Shown: piece by piece, positions 1 to 64,000 of the stretch
How the letters are laid out: the number at the start of each line of letters is the position of its first letter
Position numbering within the stretch: position 1 is the stretch's first letter
Assembly (NCBI RefSeq): GCF_028641065.1
Contig: NC_073388.1
Coordinates: forward strand, 15,128,001 to 15,192,000
Source: Leucoraja erinacea
Lineage: Eukaryota
Reading direction: 5' to 3'
Length of the DNA: 64,000 nucleotides
Notes under the pieces: model-generated
Databases searched by the model: none
What the model saw: the letters and a program-made list of their open reading frames with translations, nothing else
Told to the model about the DNA's origin: nothing
Made by a program: the position numbers and the translations under genes

Positions 1-109
1 AACTAAACATAGCAGATTTAAAGTAAATACTTAGGACCTGAGATGAAAACAAAAGAGAATGCAAGTTTATAGCAGGTCAATTATAATATAAAAAAGAAGG
101 AACTGTTCG

Positions 110-410
110 AAGGATCTGCAGATGCTGGTTTACACTGAAGATCGATACAAAATGCTAGAGTAAGTCAGCGGAACAGGCAAGGATAGAAGGAATGGGTCAT
201 GTTTCGGGTCCAGACCCTTCTTCAGACTGCGAGTCAGGGGGAAGAGAGACAGAGTTAAGGAAAGGTAAAGTGTGAAAACGAGACATCAAAGGGGATGAGG
301 TTCAAGGAAATTGTAAAATAGATCATTATTAGCTAGGAGAAGGTGACAACAAAGAAAAATGAAGGGGACAGTCAGAGAAGTGGTTGGAGAACTAAGAAGG
401 GGGATGGATG
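110..410 (-). mobile_element. Penelope-like element 3' segment with degenerate minimal hammerhead motif
   Basis: Minus strand reads GTCTGAAGAAGGGTCTGGACCCGAAACATGACC (about 192-230), followed by the family tail ...CAGCATCTGCAG. A pyrimidine-rich upstream segment lies at 230-410. Confidence 0.75.
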
Positions 411-1579
411 GAGCTATTTTTCATGGCAGACCTACAGCGAAGAATTTTGGACAAAAGTGTGATGTTATTTTCTTTTTCAGATTATGATTGATCTGGGCGA
501 TAGGTCTTCCTTTCTCTGATCAATTTTACATTTCTGCTTATCATAAAATTAAATCTACTGACAAGCATGTTGCTAACATTATATTAATTGCATCCTAAGA
601 GCAGCCAACCTTGCTTAATGTGTTATATTGCAAAGGTTATATTCCCTTAATGCAGAATCCTCTTAGATTTAAACTTTAATGGAGCATGGTTTGTTTCTGG
701 GACGCAGGGTTTGGACAAGACTTTCAGCACTCATCGTCTTTTCTTTTTGCACAAGTCATCAGTTTTGGGGACTCGGAACACGAGGCTTGGTGGACTCCAG
801 ATGTAAGATGGGCCTTCAGCCAAGTAGCAATTGCTGACATAAAGAAGCCTTTGTAAAAGTCATCTGCGTGATTGACAATTTATTTTCACTTTGATAGTTT
901 GTAGCAATGTAGGTGGGCGCTGGGTAAAGCAAGCTTTGAGATCCTAGCTCGAGCCAAATTTGTGTTGGTGCTAGGAACAGATCACTCCAGTATCCCCCAA
1001 CCACATAGTGGACATTGTTACTGCTGATGCTGGCAGATCAATAGCACTTTTGTAACTGCATTAGGCTACAGTACATAGTGGATGGCAATCCATTTGGTTA
1101 ACAACAGATGTTTGACTAAATTATAATAAAGGCAGATCATAATCTATGATTTAAGATTAAAAAGGCTGTTTTTAGGAGATACTCACAAACTGTTAAAGTA
1201 CTGATGAGCATTAGAGGTGAGATATTGCTTCAGCTCTCACATAGGTCTTCTCTTTAATGTTTCCCATCTGCTGTTTGTCATCCTCTTCAATGCTCACATA
1301 AACTGCATGAGAATTTTTTAAACTAACAAATAGCATACCGCATTAAATTGTTAGTGTGTTTGTAACTTCTATCACAAGGAACCGGTGACTTGGAATTATC
1401 GTGAAATAATAAACGATTCTACTAACTAATCCCTATTTAATCAGAAAATTAATCATCTTTAAAATATTTCATATCCATATAAATAAAGTACTTTGCATTT
1501 CCTGTTTGGAATGTCATGGGAATGAACTACAAAGTGCGTAGAAAGAAAATAATTGGAAAGTGTTTTGAAAGCACTGAGC

Positions 1580-3540
1580 AAGAAAAGCTCCTGATCATTC
1601 CAATATCTCTCTTCAACTGAAATGCTTGAACTTGCAGGAACCAAGTCTCTCCTTTAAATTCTTTTGATCAACATTTGTCTCAAACCCAGCCATCTTTCCC
1701 TCTGTATATATTCACAACTCTACTGATAACCTGTACAAATGTCTTTTAATTGTTGACATTGTACCTACCTCAACCACTTCCTCTGGCAGCTCGTTCCGTA
1801 TACCCACCACCCTCTGTATGAAAATGTTGCTGCTCAGGTTCCCTCTAAATCTTTCCCTTCTCACCTTAAATTTATGCCCATTAGTTCTTGATTCCGCCTA
1901 ACCTGGAAAAAACTCTGTGCATTCATCCTATCTAATCCCCTTATGATTTTATACACCTCTATAAGATTGCCCTTCAGCCTCCCATGCTTCTAGGAAAAAA
2001 GTCCTACCCTGTCTTTCCCTTTATCTCAGGCCCTGATAACATCCTTGTAAATCTTGGCTCAGTGGCGCAGCGGTAGAATTGCAGCTTTGCACCGCCAGAG
2101 ACCCGGGTTCAATCCTGACTATGGGTGCTGTCTGTATGGAGTTTGGACGTTCTCCCTATGACCACATGGGTTATCTCTTGTTTCCACCACCATTCGAAAG
2201 TCATGCAGGTTGATAGGTTAATTGACTCTGTTAAATTGTCCCTGGTGTGTAGGATAGAACTAGTGTACGGGGGGTCACTTGTCAGTGTGGACCTGATGGA
2301 CCGAAGGGCCTGTTTCCAATGCTGTATCTCTAAAGTAAACTTATCTGCATCCCTTCCTATAGCAGGGTGACCAAAGCTGAACATAGTATTCCAAGTGCTA
2401 CTTCACCAACGTCTTGTATAACTGTAATATAACATTCCAACTACTACACATGTTCCTGACTGTTGAAGGCCAGCATGCCAAAAGCCTTCTTTATCAATCT
2501 AATGCCACTTTCAGGGAACTTCTGCTCCTATCTTCTAGATCCCTCTGCTCTGCAACACTCCCCAGGGATCCTACCATTCGTTGTGAAAACCCCATCATGG
2601 TTTGATCTCCAAAGTGTAACATCTCACACTTATCTAAATTAAACTCCAGTAGCCATTCCTTAGTTCACATGCCCAGCTGTTCAAGATCATGCTGTACTTT
2701 CTGATTTCTCATCCAAATCATTGAGGTAAATAATAAATACCAATGGGTCTGAGGCTAAAGTCTTCAGTCCAAAGCACATCCTTTCAACATCAACTCAGCT
2801 TCCTTCCATGAAGCCAATTCTGTCTCCAGACAGCTAGCTCTCCTTGCAGCCTACCATGCAGAACCTTATTAAACACCTTGCTGAAGTCCATATGGACCAT
2901 GTCTACAACCCTGACCTTGTTAAGCATCTTGGTTATTTCTTTAAAAAACACAATCATATTCATGAGACACGTTATCCAACACCATACTGATTATCCCCAA
3001 TCGACCCCAGTTGTTCCAAATGCATGCATAACTTATCCCTCAGAATCCTTTCCAGCAACTTTCCTACCACAGATGATAGGCTTACAGATTAATCGTTCCC
3101 AGGTTTTTCTTTGCATCATTTTTAACAGGAATATGAATACTTTGAACTCTCGCGTTCACACTTTTAAATGGATCCCATTTTCTGAAAGTCCCTTTGGCCA
3201 CAAACAACCTACTTCAATTAACCTTTGCAAGCTTCTGTCTAATACTGCAAAATTGGCCTTGCCCCAATTAAGAAGATTAACTTGTAGACCTGCTCTGTCT
3301 TTACCCATAACCATTTTAAAGCTAATAGAACTGTGATCGCTGGGTCCAAAAAGCTCAGCCACTGATACTTCAATCACTTGCCCTTCCCAATATCCAGAGA
3401 GCAAGTTGAGCTTTGCCCTATATCTTGTAGGGCCCTCTATATATTGCCAAATAATGATTTCTTAAACACACGTGACAAATTCCCCCTTGTCTAAGCTCTT
3501 AGTACTGTGACAGTCCCAATTGATATTGGGAAAGTTAAAA
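1580..3540 (-). mobile_element. Degenerate CR1/HER1-like LINE fragments, interrupted by an HE1 SINE
   Basis: ORF 3156-3404(-) SDHSSISFKMVMGKDRAGLQVNLLNWGKANF is the end of a CR1 APE domain. The CR1 3' region lies at 1700-2040. Confidence 0.75.
2056..2340 (+). mobile_element. HE1-type tRNA-derived V-SINE
   Basis: A box (TGGCGCAGCGG), B box (GGTTCAATCC), V-domain core (GGAGTTTGGACGTTCTCCC) and CR1-like tail GAAGGGCCTGTTTCC...TCTCTAAA. Confidence 0.9.
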
Positions 3541-3544
3541 ACCC

Positions 3545-4200
3545 AAAAGGACAAAGGACAAAGGACATTTATTGTCACATGCACCAATTGGTGCAGTAAA
3601 ATTTGAGTTACCGTGCAGCACACAAATAAGATACTCAGCACTATAGAATTTAACCAGAAAACATGAAAAACATCCCCTCCCCACAGCAGAATCAATGTTT
3701 CCCACTGTGAGGGAAGGCAACAAAGTTCAGTCCTCTTCCTCTTGTTCACCCGTGGTCGGAGCCTATAGAGGCCTCCGCAGTCGTTGCAACGGTGGTGCGA
3801 TGTTTCAGGCCCTCTCGCCGGGATGATGGAGCTCCGACGTCGGAACAGAGAACACTCTCAGCGGCCTGGAGTTCCGAAACGGCAGCTTCCATAGTCCACA
3901 GGCCGAGCTGGGCAGAGCTCCAACACTGGCGATCCACAGCGAAAGATCCCGCAGGTACGGGATACTGAGTTGGATGATCAGCCATGATCATATTGAATGG
4001 CGGTGCAGGCTCGAAGGGCCGAATGGCCTACTCCTGCACCTAATGTCTATGTTTCTATCCCAGGCCTCCGTGATGTTAAAGTCAGCACCACCCACAGCTG
4101 GAAGCTCCACAGACCACAGCTCCTCGGTGTTAAACAGCAGACCCAACGCTCCGGAGTTCCAACACGGCGATCCAGGTAAGGCATCGTCCCGCTCCGCGAT
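3545..4200 (-). mobile_element. GC-rich non-coding retroelement with Rex1-like 3' tail; a CR1 3' tail is nested at about 3952-4057 (+)
   Basis: Minus-strand end ...GTGACAATAAA(TGTCCTT)n and a CpG-rich body. The nested CR1 tail ends TCTATGTTTCT with ATCCC on both sides. Confidence 0.6.
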
Positions 4201-4929
4201 GATCATTCAGTGCTGAGAATGGAAGGCCATAAAGTGTAGGATGAGCAATATATAACAAGGAAAACTTACAATATGTAACACTGGGAAAGGAGATTACCCC
4301 CCAAGGAACTGATTTGTCCAGTTAGTTCATGTTTTAATTAAAAATAAGAATTGTCAAAAAGAAGAACAGAGATATGAACACAGCTATTCATCTCAATATT
4401 CTGCAAAATGAATAAGCATCCCCACCATCAGGATGCCTTTCAAGGACAAATGCCTCTGGCAGGATACAAATGAACAGTTTGCAAAGAACTATGATTCATT
4501 TCTCACTCTCCTTGCCCCAGTGCTGCAAACTATCCAATTTTCAGGGTGCTGTCATGACCCAAACTGGTCATGTTGGTCAGTTCACAAAAACGTTGCTGGC
4601 TATTATTTCCACGTCACACGTCACACGTCACAAAAGATAACATCAGGGAATGAGTAGATTAACGCAGAATTACATAGCTTCTTTTGCAGACTGCAATTAA
4701 ATGGTTGAGTTGGAGAATAATTGCAGAGTCTGTCCATATCTGCGTTCCAATTTTGGGTAGAAACTCAGAAATTAGAGCTTACTGTATAACAAGAGTCAAG
4801 AGTGTTTTATTGTCATATGTCCCAAACAAAACAATGAGATTTTGACTTGCAGCAGCACAACAGAATATTCTGTTCATATCACTCATTAGCATCTTCTAAT
4901 CACAACCAAAAGTGGGCCATTGTGTGCCC

Positions 4930-5135
4930 TACCTTTCTATGATCATTGATGCTGGCTTTGATTTGTCCTTTTGTTCTAATTTTATCGATGTTCCTTTTCA
5001 TATCTCTAGTATCCCTCTCCCCTGACTCTCAGTCTGAAGAAGGGTCTCGACCCGAAACATTATCTATTCCTTTTCTCTTGACCCGCTGAGTTACTCCAGT
5101 GCTGTAAATCAACATCTGCAGTTCCTTCCTGCACA
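4930..5135 (+). mobile_element. Penelope-derived hammerhead element
   Basis: CTGAAGA (5034-5040), A, GGGTCTCGACCC, GAAAC, followed by the family tail ...CATCTGCAGTTCCTTCC. Confidence 0.8.
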
Positions 5136-5219
5136 GGTAGAAATAGTACTCTGTAAACAATATAATATACGATCAAAGGTTCAGTAATATATATATTATA
5201 CCAATATGTATTTTACCGA

Positions 5220-6405
5220 TGTCAGCATGGCTTTGTGAAGGGGAGGTCTTACGACAAATTTGCTAGCTTTGAAGAAATAAATAGCAGGACAGACAACGAG
5301 AGTCAGTAGATGTTGTTTACTTCGATTTTCAGAAAGACTTTGATGAGATGCCACACATGAGGCTGCTAAGGAAGATGAGAGCCCATGGAATTAAAGGGCA
5401 GATACCAGCATGGATAGCAGATTGGCTGGATGGCAGAAGACAAAGAGTGGCAGAAGGCAAATAAAGGGGGCCCTTTCTGGTTGGCTGTCAGTGACTTGCG
5501 GGGTTCCGCAGGAGTCGGTGCTGGGGCCGCTACTATTCACATTGTATATTAATGATTTGGATGAGAGGATTGAAGGCTTTGTGGCCAAGTTTGCAGATGA
5601 AAATAGGTGGACGGGCAGGTAGTGTAGAGAAAGCAGGGACTCTACAGATTGACTTGGATAGGTTGGGAGAGTGGGCAGAGAATTGGCAGATGGAATATAG
5701 TGTAGCAAAGTGTGGAGTCATGCATTTTGTAGTAAGAATAAAGGCAGAGTGCTGGTGCAGGATACCCAAAAAGTTCATCTGCAAGTTGAATTGGTAGTAA
5801 AGAAAGCAAACTCAATGTTAGCATTTATTTCAAGAGGGCTTGTAAACGGGGATGCAATGTTGAGGCTCCATAAGGCACTGGTAAGGCTGCATTTGGAATA
5901 GTGTGAGCAATTTTGGGCAACTTTGGAAGGAAGTGCTGGCTCTGGAGATGGTCCAGAGGAGGTTTACAAGAATGATCCCAGGAATGAGTGGGTTAACCTA
6001 TGATGAGTGTTTGTCGGCACTGGTCCTGTACTCGCTGGAGTTTAGAAGAATGAGGGGATACCTCATTGAAACATACAGAATAGTGAAAGGCTTGGATAGA
6101 GTGGATGTGGAGAGGATGTTTACTAGCTGGAGAGTCTAGGACTAGAGGTCATAGCCTCAGAATTAAAGGGCGTTCTTTTCAGAAAGAGATGAGGAGAAAT
6201 TTCTTAAGTCAGAAGGTGGTGAATCTGGAATTCTTTGCCACGGAAGGCTACGGAGGCGAAGTCAGTGGATATTTTTAAGGCAGAGGTAGATTCTTAGTGT
6301 AGGAGTCAGAGGTTTTGGGGAGATGGCAGGATAAATCAGCATTGATAGAATGGCGGAGTAGACTCGATGGGCCGAATGGCCTAATTCTACTCCTATCACT
6401 TATGA
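5220..6405 (+). mobile_element. CR1-family LINE, RT to 3' end, disrupted
   Basis: GVPQESVLGPLLFTLYINDLD and KFAD motifs, then RRFTRMIPGM and RRMRGYLIETYRI, and a CR1 3' UTR. Multiple frameshifts. Confidence 0.9.
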
Positions 6406-6437
6406 TATATAATATGTGTGTATACACAAAGTTCAGT

Positions 6438-6438
<1 letters not shown>

Positions 6439-6520
<82 letters not shown>
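6439..6520. repeat. (CA)n microsatellite, about 41 units
   Basis: Perfect CA run seen directly. Confidence 0.98.
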
Positions 6521-6526
<6 letters not shown>

Positions 6527-7361
6527 ATAACATTCTATAAAATTATAATGTAATGAAAATATAATACAAATATTAATAATATTCAACAAAATTGTAAATA
6601 CACACACCTATCAGAACATCTCACACGAGACCCGAGGGTTAACACATTGGCAAAGTGCCAGATTAAAGGGAGGATTTAACTGATGGTTTCGGAGAGCAGA
6701 AGAAGGTCTCTTCTTTCTTTTTCCCCTGACGTTTCTATGGCCAAAGAAAGTGTATTGAAATCTCTGTGTGGTACAAAAATGATTGTTTCAGCTGCAAGTT
6801 TCTACTTAAAAGCCTCCCCGACATGAAGCCAGTGCTGGGATGGAAGCATACTGGGAGGGTAAACAGATAGGAAACTGTGCAAATTGGAACTGTGCTCACT
6901 TTTGCAAAACACAGTTCTCGTTTTCTTTTCATCCCTTGACTGAGATTTCTTACAAGGAAAACAAGGCTGCAATATTTTGATGTCATTCTCCATATTGGAT
7001 TTTCTTCAAGGGGGGAAAGAAGTTGTCAAATGAGAAATTAATAAAACAATTTTTTTTAAACATTTTTTGTGCATGGTATCCGGAATAAGTTCCGGACAGA
7101 AATCCCTGTGCACAATTTCATGAATTTGCCTCAGTTCAGGTTTTGGCACACGTTTGTTGCACTATGAACCTCATTGCTTTGCCAACTAATCAGCATTACC
7201 TTACTCTCAGCAGTGTGTTGCCACCCTTGTACGTGAAGGCTGCCAAGTTAGCAGCAAGTCAGCGCTATATTGAAGACAAATTGTTAGCAGCTTGGTTCTG
7301 TGGAATAGACCCAATGAAGACATCATCAAGACCAATATATTTTACTTCCAATCCCTCTTCC

Positions 7362-7616
7362 CCACAGTGACAGAGACCCTGGTTTGGTCCGGACCTTGGG
7401 TGCTCTCTTCGGGGAGTTTGCCCGTTCTCCCGGTAATTGAGTGGTTTTACCTTGCGTGCTCGCACATCCCAAAAAGGTTAACTGGCCACTATAAATTGCC
7501 TCTAGTGGGTAGGAGTGGGTTTGAAAGTGGGATAACAAAGATAATAAAGGGTTATCAAAGGTCAGCAAGGATCCGTGGGCCGAAGGACCCGTTTCCATGA
7601 CATATCTCTAAACTAA
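7362..7616 (+). mobile_element. Diverged HE1/V-SINE
   Basis: GGAGTTTGCCCGTTCTCCC core and tail GGGCCGAAGGACCCGTTTCC...TCTCTAAACTAA. Confidence 0.7.
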
Positions 7617-7619
7617 GAG

Positions 7620-8480
7620 AGAGTGAAAAGACTTATTTTCAGCTAGTTTCAAGGCCAGCAACTGCTGGTGAAAGGTGGAAATGATAAATGAACACAATAC
7701 CTGAAGAATAGGTAATGTCGAAAAATGTGAAATTGCCCAATTTGGTTCGGAAAAGTAACTAAGAAACGTATTATCTAAATGTGAAAGATTGCTGAGCTCT
7801 GAGGTGGGTATACAAGAACGTGACTCAACAGTGGCTAGTTTTCAGGTACATGTGCATTTAGGATGTTGCTGTTTATTGCAAGATAAATTGATTACAAAAT
7901 GAGGTTATGCTTCAGCTGCATAGGACATTATTGAGACCACATCTGGACTACTATGTAAAGCATAGGTCTCTTTATTTAAGGAAGGACATTGATGTATTGG
8001 AAACAACTCTGAGAAAGTTTATTAAATATGGAATGAGCTGTTATCTTGTGAGAAAGGATATGCCTGGCTAGGCTTGTAACTACTGCAATAGAAAAGATTC
8101 AGTTTGATTGTAAAAGTATAAAATCTTGTGACATCTTAACAGGAAGGATGTGGAGTGGATGTTTCCTCCTTTGTGAGTGTTTAAAATAGGGTTCACTATT
8201 TAAAAATAGTGAGTCACTTATTTAAGTAGAGGTGAAATAAGAATATTTTACCTCAGAAGGTTGTGTTTTTGGTTACATCCTCAAAGGGCAACAACAGCAG
8301 AATCTTTCAATTATTTAAGGCAGAGGTAAGCAGATTCTAGAGAGTCAAAGTGAGTGAAAAGGTACTGTGAGTAAACAGGATTGTGGAGCTGAGATTACAA
8401 TCAGATGAGCCCAGATTTTATTGGGAGATAAGTAGGTTCAAGGAACTGAGTGACTTCCATTGTGCCCAATTCATAAGTAA
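7620..8480 (+). mobile_element. Old CR1 LINE 3' part
   Basis: Degenerate GAGACCACATCTGGACTAC (RPHLEY-like) and TTTAAGGCAGAGGTA 3' motifs. Confidence 0.65.
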
Positions 8481-8490
8481 TTTTACTTTA

Positions 8491-8753
8491 AGGGCCTGTC
8501 CCACTTGGTGATTTTTTTGGTGACTGCCGGCATCATTGACTGACGTAACCGGTCGCTGAAAGTTTTTGAACATTTCAAAATCCAGCGGTGACAAAAAATG
8601 TTGCGACACTTGATGAGACACCGCGCGTCAATACGTCATCACGACACGTCACGCCACGCCGCATCACGCCGTGACTTTTTTGGTCACCTGATACGTCAGT
8701 CAAAGATGCCGACAGTGGCCGAAAAAAAAAAATCGGCAAGTGTGTCAGGGCCT
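8491..8753. mobile_element. PIF/Harbinger-type MITE
   Basis: Long imperfect TIRs AGGGCCTGTCCCACTTG.../...CAAGTGTGTCAGGGCCT, with TTA on both flanks (8488-8490, 8754-8756). Confidence 0.85.
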
Positions 8754-8756
8754 TTA

Positions 8757-9037
8757 GACTTTAGGGAAGTGCGGAAACAGCCCCTTTGCCTGAATGAGTC
8801 CGCACCAACCAGCAATCATCCCGTACACTGGCACTATCTATGGACAATTTACAGCTTTTTACCTCAGCCAGTTAACCTACAAACTTGCCTGTGTGGGAGG
8901 AAACTGGGTTACCTGAAAAACACCCACACATTGACAGAGAGAATGTACAAACTCCGTACAAACACCCCTAGTCAGGATCAAACTCGATTCTCTGGTGCTG
9001 TAAGGCAGCAACTCTACCATCGCGACACTGACCGCAC
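8757..9037 (-). mobile_element. HE1/V-SINE
   Basis: Reverse complement of the SINE head (GCTGTAAGGCAGCAACTCTACC), core and tail. Confidence 0.85.
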
Positions 9038-9979
9038 CTAAATTGTTATTCTATTTGTTACATTGAAGTTGATCCAACATTCAAGCTCGTATATTTGAAA
9101 AACTGGTTCTACAATTGGAATATTTTCTCGGAGAAGTGTGACGAACTACATATAACATATGCATTGAGCATTGAACTCATTGCACTAAACATTATTCACC
9201 TTATTCCCTTTATCATGTATCTGTACATCATCGATGGCTCGATTGTAATCATGCATTGTCTTTCTGCTGACAATAAACTACTCGCACTCAAACTCAACTT
9301 AGAAAAGTACAGAACTGGAACAAACTCTTCAGCCCACATTGTCTATGTCAAACATAATGCCAAGATAAATTAATCCCACCTGCCTACACATTATCCAGTT
9401 CCTTCCATTCTCTGAATATCCAGGTGCCTATCTAATAATATCTTAAATCCCACTATTGTATCTTCCTCCATCAACACCATTGACAACTACTTCCAGGCAT
9501 CCAGCTAATGGGACCACAACAAAATCACACCATAGATAAAATATGTTTTGGTCCATCTCACTTTTGCCAGCTCTAAATCACTGGAATTGAAACCTGATCG
9601 TACTATCCATTTCTCAACCCATCACTCTGTATTTTCTTCCACCTCAAAAAATGTATTCTCTTCGATGAGATGCAATAGTCTCTCGCCCAATCATTCCCAG
9701 TAACACTGTTCTGACTGCCCAGGGAACCAATTTGGAATTTAAATAAATTACTGATTTTCTAATTCAAAGAAATCATCTTTCCCTAACCACCCTCTAAAAG
9801 GCTACAGAACTTAGAGCAAATAAATCCTTATTTTAAATCTTTGGTTTCCTTCTGTGCTCCATTAACCAATATCTCAAGTTACAAACATTTCCTCTACCTA
9901 ATATCAACCTGATGAATCTCTGCTGTACTCTCCCCTTGATATTAATGATCTTTTTTTAATAAATATTCTAAATTAGACA

Positions 9980-10049
9980 GAAGATAGACACAAAAAGCTG
10001 GAGTACGTCAGTGGGACAGTGGCAGCATCTCTGGAGCGAAGGAATGGGT
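9980..10049 (-). mobile_element. Short Penelope-derived insertion starting at the predicted hammerhead cleavage site
   Basis: TSD (T)AAATTAGACA at 9969-9979 and 10049-10059. The minus strand starts ACCCATTCC. Confidence 0.75.
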
Positions 10050-11049
10050 AAATTAGACACTTGCATTGAAGACTAACAAGTGTGCTTTATATCTGCCGGT
10101 ATCACTTCAAAAAAAAACTAAAATGTTATTAATCTTTTCTTTGAACCTTCCCTATCTGCAGTTACAGTTTTTGGTCAAAACATATTTGAACTCCTCGATT
10201 TGTTTTGTTGATCTATATTTGTTTAGTCCCAGAATGTATTCACGTTAAATTTGTGATAAATTTTAACATTCCAAGGATGGTTAGGGAGTTAAGTAAATTA
10301 ATAGATGTCATAGAGTCATAGAATCATACAGGATGGAAACAGGCCCTTCGGCCCAACTTGCACATGTTAGGGACCAACAAGCCCTATCAACACCAATCCC
10401 ACCTGCCTGCGTTTGACCCATAGCCTTCTAAATTTATCCTATCCTCAACCTTATGCCAACTTAAAATTCAGCTCCGGCTCCCACATAAAATGCCCTAGAA
10501 AGCCTGGTACATAGTTACAATATTTAAAGAAGCTCCATTCCTCGGCCCTTGGCTGTTAACTGGTCAGATTAAGGTTCTCAGGAGTCTGGAAATCCAGCTA
10601 AGTGGTCATCTAACACTAATGCAAGTTGGATCCAGATCCAAGAGACACAGTAATTGTAGATCATTTCTTACAGTCCAAAAGGAGCAGTAGTGTATCATCC
10701 CTCCAGTAAATCTACTACCAGCCCACAGCTAATGCCTCTACAATCTGTCAAAATATGTCCAACCAAATGAGAGCTCCACTTAACCCTCAACTTTAGCTTC
10801 CCCTTTTGTTTTGAGCTCCATATACTATTTAATGAAAAAATCCAGGATCCCATATGTGCTTTTGCAATGCTGTCAAATGGTTTCCTATTTTAAGAATTAT
10901 GTATCAAGCCTTGGCTCGTGTCTGACCTTTGGTTGCTTTTACCATTCATTATGCATTTTTTTATTTCCTTCAGGACATATTCTCTCTCACTTTTAATTTA
11001 CTACTGTCCACTTCTCAAATCTATTGATATGACAACGTGTTACAGTCAC

Positions 11050-11217
11050 CAAAGGACACAAAGTGCTGGAGTAACTGCAGTTCAGAATCCCTGGAAAACA
11101 TGGATAAGTGACGTTTCGGGTAGAGACCCATCTTCTCGACCCGAAACGTCACCTATCCATGTTCTCCAGGGATACTGCCTGACCCATTGAGTTACACCAG
11201 CACACTATGTCCTTTTG
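11050..11217. mobile_element. Fold-back Penelope-derived hammerhead element; its tail resumes at about 12389-12430 after the Rex1 insertion
   Basis: GTGACGTTTCGGGT...ACCCGAAACGTCAC inverted arms. Probable TSD TTACAGTCAC (11040-11049) / TTATAGTCAC (12432-12441). Confidence 0.75.
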
Positions 11218-12388
11218 TCAGGCTCATATGTCAGGCTGTTATTCATCAATTACACAATCATCCCCTCCAAGCTCGTTACCAAACTCGCAGAACTGGGTCT
11301 CTGCGCATCCCTCTGCAATTGGATCCTCGACTTCCTCATTCACATGCCACAGTCTGTTCGTATTGGTGGAAATGTGTCAGCCTCGATAACAATCAGCACG
11401 GGAGCACCTCAAGGCTGCGTGCTCAGCCCCCTGTTGTACTCACTCTATACTCATGACTGCGTAGCGAGTCACAGTGCGAACTCCATCATCAAGATCGCTG
11501 ACGACACCACTGTTGTGGGACGTATCACTGATGGGGATGAGTCAGAGTATAGAAGAGAGATCGAGTAACTGTCCATATGGTGCCAGCGCAATAACCTTGC
11601 CCTCAACACCAGCAAAACCAAGGAAACTGATTGTGGACTTTGGAAGGAGTAGGAGGGGGTCCCACAGCCCCATTTATATCAACGGGTCGATGGTTGAAAG
11701 GGTCAAGAGCTTCAAATTCCTGGGTGTGCACATCTCTGAAGATCTTTCCTGGTCCGAGAACACTAATGCAAGTATCAAGAAAGCTCATCAGCACCTCTAC
11801 TTCCTGAGAAGATTACGGAGAGTCGGTTTGTCAAGGAGGACTCTCTCTAACTTCTACAAGTACACAGTAGAGAGCATGCTGACTGGTTGCATCGTGGCTT
11901 GGTTCGGCAATTTGAGCGCCCTGGAGAGGAAAAGACTACAAAAAGTAGGAAACACTGCCCAGTCCATCATCGGCTCCGACCTTCCTTCCATCGAGAGGAT
12001 TTATCGCAGTCGCTGCCTCAAAAAGGCTGGCAGTATCATCAAAGACCCACACCATCCGGGCCACACACTCATCTCCCCACTACCTTCAGGTAGAAGGTAC
12101 AGGAGCCTGAAGACTGCAACAACCAGGTTCAAGAATAGCTACTTCCCCACAGCCATCAGGTTATTAAACCTGGCTTGGACAAAACTCTGATTATTAATAA
12201 TCCATTATCTGTTATTTGCACTTCATCAGTTTATTTATTCATGTGTGTATATATTTATATTATGGTATATAGACACACTTATCTGTTTTGTCGTAAATGC
12301 CTACTATGTTCTGTGTGCTGAAGCAAGCAAGAATGTCATTGTCCTATACAGGGACACATGACAATAAACTCACTTGACCTTGAACTTG
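11218..12388 (+). mobile_element. Rex1/Babar-type LINE, 5'-truncated RT pseudogene
   Basis: [40 protein letters not shown]. Internal stop and frameshift near 11568-11630. 3' end GACAATAAA plus a CTTGA-like tail. Confidence 0.9.
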
Positions 12389-13141
12389 TGTATTAACCAG
12401 CATCTGCATGCAGTTCTTTATTTATGCATCTTTATAGTCACTACGCTGTTTACAGTCACTACGCTGCCCACTACGAAGACTTCAACCAATTTGATACCGT
12501 GCCCTTTTGCACAAATCAAAATCATATATGTATGTAGTATATAGCTTATATTTATATTGTTTAAAGGAGTATTTTCAGCTCACACGAGGCCATAAGAGTT
12601 TACATCTGACTATGTTACTCATCCCCCAGTCATTACTTTCTTGGCCATGGAAGGATGTTAAATTGCATCATTATTGCATTTTTTTCCCTTATGGTGCAGC
12701 AGTCAGCAAAGCCACAGCTGTGGTCTATTATTTGCACTGCTCCAAATACGAGTCCCTTTAGTAGGACACAATGTTCAGATTATAGGGCATTCATATACAA
12801 TATCTGTGTAAGTAGGCAGTTTACTGCAAGGAACTATATAACTACTCCGAGGAAGATCGCCAAATTTCCTGGTGGGTATGGTAAATGTAGCTGAAACCAA
12901 TTACGATATTTAGTCTTTCCCGATAGAAAATGGGATAGGACTAATGAATCTGATCTGTTGATTTGTTATTGGCAACTACATTCCACTGAAGTTTGTCTTT
13001 TAGACGTAGGGATGAGTTCCATGTTTCCCCTAAAACTGATGACGGTTTGTTGCTTTGGTTTTCTTTCTGGGAGCAAACGAGGAAAAGGTTTGGATTAACA
13101 GGACAAGGAATTTGGTGCTGATAGTCTAGTTCTACATTAAG

Positions 13142-13227
13142 TCTGAAGAAACCTCAACATCACCAATTCCTTCTCTCCCGAGATGCTGCCTGTCCCGCTG
13201 AGTTACTCCAGCATTTTGTGCCTATCG
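13142..13227 (+). mobile_element. Penelope-derived mini element with stem II deleted
   Basis: Starts at TCTGAAGAA. TSD ACATTAAG at 13134-13141 and 13228-13235. Confidence 0.75.
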
Positions 13228-13944
13228 ACATTAAGGTTGTTTGTTTCTATAGTCCGAAGGGATTTTACTCACTCCGAACATTGATTCCTTATTGTACTTT
13301 ATTTTGTTTGACGTTGTTTGCAATATATCACCAGCAAAAGTAGAAATGGGAAACAGTGACACATAAATTTTCCGAAGCATCACTGATAACAGCTTTCTTA
13401 TGACAAAGCTTTATTTTGTGAGAAAGTCCTTGGTCCAACATAGTTTTAGAAAGGTCAGCCAAGTTTAACGGGGACAAGGAAGGAAGCAATCTTAACTGAT
13501 TAAAAATAACTTCAGGAGGAATCACTCCTTGACCTAATAAATCCATGTCATTACTTTTCCTGAGAATGAACATGCAGAACAATGGTAGTCATTAGGTGTG
13601 TCACCCTAAAGATGGCAAATGCATATCATTTTGTTCCTCAGCAATTCCACTCCCAATATTAATTCATGTTGACCTATAAATGTCCATTGTCAGTTACTTC
13701 ATTTATTCACAATAGAAATTCTATCACCGGTAAATTGATTGTTCACAATTCATATCTGCCAGGGCTTTATTTGTTCTTAATAGGTTGAGCTCGTTCTTGT
13801 CATTGATTTACTTAGCTCTCTACATTTTCAAACAATGCTTTGCATTTACATCATGTGGTTTATTATCAAGGAAGATATTGAACTCTTTATATCAGGAAAT
13901 AGTTTTTACAATGGATGACCTTTCCATTTCTTCACTTCCAATAA

Positions 13945-15570
13945 GGCGGCATGGTAGAGATTGCTGCCTTACAGCGCCAGAGATCCACGTTCAATCTTGA
14001 CTACGAGTGCTGTCTACATGGAGTTTGTACATTCTCCCCGTGACCTGCTTGAGTTTTCTCCAGGAGCTCTGGTTTCCTCCCACACTCCAGAGCGTACAGG
14101 TTTGTAGGCTAACTCACATGGTCAAATGTAACTTGTCCCTGGTGTGGGTAGGATAGTGTTAGAATTCAATGCAATTCAATTCAATTCAACTTTAATGTCA
14201 TCGCACAAATACAAGTATGAGTACAACGAAATGCAGTTTTGCTTCAGTCCGTAGTAGTTGTACATAAAGAAAAAAAAAAAAAAAATAGAAAGAGAGAAGA
14301 TACAGAATAATCAAGAAATACAGAATAATTAAACAATGGGGACGGAGGGACCAGAGAAATCTATCGGCGGGACTCCGAGTTCAGCAATGTGATTGTATTG
14401 TTGTAGAAGCTGTTCCTCATCCTACTAGTACGTGATCTGAGGCTCCTGTACCGCCTCCCTGATGGGAGGAGGGCAAACAGTCCATGGTTGGGGTGTGAGG
14501 GGTCTTTGATGATCTTCCCAGCCCGTCTCAGACACCGTTTTCAGTGGAGGGCATCCATGGCAGGGAGCGGGGCACCGATGATGTGCTGCACGGTTTTCAC
14601 CACCCGTTGTAGTGCCTTCCTGTCCGCAGCAGCGCAGCTGCTGTACCATACCGTGAAGCAGGTGGTCAGGATACTCTCTATGGTACAGCGGTAAAAGTTG
14701 GTCAGGATCCGGGGGGACAGGTGGGCTTTCTTGAGCCTCCTCAGGAAGTAAAGGCGCTGCTGTGCCTTTTTGATCAGCTTGGAGGTGTTGAGGGACCAGG
14801 ACAAATCCTCCGAGATATGTACTCCGAGGAATTTATAGCTGGAGACGCGCTCCACCTCAGTCCTGTTTATATGGATGGGGGTATGACTGCCTCCTCTGGT
14901 CTGCTTGAAGTCAACAATAATCTCCTTCGTCTTCTTGGAGTTGAGGACGAGGTTATTGTTGGCACACCAGGCTGTCATGTGCTGGATCTCCTCCCTGTAG
15001 GCTGACTCATCGTTGTCGCTGATCAGTCCTACTACCGTGGTATCGTCAGCAAACTTAATAATGGCGTTGGATCCGTACTTTGGGATGCAGTCGTGGGTGA
15101 AGAGGGAGTAGAGTAGAGGGCTGAGCACACAGCCCTGTCGCACTCTGGTGTTCAGTGTTATAGTGGAGGAGGTGAGATTATTGACCCTAACAGACTGTGG
15201 TCTGTTAGTAAGGAAGTCCAATGTCCAGTTGCAGAGGGAGGTGGAGATGCCAAGTCCACTGAGTTTGGTGATCAAGCTGGTGGGGATGACGGTGTTAAAG
15301 GCAGAGCTGAAGTCAATGAACAGCAGCCTGATGTAGGAGTTGTTGTAGTCCAGGTGGGTCAGGGCAGAGTGTAGGGCCACCGATATGGCGTCCTCTGTAG
15401 ACCTGTTGGTCCGGTAGGCAAACTGATGGGGGTCCAGTGTGGGGGGTGAGGCATGCTTTGAGGTGAGCCAAGATCAGCCGCTCAAAGCACTTTGCAAATG
15501 CGGAGATTGCTGGTCGGCGCGGACCAAAGGGCCTGTTTCTGCTCTGTATCTCTAAACTAAACTAACCTAA
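13945..15570 (+). mobile_element. HE1/V-SINE split by a Rex1 insertion (13945-14160 and 15496-15570)
   Basis: Head and core precede 14160; the tail AAGGGCCTGTTTC...TCTCTAAACTAAA follows 15496. Confidence 0.8.
14162..15495 (-). mobile_element. Rex1/Babar-type LINE, 5'-truncated
   Basis: ORF 14541-15380(-): [35 protein letters not shown]. (TTGAA)n tail at 14162-14190. Confidence 0.92.
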
Positions 15571-15965
15571 GCTGGATAGAGGTTTTTAAAATGATGAGAG
15601 GGATAGACAGAGTTGGCGTGGAAAAGCTTTTCCCACTGAGAGTAGGGAAGATTCAAACAAGGGGACATGACATGAGAATTAAGGGACTGAAGTTTAGGGG
15701 TAACATGAGGGGGAACTTCTTTACTCAGAGAGTGGTAGTTGTGTGGAATGAGCTTCCAGTGAAGGTGGTGGAGGCAGGTTCGTTTTTATCATTTAAAAAT
15801 AAATTGGATAGTTATATGGATGGGAAGGGAATGGAGGGTTATGGTCTGAGCAGCAGGTATATGGGACTATGGGAGATTATGTGTTCGGCACGGACTAGAA
15901 GGGTCGAGATGGCCTGTTTCCGTGCTGTAATTGTTATATGGTTATATGGTTATATGGTTATATGG
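15571..15965 (+). mobile_element. CR1 LINE 3' end with (TTATATGG)n tail
   Basis: MRGIDRV...TRGH...NFFTQRVVVVWNELP, ending in an 8-bp tandem tail. Confidence 0.9.
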
Positions 15966-16229
15966 GTCTCGAACCAAAACTTCAGCCATCCCTTTGCTGC
16001 CAGAGATCCTACCTGACCTGTTGAGAGTTTTTCCACCAGTTTGGTTTTTTTTTTTTGTTCCAGATTACAATATCTGCTTCCCTTGTGTCTTGATTTTTGT
16101 TATTGCTGAAGTTGGGGAATTACAGCACTTGCCGTCTCTTGGGGCTTGTTTGTTATTGCTGAAATTCACTTTTTCTGTTTTCGGGAATTTTAGGCAGAAT
16201 AAGGCCATTTGTCATAAATTCATGTTCAT

Positions 16230-17095
16230 AAATTCTAGGAGCAGAATAAGGTAATTTGGCCCACCAAGCCTTTCCTAAACTTTCTATACTTTTACAATCA
16301 AATTGAATCTTTTCTATTGAATTCCAGTAGTTACAAGCCTAGCCAGGCAAATCCTTTCTCACAAGATAACAGCTCATTCCACATTTAGTCATTTTTCTAA
16401 GAGTTGTTTGCAATGCTTCAATGTCCTTCCTTAACTAAAGAGACCGCTACTTTACATAGTAGCCCAGAAGTGGACTCAATAATGTCCTACGCAGCTGAAG
16501 TATAACCACATTTTATATTCAATTTATCTCGCCATAAACAGCAACATCCTAATTGCACATATACCTGAAACCTGGCCATTGTTGAGTCACGTTCTTGGAT
16601 GCCCACACCCCCTGCACCTCAAAGCTCAGAAGTCTTTCACATTTTGATAATATGTTTCTTATTTATTTTTCCTACGCAATTGGGCAATTTCATATTTTTC
16701 GACATTATCATCTATTCTTCAGGTTTCACAATCAGAGGTTTTCCCAAGTGAATTGTCAGCCGTGGGGGAACAGAGGGTGATCGGGTCATGAGGAACAGCT
16801 GCTGGGCCAACCAGGGAATGTAATGAATGACTTCCAACAGCCATGACGATCTTTGTGTATGAAAGCGTGAATCCAGTCACTACAGAGTTTCAATAATAAA
16901 TCAAGTTTTGTTGAGGCTTCTGGTGCAATGTTTAGTTGAATGAGTCTTAATGTGGAAGATAGCTTCTCTTGCCTCTTTTCAAGCTTTCAGTTCTTGCCTC
17001 AAGACGGTGACAAAGCTAAGAATTAAGTGATTCTGTTGGAGTTAAAATTAGCATTGCACCTGGGCATGACTGGACTAAAGTGCCGATTATGACTT
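16230..17095 (-). mobile_element. Highly decayed CR1-like LINE fragments
   Basis: Weak reverse-complement similarity to CR1 3' motifs seen elsewhere in the window; boundaries uncertain. Confidence 0.45.
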
Positions 17096-17636
17096 TCTCG
17101 CTGCTACTCTGGCTGCTAGAGTTTTTTTTCCTCTTTTCTTTCAGATCATTGTAATGGGATTTTATGCATCATTAGCCAGAGGTTACATTTATTTAATTAT
17201 GTGTTGAATGAATGAATCCAAATGAGATGTATTTCACTTTAATCTCCAACGCACTATGCTGGGCCGGCTAGATAAATAAAAGAAAGATGATTAAAGAAAT
17301 ACACGGAGGCAAGAACTCATAAATGGCCAGTCAAATGAGGAAATTTGTTCTTCAAAACATCACGTAATATCTCCTCGAACTTGGACTTCACAGATATTAT
17401 CACAGAGGGAAAGCTTTTCACAACCTCTGCTTATCGCTTGATCAAAATGAATCTTTGCCATGCCTTCATCTTCACCCCTCTGTTGATTAAGTCTGACAGT
17501 CACAATTAATTTCTTATCTCACATAGCCATCTCCACTCAATGCAGGGTAAAAGTAAAGCGAGAATCTTAATGATAATGTCCCAATGAGTTTGCGTGCTGG
17601 TGAGGATACGAAAGTGTTGAAGCTAGTGAAACTTGA

Positions 17637-18131
17637 GGCGGCATAGTGGCACAGCGGTAGAGTTGCTGTCTTAGAGTCGCTGCCTCCACTATCTTTAACC
17701 AGGCTTTACTGGACTTTATCTTACACTAAATTTTATTCCCTTTATCCTCTATCTGTACACTGTGGATGGCTCGATTGTAATCATGTATAGTTTTACCGCT
17801 GACTGAATAGCATGCCACAAAAAAGCTTTTCACTGTACCTTGGTACATGTGCCCATAAAGTAAACTAAACTTACGGGCCAGAGACCTGGGTTCGATTCTG
17901 ACTATGGGACTGTCTATACGGAGTTTGTACATTCCCCCCGTGACTGCATGGGTTTTCTCCGGGTGATATTTCCTCCCACATTCCAAAGGCATGCAGGTTT
18001 GTAGGGTAATTGACTGTATATTATTCCCAGTGTGCAGGATAGATCTAGTGTACGGATGATCATGGTTAGCGTGTACTAGATGGGCTGAAGGGTCTGTTTC
18101 CACTCTGTGTCTCTAAACTAAACTAAACTAA
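17637..18131 (+). mobile_element. HE1/V-SINE with a nested Rex1-type 3' UTR (about 17680-17870)
   Basis: SINE head is interrupted by CTGTACACTGTGGATGGCTCGATTGTAATCATG...AAAAGCTTTTCACTGTACC, the same 3' UTR as 47710-47880. Confidence 0.8.
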
Positions 18132-19099
18132 ATATATTGATTTGCTGCCTTCAAATCATCAATATCCACATTCAGTTACACTCCTTCCACTCAACCACAC
18201 TTGGAAAAATAAATTGTCAATTGCCATCCATTAATTACTCAAGGTTTCATGTTAGATGATAGCAAACATTCTACAGTCTTCACAAAGCTGGTGCACTACC
18301 TGTTGGATTTGGTGGCCACTTGTTATCAGTGGTTGCCAAACTCACCACTACCTTCAATGTTTTACCTATGGGCAGGGCAGTGTCAGATGTATTCAACATG
18401 TCCGAGTTGATAATACAAAAGTACATGAGACATGTATGTTGTCAGAAACAAGGGCCACCATCATTTTGCAGCTGGCGTGGAATGACAGAAAGATGCTAGT
18501 CAGCAGATCACAGGACATCCATTGCAGCAGTCCAGGGTCCCTAATCATACCTGGGAACAGACTGAAGGTGTAACTGTAGGCAAGCAGGTTCCTCACAACA
18601 AACTTAGCTTATGACACTCACTGGAAACCCAACAATTAAGCCTAAAAGAACTGCAATGAATACCATGTCAATACCAGATGTGTATACTCAACAAATCTTG
18701 CACCAAATGTTATTCCCCTCATCCTGTATCTGTTCACTGCGGACACCTTCATTTTAAACACATATAGTCTTTTCACTGACGGCATTGCATGCAGCAAAGA
18801 TACTTTTCTTTGTGCCTCGGTACACGTGACAATAATAAACTCAACTCAACAAACCAAATCATCAGCATATTTTTACTACATTGAGTATTTTGATCTGATT
18901 TTACCAAACTAGAAATGAAAGAGCTAATAGCTGAGGCACTAGATAGGTTAACAATTGATAGCAAGGAAATATTAGAAAGGTTTACCACTACCTCACCTAC
19001 TCATTCCTTGCTGAAGGAAATGTCGGGAGATGAGTCACTGATCAGGTGATACCCAACATGTTATTGTAGCCATGCTAATGCAACTCAGTTATTGCTATA

Positions 19100-19860
19100 T
19101 AGTCAGCCAAATTGGTCCATGCCTACCAATACGTCTATTTAAGCTAGTCCCATTTACCTGCTTTTGGCCCATATCACTACAAACCTTTCATGAACTTTTC
19201 CAATATTTTTTTAAAGCATTATAGTACCTGACCCTACAGCTTCCTCTGGCAGCTTGTTTCATGGTTTTCTCTGAGATCCTCGGTTTACTCCCACACTCAA
19301 AAGACGTACAGGTTTGTAAGTTGATTGGATTTCTGTAAATGTAAATTGTCCCCAGTGTGTGTAGGATAGTGTTAATAAGCAGGTATCGCTGGTCGACTCA
19401 GTGCGCTGTATCTCTTAACTAAAAAAAACCTACACAATACTCCAAGCGTAGTCTCATGGATTACATGTACAGTCGTAACATAATGTCCCAGCTCTTGTAC
19501 TCATTACCCTGACCAACACATGCAAGTGTGTCAAATACCTCTATGCCACACTGTGTACATATGTTGTCACTTTCAAGTAACTATGCATCCGTAAACACCC
19601 TTAGAAGGGGGATTAGGAGGAATTTCTTTAGGGTGGTGAATCTGTGGAAATCATTGCCACAGATGGCTGTGGAGCCTAAGGCATTGGGTATGTTTAAAGT
19701 GGAGAATGACGGATTCTTGATTGGCAAGGGTATCAAATGGTGACCAAGGGAGAAGGCATGGGAAAGACGTTGAGAGGTAAAGATAGATCAGCCGTGATTG
19801 AATGACGGAGCAGAAGCGATGAGCTGAATGGCCTAATTCTGCTTCTAGAACCTGTGATCA
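19100..19860. mobile_element. Cluster of CR1 3' fragments (both strands) and a partial HE1 SINE (19262-19425)
   Basis: VVNLWKSLPQMAVE CR1 motif; SINE core and tail. Confidence 0.7.
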
Positions 19861-20438
19861 TGTATCCCTTGGTCTTTTTCCTACAACACTGTCCAGGCTG
19901 TGTAAGTCCAAAGCAGGTTCCCTTCTTGTTTTTGGCAACCTCCAGAACAAAGATGATGATGATAATAAATTCAGCAAATGTCAACGCTGGGTAGATAGAT
20001 TTTCTTTTATTGCACCTGCTCAGCATCAGTCATGTGTGTGCCTTGAATGTTATATGCCATTTCCCAGAGAAGCTTGAATGTTGTTTGAGACTTGCGGCAA
20101 TTTAGCTTCTTCTTTATCTGAGGAATTGTGAATGGAATGGAACACTGTGCAGCCCACAGTAAACATTCCTATTGATGGCCAAATATTTGAAGAAAGGTCA
20201 CTGATTAAGTCACATAAGACGATTGTGCAGAGAATATTTGCACCAAAATCCTTTACTGAGGTGATCAGCCTCCAACAACCACAAATATCATCCTTTGGAA
20301 TAATTATGGTCCATCCAGTGTAGTCCTTCCCTGGCTAATAATGTTTCCAACTTTATCCAGACAGTTACATATGTCATAGTCATGCAAAGGGAAATTTAAG
20401 GGCAGTCATTCACACCTGACCACCCTCTATGAAGAAGA

Positions 20439-20945
20439 TGTCACAGTCTGCCCTCTCCTCATTCTCATCCACTTCACCTCCCGGTACTTTTCCACCGGTC
20501 CCTCCTTCTCCTCACCTGCCTGCCACTCCCCTTTCATCAGCCCAACTCTCCTCAACTGTTGCACTCAGTTGCCTCTGATCACCAATTAGCCCGGTATATA
20601 GACTCTCCTCACCGTTCACACAGTGCCAGATTGTTCTCAGCATTCATGCAAGACTCTCCAGCGACTTCTCGACTTCCTGCCTGGCTTCGACTCTCCTTTC
20701 GTCTGTCCCTCGTTGGTTTGTTTGCATCGTGTGTTGGATCTCCTGGTTACCGGACTTTCCGCTACCCCGACTACGTCTCCTGCCTGCCCCTCTTCGGAAC
20801 CCTCGCTCAATCCTGAGCCTCTGTGTGAGTACGGTGTACCCATTCCTGTGTTACTACTCTGTGTTACAGTTTCGTAATAAAGTTCATTACCAATTATACC
20901 TGCCTGATTCTGTGCTGCTATTGGGTCCAAGCTATACCCGTTACA
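20439..20945 (+). mobile_element. Solo LTR, 507 bp (Gypsy-like or other LTR group)
   Basis: TGTCAC...GTTACA termini, 5-bp TSD GAAGA (20434-20438, 20946-20950), TATA-like TATATA near 20595 and AATAAA near 20876. Confidence 0.88.
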
Positions 20946-20950
20946 GAAGA

Positions 20951-21350
20951 GGGTGGCACAGTGGTGCAGCGGTAGAGTTGCTGCCTTTCAATGCCAGAAA
21001 CCCATGTTCGATCCTGACTACGGTTGCTGTCTGTACGGACTTTGTACGTTCTATCCATGACCCCGTGGGGTTTCATTGGGTGCTTCAGTTCCCTGCCACA
21101 CTCCAAAGACAAGTTTGTAGGCTGAAGAAGGGTTTCGGCCCGAAACGTCGCCTATTTCCTTCGCTCCATAGATGCTGCTGCACCCACTGAGTTTCTCCAG
21201 CAATTTTGTGTACCTTCGATCTTCCAGCATCTGCAGTTCCTTCTTGAACAAGTTTGTAGGCTAATTGGCTTCTGTAAATTGTCTCTAGCTGGATGATTGA
21301 TGGTCGGCGCCAACTCGGTTGGCTGAAGGGCCTGTCTCTGCATTTTATCT
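20951..21350 (+). mobile_element. HE1/V-SINE with a nested hammerhead element
   Basis: A box, B box GTTCGATCC, core and tail; interrupted at about 21121-21250. Confidence 0.85.
21122..21154 (+). ncRNA. Minimal (Penelope-type) hammerhead ribozyme motif
   Basis: CUGAAGA 21122-28, extra A, stem II GGGU-UUCG-GCCC, GAAA 21142-45, palindromic ACGU, GUC site with cleavage predicted after 21149. Stem I is imperfect. TSD ACAAGTTTGTAGGCT at 21109-23 and 21248-62. Confidence 0.7.
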
Positions 21351-21749
21351 TGAGTCTAATGTGTCCCGACCTGAAACATCACATGTCCATGTTCTCCAGA
21401 GATACTATCTGATGCTTTGAGTTACTCCAGCTCTTTGTGTCTGTTCTTGGTGCTGAATGGCTCTGGTAGAATTGAGACTGGGCAATCACAAGCTGACGAC
21501 TGGTATGCAAATACTGCTGCACATCATGGGACCTCTGACTGTGTCAAGCGACTAGCTACTAGTCTATTGTCAAATAAGCTACCAGAATAATGTCAGATGC
21601 TCAGTATTGGTACAAACACTAAGATGCCAGCGGGGAGGACTTTGCAGGTTCCTCTGAGATGGTGCGCTACTAAAAGGCCCCCAGAACCTAGATAAATATA
21701 AAGTAGTTTGCCTTAATTAGCCTTGATTTTTATTGCAGTTTAATATAAC

Positions 21750-22045
21750 CGAGTGGCTTGCTTGACAAATCCAGAGGAGAGTTAAAAGTCACTCATCCAG
21801 ATGCGAGTCTGGAATCACATATAGCTATGCATGGTAGAGTTCCTTCCCTGAAGGATGTCAGTGAATCAAATGAAGTATGAAGATAAATCATTTGTTTCAT
21901 AGTTACCATAAATGATTCTGGTTTTTATTTAAGATTTATTTGAATTAATTTTTAATTTCCCCGATTGGGAATTTGAACTCGTGTCTTTAGATCATTAATC
22001 ATAACCTCTAAATTAGAAGTCCAGAAATATATCTAATAGGCATCT
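21750..22045 (-). mobile_element. Ancient SacSINE1/Deu-SINE-like element
   Basis: GTCTGGAATCACATATAG, TTCCTTCCCTGAAGGATGTCAGTGAA and GGAATTTGAACTC (reverse B box) match the recalled chondrichthyan SINE. Confidence 0.6.
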
Positions 22046-23014
22046 ACTTACAAGTTTGTAATGTGCTCAGGTATTGTAATGCATCCAAATCTTGCCCATT
22101 GCCGTTTATTGGTTGGCAAACCTAGAAATAAAATGAGATAAACACAATATATTTTCCAACACCTACCAAACCCCCACCTCCTATATATTCTACCCTTCAT
22201 ATCACCTCTCCCAGCATATGATAAAATAAATGTCTTAATCTCCAACTTTAGCATGGAAATTCACATTTTCCAGGCATAACATGCTATATCAGTAATATTT
22301 CCATCAAAGATTTAAAGACTGGTTCATACATTCAGTGAATGGTCAAAGGTGAAAGTGTGTTGAATCATTTAAGATGTCAAATAAAGGAGTAACAACAATC
22401 CATTCATCATTTGTATTTGCTCTAATGTGTGAGTGCACCTTTGATTTAATCAGAACAATACATGTCCTTTTCCCTGATCCATATTCCACAACTAGTGCTA
22501 AATCAGGAATTGATTTAATCCCTTTTGAGCTATAATTCACTGGACCAAGTGAATTTGATAGGCCACACAAAGGAGTTATTTTCTCTTGTGCTATATAAGC
22601 TACTGGTGCCTTGAGCTTACAGTATAATCACCTGCTCTGTTCTTGATATTCCTGGTGTCCACCAAATAATTCTCTCTATCCATCTTGTCAATTCTTGTGT
22701 GTTGTTTCTCAGTCGTTTGGTATGCACTGCACCTTGCCTCGATGAAAGCAAGGGTCTGACATTATCAGTCTGCAGAAGCAACAATACTTTGGAAACTACA
22801 ACTTTGTTGTCAAAGTTTTAACAAGACTGACTGAAGCGTTAAGAAAATCAGCAGATGGAAGTAACGGAGAAACTGTGACTGCTGGCATATTCTCCAGTGT
22901 GGCACATTATATAAGACATAAAAAATGTTATTTGGGTACTGGTTGTAGTGTTGTCCTGCATAAATACAGGTACCACCTGCTGAACCAGAACCAGTTGTAC
23001 CCGAAGTCTTTAGT

Positions 23015-23310
23015 AACCCATAGTCCGTGAAGGTCGTGGACACAAACAGGATTAACAAACTCATCAGGATGGCTGGCCCCATCCTTGGGATGGAGTTGGA
23101 TTAATTGGAGGTGATCTTGGAGGGGAGGATGCACCTCAAACCGCAGAGCACCTTGGACAATACAGTTCACCCCCTCCATGACACACTGGTCAACCTGAGA
23201 AGAACCTTGAGCAACAGACTGGGTCCACAAAGATGCAGTGCAGAATGCCACAGGAGATCCATTTGCTTGTGGCTATCAAACTGTATAACTCCTCCCCCTT
23301 CTGTGGTGGG
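23015..23310 (+). mobile_element. Rex1-like LINE C-terminal fragment
   Basis: Translates to LDNTVHPLHDTL...RCSAECHRRS, matching the HP-H...R-S-FP region of the other Rex1 copies. Confidence 0.6.
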
Positions 23311-23529
23311 ATAGACTGAGACTGACTGCCCTCTGCTCCCCCCCTCCCCCTTTGATCGTGTGGGTGGGGAGGGTGGGCGGAACTGGAAGCAGGAAAAAAT
23401 AGGACAAATCAGGGTTAACAACATATTACCTCAGGCAAGGAGGTTCCTGGCCATTTCCCTCTATTGATGCTGCTTGAACCACTGAATTCCTCCAGCAATT
23501 TGTGTTTTATTCAAGATTCCAGCATCTGA

Positions 23530-24790
23530 AGCAGGTGCGGAAGAGGTTTACCAGAATGGAATAATACCCTGGATCAGAGGGTATTAGCTAGAAGATGAGT
23601 TTGGGCAAACATAGGGGCCTGTCCCACGGGCATGTGACCTGCATGCGGCAAGTGTGACCTAAAGGGCCGGTCCCACTTCGATCACCTGAGTTTTACGGAG
23701 CTGGTCCCGACATCGCGCGGGGCTCCAAAACACTGTTTAAAAATTCCGCGCGGCAATGGCCTGCCGGCCCACAGCCGCCTCGATGCCGTGTCACTCACTC
23801 GACCTCCACGTGGCTCAAGCTTCTGGTTTGGTATCGCTTGCCGTATGCCGTACGGCTCAAGCGACCATGTTAGGTCGCGCTTGCCGCATGCAGGCTCATG
23901 CTGGTGGGACCGGCCCTTTAGGTTGCGCTTGCCGCATGCAGGTCGCATGCCCGTGGGACAGGCCATTCAGATTGTTTTCTCCAGAATGTCGGCAGTTGAG
24001 GGGAGATCTGATAGAAGTATTGTCTCAGGGTGGAACCTTTTTCTCAAGGTGCAAATGTTAAAGAATAGACAACTTTGCTTTAAGGTGAGAGGGGCAAAGT
24101 TTAAAAGAGATTTGTGGGGTACCGTTTTTACACAGAGAGTGGTGAGTGCATGGACTGCACTGCCACAGTTGGCCATGGAGGCAGATATGACAGTAGTATT
24201 TAAGAGGCTTTTAGATAGGCATATGGATATGCTAGTAATGGAAGACATGGATTGTGTGTAGGAGATTAGGAGATAAAGATTAAGCCTAGGAGATTAGTTT
24301 AATTTGGCATTGTGTTATAAACTGAGAGAATGGAACGGCTGGGCCTGTATACTTTGGATTTTAGAAGGATGAGAGGTGATCTTATTTATACATATATTAA
24401 GGGTTTGGACACGCTAGAGGCAGGAAACATGTTCCCGATGTTGGGGGAGTCCAGAACCAGGGGCTACAGTTTAAGAATAAGTGGCAAGCCATTTAGAACA
24501 GAGACAAGGAAACATATTTTCACACAGAGAGTTGTGAGTCTGTGGAATTCTCTGCCTCAGAGGGCGGTGGAGGCAGGTTCTCGGGATACTTTAAAGAGAG
24601 AGCTAGATAGGGCTCTTAAAGATAGCGGAGTCAGGGGATATGGGGAGAAGGCGGAACGGGGTACTGATTGGGGATGATCAGCCATGATCACATTGAATGG
24701 CAGTGCTGGCTCAAAGGGCCGAATGGCCTACTCCTGTACCAATTGTCTATTGTATTCGCCGTGGACTATGCGGGCCAAAGGTGTTATGTT
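23530..24790 (+). mobile_element. Two nested CR1 3' fragments (younger copy about 24325-24752)
   Basis: FRRMRGDL, TRGYSLRI, FTQRVVSLWNSLPQRAVEA, with a TGTCTATTG tail. Confidence 0.85.
23614..23966. mobile_element. PIF/Harbinger-type MITE with reiterated terminal unit
   Basis: About 60-bp TIR GGCCTGTCCCACGGGCATG...CCTAAAGGGCCGGTCCCAC and its reverse complement; inserted in a CR1 fragment. Confidence 0.8.
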
Positions 24791-25619
24791 CTATATGTTC
24801 TCTTACACACAAGTTGCAGCATAGAGAATAGTCCTCACCAAAGATCACTCTGTCCTTCTTGCAGGGCACATCTAATTGCCTGTGCAACTAAAACAATCAC
24901 TCTATTGCTAGGTCTACAGTGTGATGCACCCAACCATCACAATGTGAAGCTGAAATGATCTAAGACCACCTTTGTACAACCAGGGGTGAGATTTCTTAGT
25001 CTGAAAGCGGATGCCAATGAGCTGATTGATTGATTTATTTATTTTATTTTTTACAGCCTAGGTTGATGTTATATTAAAAGAAAAATAAGCGGAGAACACA
25101 GATTTATGATCCTTTTTATTTCAAGTTGTTCGCTTGCTCCGGTGATGATTGCCACACCATTGGGCTGGCTGAATTCTTAAGAAGAATGAGAAATGGAAGT
25201 GGATTGAAATTCAACAAAAGCATTTGATCAATGTAAGCACAGTTTGAGTACCAAGTCTCTGCTTGTGCTCTCAGACACAGTGAGTAGTTTGCCATGTTGC
25301 CTCAAGTTATACTGCAGCATAAGCACTGCCATCACTTGCGATATGGATGACGGGCAGAAATACCAACAGCATTTCCTTTCGCTTATTCGCAGCAAGAGCA
25401 AATAAAACTGTACACAATCCGAAAAGGAAGCACCAGCAACTCTAAACGATGCCCAGTGGAAAGAAAGTGCATCAGATCCTGCCGGCTAGACCCTTTATTC
25501 TTTTTATAAAGGAGCACAAATTGGCAATCCTGGGCCCCAAAGCAACAATTCCAATTAGAGGCATCTTCCATGGTGTAGCAATGGACAGCATTATTCTAAC
25601 AGCATAATTATTCTATACC

Positions 25620-26638
25620 ATAGAAACATAGAAAATAGGTGCAGGAGTAGGCCATTTGGCCCTTCGAGCCTGCGCCGCCATTCAATATGATCATGGCTGA
25701 TCATCCAATTCAGTATCCTGTCCCTGCCTTCTCTCCATACCCCCTGATCCCTTTAGCCAAAAGGGCCACATCTAACTCCCTCTTAAATATAGCCAATGAA
25801 CTGGCATCAACTACCTTCTGTGGCAGAGAATTCCAGAGATTCACCATTCTCTGTGTGAAAAATGTTTTTCTCATCTCGATCCTAAAATATTTCCCCCTTA
25901 TCCTTAAACTGTGACCCCTTGTTCTGGACTTCCCTAACATTGGGAACAATCTTCCTGCATCTAGCCTGTCCAACCCCTTAAGAATTTTGTAAGTTTCTAT
26001 AAGGTGAGACCACACCTGGAGTATTGCGTACAGTTTTGGTCTCCTAATCTGAGGAAGGACATTCTTGCCATAGAGGGAGTACAGAGAAGGTTCACCAGAC
26101 TGATTCCTGGGATGTCAGGACTTTCATATGAAGAAAGACTGGATAGACTCGGTTTGTACTCGCTAGAATTTAGGAGACTGAGGGGGGATCTTATAGAAAC
26201 TTACAAAATTCTTAAGGGGTTGGACAGGCTAGATGCAGGAAGATTGTTCCCGATGTTGGGGAAGTCCAGAACAAGGGGGTCACAGTTTAAGGATAAGGGG
26301 GAAATCTTTTAGGATCGAAATGAGGAAAACATTTTTCACACAGAGAGTGTTGAATCTCTGGAATTCTCTGCCACAGAAGGTAGTTGAGGCCAGTTCATTG
26401 GCTATATTTAAGAGGGAGTTAGATGTGGCCCTTGTGGCTAAAGGGATCAGGGGGTATGGAGAGAAGGCAGGTACAGGATACTGAGTTGGATGATCATATT
26501 GAATGGTGGTGCAGGCTCGAAGGGCCAAATGGCCTACTGCACCTATTTTCTATGTTTCTATCCCTCCTCAATCTTCTAAATTCTAGCAAGTGCAAGCCGA
26601 GTCTATCCAGTCTTTCTTCATACGAAAGTCCTGACATC
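25620..26638. mobile_element. Young CR1 (+, 26004-26560) inserted into a near-identical CR1 (-, 25620-26003 plus 26561-26638)
   Basis: RPHLEYCVQFWSP...GDLIETYKILKGLDRLDAGRLFPM on +, the same peptide on -; both have (TTTCTATG)n tails. Confidence 0.92.
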
Positions 26639-27064
26639 ATGACATACCATGTTGTCTGTCAAATTAAAAACTAATTGTTGAGGGTTTAAGTACAGATGGA
26701 GCTTTTTTTTTTTTGCGCCACTTCTTCCAGGTTCGACCCAATATTACTTAGATAACCCAGTAAGATGTACCCCTGAAGTGAATTTACAAACATATTTTAA
26801 GATGGTTAAATGTCCAAATAAATTGTTCTAAACCTAACATAGAAGAGGACTGGAGGAGCAACAGTTTTATTTGCTCTTGCGGAGAATAAGCAAAAGGCAC
26901 TGACTCGAGGGACAGAAAAGTAATTCAGATTAAACACGAAAGTTACCAGACCAGATAAACATCACCCTGATATGTTTGACATGCATTTCAGGTATGCAGG
27001 TTGGCCATTGATAAAATTGGACAGTGATAATCCATCTATCTCTTGAACATATAAAGCTAATTAT

Positions 27065-28103
27065 TAGGTATGTTACAAAACCTACCTGAATCGTGGCTGA
27101 GCATCTGCCCTACCCCGTGTCTGCGATTTTGGCGCTGTTTAGAGGGGGCGGGTTTAAAACGCGATTTTTACTAGGCTGTTCCAATCGAAAATGTTCAGCC
27201 TAGTAAATCATTAACGGAAAATCGCTGAAAGACCCCGTCGCAAAAGGTATTATTAGTTTTTATGGCCTTGTATAATATTTATAGTAGTTTAAAAATCACT
27301 CTCTCACTCCGCAACCTCTCGCAGCCCCAGGGTTTTATAAAGCAAACAATTAAAGGTATGTACCTTATTTTTACATTAAATGGGGCTTGTAAATAACCCT
27401 GTGTATAAAGTTTTCTATAGCGAGTAGTTCATTTTGGGCTCTTTATATCCCGCAGTATTTTTCTGGGCACTTGAGGGCACAAATCCAGCGCAATGTGAAC
27501 GTTCTAAACCAGCGTGTTCACAGGAACCCACTAGAAAGCCGATTTAAATTGACTTTAATTTACAGCAAATGAACACTAAATTCCTTCCATTTGGCCTATA
27601 AATTGATGTAAATGAGATTTAAAAATCATGTTTTATTGTGAATTATTTGTGAATATTATTTGGACACTTGGGCTATTTAAAAATGTTCATCATTTATTAA
27701 GAAATGGATAGATGTTTAGAGCTAGTAATTGAAGTTTGAAATTAGCTACAATTGGGTAACTAACTAATTATATGCTTTAATTTCAGGTCATCCAAGTAAG
27801 ATTATTTTATATTTGTTTCAGAATGCTTCAATCTATGATAACTGAAAATTTGATTCAGTTCTCTTAATTTTTAAGAAGGTTATGGGCTTTTGACTGTCCA
27901 CGATCACAGCTTTTTTGTTATGTCCATAGAAAATCAATAGGAAACAAGATGCTAATTTCCGAGTATGAAAATGGCCATAACGTTTTTATTACTTGAGATA
28001 TGAAAGTGAATTAGGTGTCAAATTAAACTTATTGTTATGCTTTATCTGATGAGATAAATTGCAGACTTGATTTTTAAAATCTCAAAATTTTGTAACATTG
28101 CTA
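27065..28103. mobile_element. Non-autonomous DNA transposon, 1039 bp, superfamily uncertain (hAT-like TAG ends)
   Basis: TIR TAGGTATGTTACAAAA / TTTTGTAACATTGCTA (14/16) and 7-bp TSD TAATTAT (27058-64, 28104-10). Confidence 0.8.
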
Positions 28104-28121
28104 TAATTATGATTAGGAACC

Positions 28122-28350
28122 TAAGATAGACACAAAGTGCTGGAGTAACTCAGCGGGGTCAGGCAGCTGCTTTGTTCTGGGCTTTTCTTACCTCTAGTTC
28201 CCTTTCCTCTCCTTTCAGTCTGAAGAAGGGTCCCAATCTGAAATATCAACCATCGGTTTTCTCCGGACGTGCTGCCTCACCCGCTGAGTTACTCCAGCAC
28301 TTTATGTCCATCTTCAGTGTAAACCAGCATCTGTAGTTCTTTTCTACACA
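28122..28350. mobile_element. Penelope-derived element with inverted 5' arm and degenerate hammerhead
   Basis: CAGTCTGAAGAAGGGTCCCAATCTGAAATATC at about 28216-28248, with inverted GCTGGAGTAACTCAGCGGG arms. Confidence 0.7.
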
Positions 28351-28809
28351 TTGTGCTTGGCAACCCTTGATAATGGGTTGGTGGTCAGAAGATGCTATTT
28401 CATGTTGGTGGGTAGAGGTCAGCACTCATGTGGATCATTGGAGACTGAGGTTGGTGGTTTATGCTTTGGTATCATCAATGGAGTGAAGAGATGTTGCAGG
28501 TTCAGCAGGCAATTGAGAGCTGGGTTGGGATGGGAAGCACCACAATGTTGGTGCTAAGCTGTGTTGGAAAGCACAAATATGAGCAAGATTAGTAAACACC
28601 TTAAAGAGAACCCAATTGTAACAGGGTCCTAGTGTCCGTTGGAATGCATTCATAGAGAAGCAGGCTTCATAATTCATGTTCATAAATTATAGGAGAAAAT
28701 TTAGACCATTCAGCCCATCAAGACTACTCTGCCACTCAATCATGGATGAACTATCTTTCCCTCTCAACCCCATTCTGCTGCCTTCTCCCCGTAACCCCCG
28801 ACACCCATA

Positions 28810-30116
28810 AACCCCTTTTTCACTGGGCGACTTGACGCAAGAGGTAACCAGAGTTTAACATCATGGGAACCTCGTGCGATAACAGTACGGCATTCGTGGA
28901 CCACCGTGGCGCTAACGGCAGGTACTCGTGTAACTAGGGTATTCGGGAGAAAATTCAAGCCAGCTTGAATTTCTCCAAGAGTGACTTGTACACTTGTAGC
29001 TGAGCATTGCAACATTTTATGAACGTAGTGGCCAGTGCGATATCCGTAATAACTCTTGCGGTTACCGTGGGAACTCCTGCGAACGGTGAACCCGGAAGCT
29101 GGACAGATGGGACAGAAGGTGAGTAAAAAAGGTGGTCTCAATATCGACAATGGAACATGTGTCCATCGAGGACGTCCCACCTCATTGTCATTGTTGGAGA
29201 ATCTTTTTAACAGGAACACGCAGAGATGGCTCCCAGAAAAGCTCAAAGAAAGGGGGTAAAGCATGTCAGAAAGGTTTTTGCCATGCAGCAGAATGAGGAG
29301 GAGACGCAGCAAGAGAGACAGGTGGAGAGGCAACAGGAGATGCCAGAGATAACACTGCCTGTGGGCTCCTTGGAGCAGGGAGAGGGTGAGCAAGGTGGAT
29401 TTCAGATTGCCTCCCCAGTAGCCGTTGTAGGAATAGCCTCTACAGACGCTTATGTAAAGGGAAGATGGCAGAAGGTAAGGCCATATAACTTCTCCAGGGA
29501 ACAAGAGGGGGAACTTGTAGAATGGTACCAATTTAACGAGATTCTCTACGATAAATCCAGAGAGGATTACAGAAACAGGGAGAGAAAACGGAACCTGCTG
29601 GAGACGAAGGCTGCGGAGTATCCCGGGTGCTCATGTGAGTGTATATATAACGATATATTAGTACATCAACAGGAAAACCATTTAATGTTATCCATGATTT
29701 AAAAACATACAATGCTATAGATGTAAAAGTGCTGTTTTTGCAGTTAACTTAAACTTCTCTTATAAGTCTGTCTGTGCCCTGCAGCTGCAAAGTAAAACAG
29801 TCACAGACAGCTTTTACACGCTCTGTGTTTGAGGTTGGAATCATGTCTCTAAGAGCCATAAAATAAATTATGACATCATTTGTGCCACGTGATGATTTAA
29901 TTGCACTTGACAGTTTACAATGCTCATTCAAGATTTAACGGGAAACCTCGGGAGATGGACAAGTCACTCGCACAAATAACAGAAATGCCGAGTACCGTGG
30001 GAACTCTGTCTACCCCCCCCCCCCCCCCCCCCGTTATATCGCGTGATATCGTGCTAGACCACGACCACTTTACTCTGGTCACATCTTGTGTCAAGTCGCC
30101 CCGTGAAAAAGCCCCA
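28810..30116 (+). mobile_element. PIF/Harbinger-like deletion derivative carrying a MADF/Myb-SANT ORF
   Basis: About 40-bp TIRs (TTTTTCACTGGGCGACTTGACGCAAGAGGTAACCAGAGT versus the reverse complement at the right end), ATA/TTA flanks, inserted in a minus-strand CR1 tail. Confidence 0.8.
29226..29702 (+). CDS. MADF/Myb-SANT-like DNA-binding protein, probable first exon (transposon accessory gene)
   Basis: FSREQEGELVEWYQFNEILYDKSREDYRNRERKRNLLETKAAE fits the MADF pattern. A GTGAGT donor at 29635 suggests the exon ends at 29634. Confidence 0.7.
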   Translation: MAPRKAQRKGVKHVRKVFAMQQNEEETQQERQVERQQEMPEITLPVGSLEQGEGEQGGFQIASPVAVVGIASTDAYVKGRWQKVRPYNFSREQEGELVEWYQFNEILYDKSREDYRNRERKRNLLETKAAEYPGCSCECIYNDILVHQQENHLMLSMI

Positions 30117-31726
30117 TTACTGATCAAGAATCTTTCAATTTCCGCCTTTAAAATACCCATTGACTTGGCCTCCATAGCCATCTGTGGCAATGAATTCCAC
30201 AGACTCACCAGCATTTCAAAGCATACTTTTGCATATGTGCATAGCAAGAGACTTTCATGCAGCATTGAATATTACAGAGGTGGCATGTGAATTGCTTGAT
30301 CGTGTTCATTGCATCTCCAAGCAACTTCTATTATAGCACAAGTGTCAATAGAAGCAATAGCTTGTCAATATCTATGCTGAAACTAGCAGCTGTGTTCTGT
30401 AGTGACAATAGCATTTGATTACTGCAGGGAGATTACATGTTACATTTCTTCCATCACTGTTTTTTTCCTAAGACGCCTTTTTTTTCTGCATTTCAATTTC
30501 CAAACTAAATATTTAAGTGGTTCTCCAACTCCCGATCGAAATTGCTTTCTAACTAATTTGACCTGTGTAATACAACTCCACACAGAGAGCACCTAAGGTC
30601 AAGATTGAACCTGGTCTCCAAAGCATTGAGGCAGCAGCTCTATAACCATGCCACCTCATTCAGATTTTGTACTCAACTTAATCATCTGTCAAAATTCTAA
30701 GTAAGCAGAAGGCAAATGATAGTTTGCCCATTCAGGGCATGTCGGGGATAACTGAAACTACTCGTTCTAGAAAGATTGCTGAGTGAAAGGCTGTAATTTA
30801 GCTTAACACTTGTCACTGAGCAACAGTAATTACAGTATGAGCAACCTCTATCCGTCCATTTGACCTCGTCTCTGCTACTGACCTTCCTCTGAATGGGTGC
30901 CCTTTCCCACTGCATTTGGGATGCTCTAAAATTAGACTGTAAACATTAATGCATGGCAAAAGAAGTAGCCCCACAAAAGGGTAAGACTTGATAGTTTTGG
31001 CAACCTTCCCATGCCTGAGCAATCTGTTTGACTTACTGAAAGCTTTTGTCTTCACATTCCTGCATCAGACTTGTTATTGGAAATGACCTCAGCCCCCACC
31101 CTCATTTCCTAAATCGTGGGTTCTGCAGCTGCAGGAAGAGGTCCTAAAGCAAACATTTCATACTGTAATTAAGAGAGAGAGCTCTGATTTAACAGAACTA
31201 CCAGTGCTCTGACAGCAGTAATCGTCTTCCCTCTTATGTTATATCTGAACATTCTGGTGGTGGTGAAATTATATGAGTTCCTAACCAGTCGAAAATTACA
31301 CCAAGGTTTGCACAGAATGTCTCCCAGGCAGTCATTAACCAACTCATTTAGAAAGCATTACTCTTACATTTTGCTGAAGTTCCTGAGGTTTTTTTAGCCC
31401 CCATCTGATTGTAATTTTGTGAACAGGGAACAGACCATGTTTCATTCAGCATAGCTATAAAGAATTTTGTTTTTCCTTTTCATCCCAATCGGTTACTCAA
31501 ATGCACTTTTCCCAGGACATCCACCTGTGGACTTTTTTATCTTATTCAGTCTGTCTCCCCCACTATTAGCAAAAAAGCTTTTAAAATCCATTGCTATCTA
31601 ACTAATTCAACTTTGCTTAGATATCTTTGCATAGATTCAGTGACCTCATTCACCCAGTTAGCATGTCCATGCATTTTACTTTGAAATAAATTGAACACAC
31701 TGCCCTTTATATATAACAGTACAATC

Positions 31727-32335
31727 CTGGGATGTAACAATAGCATCCCCTTGTGATTTAGAAAGGACCTTCATATTCTTGCAATGTATTTATCCCCAAA
31801 GACAGAAGTTAAAAATTAAACGTAGTTCTCACTTTATTACTTAAGTTTGATAACAAGGAACTGCAGATGCTCACTAACACAAAAAAGGACACAAAGTGCT
31901 GGAGTAACTTAGCAGGCCAGGCTGCATTTCCCGAGAAAATGGATCTCCAGAGATGCTGCCTGACCTGCTGAGTTACTCCAGCATTTTATGTCCTCTTGTA
32001 CTTTTTTAAAAACTTTTAAGTTATAATTCTGGGATGTAACAATAGCATCCCCTTGTGATTTAGAAAGGACCTTCAATGAATATTTTTGAAATGTATTTCT
32101 CCCCAAAGACAGAATAAGTTAACAAGTAATAAAGTGAGAACTAAGTTTAATTTTTAAGTTTGAAAACAAGGAACTGCAGATGCTCGTTCACACGAAAAAG
32201 GACACAAAGTGCTGGAGTAATTCAGCAGGCCAGGCAGCATTTCCCGAGAACATGGATCTCAAGAAATGCTGCCTGAACTGCTGAGTTACTCCAGCATTTT
32301 GTGTCTTTCTGTGCTTTTTTAAACTTTTAAGTTAT
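31727..32335. repeat. Tandem duplication (period about 300 bp), each unit holding a fold-back Penelope fragment
   Basis: CTGGGATGTAACAATAGCATCCCCTTGTGATTTAGAAAGGACCTTCA at 31727 and again at about 32029. Confidence 0.9.
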
Positions 32336-32409
32336 TTCATTTCAGTCGGGTAAACATATAGAACAACATTTCAGTTTGGATTCATTAATTTCCATCAATG
32401 AAACTTGGT

Positions 32410-32510
32410 CTGACTGAAGAAGGATCTCGACCCGAAACGTCACCTATTACTTTTCTCCACAGATGCTGCTTGACCCACTGTGTTACCCTGGATTTTTGTG
32501 TCTATCTTGC
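32410..32510 (+). mobile_element. Penelope-derived hammerhead element
   Basis: CTGAAGA 32414-20, AGGATCTCGACCC, GAAACGTC, ACCTAT. Confidence 0.8.
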
Positions 32511-33147
32511 TGTCTTCGATACTGGCCATCCCCGTGTTATGAATGCTCAACTTTTTGACACACCTACATATGAATACGTTCCCACAATATTAAATTAAAA
32601 AATCCGACATGCATACAAATATTTGTTCCCACGACCAGCACAACTAGTTTCCTCTCTTTCTCTGCACTTTCGGCAATAGTTCTTCCTATAACGATCTTCT
32701 GTATTTTTGATGCTATTCGTTATAATGACGTGGATGTACGATTGCCATATTGAGTGGTTTTGTGTATTTTCTGACTTACAGACAAAATCAACTGATGGAG
32801 ATTTGCGGAAACAGAACCCGTTCATTACGCAAGGATGTGCTGTACCATAAAAAATAATGAACATGCAACACCACTTCAGTAAATCATCTCAGTTAACAAA
32901 AGCTGAACAACTCCTTTGCATTTGAGCTTAATTAACTTGTCTTTCCTGGGGTTTCTACATCAGCAACGTCTTCATTGCACCATAGACTTCCTTCCCAGCA
33001 ACATTAAACTTACTGCTAGAAAGAAATTAAAAGCTTTTCAAAGTAACAGGCATGAGTTATTCATCAGTAAGGGAGGCAAGTTATCAAAATGATTATTTGC
33101 TGTCAGAGGAAACAATATTTAAAGTGGCTTCGAAACACAGTGGCTTA

Positions 33148-33405
33148 CAGTGGCGCCTTACAACGCCAGAGGCCTGGGTTTGATCCTGACTATAGGTGCT
33201 GCCTGTACAGAGTTTGTTCGTTCTCCCTGTGACTGTCTGGGTTTTCTCCAAGTGGTCCAGTTTCCTTGCACATTCCAAAGATGTGTAGGTTAATTGGCTT
33301 CTGTAAATTGTTCCTAGTGTGTGGGATAGAACTAGTGAATGGGTGATTGCTGGTCAGTGTGGACTCGTTGGGCCAAAGGGCCTGTTTCTACGGTGTATCT
33401 CTAAA
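33148..33405 (+). mobile_element. HE1/V-SINE
   Basis: B box, core and tail AAGGGCCTGTTTC...TCTCTAAA. Confidence 0.85.
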
Positions 33406-33660
33406 AAAAGCTATCTACCTCAGAATTTATTTTAGTACTTCGTGACTGCAACTATAAGGGTGTCAAGGAATATTGGGAGAAGGTAGGAGAATGGGGTTGA
33501 GGGGGTAAGATAGATCGACCATATTTGAATGGCAGAGTAGACCCGATGGGCCAAATGGCCTAATTCTGCTCTTATGACTTATGAACATATCGGAAAAGTG
33601 CTATAAACTATGCAGATGTAGACCAGAGTGCACAACAAGCCAAAAGACTTTTGGTCTGAA

Positions 33661-34375
33661 GAATTGAATTGAATTTCCTTTATTCAGTCTGAACGAAATT
33701 TCGTGCCTGCAGTCATACATGCAATAATAGACAACAGAACAGACAGTAAACACAAATTAACATCCACCACAGTGAGTCCAACCAAGCACCTCCTCGCTGT
33801 GATGGAGGCAAAAATCTTAGGGCTGCAGCCTCTTTCCTCCTCTTCTCCCTCTGCGCTGAGGCGATACCCCACCGGGCGATGGTAAATCAGTCCCGCGGCT
33901 CACCGAGCTCCGCGAGTGGGCCGGTTCAAACACCGCAGCCCGGGGTGGTCGAAGCTGCCGCCCTCCAGTCCAGCGGACGCAGCTGTTGACGACGTCGTCC
34001 ACTGGCCCACGGCCGAACCCCGGACTCAGGCCGCTGCCACCAGAACGCCGTCTCAGCCACCAGAGCACCGCTCCAGCCCCGAGCCTGGTCGCCCTCACGT
34101 GAGCATCTCAGCCCCGCCCCAGGCCGCCCTCATGGGAGCGCCATTACCCTCGAGCTGGGCCGCCCTCACGGGAGCGCAGTTACCCTCGAGCTGGGCCGCC
34201 CCCACGGGAGCGCCGTTCCAGCCTCGGGCTGGGCCACCCCGACGGGAGCGTCTCAGCCCCTCGCCAGGCCGCCCTCACGGCAGCGTCACAGCCCCTCACG
34301 GGAGCGCTGTTCCAGCCCCGAGCTGGGCCGCCCTCACGGGAGCGAGCCCAGGGCGAGTCCTGACAGGCTGCCTCC
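33661..34375 (-). mobile_element. GC-rich non-coding retroelement with internal minisatellite (copy 1)
   Basis: (ATTCA)n tail, repeated GGGCCGCCCTCACGGGAGCG units; colinear with 61037-61690. Confidence 0.8.
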
Positions 34376-34419
34376 GAATGAAAGGATTGAGGGGAAGATC
34401 AAGGTTATGATCAGTAATT

Positions 34420-37400
34420 TCCAAAGGGAGAACAGGCAGGGAGAGGCTAATGAATATGGTGGAACTGGTGGGCCGACGTGGGCCTGTTTCAATACAAGGT
34501 GTATCATAGGTAAAGCAGATTAACAGAGCCTGCATCAGTGCATTGAACTCTGATGTTGTGGCCATTCAGAGACTAAGTTGTGAGAGGCACCAGACTGGCG
34601 GCTCAACGTCCCAGGGTTTTGACATTTCAGATGTGATACAGAGGTGGCAGAGTTGCAATACTAACTGGGGGGATGTCATTGCACCATTCAGAGGAGACAC
34701 ACTGGTGGTTGCATCCTACTGAGGCCACATAGGTGAAACACAAAAGTAAGAAAGGTGCAGTCATTCTAATGGGGTTGTAATACAGGCCTCTCAACCGCTT
34801 GTGGTAGAATAGAGGAACAGATAATGTAGACAGATTACAGAACAATGTAAAAGCAAACAGTTGGGTGACTTTAGCTTTTCCAAAATGAACTGAGACTTCC
34901 TCAGTGTAAAGGACTTAAACATAATAGAATTTGTCAGCCGCATCCAAGAGTATTACCTTATGCAGAATGTTGATAACACAACCTTGAGAAGGGGCCATAC
35001 TGGACCTTGCATTAGGAAACGAGTCTGGCCAGGTAACTGGTGTTTCAGTAAAAGACCATTTTGGGACAGTTTTAAGATATTTATGAGTAAGGATAAGTCT
35101 GGACATTAGGGGAAGATACTGAATTGGGGTAAAGCCAATTACAACATTATTAAACAGGAGCTAGGGGGAGTAAATTGGCAGCAGCTGTTATTCCTCTCCC
35201 ATCTGGACAGCCAGAAGGGGGGGGGCTACGTGAGGATGCTGTTCATAGACTACAGTTCAGCCTTCAACACGATAGTCCCCACCAGACTGGCCGGGAAGCT
35301 AATGGAATTAGGGCTCAACACCTCCCTGTGTGCCTGGGTCCTGGACTTTCTCACCGCCAGGCCCCAGGTAGTCAAGATGGGAGGGAATACATCGAAGTCC
35401 CTCACCCTGAGCACAGGATCGCCCCAGGGTTGCGTCCTCAGCCCCCTATTGTACTCCCTGTACACACATGACTGTGTGGCTAGGTTCAGCTCCAATTCAA
35501 TAATTAAGTTTGCTGATGACACTGTGGTGGTGGGCCTGATCTCAGACAATGATGAGAGGGCCTACCGGGAGGAGGTGGCTGATCTAGCACTCTGGTGCCA
35601 GGAGAACAGCCTCCTCTTGAACATCAAAAAAACGAAGGAGCTGATCATGGACTTTAGGAGGGCACATCATCCGAGGACGTACACGCCATTGAGGATAAAT
35701 GGGGATCCTGTGGATAGGGTGAACTGTTTTAAATATCTGGGAGTCCACATCTCCGAGGATATGACATGGTCATCACACGCCTCAGCACTGGTGAGTAAGG
35801 CAAGGCAGCGCCTTTACCACCTCAGGCCATTGAGGAAATTTAGAGTGTCTACGAGGATCCTACAGTGCTTCTACGCAGCGGCGGTGGAAAGCATCTTGTC
35901 CGGGAACATTACCATCTGGTTCGGGAATTGCTCTGCCAAGGACAAGAAGGCTCTGCAGAGAGTAGTGCGTTCGGCCGAACGCACTATGGGAACTTCACTC
36001 ACCCCCCTGCAGGAACTATACAACAGGAGGTGCAAATCCAGAGCAAACAAAATCATGATAGACCTCTTCCACCCCTGCAACGGACTGTTCCAGCCGTTAC
36101 GGTCAGGCAAACGCCTCCGTTGCCATGCAGTGAGAACGGAGAGGTTGAGAAGGAGTTTCTTCCCAGAGGCAATTCGGACTGTAAACGCCTTACTCACCAG
36201 GGACTAACTATACAGAACGTTTTTCCTTCTATTATTTATTATGTAAAATAATATGTGTGTTATGATTGTGTTTATAATTTGTTTGGTTGTTTTGTTGTTC
36301 CGCGAGCATTGCCACTTTCATTTCACTGCACATCTCGTATGTGTATGTGACAAATAAACTTGACTTGACTTGACTTGATTAGATACGTCCGCATCAGATA
36401 TATAGGAGTAATTTAGAGATCAGCTGATTCGGGTTCAGGACTGGCATGTTCCAGTAATGTGGAGGAATAAGAATGGCAAGGGAAGGACACTTTGGAAGAC
36501 CAGAGAGGTTGTAGATTTGATCAAAAAGAATATATAAGGTTTAGGAAGATAATAAATTCAGACAAAGTCTTTGAGGATTAAGCACGATAGGCAGGTAATT
36601 AGAAGGGTCAAAGGATCCTTGTAAGGTCATTGGTAAATTGGATGAAAGAAAATCCCATGTTTTTTTATACATACATTTAAAACAAGCGAGTAATTAGGGA
36701 GAAGGTTAGATCATGCAAGGAAGGTGGAAATTTATGCTTGGAGTCTGAGGAACAAGGTGAAGTGCCTTTCATCAGTATCCACCAAGGAGGAGATAAGGTG
36801 GATAGTGATAACATGCTAGGTCAGTTTGAAATCAAGAAGGAGGTGGTGTTGGGTTTCATGAAGAGCATTAATGTGGACATAATCATCCCAAGGACATAAT
36901 GGGATCTAGTCCATGTTATTGAGAGAGGCAAGAGAGGAGATACAATGATCTTTGTATCCTGTCTTGCCACAGGCGACGTCACGGAGGACTGGAGAGGAGC
37001 CAATGTTGCTCCTTTGTTTACGAAGGGAAGTAGAGATAATCCAGGATATTATCGGCTTGATGGAAGAAGATTTTTGGGGTAGAATTCACTTGCATTTGGA
37101 AGAGAATGGGATAATTATGAACAGTCTGCATGGCTTTGCACAGGGCACATCATGGTTCATTAATTTGACTGTTTTGAGGAATAGACAAAGATGATTGATG
37201 AGGATAAAGCACTGGATGTTGGCTACTTGGATTTTGATTAAAGTCTCACTCACTTTGTAAGATGATCCAAAAGATAAAGATGCATGGGATCCATATTACT
37301 TGGTAATTTGGATTTAGATCGGGCTTACCCATACAAGATGGTGGGTTGTGTGGAAGGATGTTATTCTGGCTGGAGGTCTGTGACCAATGAAGTTCTTTAG

Positions 37401-38560
37401 GGATCTGCACTAGGACCTCTGTTGTTTGAGAAATATATGAATGACTTGGATACAAATGTACATGGGACTGGTTAGTAAATTTGCAGACTTCATCACAATT
37501 GGTGTAGCTGTGAACGATGAGGAAGGCTGTCAAAGTATACAGCGGGATTTAGATCAAATACAGGTACAGACAGAGAACTGGCAGATGGTTTAATCCAAGC
37601 AAGTGTGTAGTTCAAGTCTGCAGCTCCTTGAAAGTGGCAACACAAATAGATGGAGTGGCAAAGAAGACATATGCAATGCTTACCTTCATCGGTTGAGCCA
37701 TTAAATGTAAGAGTCAGGAAGTCGTGTTACAGATGTATAAGACTTTGTTTGGGTCGCATCTGGAATATTGTGTGTAGTTCTGGTCACCCTATTACTGGTA
37801 GGATGTGAAAGCTGCGGAGAGGATTATGACGATGTTTACCATAATGCTGCCTGGATTCAAGGGTATTCACTATAAGGAGAGGTTGGACAAGCTTGGATTG
37901 TTTTATCTGGAATGACAAAAGTCGAGGGGAGGCGTGATAGATATATATAAAATTATGAGAGGCATGGATAGTCTGAAACTTTATCCCAGGATGGAAAAGT
38001 CTAAAAATCAAGACTATATCTTTAAGATGAGGTTTAAAAGAGATGTGTGGGGCAGGTTTTATGTACTGAGAGCAATGATTGCCAGGGATGGTGGTGATAG
38101 AAACAAATAAGATGATGGCATTTAAGAGACTTTTAGACGGGTATGTGGAATTGAGGGAATAGGGGGAGCAAGGGGTCACAGTTTAAGGATAAGGGGGAAA
38201 TCTTTTAGGACCGAGATGGGAAAAACATTTTTCACACAGAGAGCGGTGAATCTCTGGAATTCTCTGCCACAGGAGGTAGTTGAGGCCAGTTCATTGGCTA
38301 TATTTAAGAGGGAGTTAGATGTGGCCCTTGTGGCTAAAGGGATCAGGGGGTATGGAGAGAAGGCAGGTACAGGATGCTGAGTTGGATGATCAGCCATGAT
38401 CATATTGAATGGCGGTGCAGGCTCGAAGGGCTGAATGGCCTACTCCTGCACCTATTTTCTATGTTTCTATGTTTCTATATGGATCACATGCAGGCAGAGG
38501 ATATTAGCTTGGTATTATATTCAGTACAGACATTGAGGCTCAATAAGGCCTGTTCCTGTG
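34420..38560 (+). mobile_element. Long decayed CR1 ORF2 (APE to 3' end), interrupted by Rex1 (35191-36378) and a young CR1 3' end (about 38165-38478)
   Basis: Degenerate VAI-ET, GDFSFP, AILDLALGN, EDWR-ANV and HLEYCV-FW motifs appear in the expected order. Confidence 0.75.
35191..36378 (+). mobile_element. Rex1/Babar-type LINE, 5'-truncated, with uninterrupted RT ORF 35230-36207
   Basis: [37 protein letters not shown]; open for 325 aa to the stop; AATAAA then a (CTTGA)n tail. Confidence 0.95.
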
Positions 38561-39325
38561 CTTTACCTTTTTTATTGATTCTTTTTATACCGGGTTTTCT
38601 CTTAGCTATCCCTGCAAAACATTCTTTTTTCAAAGTAAATGGAAGTCATTTGGCAGGCAATGAGCTGAAACATATTTCCATTCAGAATAATAACATTTTA
38701 AAGTCATTTGGACAGTTGCATGGATAGGAAGGATTTGGAGGGATCTGGGTCAAAAGCAGACAAGCAGCATTGGTTTAGGAGGGCAGCTGGTCAGCATGGA
38801 TGAGTTGGGCTAAAGAGCTTGTTTTTGTGCTGTATGGCTCAGTGCTTCCGTGACACCATTTGTAAGTGATTTGGAATTGAAGTCCCTTCCACGGATCAGT
38901 GTGTTCCTGACTTCCACAGCTGTGACAATGCTCCTCATCTCCACAACAATGATGAGCTGAGGTGTTTGGTACACACTTATATCAGCCATGTTGACATTCT
39001 CAATGCAATCTCATTCGCTTGAATGGAATGGCCCACCTCGATGAAAAATTGTGCTTTTTTTTTTAAAGTTGAATTAATATGAACATTTTAGCTAATTCAT
39101 GTCAGTTGAATGCTGTATTAATTATTTGTTTTAAATATTTTTCATAACTGTTAAAGATTATTCAAATGCAATTCAATTGTTTTTAAGTGGTTTCTAATTC
39201 TCAGATTAACCATTGAAATGTCCTTTCACAGCATTTGCAGTCATGTGGCCATCATTAGTCTGGGCTTGGTGTCTCAGGATCTGTGGCCTGAGGGCTAGTC
39301 TGATCAAGAATCAAGAGTGTTTAAT

Positions 39326-39455
39326 TGTGTAGGAAAGAACTGCAGATGCTGGTTTAAATCGAAGGTAGACTCAAAATGCTGGAGTAACTCAGCGGGACAG
39401 GCAGCATCTCTGGAGAGAAGGAATGAGTGACGTTTCGGGTCGAGACCCTTCTTCG
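39326..39455 (-). mobile_element. Penelope-derived hammerhead element
   Basis: Minus strand GAAGAAGGGTCTCGACCCGAAACGTCACTC plus the full tail; the core reads CCGAAGA rather than CTGAAGA. Confidence 0.8.
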
Positions 39456-39500
39456 GTACTTTATTGTCATGTGACACAAAAGGAAACAATGAACTTCTTA

Positions 39501-40203
39501 AGGGCCTGTCCCACTTGGCCGTCAATTGCACCTCATTTATACGTCATATGTAAAATAGGTCGATGCGTCGTGATGAGCGACGTCGCGTGCAAATCGCACG
39601 TCATCACATGTCGTCATGCGCCAGCACAGCTGTCTGGTGCACGTGACATCATTAGAATACCCTGCATCCCTATTCTGCATCATGACCATCATGGAAGAAC
39701 TACAGATTTTATTGCTACAGCAACAACAGAGACGTCAGTTAGCAGCAACCCTCATACTTACAGATCAGCCAGGCAGGAGTACAACAAGAAAGGATCGCAA
39801 GAAACCCAGGAAGAGGTCTGTGTGGACGAGGTTAGAGGTTACATGACACGTATAAGGCGGGCTGACTGCGTATGGGCGGCGCGCGGCATTACATGTTTAT
39901 GGACGTTGACGCACGGTGACATAACCATGCGTCACAACGCGATACAGTGTGCGACAGCGTGCGTAGCCAATGTGTCAACGTGCGTACGCGATACGTCACG
40001 CAAGTGGCGCGCGAGGATTTTGTTATACACTACGAAATCCTGGAGCGCCGCGCGATAACGCGCGTCACTGTATCGTGATTCCACGCCTCACCATGCGCAA
40101 CCCGTACGTCACCAACGTGCCCCCCATGCATCACGACGCGTCGACCTATTCTACATATGATGCGTAAATGAGGTGCAAATGACAGCCAAGTGGGACAGGC
40201 CCT
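39501..40203 (+). mobile_element. PIF/Harbinger internal-deletion derivative
   Basis: About 70-bp TIRs AGGGCCTGTCCCACTTGG.../...CCAAGTGGGACAGGCCCT and TTA TSD. Internal MEELQILLLQQQQRR...RKKPRKRSVWTR resembles a Harbinger transposase N-terminus. Confidence 0.9.
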
Positions 40204-40439
40204 TTACTTGCAGTCACCCAACACGTATGTAATCATAATAAACAACAAAACATGTTCAGTATGTACTGAAAAAACAAGCAGATAAATAAATGGACAAATA
40301 AATCGGACATAGTAGTGCATGGTAATAGTAGCTCATTGATGGCACTAGACTTCGGGGTGACTGTGGCAGCCAGGCCTCCAGTTCAATTTGGCGTACAGTG
40401 TGCTAAAGGCTTTGCATGACCACAGGAACATCAGGTTAA

Positions 40440-40905
40440 TTGTCGGGATGACGGGACTGACATATGATGAAAGAATGGATCAACTGGGCGTATATTCACT
40501 GGAATTTAGAAGAATGAGAGGGGATCTTATAGAAACATAAAATTCTTCAGGCTAGATGTAGGAAAAATTTTCCCCATATTGGGGGAGCGAGACCAGGGCA
40601 AAATGAGTGCAAAATAAGGGGTAGGCCATTTAGGACTGAGAGGAAGAAAAAACTTTTTTTCACAGAGAGAGTTGTGAATCTGTGAAATTCTCTGCCACAG
40701 AAGGCAGTGGAGGCCAATTCACTGGATATTTTCAAGAGAGAGTTAGATATAGCTCTTAGGGCAAACAGAATCAAGGGATATCAAGGGAAGCAGGAACAGG
40801 ATACTAATTTTGGATGGTCAGCCATGATCATATTGAATGGTGGTGCTGGCTCGAAGGGCCGAATGGCCTACCCCTGCACCTATTTTCTATGTTTCTATGT
40901 CTCTA
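40440..40905 (+). mobile_element. CR1 LINE 3' end
   Basis: EFRRMRGDLIET and EANSLDIFKRELDIAL, with a (TTTCTATG)n tail. Confidence 0.9.
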
Positions 40906-41869
40906 GGAGGCAAATGCAAATTGTCAGGTTTGGGTCATACGTTCATCTTTCCTAGATTGTTCACAGCCATGAATGAATAGGGAGTATAGTGAGGCTCTGA
41001 GAATGCTTCCTTGCAGGCCACTGGTGCTGAGAATTATCATGAAGGATATTTTGATGCCTATCCTCGCTGATTGTGGTCTTTGGGTGAGAACTTCAAGGAC
41101 CCAGTGGCAGAGGGGGATCCTAGAGGCCCAGGAGTTTGGAGATGCATTTGGTTGGAATTATGGTGTTGAAGGCAGAGCTATGGTCAATAAATAGGAGGTT
41201 GAAGATCACTTGTCAGAACTGTGAAGGGTCTTTGAACTGAAGCATTAATCTTATGATTGGTAAAGTAAAAGCGCATGTGTTTGGATCACAGGGAGAGTTG
41301 GAATCAAAACCGGGTTCATGGCAGGACACAAGGATGACGATTGATCGGTATAAAGATTGATCAGTAGTTTAGTGACTGACAGGTTGTTTGCAGTGCAAGA
41401 TAAAACGCTTGGAGCTTTCTCCAGATCATGTTTTTAGATATAAATGTAGGAGCAGCAGTTCAGAAGTGAGTACACGACATAAAAAGGAGTAGTGCTTAAT
41501 ATTAAGAAAGAAAGCTGTACACTGCAGGAAGTTATCAAAGGGCTGAGCAGGTTTGATGCAAAGTGGTAAATGGTATTCAGTTGATGAACGCGTGAGGCAT
41601 TGCATCTGGAGAAACAAACCGGGCAGAAATAATGAGAAGTGCTGAGTGACAGAGAAACATTGAGATGGATGTGCACAGACCCCCCGAAGGTTGAAAGATG
41701 ATAAATAAATAAAATGGTAAGAAATGTAACCGATTCTTATTAACTGATATAATATAAAAACAAGGTAGAATAGATTTTTACATTTGTTAAATCATAGCTG
41801 GAATAGGATGCATACTGTTTATTTTTATAGGATAGAAACAGTTTGAAGGAAGATGCATGGAAGGTTTAT

Positions 41870-44400
41870 GTAACATAGAACGTTACAGCACAGTAACGGA
41901 ACCTTCGGCCCACAATGTTTGTGCTGAGCAAGATGCCTAGCTGACTTGATCTCATCTGCATGCACTTCATCCATATGCCTCTATTCTATTTCCATGTTCC
42001 TACCTATAAATATCTTAAACGCCATGATTGTTTCTGCCTCCACTACCACCCCTGGCAATGAGTTGTAGGCCCTCATCAACTTCAATGTACAAATAAGCTT
42101 GCCTGCACATCTCCATGACAATTTCCTTCTCTCACCTTATAGCTATGCTCTCTAGTGTTGGACATTTACACCTTGGGAATAAAGGTTCTGACTGTCTATC
42201 CTATCTATCCCTCTCATATATACTTTATATACTTTTATCATCTCCCCTCATCTTCCAACATTCCAAAGAAAACAATCCAAATCTATCCAACCTCTCCCCG
42301 TAGCAGAAATGAATCCATGCAGCATTCTAGTAAACTTCTCTTGCACCCTCTCCAAAGCTTCAACATCTTTCCCGTAATGGGTGACCAGAACCACATGCAA
42401 ATGCGGCCGAACCAAAGTCCAATAGAGCTGCATCATGACTTCTTGACTTTTATACTCAATGCCCCTAGGAATAAAGGCAGGCATACCATAAGCCTTCTTT
42501 ACCATCCTAACTACTTGAGCTGCTATCTTTAGTGTGTTGTGAACTTGGACCTTAAGATCCCTTGGTAACATCAAAGCTTTTAAGGGTCTTGTCATTAACT
42601 GCATACTCTCTCCTCTTAAATTCAACCTCCCAAAGTGCAACACCTCGCACTTGCTTGGGTTAGAAACATAGAAATTAGGTGCAGGAGTAGGCCATTCGGC
42701 CCTTTGAGCCTGCACCGCCATTCAATATGATCATGGCTGATCATCCAACTCAGTATCCCGTACCTGCCTTCGCTCCATACCCTCTGATCCCCTTAGCCAC
42801 AAGGGCCACATTAAACTCCATCTGCCATGTCTGCCTATTTCTGCAGCTGATCCATATGCTGCTGTGTTCTTCTGACAGCCTTCCTTACTGTCTGCTTCTC
42901 CTCCAATTTTGGTGTCGTCAACTTATCTACATTTATGTCTAGGTCATTTATATATATCACAAAAAGCAGAGGACCATGTACAGAACCCTGCGGAACTCCG
43001 CTGGTCACAGACCTCAAGCCACAATATCCACCTTCCACCACAAACCCTCCATCTTCTATGAATAAGGCAGTTCCCAATCCATGTGACCCAGTCAATAGAC
43101 AATAGGTGCAAGAGTTGGCCATTTGGCCCTTCGAGCCAGCACCGCCATTCACTGTGATCATGGCTGATCATCCACAATAAGTACCCCGTTCCTGCCTTCT
43201 CCCCATATCCCTTCACTGCTCTATCTTTATGAGATCTATTTAGCTCTGTCATGAAAGCCTCCAGAGAATTGGCCTCCACTGCCTTCTGAGGAAGGGAATT
43301 CCACAGACTCACAACTCTCTGTGTGAAAAAGTTTTTCCTCATCTCTGTTCTAAATGGCTTACCCCTTATTCTTAAACTGTGGGCCCTGGTTCTGGACTCT
43401 CTCAACATCGGGAACATGTTTCCTGTCCCTAGCGTGTCCAAACCCTTAATAATCTTACATGTTTGTGAGTCATTATGAATCATGTTACATCTTAATCTTT
43501 TGGATCAGTCTACTATGAGGGACCTTCTCAAAAACCTTACTAAAATCCATGTATACAACATCCATTGCCCTACCTTCATCTATCTTCTTTGTCACCACCT
43601 CAAAAAAGAGACAAGACCTGCCGTGTTCAAAGCCATGCTGGATATCTCCCATTAGCCCATTCTCTTCCAAATAGGAGGAAATCAATCCTATTGCAAAGGA
43701 TTATCTCCAATCATTGCCCTCCATTGATGTGAGGCTCATTGGCCTATAATTCCATGGATTCGCTCTACTTCATTTTGTAAACAAAGGAACTACATTGGTC
43801 ACTTTCCAGTCCTCCAGGACCTCACCTGTGGCTAGAGAAGAAACAAAGATAATCATCAAGGCTCCCGCCATCTTTTCTCTTGCCTCCCTCAATAATCTGG
43901 GATAGATCCCACCAGACCCTTGAACATATCGACCTTGATATTCTTCAAGAGTCTTAGCACAGTTCTTGACCTCAACTGCCTTAGCATATTGATATTCTCC
44001 ACACTGATCTTGCTTTCCTACAAGTCATTTTCTTGGGTGAATACAGATGAAAAGTACTTGTTAGTACCTTACCCACATCCTCTGACTCTATGTATAGAAT
44101 CACTCCTTTAAGTTTAAGTGGTCCTACCCTCTCACTAGTGATTATCTTATTTTTAACGTGCATATAAAGAGCCTTGATTTTCCTTAATCCAAACTCACCA
44201 ATCCAACTTGACATTTCATGACCCCCTCTGGCGCTTCTAAGCACCTACTTGAGTTTTTTCTCACTGACTTTATATTCCTCATAAGCCTTGTCTGATGCCA
44301 CTTTCTAGAACCTGACATATGCTTCCTTTTTCTTCCTTTCCAAGTTTATAAATTCCTTAGTCATTCATGGTTTTCGTAACTAGAACATGCTGGTCCTGCT
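41870..44400 (-). mobile_element. Decayed CR1 ORF2 with nested younger CR1 3' ends (about 42661-42810 and 43092-43465)
   Basis: [55 protein letters not shown]. Confidence 0.88.
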
Positions 44401-44619
44401 TATTTTATTGATCCTGCTAATGTTGACCAGACAGGAGAATTTTAACACTCAGGAAAGATTGGCCAAGTTGATGTTTTCATTGGGGACGTCTGAGCAAAGA
44501 TTCAATCATGGTGCGGCAAAACTATGAGAGGCCTTGATATGGCAAAAAGAAGGATCTATTTCCTTTAGCCGGGGTCAAAACCAGGAAGATAGCTTTTGGA
44601 TCATTGGCAGAATGAGGAG

Positions 44620-44858
44620 ACAATAGACAATAGGTGCAGGAGTAGGCCATTCGGCTCTTCGAGCCAGCACCACCATTCACTGTGATCATGGCTGATCATC
44701 CACAATCAGTACCCCTTCCTGCCTTCTCCCCATATCCCTTGACTACGCTATCTTTAAGAGCTCTATCTAGCTCTCTCTCAAAAGCATCCAGAGAACCAGA
44801 CTCCACCGCCCTCTGAGACAGAGAATTCCACGGACTCACAACTCGCTGTGTGAAAAAG
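44620..44858 (-). mobile_element. Young CR1 3' end nested in an older CR1 fragment
   Basis: ACAATAGACAATAGGTGCAGGAGTAGGCC tail, in reverse. Confidence 0.85.
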
Positions 44859-45103
44859 AGGGATATTGAGGGAAGAAGAAATATCCTCTGGGAACATTGG
44901 AAAATGCTCTGGAAATATGTTGAATTAGCAACTCAGCATTTGCACTGAGCTGAATCTGGAACTAGTCTGGGTAGCTGTTTGGTGCTAGCAAGATGGGCTG
45001 AATAGCCTCCTTGGATGCCATATATTTCCATGCTTCTATAATCCTCTTGTTTAAGGAACTAGGAATGCTGCAGTGCTTTATTTAGATGCAAACCATTAAC
45101 ATT

Positions 45104-45233
45104 TGGTCTGAAGAAGTGTCTCGACCCGAAGCATCACCAATCCATGTTCTCCAGACATGCTGCCTGACCTTCTGAGTTACTCCAGCATGTTGTCAATTAT
45201 AATATAAACAAGCATCTGCTGTTCCTTGTGTCT
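45104..45233 (+). mobile_element. 130-bp Penelope-derived hammerhead element
   Basis: TSD CCATTAACATT (45093-103, 45234-44). TTGGT-CTGAAGA...GAAGCATC-ACCAA gives a 5-bp stem I, but the core is mutated. Confidence 0.85.
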
Positions 45234-45649
45234 CCATTAACATTGTGAGTCCACCACATCTCAAGTTTAAGAAAAGCTTCCAATATTTAAGAAATTTGGC
45301 TTTCTTATAAAGAAAATTTTAAAATATAATTACAATGCAAAATCGTCGAACAAATTGAGAAAAGCGTAACAAACAGAATTTCAACTAACTTATTAAACAA
45401 AATCTGCAAAACAGTAATGTTTATGTTGCCATCTTCTCCATTAAGATAATAGCATTATAAAGTAATGTAAAACAACATTATCAGCATCTTTAACATTACA
45501 ATGAAGGCTCTCAAGTGATTAAAAAGTCATTACTATTGATTTAATTGCAAAAATATAATGTTTATTGTGGTTTTATCACATTTTAAAATCGTAATGGAAT
45601 ATCAATATTGATTACTATAATTACCACAAAGCTATTAGGAATGACAAGA

Positions 45650-47880
45650 TATGACACCAGGACAAACATGAGTCCCAGTATGATCACTCGGACATCCGTC
45701 GACTGTGGCAAGGCCTGAATACTATAACTGGCTGCAAAGTAAATTCAAGCTACATCACTGGTAATAGCGTGGCACTCCCTGGTGAACTTGATGCATTTTA
45801 GGCTCACTTTGATCACAAGGCCAGCAGGGTGATGACACCGGTCCCATCATACTCGAGTGCACCTTTTCCTAGAAGCTGTTGCAGAGTTAGATTGGCCTTC
45901 CTGAGGGTGAAGCCACGGAAAGCAACTGGTCCAGATGGAGTCCCTGGTCGCATCCATAGGAACTGTGGGACCGACTAGTGGAAGTGTTCACAGACATAAG
46001 TAATCTCTCCAAACTCCATTCTGAGATACCCAGCTGCTTCAAGAACACCTTAGCCTTGGTGTCAAAGAAAAGCAAGATCTCATGCCTTAATGACTACCAT
46101 CTAGTAGCCTTGATGTCCACCATCATGAAGTGCTTTGAGAGGCTGGTTATGGCACACATTAAATCAAGCCTACTAAGGAACGTTGATCAACTGCAGTTCA
46201 CCTACTGCCACAACAGGTCCATAGCTGATATCATCTCCCTTTTCCTGCACTCATCACTGGAACACTTGGATAACAAGGACACCTACATCAGACAACTATT
46301 CATAGACATGTAGGAAAGAACTGCAGATGCTGGTTTTCACCGTAGATAGACACAAAATGCTGGAGTAGCTCAGCAGGTCAGGCAGCATCTCTGGAGAAAA
46401 GAAATAAGGGTTTCAACCCGAAACATCACCGATTCCTTTTCACCAGAGATGCTACCTCACCTGCTGTGTTACAGTACTTCAGCATTTTGTGCCTTGTCCT
46501 ATTCGTAGACTACTGCTCTGCTTTCAATACCATCATCACAACCAAGACCATCTTCAAACTGGTGGAACTTGGAGTCAGCACTCCTCTCTGCAACTGTATC
46601 CTCGACTTCCTGCCCAACAGACCAAAATCAGTGAGGATAGGTCACAAATCATCCTCTACGATAATCCTCGCCACTGGTTCCCCACAAGGATATATTCTCA
46701 ACCCCCTGTTATATTTCGTAAACATTCATGATTGTGCAACCAAATACCAATCCAACTCAATTTACAGGTTTGTAGACGACATTACAGTGGCGGGCCAGAT
46801 ATCAAATAATGATAAGTTAAGTACAGGAAGGAGATTAAGAACATCGTAAGACACCAAACAAGTCCTTAAAGTTGCAAGACAAATGTGGTTGTGATTGACT
46901 TCAGGATGTACAGTAAAACAGTACACACACGCTGGTATACATTGATTGTGCTGAAGTTGAAAGCTTCAAGTTCTTAGGAATAAATATCCCCAGCAATTTG
47001 GCCTGGACCAGCCACCTCAAAGCTATGGCCAAGAAAGGAACACCTACTTCCTGAGAAGGCTTAGGAAATATGGTCATCACCAATAACCCCCTCCAACTTC
47101 TAAAGCCAATAGAACGGAGACGAGGAAACACTTCTTCACACAGAGAGTTGTGAGTCTGTGGAATTCCCTGCCTCAGAGGGCGGTGGAGGCTGGCCCTCTG
47201 GATACTTTCAAGAGCAAGCTAGATACAGCTCTTAAAGATAGCGGGGTCAGGGGATATGGGGGAGAAGGCAGGAACAGGGTACTGATTAGGGATAATCAGC
47301 CATGATCACATTGAATGGCGGTGCTGGCTCGAAGGGCCGAATGGCCTACTCCTGCACCTATTGTCTATTGACTTTTGTCTATAAAGCATTTTATCAGAAT
47401 GCACCACATCATGGTTTGGGAACAGCTCCATCCAAGACCACATTAAATTACAGAGAATTGTCAACGTAGCTCAGACCATCACTCGAACCAACCTCCCTTT
47501 CATTGACTCCAACCCCACTTCACACTGCTTCTGCAAGGCCACCAACATAAGCAAAGACCAGTCTCACCACAGGTACTCCCTTTTCTCCCTTCTTCCACCA
47601 CAAAAAAGGTACAGAAGTTTAAAAACGCATACTTCCAGATTCAGGGACAGTTTCTTCCCAGTTGTTGTCAGGCAACTGGATTGTCCTTTCACCAGCTGGA
47701 GTTGGTCTTGAATCAGACTTTATTGGACTGTATCTTGCACTAAATGTTGCACCCTTTATCCTGTATCTGTACACTGTGGATGGCTTGATTGTAATCATGT
47801 ACAGTCTTTTCTTTGACTAGATAGCATGCAGCAAAAGCTTTTCACTGTACCTCAGTACATGCAACAATAATAATTCAACT
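45650..47880 (+). mobile_element. Decayed Rex1/Babar-type LINE with nested insertions
   Basis: [45 protein letters not shown]; 3' UTR at 47700-47880; nested CR1 at about 47100-47372. Confidence 0.88.
46308..46498. mobile_element. Fold-back Penelope-derived element inside the Rex1 RT
   Basis: TSD CTATTCATAGAC (46296-307) / CTATTCGTAGAC (46499-510); inverted arms meet at GGGTTTCAACCCGAAAC. Confidence 0.85.
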
Positions 47881-48051
47881 ACTGCACAAGAAAACACTAA
47901 TTATGAATGAACGGAGGGCATGGAGAGGGGCAGAGATGCTGCTTGAGGTAGAGAGGGAGTGTTGGGCAGACAGAGAGAGTGGATGTGGGGCTGGAGGGGA
48001 TGTGGTTACTTTGTGAGAGAGAGAGAGAGTATTTGAAGTTTGAAAGAGTGA

Positions 48052-48315
48052 TTGTCATAGTCATAGTGTGGAAACAGGCCCTTTGGCCCAACTTGCCCAC
48101 ACCGGCCAACATGTCCCAGCTATACTAGTCCCACCTGCCCGCGTTTGGTCCTTATCCTTCCAAACCTGTCCAATCCATGTAACTGTCAAGATGTTTCATA
48201 AATGTTGGGATAGTCCCTGCCTCAGCTAGCTTATCTGGCAGCATGTTCCATACACTCACCACCCTTTGTGTGAAAACATTACCCCTCAGATTCCTATTAA
48301 ATCTTTTCCCCTTCA
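48052..48315 (-). mobile_element. CR1/HER1 3' end
   Basis: GGAAACAGGCCCTTTGGCCCAAC tail (shared with HE1) and CACCACCCTTTGTGTGAAAA. Confidence 0.85.
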
Positions 48316-49429
48316 CCTCCCTTCACCTTCAACCTATGTGTAGAGTGAAGGAAGGAAAATGGGGAATAGAAATCGAGAGAGGGGACATAAAGTGTGGGGA
48401 GGAGTGCAATCACATGGAAGGGGAGGAAAGGGAGAAAAAGGGAAAATAAGAGTAGAGGTAGTGCTTGGAGGATGCAGTGTGAACCAATCCATGCCCCAGC
48501 TTTCAATCAATGGATCCAAGTCCAGACTTGGTGCCTGGAGGAGATCAGGCAGTGCCTCATCTCCTTCTCCACTGTATATTGTTGCATGGAATACCTTATC
48601 TTACCTTATCAATTTCCCTCTCCTTCCGATTACCTCTCTCTGTCTCACTATCTCTATCTCCCCCTGCCTCTGCCATCCCACTGAATCACCCGTCCACCAC
48701 CCCTTCACTGTTTATGTTTCCCACAGTAGAGGTTGGAGCCAAGGCTGGTTGTCTGCATTCCTGGATGTCAGCAGGTCAGTACTCCCTTCACTCCCATGGT
48801 CTGCGGAGACAGGGGGTTGGGTTCTTAACAGTGAGAGCCCAGCCTCAGGGTTGTCAACAGTGTCCAGTGGTTGTGAGCAGCGGGCAGCAGCAAAAGACAG
48901 GACTGCATACCAGCATTATTCTGGATAAGAAATTTATCTTTATGGCTGTAAAATTGTAGAGTGTAAGAACTCTGTAAGAGATATGGACGACAGAATGTGG
49001 TGCGTGCATTTTGCATGCTAAACTTGTAGAAAAACACATAACCAAATGTGCTACTGCTAACTGGTATATAAATAAAAACACAGAAGGACCTGTCACTTTT
49101 GCTATCCACAAGAATGTAATAGCTTTTTACTGGGTGAGTACTAACACCACCAGGAAGAGATTTATTTCCTCTGCCAATAATGCACTTTTTGCTTTGATGT
49201 GAGTTTATTAAGACACATTCCCAAAGGCTCTGTTTTTTGCATCAAAAATAAACCACTACAGTAACCAAACATCCTCCTGGGCCTTTCAGAGTCTCAATAC
49301 TACCAGACATGATGAGAGCCTTGCAGTGTTTAATCGTTTATCATTGGAAACCGATGTTTCCAAATCCTGCTACAAAATGCTACAAAACCTTTTCTGCCTC
49401 CATCACTTCCTGTATTTGAAAATCACTCC

Positions 49430-50430
49430 AGCGCAAATATGCAGCACCTGGACTTATACCTCCTCCCTCGCCACCATCCAGGGACCCCAGCATTCCTTCC
49501 TGGTTCATGTGCACCTCCTCTAACCTCATCTTCTGTATCCGATGTTCCCGTTGTGGCCTCCTGTATATCAGCAAGGTGTACGCTCTTTAGACTTTTACTT
49601 TAGACCTTAGAGGGATAGCATGGAAACAGGCCCATTTGGCCCACTGAGTCTGCAACGGCCTACAATCACTCCGTACACTAACAGCACCCTACACACTAGG
49701 GACAGTTTACTATTTTATTGAATCTAATTAACCTATAATCCTTTACGTCCTTGGAGACTTTAGAATGTGTGTGGAAACGGGAGTACCCGGAAAAGGCCCA
49801 CACGGTCACAGGGAGAATGTACAAACTCTGTACAGATAGTACCCATAGTCAGGATCAATCCTGGGTCTCTGGCGCTGTAAGGCAGCAGCTCTACCACTAT
49901 GCCATTTTGTGGTACTCAGAGCAACAGTGACCAGTTTCGCCAAACACTTGGGTTCGGTCCACCAAGGCCTACTGGATCTCCCAGTTGTTAACCATTTTAA
50001 CGCCTCTTCCAATTCCCACACTGACCTATCTGTCCCGTACCTCCTCCATTGCCAGACTGAGGCCACATGCAAATACCGCTTGGTAGCTTACAATCCAACA
50101 GTATGAATATTGAATTCTCCCATTTTAGGTAACCTCTAACAACCTCCCTCCCCATCCCCTATCTCCCCCACATCCCCACTTTGTTTCCCCAATCCCTCCC
50201 CTGTGCTAAACCTAGATCCACATTCATTTCTGCTCTCCGCTCCCCCTTCACCTACATTCCTTCCTCTGGCTTCACAATTCACAACTCTTCAATCCTTTTG
50301 TCTCACACATTTTTTTTTACCTTTGGCCTTTGTACAACCATCTCCCTATTTAAACAAAAACCCTGCCTGTGTTCACCTATTACCTGCCACTTGTGGTCCT
50401 GACCCTCCTCTCTTCTAGATTTCTTCCCTT
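49430..50430 (+). pseudogene. Penelope-like (Neptune-type) GIY-YIG endonuclease remnant plus 3' UTR, split by an HE1 SINE
   Basis: YTSSLATIQGP / FMCTSSNLIFCIRCSRCGLLYISK, [SINE], FAKHLGSVHQGLLDLPVVNHFN..SNSHTDLSV / MNIEFSHFR* (stop 50130-32), then a pyrimidine-rich UTR. Confidence 0.85.
49587..49905 (-). mobile_element. HE1/V-SINE
   Basis: Full reverse-complement head, core and tail. Confidence 0.88.
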
Positions 50431-50479
50431 CTTTTTTGCCAGACCAAATGCGCTGGATTCTGGAATCATACCTAGCGAT

Positions 50480-50806
50480 GTTTAGTTTAGTTTTTAATTT
50501 CCAGATACAGCACGGAAACAGGCCCTTCGGCCCACCGACTCCGCACTGACCAGCGATCCCCGCACATTAACACAATCCTACACACACACTAGGGACAATT
50601 TATATTTACATCTAACCAATGATCCTACACAGCTATACGTCTTTGGAGTGTGAGAGGAAACTGAAGATCTAGTAGAAAACCAACGCGGTCATGGCGAGAA
50701 CGTACAAACTCCGTGCAGACAGCACCCATAGTCGAGATCGAATCCTAGTCTCCAACGCTTCAAGCGCTGTAAGGCCGCAACTTTACCGCTGCGCCACTGT
50801 GCCGCC
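50480..50806 (-). mobile_element. HE1/V-SINE
   Basis: Full reverse-complement head (CCGCTGCGCCACTGTGCCGCC), core and (CTAAA)n tail. Confidence 0.88.
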
Positions 50807-52641
50807 CCACGTCACATGTGCCAGGGTCTTCAGTGATGCACTGAGAAAGGCCTATGCTTGAAGTCCCCATGACAGCTGTAGCAGCTGGCAAAGCACTGTT
50901 AGCCCACTGTCGAATCTCTGAAGAGTTTTAAATGCTGTTCAATGCCCCTGACATTCACTCAACATTATAAAAACATGATTTCAAATAAGCAAATGTTTGA
51001 AATATCTTCTATAATTTTATTCATCATTCAAATGCTGGTTTTATCAAGCAAACTCCATTTATAAAGGAAGATCACATATTGGCAGTACAGAAGCACTGCT
51101 AAAGGAAATATGACCCTCAATGCGACCGTTTCCCTTTCAAGTTCTACCTTATTTATGTAAATTATTCATAGTTATGAATTTACATGGTTACCATGGTGAT
51201 GACAGTTCTCTGTAACCCTCTCTCCTAAACCTAATCAATCCTTATCGACAGTAGAGTTGCAAACATGAATCTGGACATTCAGTATCTGTATCTGCTTTAA
51301 TCCACAGAGGCTTGAAAAGGATTTGCTGCAGAGATGTAGTGTAGTGAAGTCTTGCTTGGGCGTACGGACAGCTCAGTGAGTTAAAGCATTGCCCTGTCAC
51401 AGTTCCAAAAATGTAGAATAGGAATAGGAATACTTTATTGTCACATGTGACTAGGCACAGTGAGATTCTTTGCCTTGCATTCGCAATGTATACAAATAGC
51501 AGACAAAGTTACAAAGCATGCTGGTTCCCCCTCTTGTCCCCCACTCCCCTTCCCCCCTCAACAGTTCCCCCACACTGAATCCCCATTGTCCTTTGTCCCC
51601 TCCCCCCTCTTGTCCATTTCTCTCCCCCCCCCATGCCAGGTCCTCCATTGCTCTTCCTCCTACATAAGAGATGAATCTCTCATTTCACTCTGTTGGTAGC
51701 AAGAACCTAATGTGAAATGTGTCTGTGATGGTCTCAATCCAATTCCTAACTGATAAAGAAAAACATAAGGATGATTGACTTGGCACTCAGCTGTGAGTCA
51801 GCAAAGCTGAAAACACATGAAATGCCCTTTGAAACGTCTTTCCCATTTAAAGATTTTTTTCAGCGCTATGTTCCCATTCCCACGATTCTGAAATTATACC
51901 CAGGTCTTTTTTCGCAGAGTTTCAAATGTGGAATTCTTTATATCCCTACTGGTCTAGTCATGCATTAATTAGTTAGAAATTAAAAAAAAAAATCAAGTCC
52001 ATTCAATCTTTGGGTTATGTTGTACAATGTCTTTCCAAGCTGGCTTCCGAGAAAAAAGATTTTCACATCACAAGCAATCTAGACATGTAATGGCAAAAAA
52101 AAGACACAAAGTGCTGGAGTAACTCAGCGGGTCAGGCAGCATCCCCGGAACGCATGAGTAGATGAAATTTTGGGTGGGGACCCTTTTTATTTGGGATTGG
52201 TATTGGTTTATTATTATCATATGTACCAAGATACAATGAAAAATCTTTTCTCTGCATCGATTTAAATCAATGGCGTGCTATCCATTTAAATCATCCACAC
52301 ATGATTCTAATCAAACCATATATGAACGCAGCAGGTAGTGAAATAAGAGATAACAAATAAATAACAACATAGAATATAGTTTAATTTAACATAGTTTAGA
52401 GATACAGTGTGGAAACAGGCCCACCGAGCCCACACTGACAAGCGATCACCATTAAACTAATTCTACCCTACACTCCGGGGACAATTTATAGAAGTCAGTT
52501 AACCTAAACTGCATATCTTTGGAATGTGGGAAGGAACTAAAGTACCTGGAGAAACCCACACGGTCATAAGGAGAACGTGCAAACTCCGTACAGACAGCAC
52601 CCACAGTCATGATCAAAGTAAGACAGCAACTCTATCTCTGC

Positions 52642-52695
52642 GGGGTGGGAGATTGCAACCTTCACGTGGTCCACCCTGTTTCAACGAATGCAATC
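52642..52695 (+). ncRNA. Minimal HDV/CPEB3-like self-cleaving ribozyme
   Basis: P1 GGGGUGG/CCACCCU with G1-U wobble, P2 GAUUGCA/UGCAAUC, P3 ACC/GGU, L3 UUCACGU, J1/4 GU, vestigial P4, J4/2 CGAA with the putative catalytic C at 52685. Confidence 0.88.
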
Positions 52696-52780
52696 AACCT
52701 GGCGTGCACAAACAGAAGATCAAACAGAACAAGTTGTCTTACAACTTTAGGCTGTGCACGCCATACGCAAGAAGAAGAAG
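52642..52780 (+). mobile_element. 139-bp short retroposon with 5' HDV-like ribozyme, 3' hairpin and (AAG)n tail
   Basis: Imperfect 11-bp TSD TCTATCTCTGC (52631-41) / TCTGTCCCTGC (52781-91); tail AAGAAGAAGAAG; no pol III A/B boxes seen. Confidence 0.85.
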
Positions 52781-53086
52781 TCTGTCCCTGCGCCATTGTG
52801 TCCCCTCTGTGGTGTTATAGCTACAGAGAAAGTGCAAGTTAAGAAAATGCAGGGGCTTCAATGAGGTTAATTGGGAAATCAGGAATACATACTCAGCTTT
52901 TGAGCCGTCCTTTCAAGAGTCTGATGACAACGGGGAAGTAACTGTTCTTCAATCTGGTGGTATTTACTCTCAAGCTTTTATATCTTCTGCCCGACGGGAA
53001 AGGGGAGAAGAGGGAATAACCAGGGTGTGAGTGGTCCTTGATTATGTGGCCCACTTTCCAGGGGCGGATGGAGTAGATGGAGGATC

Positions 53087-53228
53087 NNNNNNNNNNNNNN
53101 NNNNNNNNNNNNNNNNNNNNNNNNNNNNNNNNNNNNNNNNNNNNNNNNNNNNNNNNNNNNNNNNNNNNNNNNNNNNNNNNNNNNNNNNNNNNNNNNNNNN
53201 NNNNNNNNNNNNNNNNNNNNNNNNNNNN
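53087..53228. other. Assembly gap (142 N)
   Basis: Run of N seen directly. Confidence 1.
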
Positions 53229-53922
53229 TTATTTTGGCCCTTCTTTTCTTTCTTTAAAGCTGTGGAAATATACAAGTCACACGGACACTGATGTTCGCCA
53301 AATTGTAGCTGCCTTCCCTGCATGTATTGAAGAAGAAATATTTCCTTTCACACTTCCTCATTCATGGCAGGCCAGTTAATATGCTGTACAATATTACAAA
53401 TCCCATCTCGGAAACAGGTTTCACTCTCTTTAACACCTCAAAATATTAACAGTTTGAAGAAAGGTCCTTGAGTCTATAGTGGAAGGTACATCTTCCAACC
53501 TTTAGAAAAGCAAAAGTCAGCCAGGTGACAACGATGTCAAAAGGACAGGTCATGCTCGATTAACCATGTGGAATTTGATTGGGGAAATAAAAAGCAGTTG
53601 GTTTGGTATTTTAAATATAAAACATTTAGTGATATATACTTCAAATCAAAGATACTAGAGGAGCCAAATTGCACCACTTCCAAAAATAATGGCATATGGG
53701 GATCCTGGAAAATATAACCATGCAGTTGGAGGCAAGAAAACAATATATTTCTTGGAGTGAATAGACGTGGTAAATTGATAAGGGACTATTGTCTTATGAA
53801 TGTTTTGTGTAAAACCCTACTTTGCTTTAGTGAATTGATCAACAATGACCAGAAACTCTGAACATGCATACTGTGTGCACAATGAGTGTATATACTCCAG
53901 ATCAATGCCTTAAGTTGGAGTA

Positions 53923-54094
53923 AGACACAAACTGCTGGAGTAACTCAGCAGGACAGGCAGCATCTCTAGAAGGAAGGAATGGGTGACGTCTCGAAACGTC
54001 ACCCATCCCTTCTATCCAGAGATGCTGCCTGTCCCGCTGAGTTCCTCCAGTATGTTGTGCCTAGCTTTGGTGTAAACCAGTTCCTTCAAACACA
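53923..54094. mobile_element. Fold-back Penelope-derived element
   Basis: TSD TTAAGTTGGAGTA (53910-22, 54095-107); arms centred on GGGTGACGTCTCGAAACGTCACCC. Confidence 0.88.
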
Positions 54095-55061
54095 TTAAGT
54101 TGGAGTAGCCCTGGTTCCAGAGCAGATAATGTAAAAGCTATGACAGATATGTGTCGATGCATTGTCCTATGATTGAATGGAATGTTTATGCAAGCTCTGT
54201 GACAGAGATCTTTCAGAAAAAAATGTAATTTGCTATTAGAGTCAGTCATGGAGTCATACAACACTGAAACAGGCCCTTCGACCCACCATGTCCATGCTGA
54301 CCATTGTACTTATCTATATTGATCCCATTTATCTGCATTTGGCCCATAGCTCTCTCTGCCCTACTGATTCACATGACTGTCAAGACATTTCTGAACTATT
54401 GTGATGCGCCTGCATCCTCAGGCAATGCTTTGCAGATTCCAAACCATACTCTGTCTGAATTTTGATTCCCCTCCCCCCCTCCCTGTGCAATCAGTCTGGA
54501 GAAGGGCCCTGACCTGAAATGTCACGTATGCTCACCATGTTCTCCAGAGATGCTGCCCGACCTTTAGTTACTCCAACACATGATGTCCTTTGTGTAAAAT
54601 GGCAACTGCAGTTCCTTGTTTCTAAATTTTTTTATAGTTTTTGAACCAGTCCCCTGAATCACATTCAGTTTTCTGTTACTGTAGACCAAGCTAATGATCT
54701 TTGATTGATCAATATGCGAGGTTGTGTCATCAGAAGATCTGTCTGCCTTGGGGTGGGGTCAAGATTTATGAATATTGCTGCAAAATTTGTTCCTGATGTT
54801 GCATCATCATCTTTGGCTAGAACGGAGGCATCAAAGCAAATTGCTGATGCGTTTTAATCTCATAAGCAGGTGCAAGGTTAATCAACAGTTTCCTATTTGC
54901 ACTTTTCAAGTCAGTTCTTTCTTCTTTCTTGTAGATCTGCACTTTCAGTCGACTCCCCGCCGACAGCTGCAGAGCATGGTTGCTGACATTTGCATCATTT
55001 TTCCAAGTAACTAGTGAGTAATAGGTGTACACCAAGCATCAACAGCATTACCATTTTATGT

Positions 55062-55600
55062 GTTAGACTCTAGACTTTAGAGATACAGCACAGAAACAGG
55101 TCCTTTGGCCCACTGAGTCTGCGCCAACCAGCGATCACCCCATACACTATCCAATGCTCCAGGGACAATTTATAATTTTATTGAAGCCAATTGACCTACG
55201 AATCTGTACATTTTTGGAATGTGGGAGGAAAGAGGAGCACCTGGAGAAAACCCACACAGTTACGGGGAGAATGTACAAACTGCATACAGACAGCACCCAA
55301 AGTCAGGATTGAACTTGAGTCTGTGACACTGTAATGCCCCTGTCCCACTTAGGAAACCTGAACGGAAACCTCTGGAGACTTTGCGCCCCACCCAAGGTTT
55401 CCGTGCGGTTCCCGGAGGTTGCAGGTGGTTGCCAGAGGTTGCAGTTAACGGAAGCAGGTAGGGAGACTGACAAAAACCTCCGGGGACTTCCGGGAACCGC
55501 ACGGAAACCTTGGGTGGGGCGCAAAGTTTCCACAGGTTTCCGTTCCGGTTTCCTAAGCGGGACAGGGGCATTAAGCAGCAACACTACCATTGTGCCACTG
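55062..55600 (-). mobile_element. HE1/V-SINE split by a MITE
   Basis: Tail and core at 55062-55334; the head resumes at 55572. Confidence 0.85.
55335..55571. mobile_element. PIF/Harbinger-type MITE, nearly palindromic
   Basis: About 80-bp TIRs TGCCCCTGTCCCACTTAGGAAACC.../...GGTTTCCTAAGCGGGACAGGGGCA, inserted at the TAA of the SINE (TAA on both sides). Confidence 0.9.
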
Positions 55601-55649
55601 TGACTCCTATGTTAGACATGGTTAGAAAATAACTGCCTATAGAATTGTT

Positions 55650-56082
55650 TGGTACAGGGCCTCGAGGGTCTGAAATATAGGGAGAGGTTGAGTAGGCTGG
55701 TACTCTATTCCTTGGAGTGCAGGAGGATGAGGGGTGATTTTATAGGGGTGTATAAAATCATAGATCAGGTAGATGCACAGAATCTCTTGCCCAGAGTAGG
55801 GGAATCGAAGACCAGAGGACATAGGTTTAATGTGAAGGGGAAAAGATTTAATAGGAATCTGAGGGGTAATCTTTACACACAAAGGGCAGTGGGTGTATGA
55901 AACGAGCTGCCAGAGAATGCAGTTGAGGCAGGGACTGTACCAACACTTAAGAAACAGTTAGACAGGTACATGGATAGGGCAGGATATGGGCCCAACGCAG
56001 GCAGATGGGACTAGTATAACTGGACCATGTTGGCCGGTGTGGGCAAGCTGGGCCGAAGGGCCTGTTTCCATGCTGCATGACT
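55650..56082 (+). mobile_element. CR1/HER1 3' end
   Basis: YRERLSRLVLYSLECRRMRGD...TRGHRFNVKG, with tail GGGCCGAAGGGCCTGTTTCC. Confidence 0.9.
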
Positions 56083-57009
56083 TCCTTATTTTAGCTATTT
56101 CATGTCTTTGATGCAGGAAGCTAATGTTCCTGTAAAGCCATCAGAGGATGTTTGCTGGAAATCCCCAAGAGAGCCACAACTCTTTGAAGCACAAACATTC
56201 TGCAACTGTAACACCCCTCCCTTGACAAAAAATAATCAATCTAATCATAATAAAAAATAGAAAATATGGAAAATATTGCAGCCTCAATGATGAACCTCAT
56301 GTAGTTATCATTAGTTATTCCTACATTAATGAAACTTAGTATTCATCAATGTAAAATAAGTATCATTAATATAGATGCAGTACAAACTTAAAATGTTTTC
56401 AAATTACAGGTTGTTGCTATTTGAAATGCAGCAGTATAATTCTTGAAATATCTTTTATCATATGCGTGTAATTTAATTCTGATCTAAACACAACCACAAT
56501 CCAGTGGTGATTTATTTTGGCAGAATAGGTATGTTATCCAAAAGCTGCTCCAAGCAGATCCAGGTTTTCAAAGAAAAGGGTCTACCAATGTGAAGCAAAG
56601 ATTATCTCAGGAATGCTGCAGTCCTGTCGTGAACATATTAAAATCTAGTTTTGGCAATCAAGTTACTGCTAGATAGTTAAAGTAAATCACTTGTGAACTA
56701 TGCAAAAAACAGCCTTGGGTTTAAGCCTAACTTCAAAGATTGGATTCTGCCCAGGGGTCACCATAAGAATCTTTAAGAACATGAAAAATAAAGGAGGATT
56801 TTAACTTGGTCCAGTGGCAGAATTAACAAATAAGTTGGAATAGTGTTTAAAGCCCCCACCCCCCCAAAAAAAAATCCGCTAAAGGGCACAAAATGTCACG
56901 GCTGACATTTCAGGGCAGTAGTTAGGGAGATTCCAGTCTAAAGTAGAGACATTTTGTAATGGTGATTGGTTGGGTAAGTGAATGGGATTTCTTTTTTTCT
57001 CTTTTTAGT

Positions 57010-57467
57010 ATTGTTCAGTTTAGTCTGGTTTTGAGATACAGCATGCAAACAGCCCATTCGGCCCACCAAGTCCATGCTGATCATGTCGTAAGGGTGCCAG
57101 GGGTTATGGGACGATGGCAGAAGAATGGGGTTGAGAGGGAAAGATAAATCAGCCATGATTGAATGCCGGAGTAGACACAATGGGCTGCATGGCCTACTTC
57201 TGCTGCTAGAACTTATGAACCTATGAACCAGTGATTACCCATACACTAACACTATCCTACACACAAGGGACAATTTGCAACCTACCAATTAACCTACAAA
57301 TCTGTACCTCTTTGGAATGTGGGAGGAAACTGGAGCGTCTGGGGAATACCCACGCGGTCACAGAGAGAACGTGCAAACTCCGTACAGACGGCACCCGTAG
57401 TCAGAATCGAACCCAGGTCACTGGCGCTGTAAGGCAGCAACTCTACCGCAGCGCCGCTGTGCCGCCC
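57010..57467 (-). mobile_element. HE1/V-SINE with a nested CR1 tail (+, about 57088-57228)
   Basis: Reverse head and core at 57229-57467; tail at 57010-57085. Confidence 0.82.
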
Positions 57468-58431
57468 CTCACACTTGTACACCACACGTGCAAATTCCAA
57501 TGGGAACAGCACTGAAATAATGTGACAGATTTTCAGCAAGTGCAGAGATCCAGTGAATAGAAAGAGAGGAGCAAAGTCTGCATCTCGTGACTGAATGAAA
57601 AACAAACGGTCAATCCCCTGTGCGTAGGAGAGTATAAATCCTCTGAGATTATGAGTTCAGATTCCAGCATAGATCGCCAACCCACAACCTTTTAATCTGG
57701 TGTCAAGAGTAATAGCAAATATACCAAGCTGGCAGAAGTAGCACCATCTAATAGCTGGATAAATATTCCTTTCCGGATTCATTGGCACCGGAATTATCTA
57801 AATAAACACAATCACAATGTTGGCACAGGGTTCGCCACTAAGTGCTTCTAACTGAGACACTCCCTGCTTCATTTCCTTCCTAAACCTCCAATTTTCAGTC
57901 ACAGAGAAGCAATCAGTTTTAGTGCCAGATTATTAAAGTCGAACATGCTTACAGCATTGACTTGAGCCACTCTGAGGAACTGCGTATAGTTTACCGCATA
58001 AATCGAGCTTCCCTTTGTGAATACATTGTACTACCGAGACACCAAATGATCTGTACCGGCATTCAAGAGGTATATGACCTGCAAAGCAGTTTCTGCCCTT
58101 GGTTCTCTCCGATTTCATGCAAGTGGAATGTATTTTTATTATTAGGAACAGAAACATGTTTATGTTATTTGGCTACAGAACATAACATTCTTGGATTTCA
58201 AGTTTCCTTTGTCAGTCAATTATATAAAAAAATACCTCTACTGTAATAAAAAATGAAAGTGTTGCAAATAATCAGTGGGCAGAGCAACAGCTGTGGAGGG
58301 AGAAACAAATATTGTGCTTCCAGCCAGTGACCTTTCTTTAAAATGTTATAGATGTTCGAGCTGTACCAGGTTTTAACTTCATGCACGGGTAGAGCAACTG
58401 TGGGGAAGACACAGGCAGGAAGCTCTATGAA

Positions 58432-58738
58432 AGGGCAGCATGGTGGCGAACCAGTAGAGTTGCTGTCTTTACATTGCCAGGAACCTGGGTTAGATCTTGA
58501 CTACGGGTGCTTTTCTGTAAGGAGTTTGTATGTTCTTCCCGTGACCTGCATGGGTTTTCTCCAAGATCTTCGGTTTCCAAAAATGTACAGGTTTGTAGGT
58601 TAATTGGCTTCGGTATAAATGTAAATTGTCGCTAGTGTGTGCAGGATAGTGTTAGTGTGTGAGGATCGCTGGTCGGTGTGGACTCGGTGGGCCGAAGGGC
58701 CTGTTTCCGTGCTGTATCTCTGAACTTAACTAAACTAA
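58432..58738 (+). mobile_element. HE1/V-SINE
   Basis: Head, core and tail GGGCCGAAGGGCCTGTTTCC...CTAAACTAAA. Confidence 0.88.
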
Positions 58739-58802
58739 AGGGTGGAAGGTGGAAAAGAATAAATGACAAAAGGGGTGAACGTGCAGGGTAAAAGGGAATG
58801 GA

Positions 58803-59505
58803 ATAAATATCCTGATTTTAAATTGTCTGACAACAATCTTAGTGTCTGTAATAAGATAAAATATCTAAGGCTTATTATTACAGAACAAATGACAGATGAT
58901 GAGGATATTTATAAGCAACGACGCATGCTGTATGTACAGGCGAATATCCTCTTGCGTAAATTTGGTGCGTGTGCAGATGTGGTGAAGATGTCGCTATTTA
59001 GAGCATACTGCACACCACTCTACACTGCGCACCTTTGGTCGAACTATTTAAAGACAAGTATGCAGAGGCTAAAGGTGGCATATAACGATGCCATGAGAAC
59101 ACTGCTAAGGCAACCTAGATGGTGTAGTGCCAGTAATATGTTTGTGGCTGCAGGAGTCAGTACTTTAGAAGCTATCCTTAGACACCACATGTATAAATTC
59201 ATTTGCAGGATAAATGACTCCAAAAATGTGCTTATTGTGGCCTTGACAAACATAAGGGTTAGCACTGCACGCTACGAATCCCAGCTGTGGAGACACTGGT
59301 ATCGTTGTCTCGTTGTAGGACATTGATCATCTTTTAATCTGGATTTTTAACTTAAGCATTGTGTTTTTTTTTATTTTTTATATATAAATTATGATGTTTT
59401 TATAAGTGATAGTCTAAGATTTTATATGTATTTTATGATATTTAATATGCAATGCATTTTTAATGTAATGTTGCCCCTTGTCTGGACCTTGAGTCCATAA
59501 TAAAG

Positions 59506-59557
<52 letters not shown>
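58803..59557 (+). mobile_element. 5'-truncated non-LTR retrotransposon, RTE-X-like C-terminus, with (ATT)n tail
   Basis: KIKYL..IITEQMTDDEDI..QRRMLYVQANILLRKFGAC..VKMSLFRAYCTPLY..LW is open to the stop at 59326; AATAAA and about 16 ATT units follow. Clade assignment is from memory. Confidence 0.7.
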
Positions 59558-59558
<1 letters not shown>

Positions 59559-60599
59559 TGTTCATTCACCTGTAGGGGTAGAATCTGACCAAATACAAGC
59601 AAGGATTAGGCACAATCCTTACACCAGCAGGAGCTGCAACCTTCTTATTGCCAACTGAGTGATGCCCTAATGGGGATGGAAGTCAAACAGTGCTCTACAG
59701 TTAACATGCAACAAGTACTGCAATTAAATTGGCAGGGATCAGTTCATGGGCATTACCCCAGTAGGGATTTGACATTCTAGCAAGAACAAACTATGCTTTG
59801 CTTAAATTTGACACCACCAAATTATTATATTTTATGCTCAGTACTTTTGCACAAAGGTGTAAAAATATGTGTCAGCTCACACATGGGAAATACATAACTT
59901 GATTAACTTACATCAGCTAGCAAGGATCATAGAGTGTGAGAGTCATACAGCACAGAAACAGGCCCTTTGGCCCAACTCATCCATGCTGACCAAGGTGCTC
60001 CATCTAAACTAATCCCATTTCCCACTTTGACCCATATCCCTCTAAACCCTTCTTAACCATGCACCTGTCCAAGTGTGTTTTGACTGCTATTATAGTACCT
60101 GCCTGCTATGGCAGCTTGTTCCATACACCCATCACCATCTGAGTGAACATTATGGAAGAGTTGATTCTTCCTTCATTCAGTGATAGCAGGCTCTTCATGT
60201 TCAATGTTATTTAGTGAAAGCAGCAGCAGATAACCTCTACACCTTCTACAAGGATAAAACTTATGGCCCAAAAGGCCAATGCTAAAGGATTAATTTCCTT
60301 TAAATAATATTAAAAATAAAATGAAATGGAAAATGCATACATTTGATCCCGCACACATAGAGATTCATCACACTGTTCAGGTTTTGAGTTATGTGCCTCC
60401 GTTATCCAAAATGTAAAGATGACATTTATTAGCTTTCAATTCATGATCCTTAATGAATTTTACACTACTAAAAATGTGGCATGAAAATAAGTAATTTTCA
60501 CTCTGTGATAAGATAGCTGATTTAACTAGAGCAAAATTTGGGGGAGAAAAGTTAGTCAAGATTTCTTTTACTAGAAAGACCACGACTCATCTTTGCTAT

Positions 60600-61750
60600 G
60601 TTGTACTTCTTCTCTTTTATTTTTATAATGTCCCTGACTTCCCTTGTCAGCCACGGTCGCCCCTATCTCCCCTTGGAATCTTACTTCCTCTTTGGAATGA
60701 ACTGATCCTGAACCTTCTGTATTATTCCCAGAAATACCTGCCATTGTTGTTCAACTGTCATCCCTGCGAGGGTATCTTTCCAGTCAACTTTGGCCAGAGT
60801 CTCTGACCCAGAGTAGGGGAATTGAGAACCAGAGGACATAGGTTCAAGGTGAAGGGGAATACATTTGATAGGAATCGGAGGGGTAACTTTTTCACACATA
60901 GAGTGGTGGGTGTATGGAACAAGCTGTCAGTTGAGGTAGTTGGGGCTGGGACTATCCTAATGTTTAAGAAACAGTACATGGATAGGACAGGATATGGACC
61001 AAGCGCAGGTAGGTGGGATTAGTGTAGCTGGGACATAGAATAGAATAGATAGAATAGAATAGAATTACCTTTATTGTCATTCAGACCTTATGGTCTGAAC
61101 GAAATTTCGTGCCTGCAGTCATACATACAATAATACAATAATAAACAACAACAAACACTAATTAACATCCACCACAGTGAGTCCTCCAAACACCTCCTCA
61201 CTGTGGTGGAGGCAAAAATCTTAGGGCTGCAGTCTCTTCCCTCCTCTTCTCCCTCTGAGCTGAGGCGATACCCCACCGGGCGATGGTACAACCAGTCCCG
61301 CGGCTCACCGAACCCCGCAAACGGGCCGGCTCAAACACCGCGGCCCGGGGTGGTCGAAGCTGCCGCCCTCCAGTCCAGCGGACGCAGCAGCCGGCCCGTG
61401 GCTGAACCCCGGACTCAGGTCACCGCCCCCAGAACGCCGTCCCAGCCACCGGAGCACCGTTCCAGCCCCTAGCCGGATCGCTCTCACGTGAGTGCCGTTC
61501 CTCCCTCGAGCTGGGCCGCTCCGACGGGAGCGCCGTTCCACCCTCGGGCTGGGCCGCCCCGACGGGAGTGCCACAGCCCCTCACGGGAGAGTCTCAGCCC
61601 TGCGCCAGGCCGCCCTCACGGGAGCATCACAGCCCCTCACGGGAGCGCCGTTCCAGCCCCGAGCCGGACCGCCCTCACGGGAGCGAGCCCACATGTTGGC
61701 CACTGTGGGCAAGTTTGGCTGAAGGACCTATTTCCACACTGTATGACTTT
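60600..61750. mobile_element. CR1 fragments (- 60600-60800; + 60805-61036 and 61691-61750)
   Basis: LAKVDWKDTL..EQQWQVF on minus; TRGHRFKVKG..FFTHRVVGVWNKL on plus. Confidence 0.8.
61037..61690 (-). mobile_element. GC-rich non-coding retroelement with internal minisatellite (copy 2)
   Basis: (ATTCT)n tail, GACAATAAA, hairpin TTCAGACC-TTAT-GGTCTGAA; ACAT on both flanks within a CR1 tail. Confidence 0.82.
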
Positions 61751-62223
61751 AAAACTCTTTATTTAAGATCTTGCATTAAGAAATATGTAAAGTTACCCGA
61801 CGGCTATCACTCATGAGAGAGGGAGACAAAGCTGAAAAAGTAAAGACATTACCTTTCCCTGTCAGCCCTCTGATGAGAACTAACCTTCCATTCAAGGTAA
61901 TGAAACTATGGAAACCTGTTGAACATTATTTGAGCATTATTGATAATAGAGCTTCTATTTCACCATGGTTTTAGATTAAAATTCTTTGAAAAAGCTTTGT
62001 GTAGAGAATCAAATGAATTGCAAGTTAGATTCACCAGCTCCCCTCGCTCCTCACCACCTCCTCCCCCTAACAAAAAACCTCCGCATCCAATAATTAAACA
62101 AGTCATGTGTGCCATTCTTATGGGTCAGTGACGCTATTCGACTCATTTTATTGTCTCTTATCTATTTGACCCAATTAATAATTAAAGTAGATTTTCAAAT
62201 ACAAAGTAAAAGGAAATGATAGT

Positions 62224-62302
62224 ATGTGTGTATGTGTGTGTGCTTGTGTGTGCGTGTGTGTGTGCGTGTGTGTCTATTTGTCTGTGTCTGTGTCTGTGTG
62301 CA
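62224..62302. repeat. Imperfect (TG)n microsatellite
   Basis: Seen directly. Confidence 0.9.
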
Positions 62303-62664
62303 TGTAAATTGGTCCATTTGTTTTAATGTGTTGAGGGTGTTTGGAGATGTGGCAGATGGGTGTTTCATAAAGGCAGGATTTAGAACTATTTCATGTAAAT
62401 TGCAACCCAGAAGCAAGGCATTAAAACCAACCACCATGTTGGCATTTATCATTTGCATGAACAGTAGATCTAATCCTATGTGTCTAATCCTATTCCATTA
62501 TTCATTTACTCATGCTTCCTTTAAATATCTATCTAAACTATAATTAATTCTTAAACTAGCTCTGATTCAACCACTAAGGCATGTTGTACATTCCAAAGCC
62601 CTACAATCCCATGAGCACTGATGTCTTCCTTGCTCTCTATTCCCACTTCTATCCTCTGGTTGTA

Positions 62665-62884
62665 CTGTAGATAGACACAGAAACCTGGAGTAATTCAGCG
62701 GGACAGGCAGCTTTTCTGGAGAGAAGGAATGAGTGACGTTTCGGGTCAAGACCCTTCTTCAGATGTCACAACCCGAAACGTCACCCATTCCTTCTCTCCA
62801 GCGATACTGCCTATCCCGCTGTTACTCCAGTTTTTGTGTCTATCTTCAGTTTAAACCAGCTTCTGCAGTTCCTTCTTACACATT
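62665..62884. mobile_element. Fold-back Penelope-derived element with an intact hammerhead core on the minus strand
   Basis: TSD TCCTCTGGTTGTA (62652-64, 62885-97). Minus strand CTGAAGAAGGGTCTTGACCCGAAACGTC at 62735-62762. Confidence 0.88.
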
Positions 62885-62948
62885 TCCTCTGGTTGTATGC
62901 CTGTCTGAATTTGGACGGCATCACCTTTTTTTCTAGGTGCTAAAAAAG

Positions 62949-63987
62949 CAAAGATCCTATAGCGAGCAAGATAACCCACTCCTGCTAAATCCAATGGGCT
63001 GACATGTAGTACGCAATGGAGCGGAACGTGGGCCTTTTCTTCGGCCATTTTAGTAAACTCGACCCTCTTGCAATGTAATCAGCGTTGCGGGGGAACAGCT
63101 TGTGTGTGTGTTATATAGGGTTAGATTCATAATTCATAATTCTGTCAATTCATAATTCTGTTATTTTTTGTTAATGATTAATATGTTAATAAATTATTAT
63201 TCTGTTATTTCCTTTTTAATGTTTTAAAAAATATATTTTTTTAAATGGCTCATGTGCTGTGTTTGAGTTGATTTTTGTATTACACACACTCTGTAATTCA
63301 TCTAATCACACTGTTCACAACTGCAGTATTTGGTAAAATAATAGCAATATGAAGATTCCAGTTGCTCTACTCTTGGAATGTTCCTTAATGTGTTTTTGTG
63401 TCCATGGAATTGCTTTTCAACAATAAAATGGGTCTGGTCTTCCCAATAGCCAGAGAGTGGAATGAGATCTCTGTAATGGTGGGGTTATCTAAATGAAGTA
63501 TTTAACAAAATAACATTGTTTTGAGCAAAATTAACAATTGATGTATAACTTAAGGATGATTTTATTCAGCGGCCATACAACTGATTAGATTGTGTAGGAA
63601 AAAACACACATACACACATATATGAATGTGATATAGATGTATATAATCATACACCACACACATATATATATATTTCTAGATTTTTATATATAATGATAAA
63701 CTTTATTTCAGACTCAAGGCCCAGACAAGGGACAACATTACATAAAAATACATTGCAAACCTCCCCGCAACTTTACCCTGTCATCCCAGCCGTGCTGAAC
63801 CGGGCCAGACTCCCCACACGATGTGGAAGGAACATAGGCATCTTTTTGCTTTTTTATTGTGAGGCAGAGAGGCAGAAAGAAAATGAGGAGATGATTTTTA
63901 CCAAAGACCTTTGATTTTTATGAGGATGTTTCCGTAACCGGCTTCTGTCTCCGCACTAGTATCTTTGTCTCCGCTATGGGATCTTTG
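62949..63987. mobile_element. Putative non-autonomous TIR element with CAAAG ends
   Basis: CAAAGATCCTATAGCGAGCAAGATA at the left versus reverse complement CAAAGATCCCATAGCGGAGACAAAGATA at the right; no TSD seen. Confidence 0.55.
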
Positions 63988-64000
63988 GTGCGGAGACGGA

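Follow-up and report, generated by a model that had tools for sequence, protein, structure and literature searches.

Short hammerhead-bearing repeats in the genome of the skate Leucoraja erinacea as likely run-off copies of a Penelope-like element

Penelope-like elements, minimal hammerheads and retrozymes

The closest described counterparts of the repeat analysed here are the minimal hammerhead ribozymes of Penelope-like elements (PLEs). As given in the accessible portions of Cervera and De la Pena (2014, PMC4209133), these ribozymes have CUGANGA and GAAA boxes, an extra base between A9 and G10.1, a G10.1-C11.1 pair, and a palindromic 15.2-16.2 segment, and most are lone motifs, dispersed and attributed to truncation of PLEs, with some opposite-strand pairs. 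The skate unit agrees in all these respects. Its helix II of 4 bp and helix I of 2 bp (as in D. virilis) differ from the 7-8 and 4-5 bp of Schistosoma in the same portions. EN+ PLEs of the Neptune type, as far as the accessible text of Craig et al. (2021, PMC8557442) describes them, combine reverse transcriptase (RT), a CX2-5CxxC linker, and, at the C-terminus, a GIY-YIG domain with heavy 5' truncation, partial tandems, an inverted 5' copy, and a 30-40 bp tail that is often at one end only. The skate element shares these traits; however, its sharp 5' boundary at the hammerhead and its body-to-boundary composites are absent from the descriptions in that text.

A mechanistic comparison comes from PAc, a Poseidon element of the green anole (Frangieh et al. 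2024, PMC11167929). PAc starts reverse transcription at two internal sites, separated by 30-40 nt, and the tail is defined by them; the skate shows this spacing as well. It extends both target strands on uncut RNA, hammerhead cleavage is not needed, and no reads end at the cut. The PAc open reading frame begins in stem II, whereas in the skate an ATG follows the tail at a distance of about 38 nt (judged by eye), and run-off at a fixed 5' point, which we propose for the skate, is not in the PAc main text. Finally, the available parts of two reports on animal non-LTR retrozymes (PMC7229834; bioRxiv 10.64898/2026.07.22.740005) describe type I hammerheads, a PLE pLTR origin, and dispersed monomers, all as in the skate. 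Retrozymes are, however, defined there by tandemly repeated units, each with its own hammerhead, and by linear and circular RNAs that arise through self-cleavage; skate tandems are rare, and insert ends lie off the cut.

The terminal-repeat unit in the window and the genome

The window is a 64-kb stretch of the skate genome. A search profile built from seven copies in the window identified 27 matches to a 135-letter repeat at E<1e-3, and none in five reversed or shuffled control sequences. These matches represent 20 insertions, seven matches being inverted arms of head-to-head pairs. The repeat family named in a preliminary description is therefore real, and all ten of its listed cores were found, with the C of CTGA at 225(-), 5034, 13143, 21122, 28220, 32414, 39456(-), 45108, 54496, and 62762(-). 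That description called the family dense, but its density here is ordinary: the window holds 0.42 matches/kb vs 0.51/kb genome-wide (Poisson p=0.2). The catalytic core is intact only at 21122, 32414, and 62762, and stem II is fully paired in two of these three.

In three copies (225(-), 5034, and 28220), a further 37-186 nt upstream of the unit belong to the 3' UTR of the parent element. These are the minus-strand copy at 103..414 (unit 103-228, C3 at 225, tail present, palindrome mutated, about 186 nt of UTR), the plus-strand copy at 4870..5133 (unit 5031-5133, internal deletions, tail, about 161 nt of UTR), and a head-to-head insertion at 28117..28348, whose sense arm (28217-28348) has about 37 nt of UTR and a tail and whose inverted arm (28117-28173) has no tail. 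Decayed fragments of the PLE gene and 3' region, interrupted by another repeat, lie at 49432..50341 on the plus strand (blastn to long copies, 69-73% identity).

Short copies include a young-subfamily member at 21119..21248 (+) with a tail, a 15-bp target-site duplication (TSD), and an intact minimal hammerhead (C3 at 21122; stem II GGGU-UUCG-GCCC; GAAACGUC) predicted to cut after 21149. Another, at 13140..13231 (+), starts AGTCTG, has lost stem II by deletion (core at 13143), lacks the tail, and has an 8-bp TSD; that at 45105..45229 (+) starts GGTCTG and has a mutated core and an 11-bp TSD. The copy at 32412..32533 (+) keeps its catalytic core with one mismatch in stem II, and the tailed copy at 39328..39457 (-) carries U4 -> C and an imperfect 9-bp TSD. 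The minus-strand copy at 9966..10050 starts at about the cut site and has the short 3' end and a 10-bp TSD, and an older-subfamily copy at 54493..54619 (+) has a mutated core and a pyrimidine-rich UTR remnant upstream. Decayed copies without a tail lie at 15964..16042 (+), 21361..21442 (+), and 52100..52188 (-, a short copy), and a decayed, 5'-truncated copy at 23455..23537 (+) has no hammerhead.

The remaining insertions are head-to-head pairs. The junction of the pair at 11054..11212 falls within stem II. Pairs without a hammerhead at 31852..31993 and its near-duplicate at 32167..32311 are 313 nt apart. The pair at 46310..46493 has a single tail and a 12-bp TSD with one mismatch, that at 53907..54083 joins in the GAAACGTC region and has a 13-bp TSD (by eye), and that at 62637..62880 has one tail, a 13-bp TSD (by eye), and an intact minimal hammerhead in its minus arm (C3 at 62762). 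Clear TSDs of 8-15 bp thus flank 7 of the 20 insertions (9966, 13140, 21119, 45105, and the pairs 46310, 53907, and 62637), in agreement with the TSDs of the earlier description; that of 39328 is imperfect. The same description had placed the starts of four copies (13142, 21121, 39455, and 45104) near CTGAAGA, and they do begin within a few nucleotides of CTGA, at 13140, 21119, 39457, and 45105.

Random sampling of 1.2 Mb yielded 607 repeat matches, which extrapolates to about 1 million per genome, or about 5% of it. The sample holds 456 insertions whose 3' end is present: 71 are long (extending at least 48 nt upstream), 175 short, 108 inverted, and 102 deeper, and short copies are about five times commoner than long ones. 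Head-to-tail pairs number only 7 in the 607 matches, and the 1.2-Mb sample contains no tandem arrays of units with hammerheads, the arrangement that marks a retrozyme, though a few may lie elsewhere in the genome. The unit likewise lacks the mark of a SINE, a master lineage of its own with a Pol III head and a borrowed 3' end: the whole unit is PLE sequence, and an Rfam scan found no tRNA, 5S, or 7SL match in it. Long members occur in 6/6 sequence clusters, the tail is equally frequent in short (71/175) and long (31/71) copies, and no column separating the two was found, with low power given 135 nt and 6-21% decay. A coding role for the unit was rejected, as the open frame of one subfamily is absent in another (by eye).

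The parent element and its hammerhead

From its sequence, we identify the unit as the terminal repeat (a pLTR with an optional tail of about 35 nt) of an abundant, probably Neptune-type PLE. Walks upstream from the unit reach what we take to be GIY-YIG and RT motifs, with a CX4CXXC linker, in agreement with the Penelope origin proposed at the outset. PLE-type RT followed by a GIY-YIG endonuclease in one gene identifies an EN+ element. The GIY-YIG profile match in skate copies is weak (E 0.017), and the RT piece has no match in Pfam, NCBIfam, or PDB sequence scans; relatives, with the best hits from skates and rays, carry PF00078, PF01541, and PF26215. All gene-bearing copies encountered are broken. 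The linker reads CNRRKCYTC in locus L006 and CNRRRCNTC in L096. In the accessible text of PMC8557442, a CX2-5CxxC linker between RT and endonuclease distinguishes Neptune but is shared with Nematis, so the clade assignment, which rests on this motif, is a probable one.

The unit lies on both sides of the gene, ending long copies and preceding the gene start, a picture pieced together from separate copies, with many body-start loci being composites. The gene-bearing body is directly 3' of the unit in 43 of the 55 loci that hold the body start. Where the repeat reaches the hammerhead (23 such loci), 10 begin at -4..+5, 3 at about -11..-25, 9 have upstream UTR, and 1 is unclear; 5 of the 9 with UTR may be one duplicated insertion. 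UTRs of the subfamilies are all pyrimidine-rich and all end in (T)CAG, and are otherwise unalike.

By its sequence, the hammerhead is assigned to the published minimal PLE type, as was first proposed along with an ACGU palindrome and a predicted GUC/ACC cut. Catalytic boxes, the extra base after A9, and a palindromic helix III are present, non-CpG core columns are conserved at 0.91-0.96, and the same core recurs in 6/6 clusters. An Rfam scan of the window gave no hammerhead match at E<=1. The extra A before stem II, at first listed as a caveat, is indeed there; it is a hallmark of PLE minimal hammerheads in the accessible portions of PMC4209133 and therefore supports the identification. The suspected weakness of stem I is confirmed: across 37 long copies, pairs 1-2 form (0.92, 0.86), pairs 3-4 do not (0.14, 0.08), and pairs 5-6 do so partly (0.81, 0.62), leaving a stem of just 2 bp vs the 4-5 bp of the PLE minimal type. 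Fold prediction prefers an alternative, inactive hairpin, with a stem II pairing probability of at most 0.22 in five natural copies. About 69,000 genome copies, extrapolated from 38 in 1.2 Mb, retain core, stem II, and palindrome, vs 4,000-9,000 in coelacanth and Xenopus, counted by a different method (PMC4209133, accessible portions). The hammerhead is likely a passenger in the short copies, and in the parent RNA it would at best have weak cleavage activity, either in dimeric form or assisted by protein; dimer cleavage is the subject of Lunse et al., cited through the accessible part of a review (PMC6765202).

Insert ends and the origin of short copies

As had been anticipated, 5' ends are not random. 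The stop rate is 5.2%/nt at the 5' boundary vs 0.7% downstream and about 0.5% upstream, a roughly 7-10-fold spike, and 76% of short-copy 5' ends lie within -6..+12 of CTGA, with a mode at -2/-3; a uniform-boundary simulation put most of the mass upstream. Ends spread over about 18 nt, 38% of them inside the core. The pile-up is about 30 nt upstream of the predicted cut site, where there is no excess (9/456 within 2 nt vs 12.7 expected from neighbouring positions). Ordinary random truncation of full-length copies would account for the 141/456 ends deeper within the unit and the 71 spread up to 1.3 kb upstream, which fit a steady 0.5-0.7%/nt stop rate, but the boundary spike refutes it as the sole cause, barring a serious failure to detect short remnants of UTR, and a UTR control recovered 94% as long copies; we regard it as extremely unlikely.

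The unit has two 3' ends, at about 100 and 133 nt (among 348 single copies, 158 at 88-110 and 151 at >=124). TSDs of unit insertions are 10-18 bp long, and scores of at least 10 occur in 28/172 short copies (null 0) and 34/104 inverted pairs (null 1). Inverted insertions make up 108/456; 82 of these 108 head-to-head pairs have one tail, and 4 have both vs 18.8 expected (p=5e-9). At 25 composite loci, the body breakpoints all differ, and on that account we rejected the idea that a 400-600 bp deletion derivative forms a non-autonomous family; the body is joined straight to the unit's 5' boundary in 9 of the 25, 3 through A-runs. An apparent TSD of composite L257 was discounted as tail sequence.

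We consider it fairly probable that short copies are dead-on-arrival cDNAs of uncut element RNA, started at two internal sites and run off at the RNA 5' end. The element's own enzyme would copy uncut RNA from a target-primed start at one of the two sites, by analogy with PAc; priming on both nicked strands, one per site, would give inverted pairs. Run-off is predicted at TCAGTC directly before the hammerhead, which we take to be an Inr match, the same letters also reading as a 3' splice site. Occasional jumps from the run-off point to another RNA end might produce composites and perhaps regenerated pLTRs. A further step, quite unlikely in our estimation, would build pLTRs by a retrovirus-like strong-stop: an internal start near the 5' end of unit-length RNA, run-off, and a jump to an RNA 3' end. 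Only the 3' repeat would contain a complete hammerhead, and cleavage there would provide the jump with a terminal redundancy of 30 nt. On this view, failed jumps account for the million short copies and misdirected ones for the composites.

Several observations are a counterpoint to run-off. Ends spread over some 18 nt. A candidate cap-derived G before AGTCTG (9/44 vs 1/46 in a first set) was not replicated (2/12 non-C cases). PolyA reads over the unit, from one polyA-selected run of a related species of which about 6% was read, cover both strands equally with no start or end pile-up, though such libraries are poorly suited to show it and blind to small circles. In D. virilis, according to the accessible parts of PMC2377424 and PMC4209133, transcription does not start at the hammerhead but upstream of it, by 46 nt and an intron.

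An unlikely alternative keeps the same parent but attributes the pile-up to read-through tandem RNA, as a splice boundary or a roadblock: the enzyme would stall on entering a C/U-rich tract, possibly protein-bound, that resembles a 3' splice site and ends in CAG directly before the hammerhead. The shared pyrimidine-rich, (T)CAG-ending UTRs of otherwise unalike subfamilies, the spread rather than single-base ends, the failed cap-G test, and the D. virilis intron that ends at helix I (PMC4209133, accessible portions) all favour it. Nevertheless, short copies have no common upstream exon (composition is flat at -7..-14), the 4/175 that join other upstream parts do so each at a different point, and an enzyme stopping here would already have passed the structured region. 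Splicing onto CAG itself was rejected, there being neither a shared exon nor a recurrent donor and no GT-AG joint among the RNA joints listed.

In our judgement it is very unlikely that the short copies are a non-autonomous family in their own right, SINE- or retrozyme-like, with solo copies as the source of transcripts and mobilisation in trans. The short-to-long ratio, TSDs, and common 5' edge would suit it, an internal promoter would sit in solo copies, and both non-autonomous derivatives of PLEs and retrozymes of PLE origin are known, including one chondrichthyan case (accessible parts of PMC8557442 and bioRxiv 10.64898/2026.07.22.740005). However, the pile-up, which precedes the cut by about 30 nt, the lack of one at the cut, the rarity of tandems, and the absence of a short-only subfamily or diagnostic column argue against retrozymes or a SINE, as do the equal tail frequencies and the unit's place at the 5' end of gene-bearing copies. 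PAc requires about 55 nt beyond its start sites, which by analogy solo copies would lack, and the predicted stem II pairing is low. The retrozyme form is largely refuted, and the first suggestion, independent movement of the unit as a retrozyme or SINE, is not supported; most 135-letter repeats are likely run-off copies rather than a separate ribozyme-driven family. Our search, mostly outside subscription journals and without Repbase or Dfam, found no paper on run-off or strong-stop PLE copies or on the skate family.

The ribozyme side of this family is ordinary: that PLE end repeats carry minimal hammerheads, dispersed as single copies, was already known in 2014. The family is of value as a fossil record of PLE copying, a poorly understood process, with its two start sites, its fixed stop, the inverted pairs with one tail, and the jump junctions. 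Should the stop prove to be the RNA 5' end, these copies would map a promoter for a Neptune element of vertebrates, and the origin of pseudo-LTRs and the purpose of their hammerhead would become testable.

Identity of the unit and its hammerhead

The repeat of about 135 nt that carries a minimal hammerhead (the unit) is almost certainly the pseudo-LTR (pLTR) of a Neptune-type Penelope-like element (PLE) with a known minimal hammerhead, a kind of element already known. Upstream of the unit, several of the best 30 genome matches contain a pyrimidine-rich UTR and then GIY-YIG coding sequence, and four more upstream walks bring the PLE body, its gene-bearing part, to roughly 3.5 kb, with reverse transcriptase (RT) motifs and a CX4CXXC linker. 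Relatives, the closest from skates and rays, carry RT, GIY-YIG, and PF26215 domains, and a CX2-5CxxC-type linker is a Neptune criterion (PMC8557442). The far (5') end of the body is directly preceded by the same hammerhead unit, with an ATG, located by eye, about 38 nt past that unit's tail. Because inserted copies end with the unit and the gene is preceded by it, 135 nt in each position, it is a pLTR. All gene copies examined are broken and 12-18% apart. Parts of the gene are annotated as host-gene isoforms in several rays and skates (P0001, P0003, and P0004), which likely reflects exonisation or errors of annotation. On small contigs, five long copies (L254, L259, L283, L287, and L296) have a common upstream UTR of 433-450 nt; they probably derive from repeated duplication of a single partial tandem, which makes them a candidate source-locus structure.

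The unit's hammerhead is of the minimal type I found in PLEs: CUGAAGA is followed by an additional A, a stem II of 4 bp, and GAAACGUC, and both the base between A9 and G10.1 and the palindrome are hallmarks of this type (PMC4209133). The core is identical across all six sequence clusters, though their UTRs differ; therefore, masters kept it. A promoter role could add to this conservation, and ACGT resembles the Penelope downstream element (PMC2377424). Helix I has 2 bp and can gain two further A-U pairs only in copies that retain the UTR; structure prediction gives five natural copies an alternative hairpin, with stem II at a probability of ≤0.22, and the activity of the skate hammerhead is predicted to be low. 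Published minimal hammerheads cut poorly and as dimers (PMC4209133), and that of PAc, the green anole Poseidon PLE, cuts only with protein (PMC11167929).

Abundance in the window and the genome

A profile built from seven window copies found 27 matches at E<1e-3 in the window and none in five controls; because seven are inverted arms, the window holds 20 insertions. The motif and cores of the preliminary description (at about 192-230(-), 5034, 13143, 21122, 28220, 32414, 39430(-), 45108, 54495, and 62735(-)) were confirmed, 3 of the 10 cores being intact, as were its 8-15 bp target-site duplications (TSDs), clear at 7 of 20 insertions. The family had been called dense, but its 0.42 matches/kb is not unusual beside a genome sample of 120 10-kb stretches (1.2 Mb) at round coordinates across large contigs. 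That sample holds 607 matches (0.51/kb; 4.7% of bases), extrapolating to about 1.1 million genome-wide; core, stem II, and palindrome are all kept in 38 of the 430 that reach the core. At L040 6585-6850, a 66-nt piece of the unit beginning inside the hammerhead, without a complete ribozyme, occurs four times in tandem.

The window contains other repeats. Stop-free stretches with non-LTR RT motifs of Rex1/Babar-like type lie at 35110-36200 (+; 365 codons) and about 14540-15473 (-; 310 codons). Two related GC-rich arrays with units of ~36-38 nt (family D4; 34038-34356 and 61427-61697) are 27 kb apart, and many further dispersed families (D1, D3, D5, D8, D9, and D16-D20) resemble 3' ends of CR1/L2-type LINEs and SINEs. 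Near-identical fold-back pairs without a hammerhead (31852-31993 and 32167-32311), 313 nt apart, form a local duplication with weak Rfam microRNA-precursor matches (mir-1420) under the gathering score. A run of 142 N occupies 53087-53228.

Ends of insertions and the RNA template

The 1.2-Mb sample has 456 insertions with a 3' end: 71 with upstream extensions of 48-1296 nt, 175 short copies, 108 bearing an inverted arm, and 102 with a deeper stop. The 5' ends are nonrandom, as first proposed: counted from the C of CTGA, 76% of short-copy ends fall within -6..+12 (mode -2/-3), at the hammerhead front. A uniform simulation fails to reproduce this spike, and a long-copy control was recovered at 94%. 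The stop rate per nucleotide is 5.2% at the front, about 0.5% upstream, and 0.7% downstream, the last inflated by decay. The ribozyme cut site, 28 nt downstream of C3 (the C of CTGA), has no excess of ends (9 versus 12.7 expected); therefore, the templates were uncut RNA, as in PAc.

Reverse transcription of uncut PLE RNA would run off the RNA 5' start at the hammerhead front, which is the probable origin of the short copies. Copies of the body start accumulate there too, with 10 of 23 beginning at -4..+5, and the TCAGTC at this boundary fits an initiator. Against an RNA start at this point, a cap-G signal failed to replicate, and polyA-selected reads from a related species, of a library type showing starts poorly, revealed no start at the unit. 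The upstream tract also looks like a 3' splice site, as the Drosophila virilis intron ends at helix I (PMC4209133). On run-off copies of PLEs, a literature search with incomplete coverage of subscription journals found no paper. In the related species' reads over L116:2370-3070 and L269:1504-1740, the gene body has a 2-3 fold strand bias and the unit none, in a library whose strandedness is not established.

The 3' ends cluster at about 100 and 133 nt; experiments on PAc have shown that this signature of the tail stems from two internal start sites (PMC11167929). One TSD is common to both arms in 34 of 104 inverted pairs (1 in the null), and 82 of 108 pairs have one tail, 4 having both (p=5e-9). 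These observations fit priming of both nicked strands, one at each of two start sites, which would yield inverted pairs with one tail; one-ended PLE tails have been described (PMC8557442).

Composites and the retrozyme reading

The unit had been proposed to move autonomously as a retrozyme/SINE-like family. The defining features of retrozymes are tandem units and cut-to-cut RNAs (PMC7229834 and bioRxiv 10.64898/2026.07.22.740005), and a separate nonautonomous family is not supported: head-to-tail tandems number 7 pairs among 607 matches, long members occur in all six clusters (2/16, 11/67, 17/60, 2/35, 32/118, and 6/14), no alignment column separates short from long copies in three clusters (at low power), and both use the tail equally.

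Selecting loci on the body start found 25 composites (L248, L260, L266, L267, L273, L277, L278, L284, L305, and 16 more among L246-L305), ordered pLTR, tail, a body segment (150-450 nt, with one exception that is longer), and unit, each with a different breakpoint. The junction lies exactly at the boundary (AGTCTG) in nine and runs through A-runs in three, and a credible TSD surrounds the entire composite in 5 of 23 tested. The composites read as the result of template switching, in which synthesis reaches the end of one RNA and resumes at the 3' end of a second. Strong-stop transfer with ribozyme-made redundancy, as a way for PLEs to build their pLTRs, is unlikely. Composites are uncommon, the 1.2-Mb sample having 4 body-start matches, and they hold two hammerheads 300-600 nt apart, an arrangement that tandem-repeat pipelines could score as retrozyme dimers.

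Follow-up and report, generated by a model that had tools for sequence, protein, structure and literature searches.

A 139-bp element at positions 52642-52780 of the window, the 64,000-nucleotide stretch of the Leucoraja erinacea genome analysed here, is quite probably a non-autonomous derivative of a Vingi-type LINE, composed of the first 79 and the last 47 bases of that LINE and headed by a predicted P4-less HDV-type ribozyme that would likely cut before its first base, G1. The element belongs to a high-copy family that has target-site duplications and shares both of its ends with the LINE, and the fold of its head is conserved and covaries in the heads of related LINEs. The head has the following features (seen in the sequence where no other evidence is named).

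52642..52695, + strand: predicted HDV/CPEB3-type ribozyme without P4 (sequence; covarying helices in the heads of related LINEs; RNA reads with the template-switch oligo ahead of 52642)
52642-48/52671-77, + strand: P1, 7/7 pairs, with a G1·U36 wobble
52651-57/52689-95, + strand: P2, 7/7 Watson-Crick pairs
52658-60/52668-70, + strand: P3, ACC/GGU, 3/3 pairs
52661-67, + strand: L3, UUCACGU
52678-79, + strand: J1/4, GU
52680-84, + strand: 5-nt linker in place of P4
52685-88, + strand: J4/2, CGAA
between 52641 and 52642, + strand: predicted cut site, 5' of G1
52685, + strand: predicted catalytic cytosine C44, by analogy with C75 of HDV and C57 of CPEB3 (PMC4836649)

In 52642-52695, P1, P2, P3 and P1.1 form a nested double pseudoknot with the core of the HDV type (G1·U36, U20·G25 and the C that opens J4/2), where P1.1 is, in the style of CPEB3, a single C22-G37 pair plus U·U. 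Every helix named in a sequence-only reading of this DNA was found where that reading had placed it, and the CPEB3-like L3, single-pair P1.1 and CGAA to which it had pointed match the description and numbering in PMC4836649. The segment is confirmed as a fold and is a predicted HDV/CPEB3-type ribozyme without P4. RNAfold recovered P1 and P3 together with a long 3' stem-loop; the 139-mer folded no better than its shuffles (z -1.35), as can be expected since the pseudoknot is not scored. The minimum-energy fold of the window copy with 42 nt of upstream flank lost P1, a predicted misfolding. The search with Rfam models that the same reading had proposed gave a negative answer: there was no HDV or CPEB3 match to the element at E<=10, and neither the window copy nor the head of the LINE locus L199 reached the gathering threshold of RF00622 or RF00094. 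A descriptor built from the fold has a single match on the two strands of the window, which is a match by construction.

The layout of the element and its insertion site is as follows.

52631..52641, + strand: left target-site duplication, 9/11 match to the right copy
52781..52791, + strand: right target-site duplication (sequence)
52642..52720, + strand: partner LINE 5' end, element bases 1-79 (alignment with L199 and L204; eight LINE copies beginning with the shared head: L169, L172, L175, L179, L185, L188, L192, L197)
52721..52733, + strand: junction filler, bases 80-92, missing from both LINE ends
52734..52780, + strand: partner LINE 3' end, bases 93-139, with the last codons, stop, short 3' UTR and tail
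52748-50, + strand: stop codon TAG, LINE-derived
52769-80, + strand: (AAG)4 tail (sequence)
52700..52763, + strand: predicted long stem-loop with an 11-bp stem, 52700-10/52753-63 (RNAfold)
52731-37/52741-47, + strand: inner 7-bp hairpin of the long stem-loop (RNAfold)
about 52378..52800 (ends approximate), - strand: host tRNA-headed SINE (HE1-like), interrupted in its head

The 11-bp duplication matching at 9 of 11 positions and the (AAG)4 end, both described earlier, are evident in the window sequence. The left flank of the element has 134 matches in the fetched loci, i.e. the host SINE is itself high-copy, and the loose-end consensus of other copies also supports it. The earlier placement in an HE1 SINE holds as far as a high-copy tRNA-headed SINE is concerned; the name HE1, listed as a shark and ray V-SINE (PMC3747384), fits the published listing by description alone. 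Elsewhere in the window, 11465-12190, 14541-15473, 35110-36207 and 46346-46849 are reverse-transcriptase ORF fragments of other LINE families, and a 163-codon open frame lies at 29211-29702.

The element's family is large: allowing one mismatch, a 22-nt pattern from the head has 10,233 matches in the genome and none in a reversed control, which answers the earlier call for a genome-wide count, and a 30-nt pattern has 4,597 exact genomic matches. A DNA search with the element yielded 3,145 candidates, of which the 40 that were scored are 98-100% identical to it, and near-identical copies occur under several organism labels (share 1.00, 14 runs, 5 labels). The read alignments covered the runs X15, X19, X22 and X23. 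The 5' ends stack at G1, as they had been predicted to do. In a sample of 90 loci, 60 picked with the head in the query and 30 by the 3' end, 77 of 85 distinct copies start within the first 4 bases; among the 56 with a clear duplication the junction is at most 1 base from G1 in 43, and the duplication is 11-12 bp long in 35. Full-length copies make up 23 of the 30 loci picked by the 3' end. Target-site duplications, a simple-repeat tail, 5'-truncated copies and independent insertions are all present as marks of target-primed reverse transcription (TPRT).

Three subfamilies are seen among the copies. Subfamily A (8 copies, 5.4% from their majority) is nearest to the LINE, subfamily B comprises 44 copies at 6.0% on the same measure, and subfamily C, with 31 copies at 1.7%, is the youngest, a sample biased in that it holds top matches only. 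The window copy belongs to C and departs from its majority solely at base 42. The three majority sequences and the LINE all keep G1·U36, U20, C22, G25, G37 and C44; their heads differ just in U5-A32, which becomes U5·G32, and at position 45. The 11-bp stem of the long stem-loop pairs the 5'-derived half of the element with the 3'-derived half and has 9, 10 and 11 possible pairs in A, B and C, respectively; the subfamily changes A61G and C59T extend it from 9 to 11 pairs, and A96T extends the inner hairpin. Such a stem is not evident in the worm element L217, the sole related element with both ends seen, so no claim is made for the clade.

A LINE with both ends in common with the element, postulated in the sequence-only reading, is present in the same genome. 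Alignment shows that the two share element bases 1-79 and 93-139, i.e. the element consists of LINE bases 1-79, a 13-base filler and the last 47 bases of the LINE; the filler likely arose when A-rich sequence directly upstream was duplicated over a short length. Joining both ends of one LINE and having no ORF, the element is a bipartite LINE derivative (SIDE). The description of the family as SINE-like has accordingly been abandoned in favour of an internally deleted LINE with no independent SINE head. A classical SINE was also rejected because the 5' end of the LINE itself serves as the head, and the Rfam scan gave no tRNA, 5S or 7SL match. The LINE end was found by a 3'-anchored pattern excluding the short element, with copies read upstream as the end of an ORF; an earlier exclusion pattern returned mainly an older subfamily, and the second one yielded the LINE end. 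The LINE-specific 3' junction pattern has 500 matches versus 4 for the control, and upstream walking led to LINE copies with the same head, in which CUAA replaces CGAA.

The partner LINE is about 3.1 kb long and has a single ORF, whose ATG lies about 115 nt after G1 and which encodes endonuclease and reverse transcriptase (RT) domains and a terminal Cys/His knuckle. Its closest full database protein, P0001 (64% identical, 1,019 aa), has endonuclease and RT only and no RNase H. This is the architecture of Vingi elements, which have a single ORF with APE and RT and without RNase H (PMC13708176). In an RT tree free of named Vingi, Ingi and RTE proteins, the partner and every ribozyme-headed element of this analysis fall into one group (24 rows, 96/97), to which the Nimb-like and Rex-like rows do not belong. 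We call the partner Vingi-type, a name given on its architecture and on the likeness of the head of a clade member, L333, to Vingi-2_Gav; of the mobilisers suggested earlier, Vingi/Ingi or RTE, Vingi is the one supported. Partner copies are about 82-92% alike. A search for an intact driver, run with a stricter preselection and with 45 of 104,068 candidates scored, returned broken partner copies alone, with a longest stop-free match of 311 codons, and no driver for subfamily C turned up among the partner copies examined.

Six of the 30 mid-LINE copies carry an inverted head beside a shortened LINE body, a physical link between the head and the RNA of the LINE. In L137, L138, L145, L149, L155, L159 and L182, all truncated, the first ~73 bases are inverted at the 5' junction, and internal inversions occur in many other LINE copies; these patterns are suggestive of twin priming or of pairing at the ribozyme end. 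The loci L095 (4120-4700), L096, L097 (3780-4620) and L098 (3930-4680) hold inserts of 0.4-1.1 kb with inverted ends, which share a GTGCACGC-like site in the 3' stem in either orientation and are possibly a target-specific DNA transposon or MITE. The top PF14529 endonuclease matches, L031-L060, were rejected as partners: they are two-ORF Nimb-like elements with the head or tail in 0 of 30, one of them holding a separately inserted copy of the element. Five of these (L035, L037, L038, L049, L054) have open frames of ~1,200 codons and near-identical copies, and represent a young, possibly active Nimb-like family.

The fold of the head is conserved beyond this genome. Related LINEs were taken as the best 80 of 356 metagenome-contig loci, many of them without a 5' end and several from one family; the descriptor matches 12 times within the 46,679 bases upstream of their endonuclease match, whereas no match occurs in 497,537 control bases, made up of 225,429 further bases in sense and 272,108 in antisense. 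Across 19 hand-picked heads P1 and P3 are paired in 93.8% of cells, against 80.0+/-1.5 for shuffled and 53-61% for slid alignments, and contain 22 double changes against 4.8 in shuffles, where cells count sequences and not evolutionary events. P3 taken at fixed offsets is paired in 45/45 cells of 15 heads; it is ACC/GGU in the element and GCG/CGC in most relatives, and the element's ACC strand would pair with just 1/3 positions in 13 of the 14 other heads. P2 also varies in sequence with its pairing kept, with counts biased by the choice of the best-matching partner, and its 3' strand was not aligned across families by MAFFT. A C opens J4/2 in 15/15 heads, as the search script required. Thus the covariation asked for earlier is found for P1 and P3, with compensatory changes, and such retention of pairing in diverging sequences suggests that RNA structure is under selection. 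That the helices are due to chance might be argued from the whole-element z-score, but this is refuted by the absence of control matches, by the matches at the homologous place in relatives and by the covariation, and we assign it a negligible probability. Among the metagenome contigs, L211-L276 contain Vingi-like LINEs of other organisms that begin with CPEB3-like heads, and three of them end in CATA(C/T)G and an AAG tail like the 139-bp family.

RNA reads suggest that element RNAs likely begin where the ribozyme is predicted to cut. Two raw single-cell runs were used, both from one study and with 1-3% of each run read; in these, 1,472 of 4,004 and 1,274 of 3,948 aligned reads carry loose letters before 52642. 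Their consensus, pooled from many copies, ends in GGG (agreement 0.71 and 0.67), has a median loose length of 31, not 30, and is what we take to be the template-switch oligo. Contigs of other runs have mixed flanks at this place (agreement 0.36), and loose ends within the host SINE are SINE sequence. An oligo adjoining G1 indicates that RNAs likely start there, and it is likely that a large share of the reads reaching the 5' boundary come from RNAs beginning at G1. A molecule-start table of the same alignment lists no starts at the element, and a capped start at G2 would give the same pattern as a start at G1. C24T has a share of 5-6% in sense and 11-13% in antisense reads, with T44, A25 and T41 staying under the 5% at which alleles are listed; since other sites swing as much as C24T, a few loci probably dominate, and allele shares were set aside.

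Reads joined to the oligo at G1 are also compatible with initiation at this base, i.e. with a Pr77-like internal promoter in the head, and in a sister clade a single stretch of 77 bases acts as promoter as well as ribozyme (PMC4035085). However, the consensus has no extra G between the GGG of the oligo and the four genomic G's, a weak argument because of the G-run, and the pairing kept across relatives despite sequence change speaks for selection on RNA structure. We therefore consider such a promoter unlikely.

Another explanation is that the fold is a vestige, no longer cleaving after the loss of P4 and serving as a cap-like 5' protection or a protein-binding site, and that the signal at G1 comes from nuclease trimming or a template-switch artefact. 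The P4 region is 5 nt long in the element and the partner LINE, whereas 14 relatives have 17-51 nt, so that the element may cleave weakly or no longer at all; P4-less HDV ribozymes are, however, known to be active (PMC10879173). The window copy has no Rfam match, and the consensus allows a 2-bp UUCG hairpin that would occupy both G37 and C44; against this stand the core positions kept in all subfamily majorities and in the LINE. Among the first 100 genomic copies listed, C44 is retained in 92 (by eye) and has no extra protection compared with other CpG cytosines (T44 in 8, A45 in 13, T41 in 10, A42 in 18), which can be counted for a vestige and is also what neutral decay after insertion would give; it lends no support to cleavage either. 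As to an artefact, template switching captures ends with and without a cap and has a bias at G-rich sites (PMC6280765), but strand invasion would hide the GGG of the oligo in the genomic G's, whereas the consensus has it in addition to them. This explanation appears to us even less probable than the promoter.

Under the preferred reading, a ribozyme-headed LINE derivative, a host Pol II transcript running through a sense copy would be cut at G1, releasing an uncapped RNA that ends at or past the AAG tail. The endonuclease/reverse transcriptase of the LINE would then bind the LINE-derived 3' end and nick DNA, and the RNA would be copied back to G1, leaving an 11-12-bp duplication. Because the element is short, most of its copies would be inserted complete and with a functional head; this would account for the approximately twentyfold excess of the element over the mostly truncated LINE.

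The heads of sister LINEs in the same genome lead to the mammalian CPEB3 ribozyme.

L333 (G000:C8:43215919-43221549), head at 4183-4267, - strand: sister LINE, passes the Rfam CPEB3 threshold
L319 and L321 (1371-1455): heads of further Vingi-like LINEs

The L333 head scores 56 bits on the Rfam CPEB3 model against a threshold of 35 bits, and 7 of 12 scanned related heads have subthreshold matches to the model, the best at 33.8 bits (E 1.7e-5). Full HDV-type heads including P4 occur in at least two other Vingi-like families of this genome, which have better kept ORFs (up to 818 stop-free codons, L325) and AAG or TAAA tails. Bases 2-74 of Vingi-2_Gav are printed in the supplement of Kojima 2018 (PMC5786205); compared by eye, this 5' end agrees with the Rfam CPEB3 consensus at 52/54 positions, 38/40 in the part that runs from P1 up to where P4 starts and 14/14 after P4. 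Vingi traces are present in the human genome (PMC5753468). On this sequence likeness, the CPEB3 ribozyme is a likely descendant of a Vingi 5' end. We lean, with somewhat less confidence than for the element itself, to a joint reading in which HDV-like ribozymes would be the standard 5' end of Vingi across animals, the 139-bp family, which lacks P4, would be the smallest of them that works, with more than 10,000 copies cutting transcripts of the host in vivo, and mammals would have domesticated a Vingi 5' end as the CPEB3 ribozyme. Compared with Vingi-2_Gav, the Vingi-derived body of the tRNA-headed SINE2-1_AMi is changed at two places in the L3 loop (PMC5786205), as expected if cleavage must be lost with a Pol III head upstream.

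Ribozyme-headed deleted LINEs are known. R2 SIDEs of Drosophila likewise combine a 5' HDV-like ribozyme with a LINE 3' end through internal deletion and use TPRT in trans (PMC3414825), but they belong to the R2 clade, are rDNA site-specific and rare, whereas the present family is dispersed and has a partner of the APE type. The trypanosomatid elements NARTc, RIME and SIDER (L1Tc/Ingi clade) are short derivatives of Ingi-group LINEs with an active HDV-like head cleaving at +1; in contrast to our element, these protist elements have a 77-nt Pr77 head with P4, a proven promoter and a partner with RNase H (PMC4035085). Vingi LINEs share with the partner the single ORF with APE and RT and without RNase H, and have bipartite non-autonomous copies (PMC5786205, PMC13708176), and Vingi-2_Gav has the same kind of head. 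The CPEB3 ribozyme (RF00622, PMC4836649) shares L3 UUCACGU, G1·U36, U20·G25, P1.1, CGAA and the numbering to U38; it is single-copy and intronic and differs in the sequences of P1, P2 and P3, and the element lacks P4 and has no model score. Minimal HDV-like and theta ribozymes share the absence of P4, but nearly 99% of them are in phages and tRNA-linked, the eukaryotes covered being human, mouse and protists (PMC10879173).

Ribozyme-headed deleted LINEs have thus been described in flies and trypanosomes; the 139-bp family itself was not found in the literature covered. A review states that some metazoan LINEs and SINEs use HDV-like ribozymes (PMC6765202). The accessible text of PMC5786205 names six clades with 5' ribozymes (R1, R2, R4, RTE, Ingi, LOA), Vingi not being among them, and notes no ribozyme for the printed Vingi 5' end. 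The accessible parts of the literature on a retrotransposon origin of CPEB3 (PMC10919898, PMC8256844 and a 2026 preprint) contain no CPEB3-Vingi link, and PMC8233481 has none of the relevant terms. Vingi ribozymes, P4 loss in animals and the CPEB3-Vingi link were not found in the literature covered, which did not extend to Kojima 2011, Ruminski 2011, Webb 2009, Repbase, Dfam, patents and bioRxiv supplements.

If these conclusions are true, Vingi joins the LINE clades that use self-cleavage, and a vertebrate offers an HDV ribozyme that lacks P4 by nature, in thousands of naturally occurring variants and with an RNA read-out. Since a named Vingi 5' end is near-identical to the CPEB3 consensus, the origin of the CPEB3 ribozyme can be tested directly. 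Gene-insertion tools now being developed from Vingi elements use RNAs that retain the native 5' UTR (PMC13708176), so that a ribozyme at this place, as well as a natural minimal template of 139 nt, would be of practical use. For the skate, it would mean that a genome tolerates more than 10,000 potential cut sites in its own transcripts.
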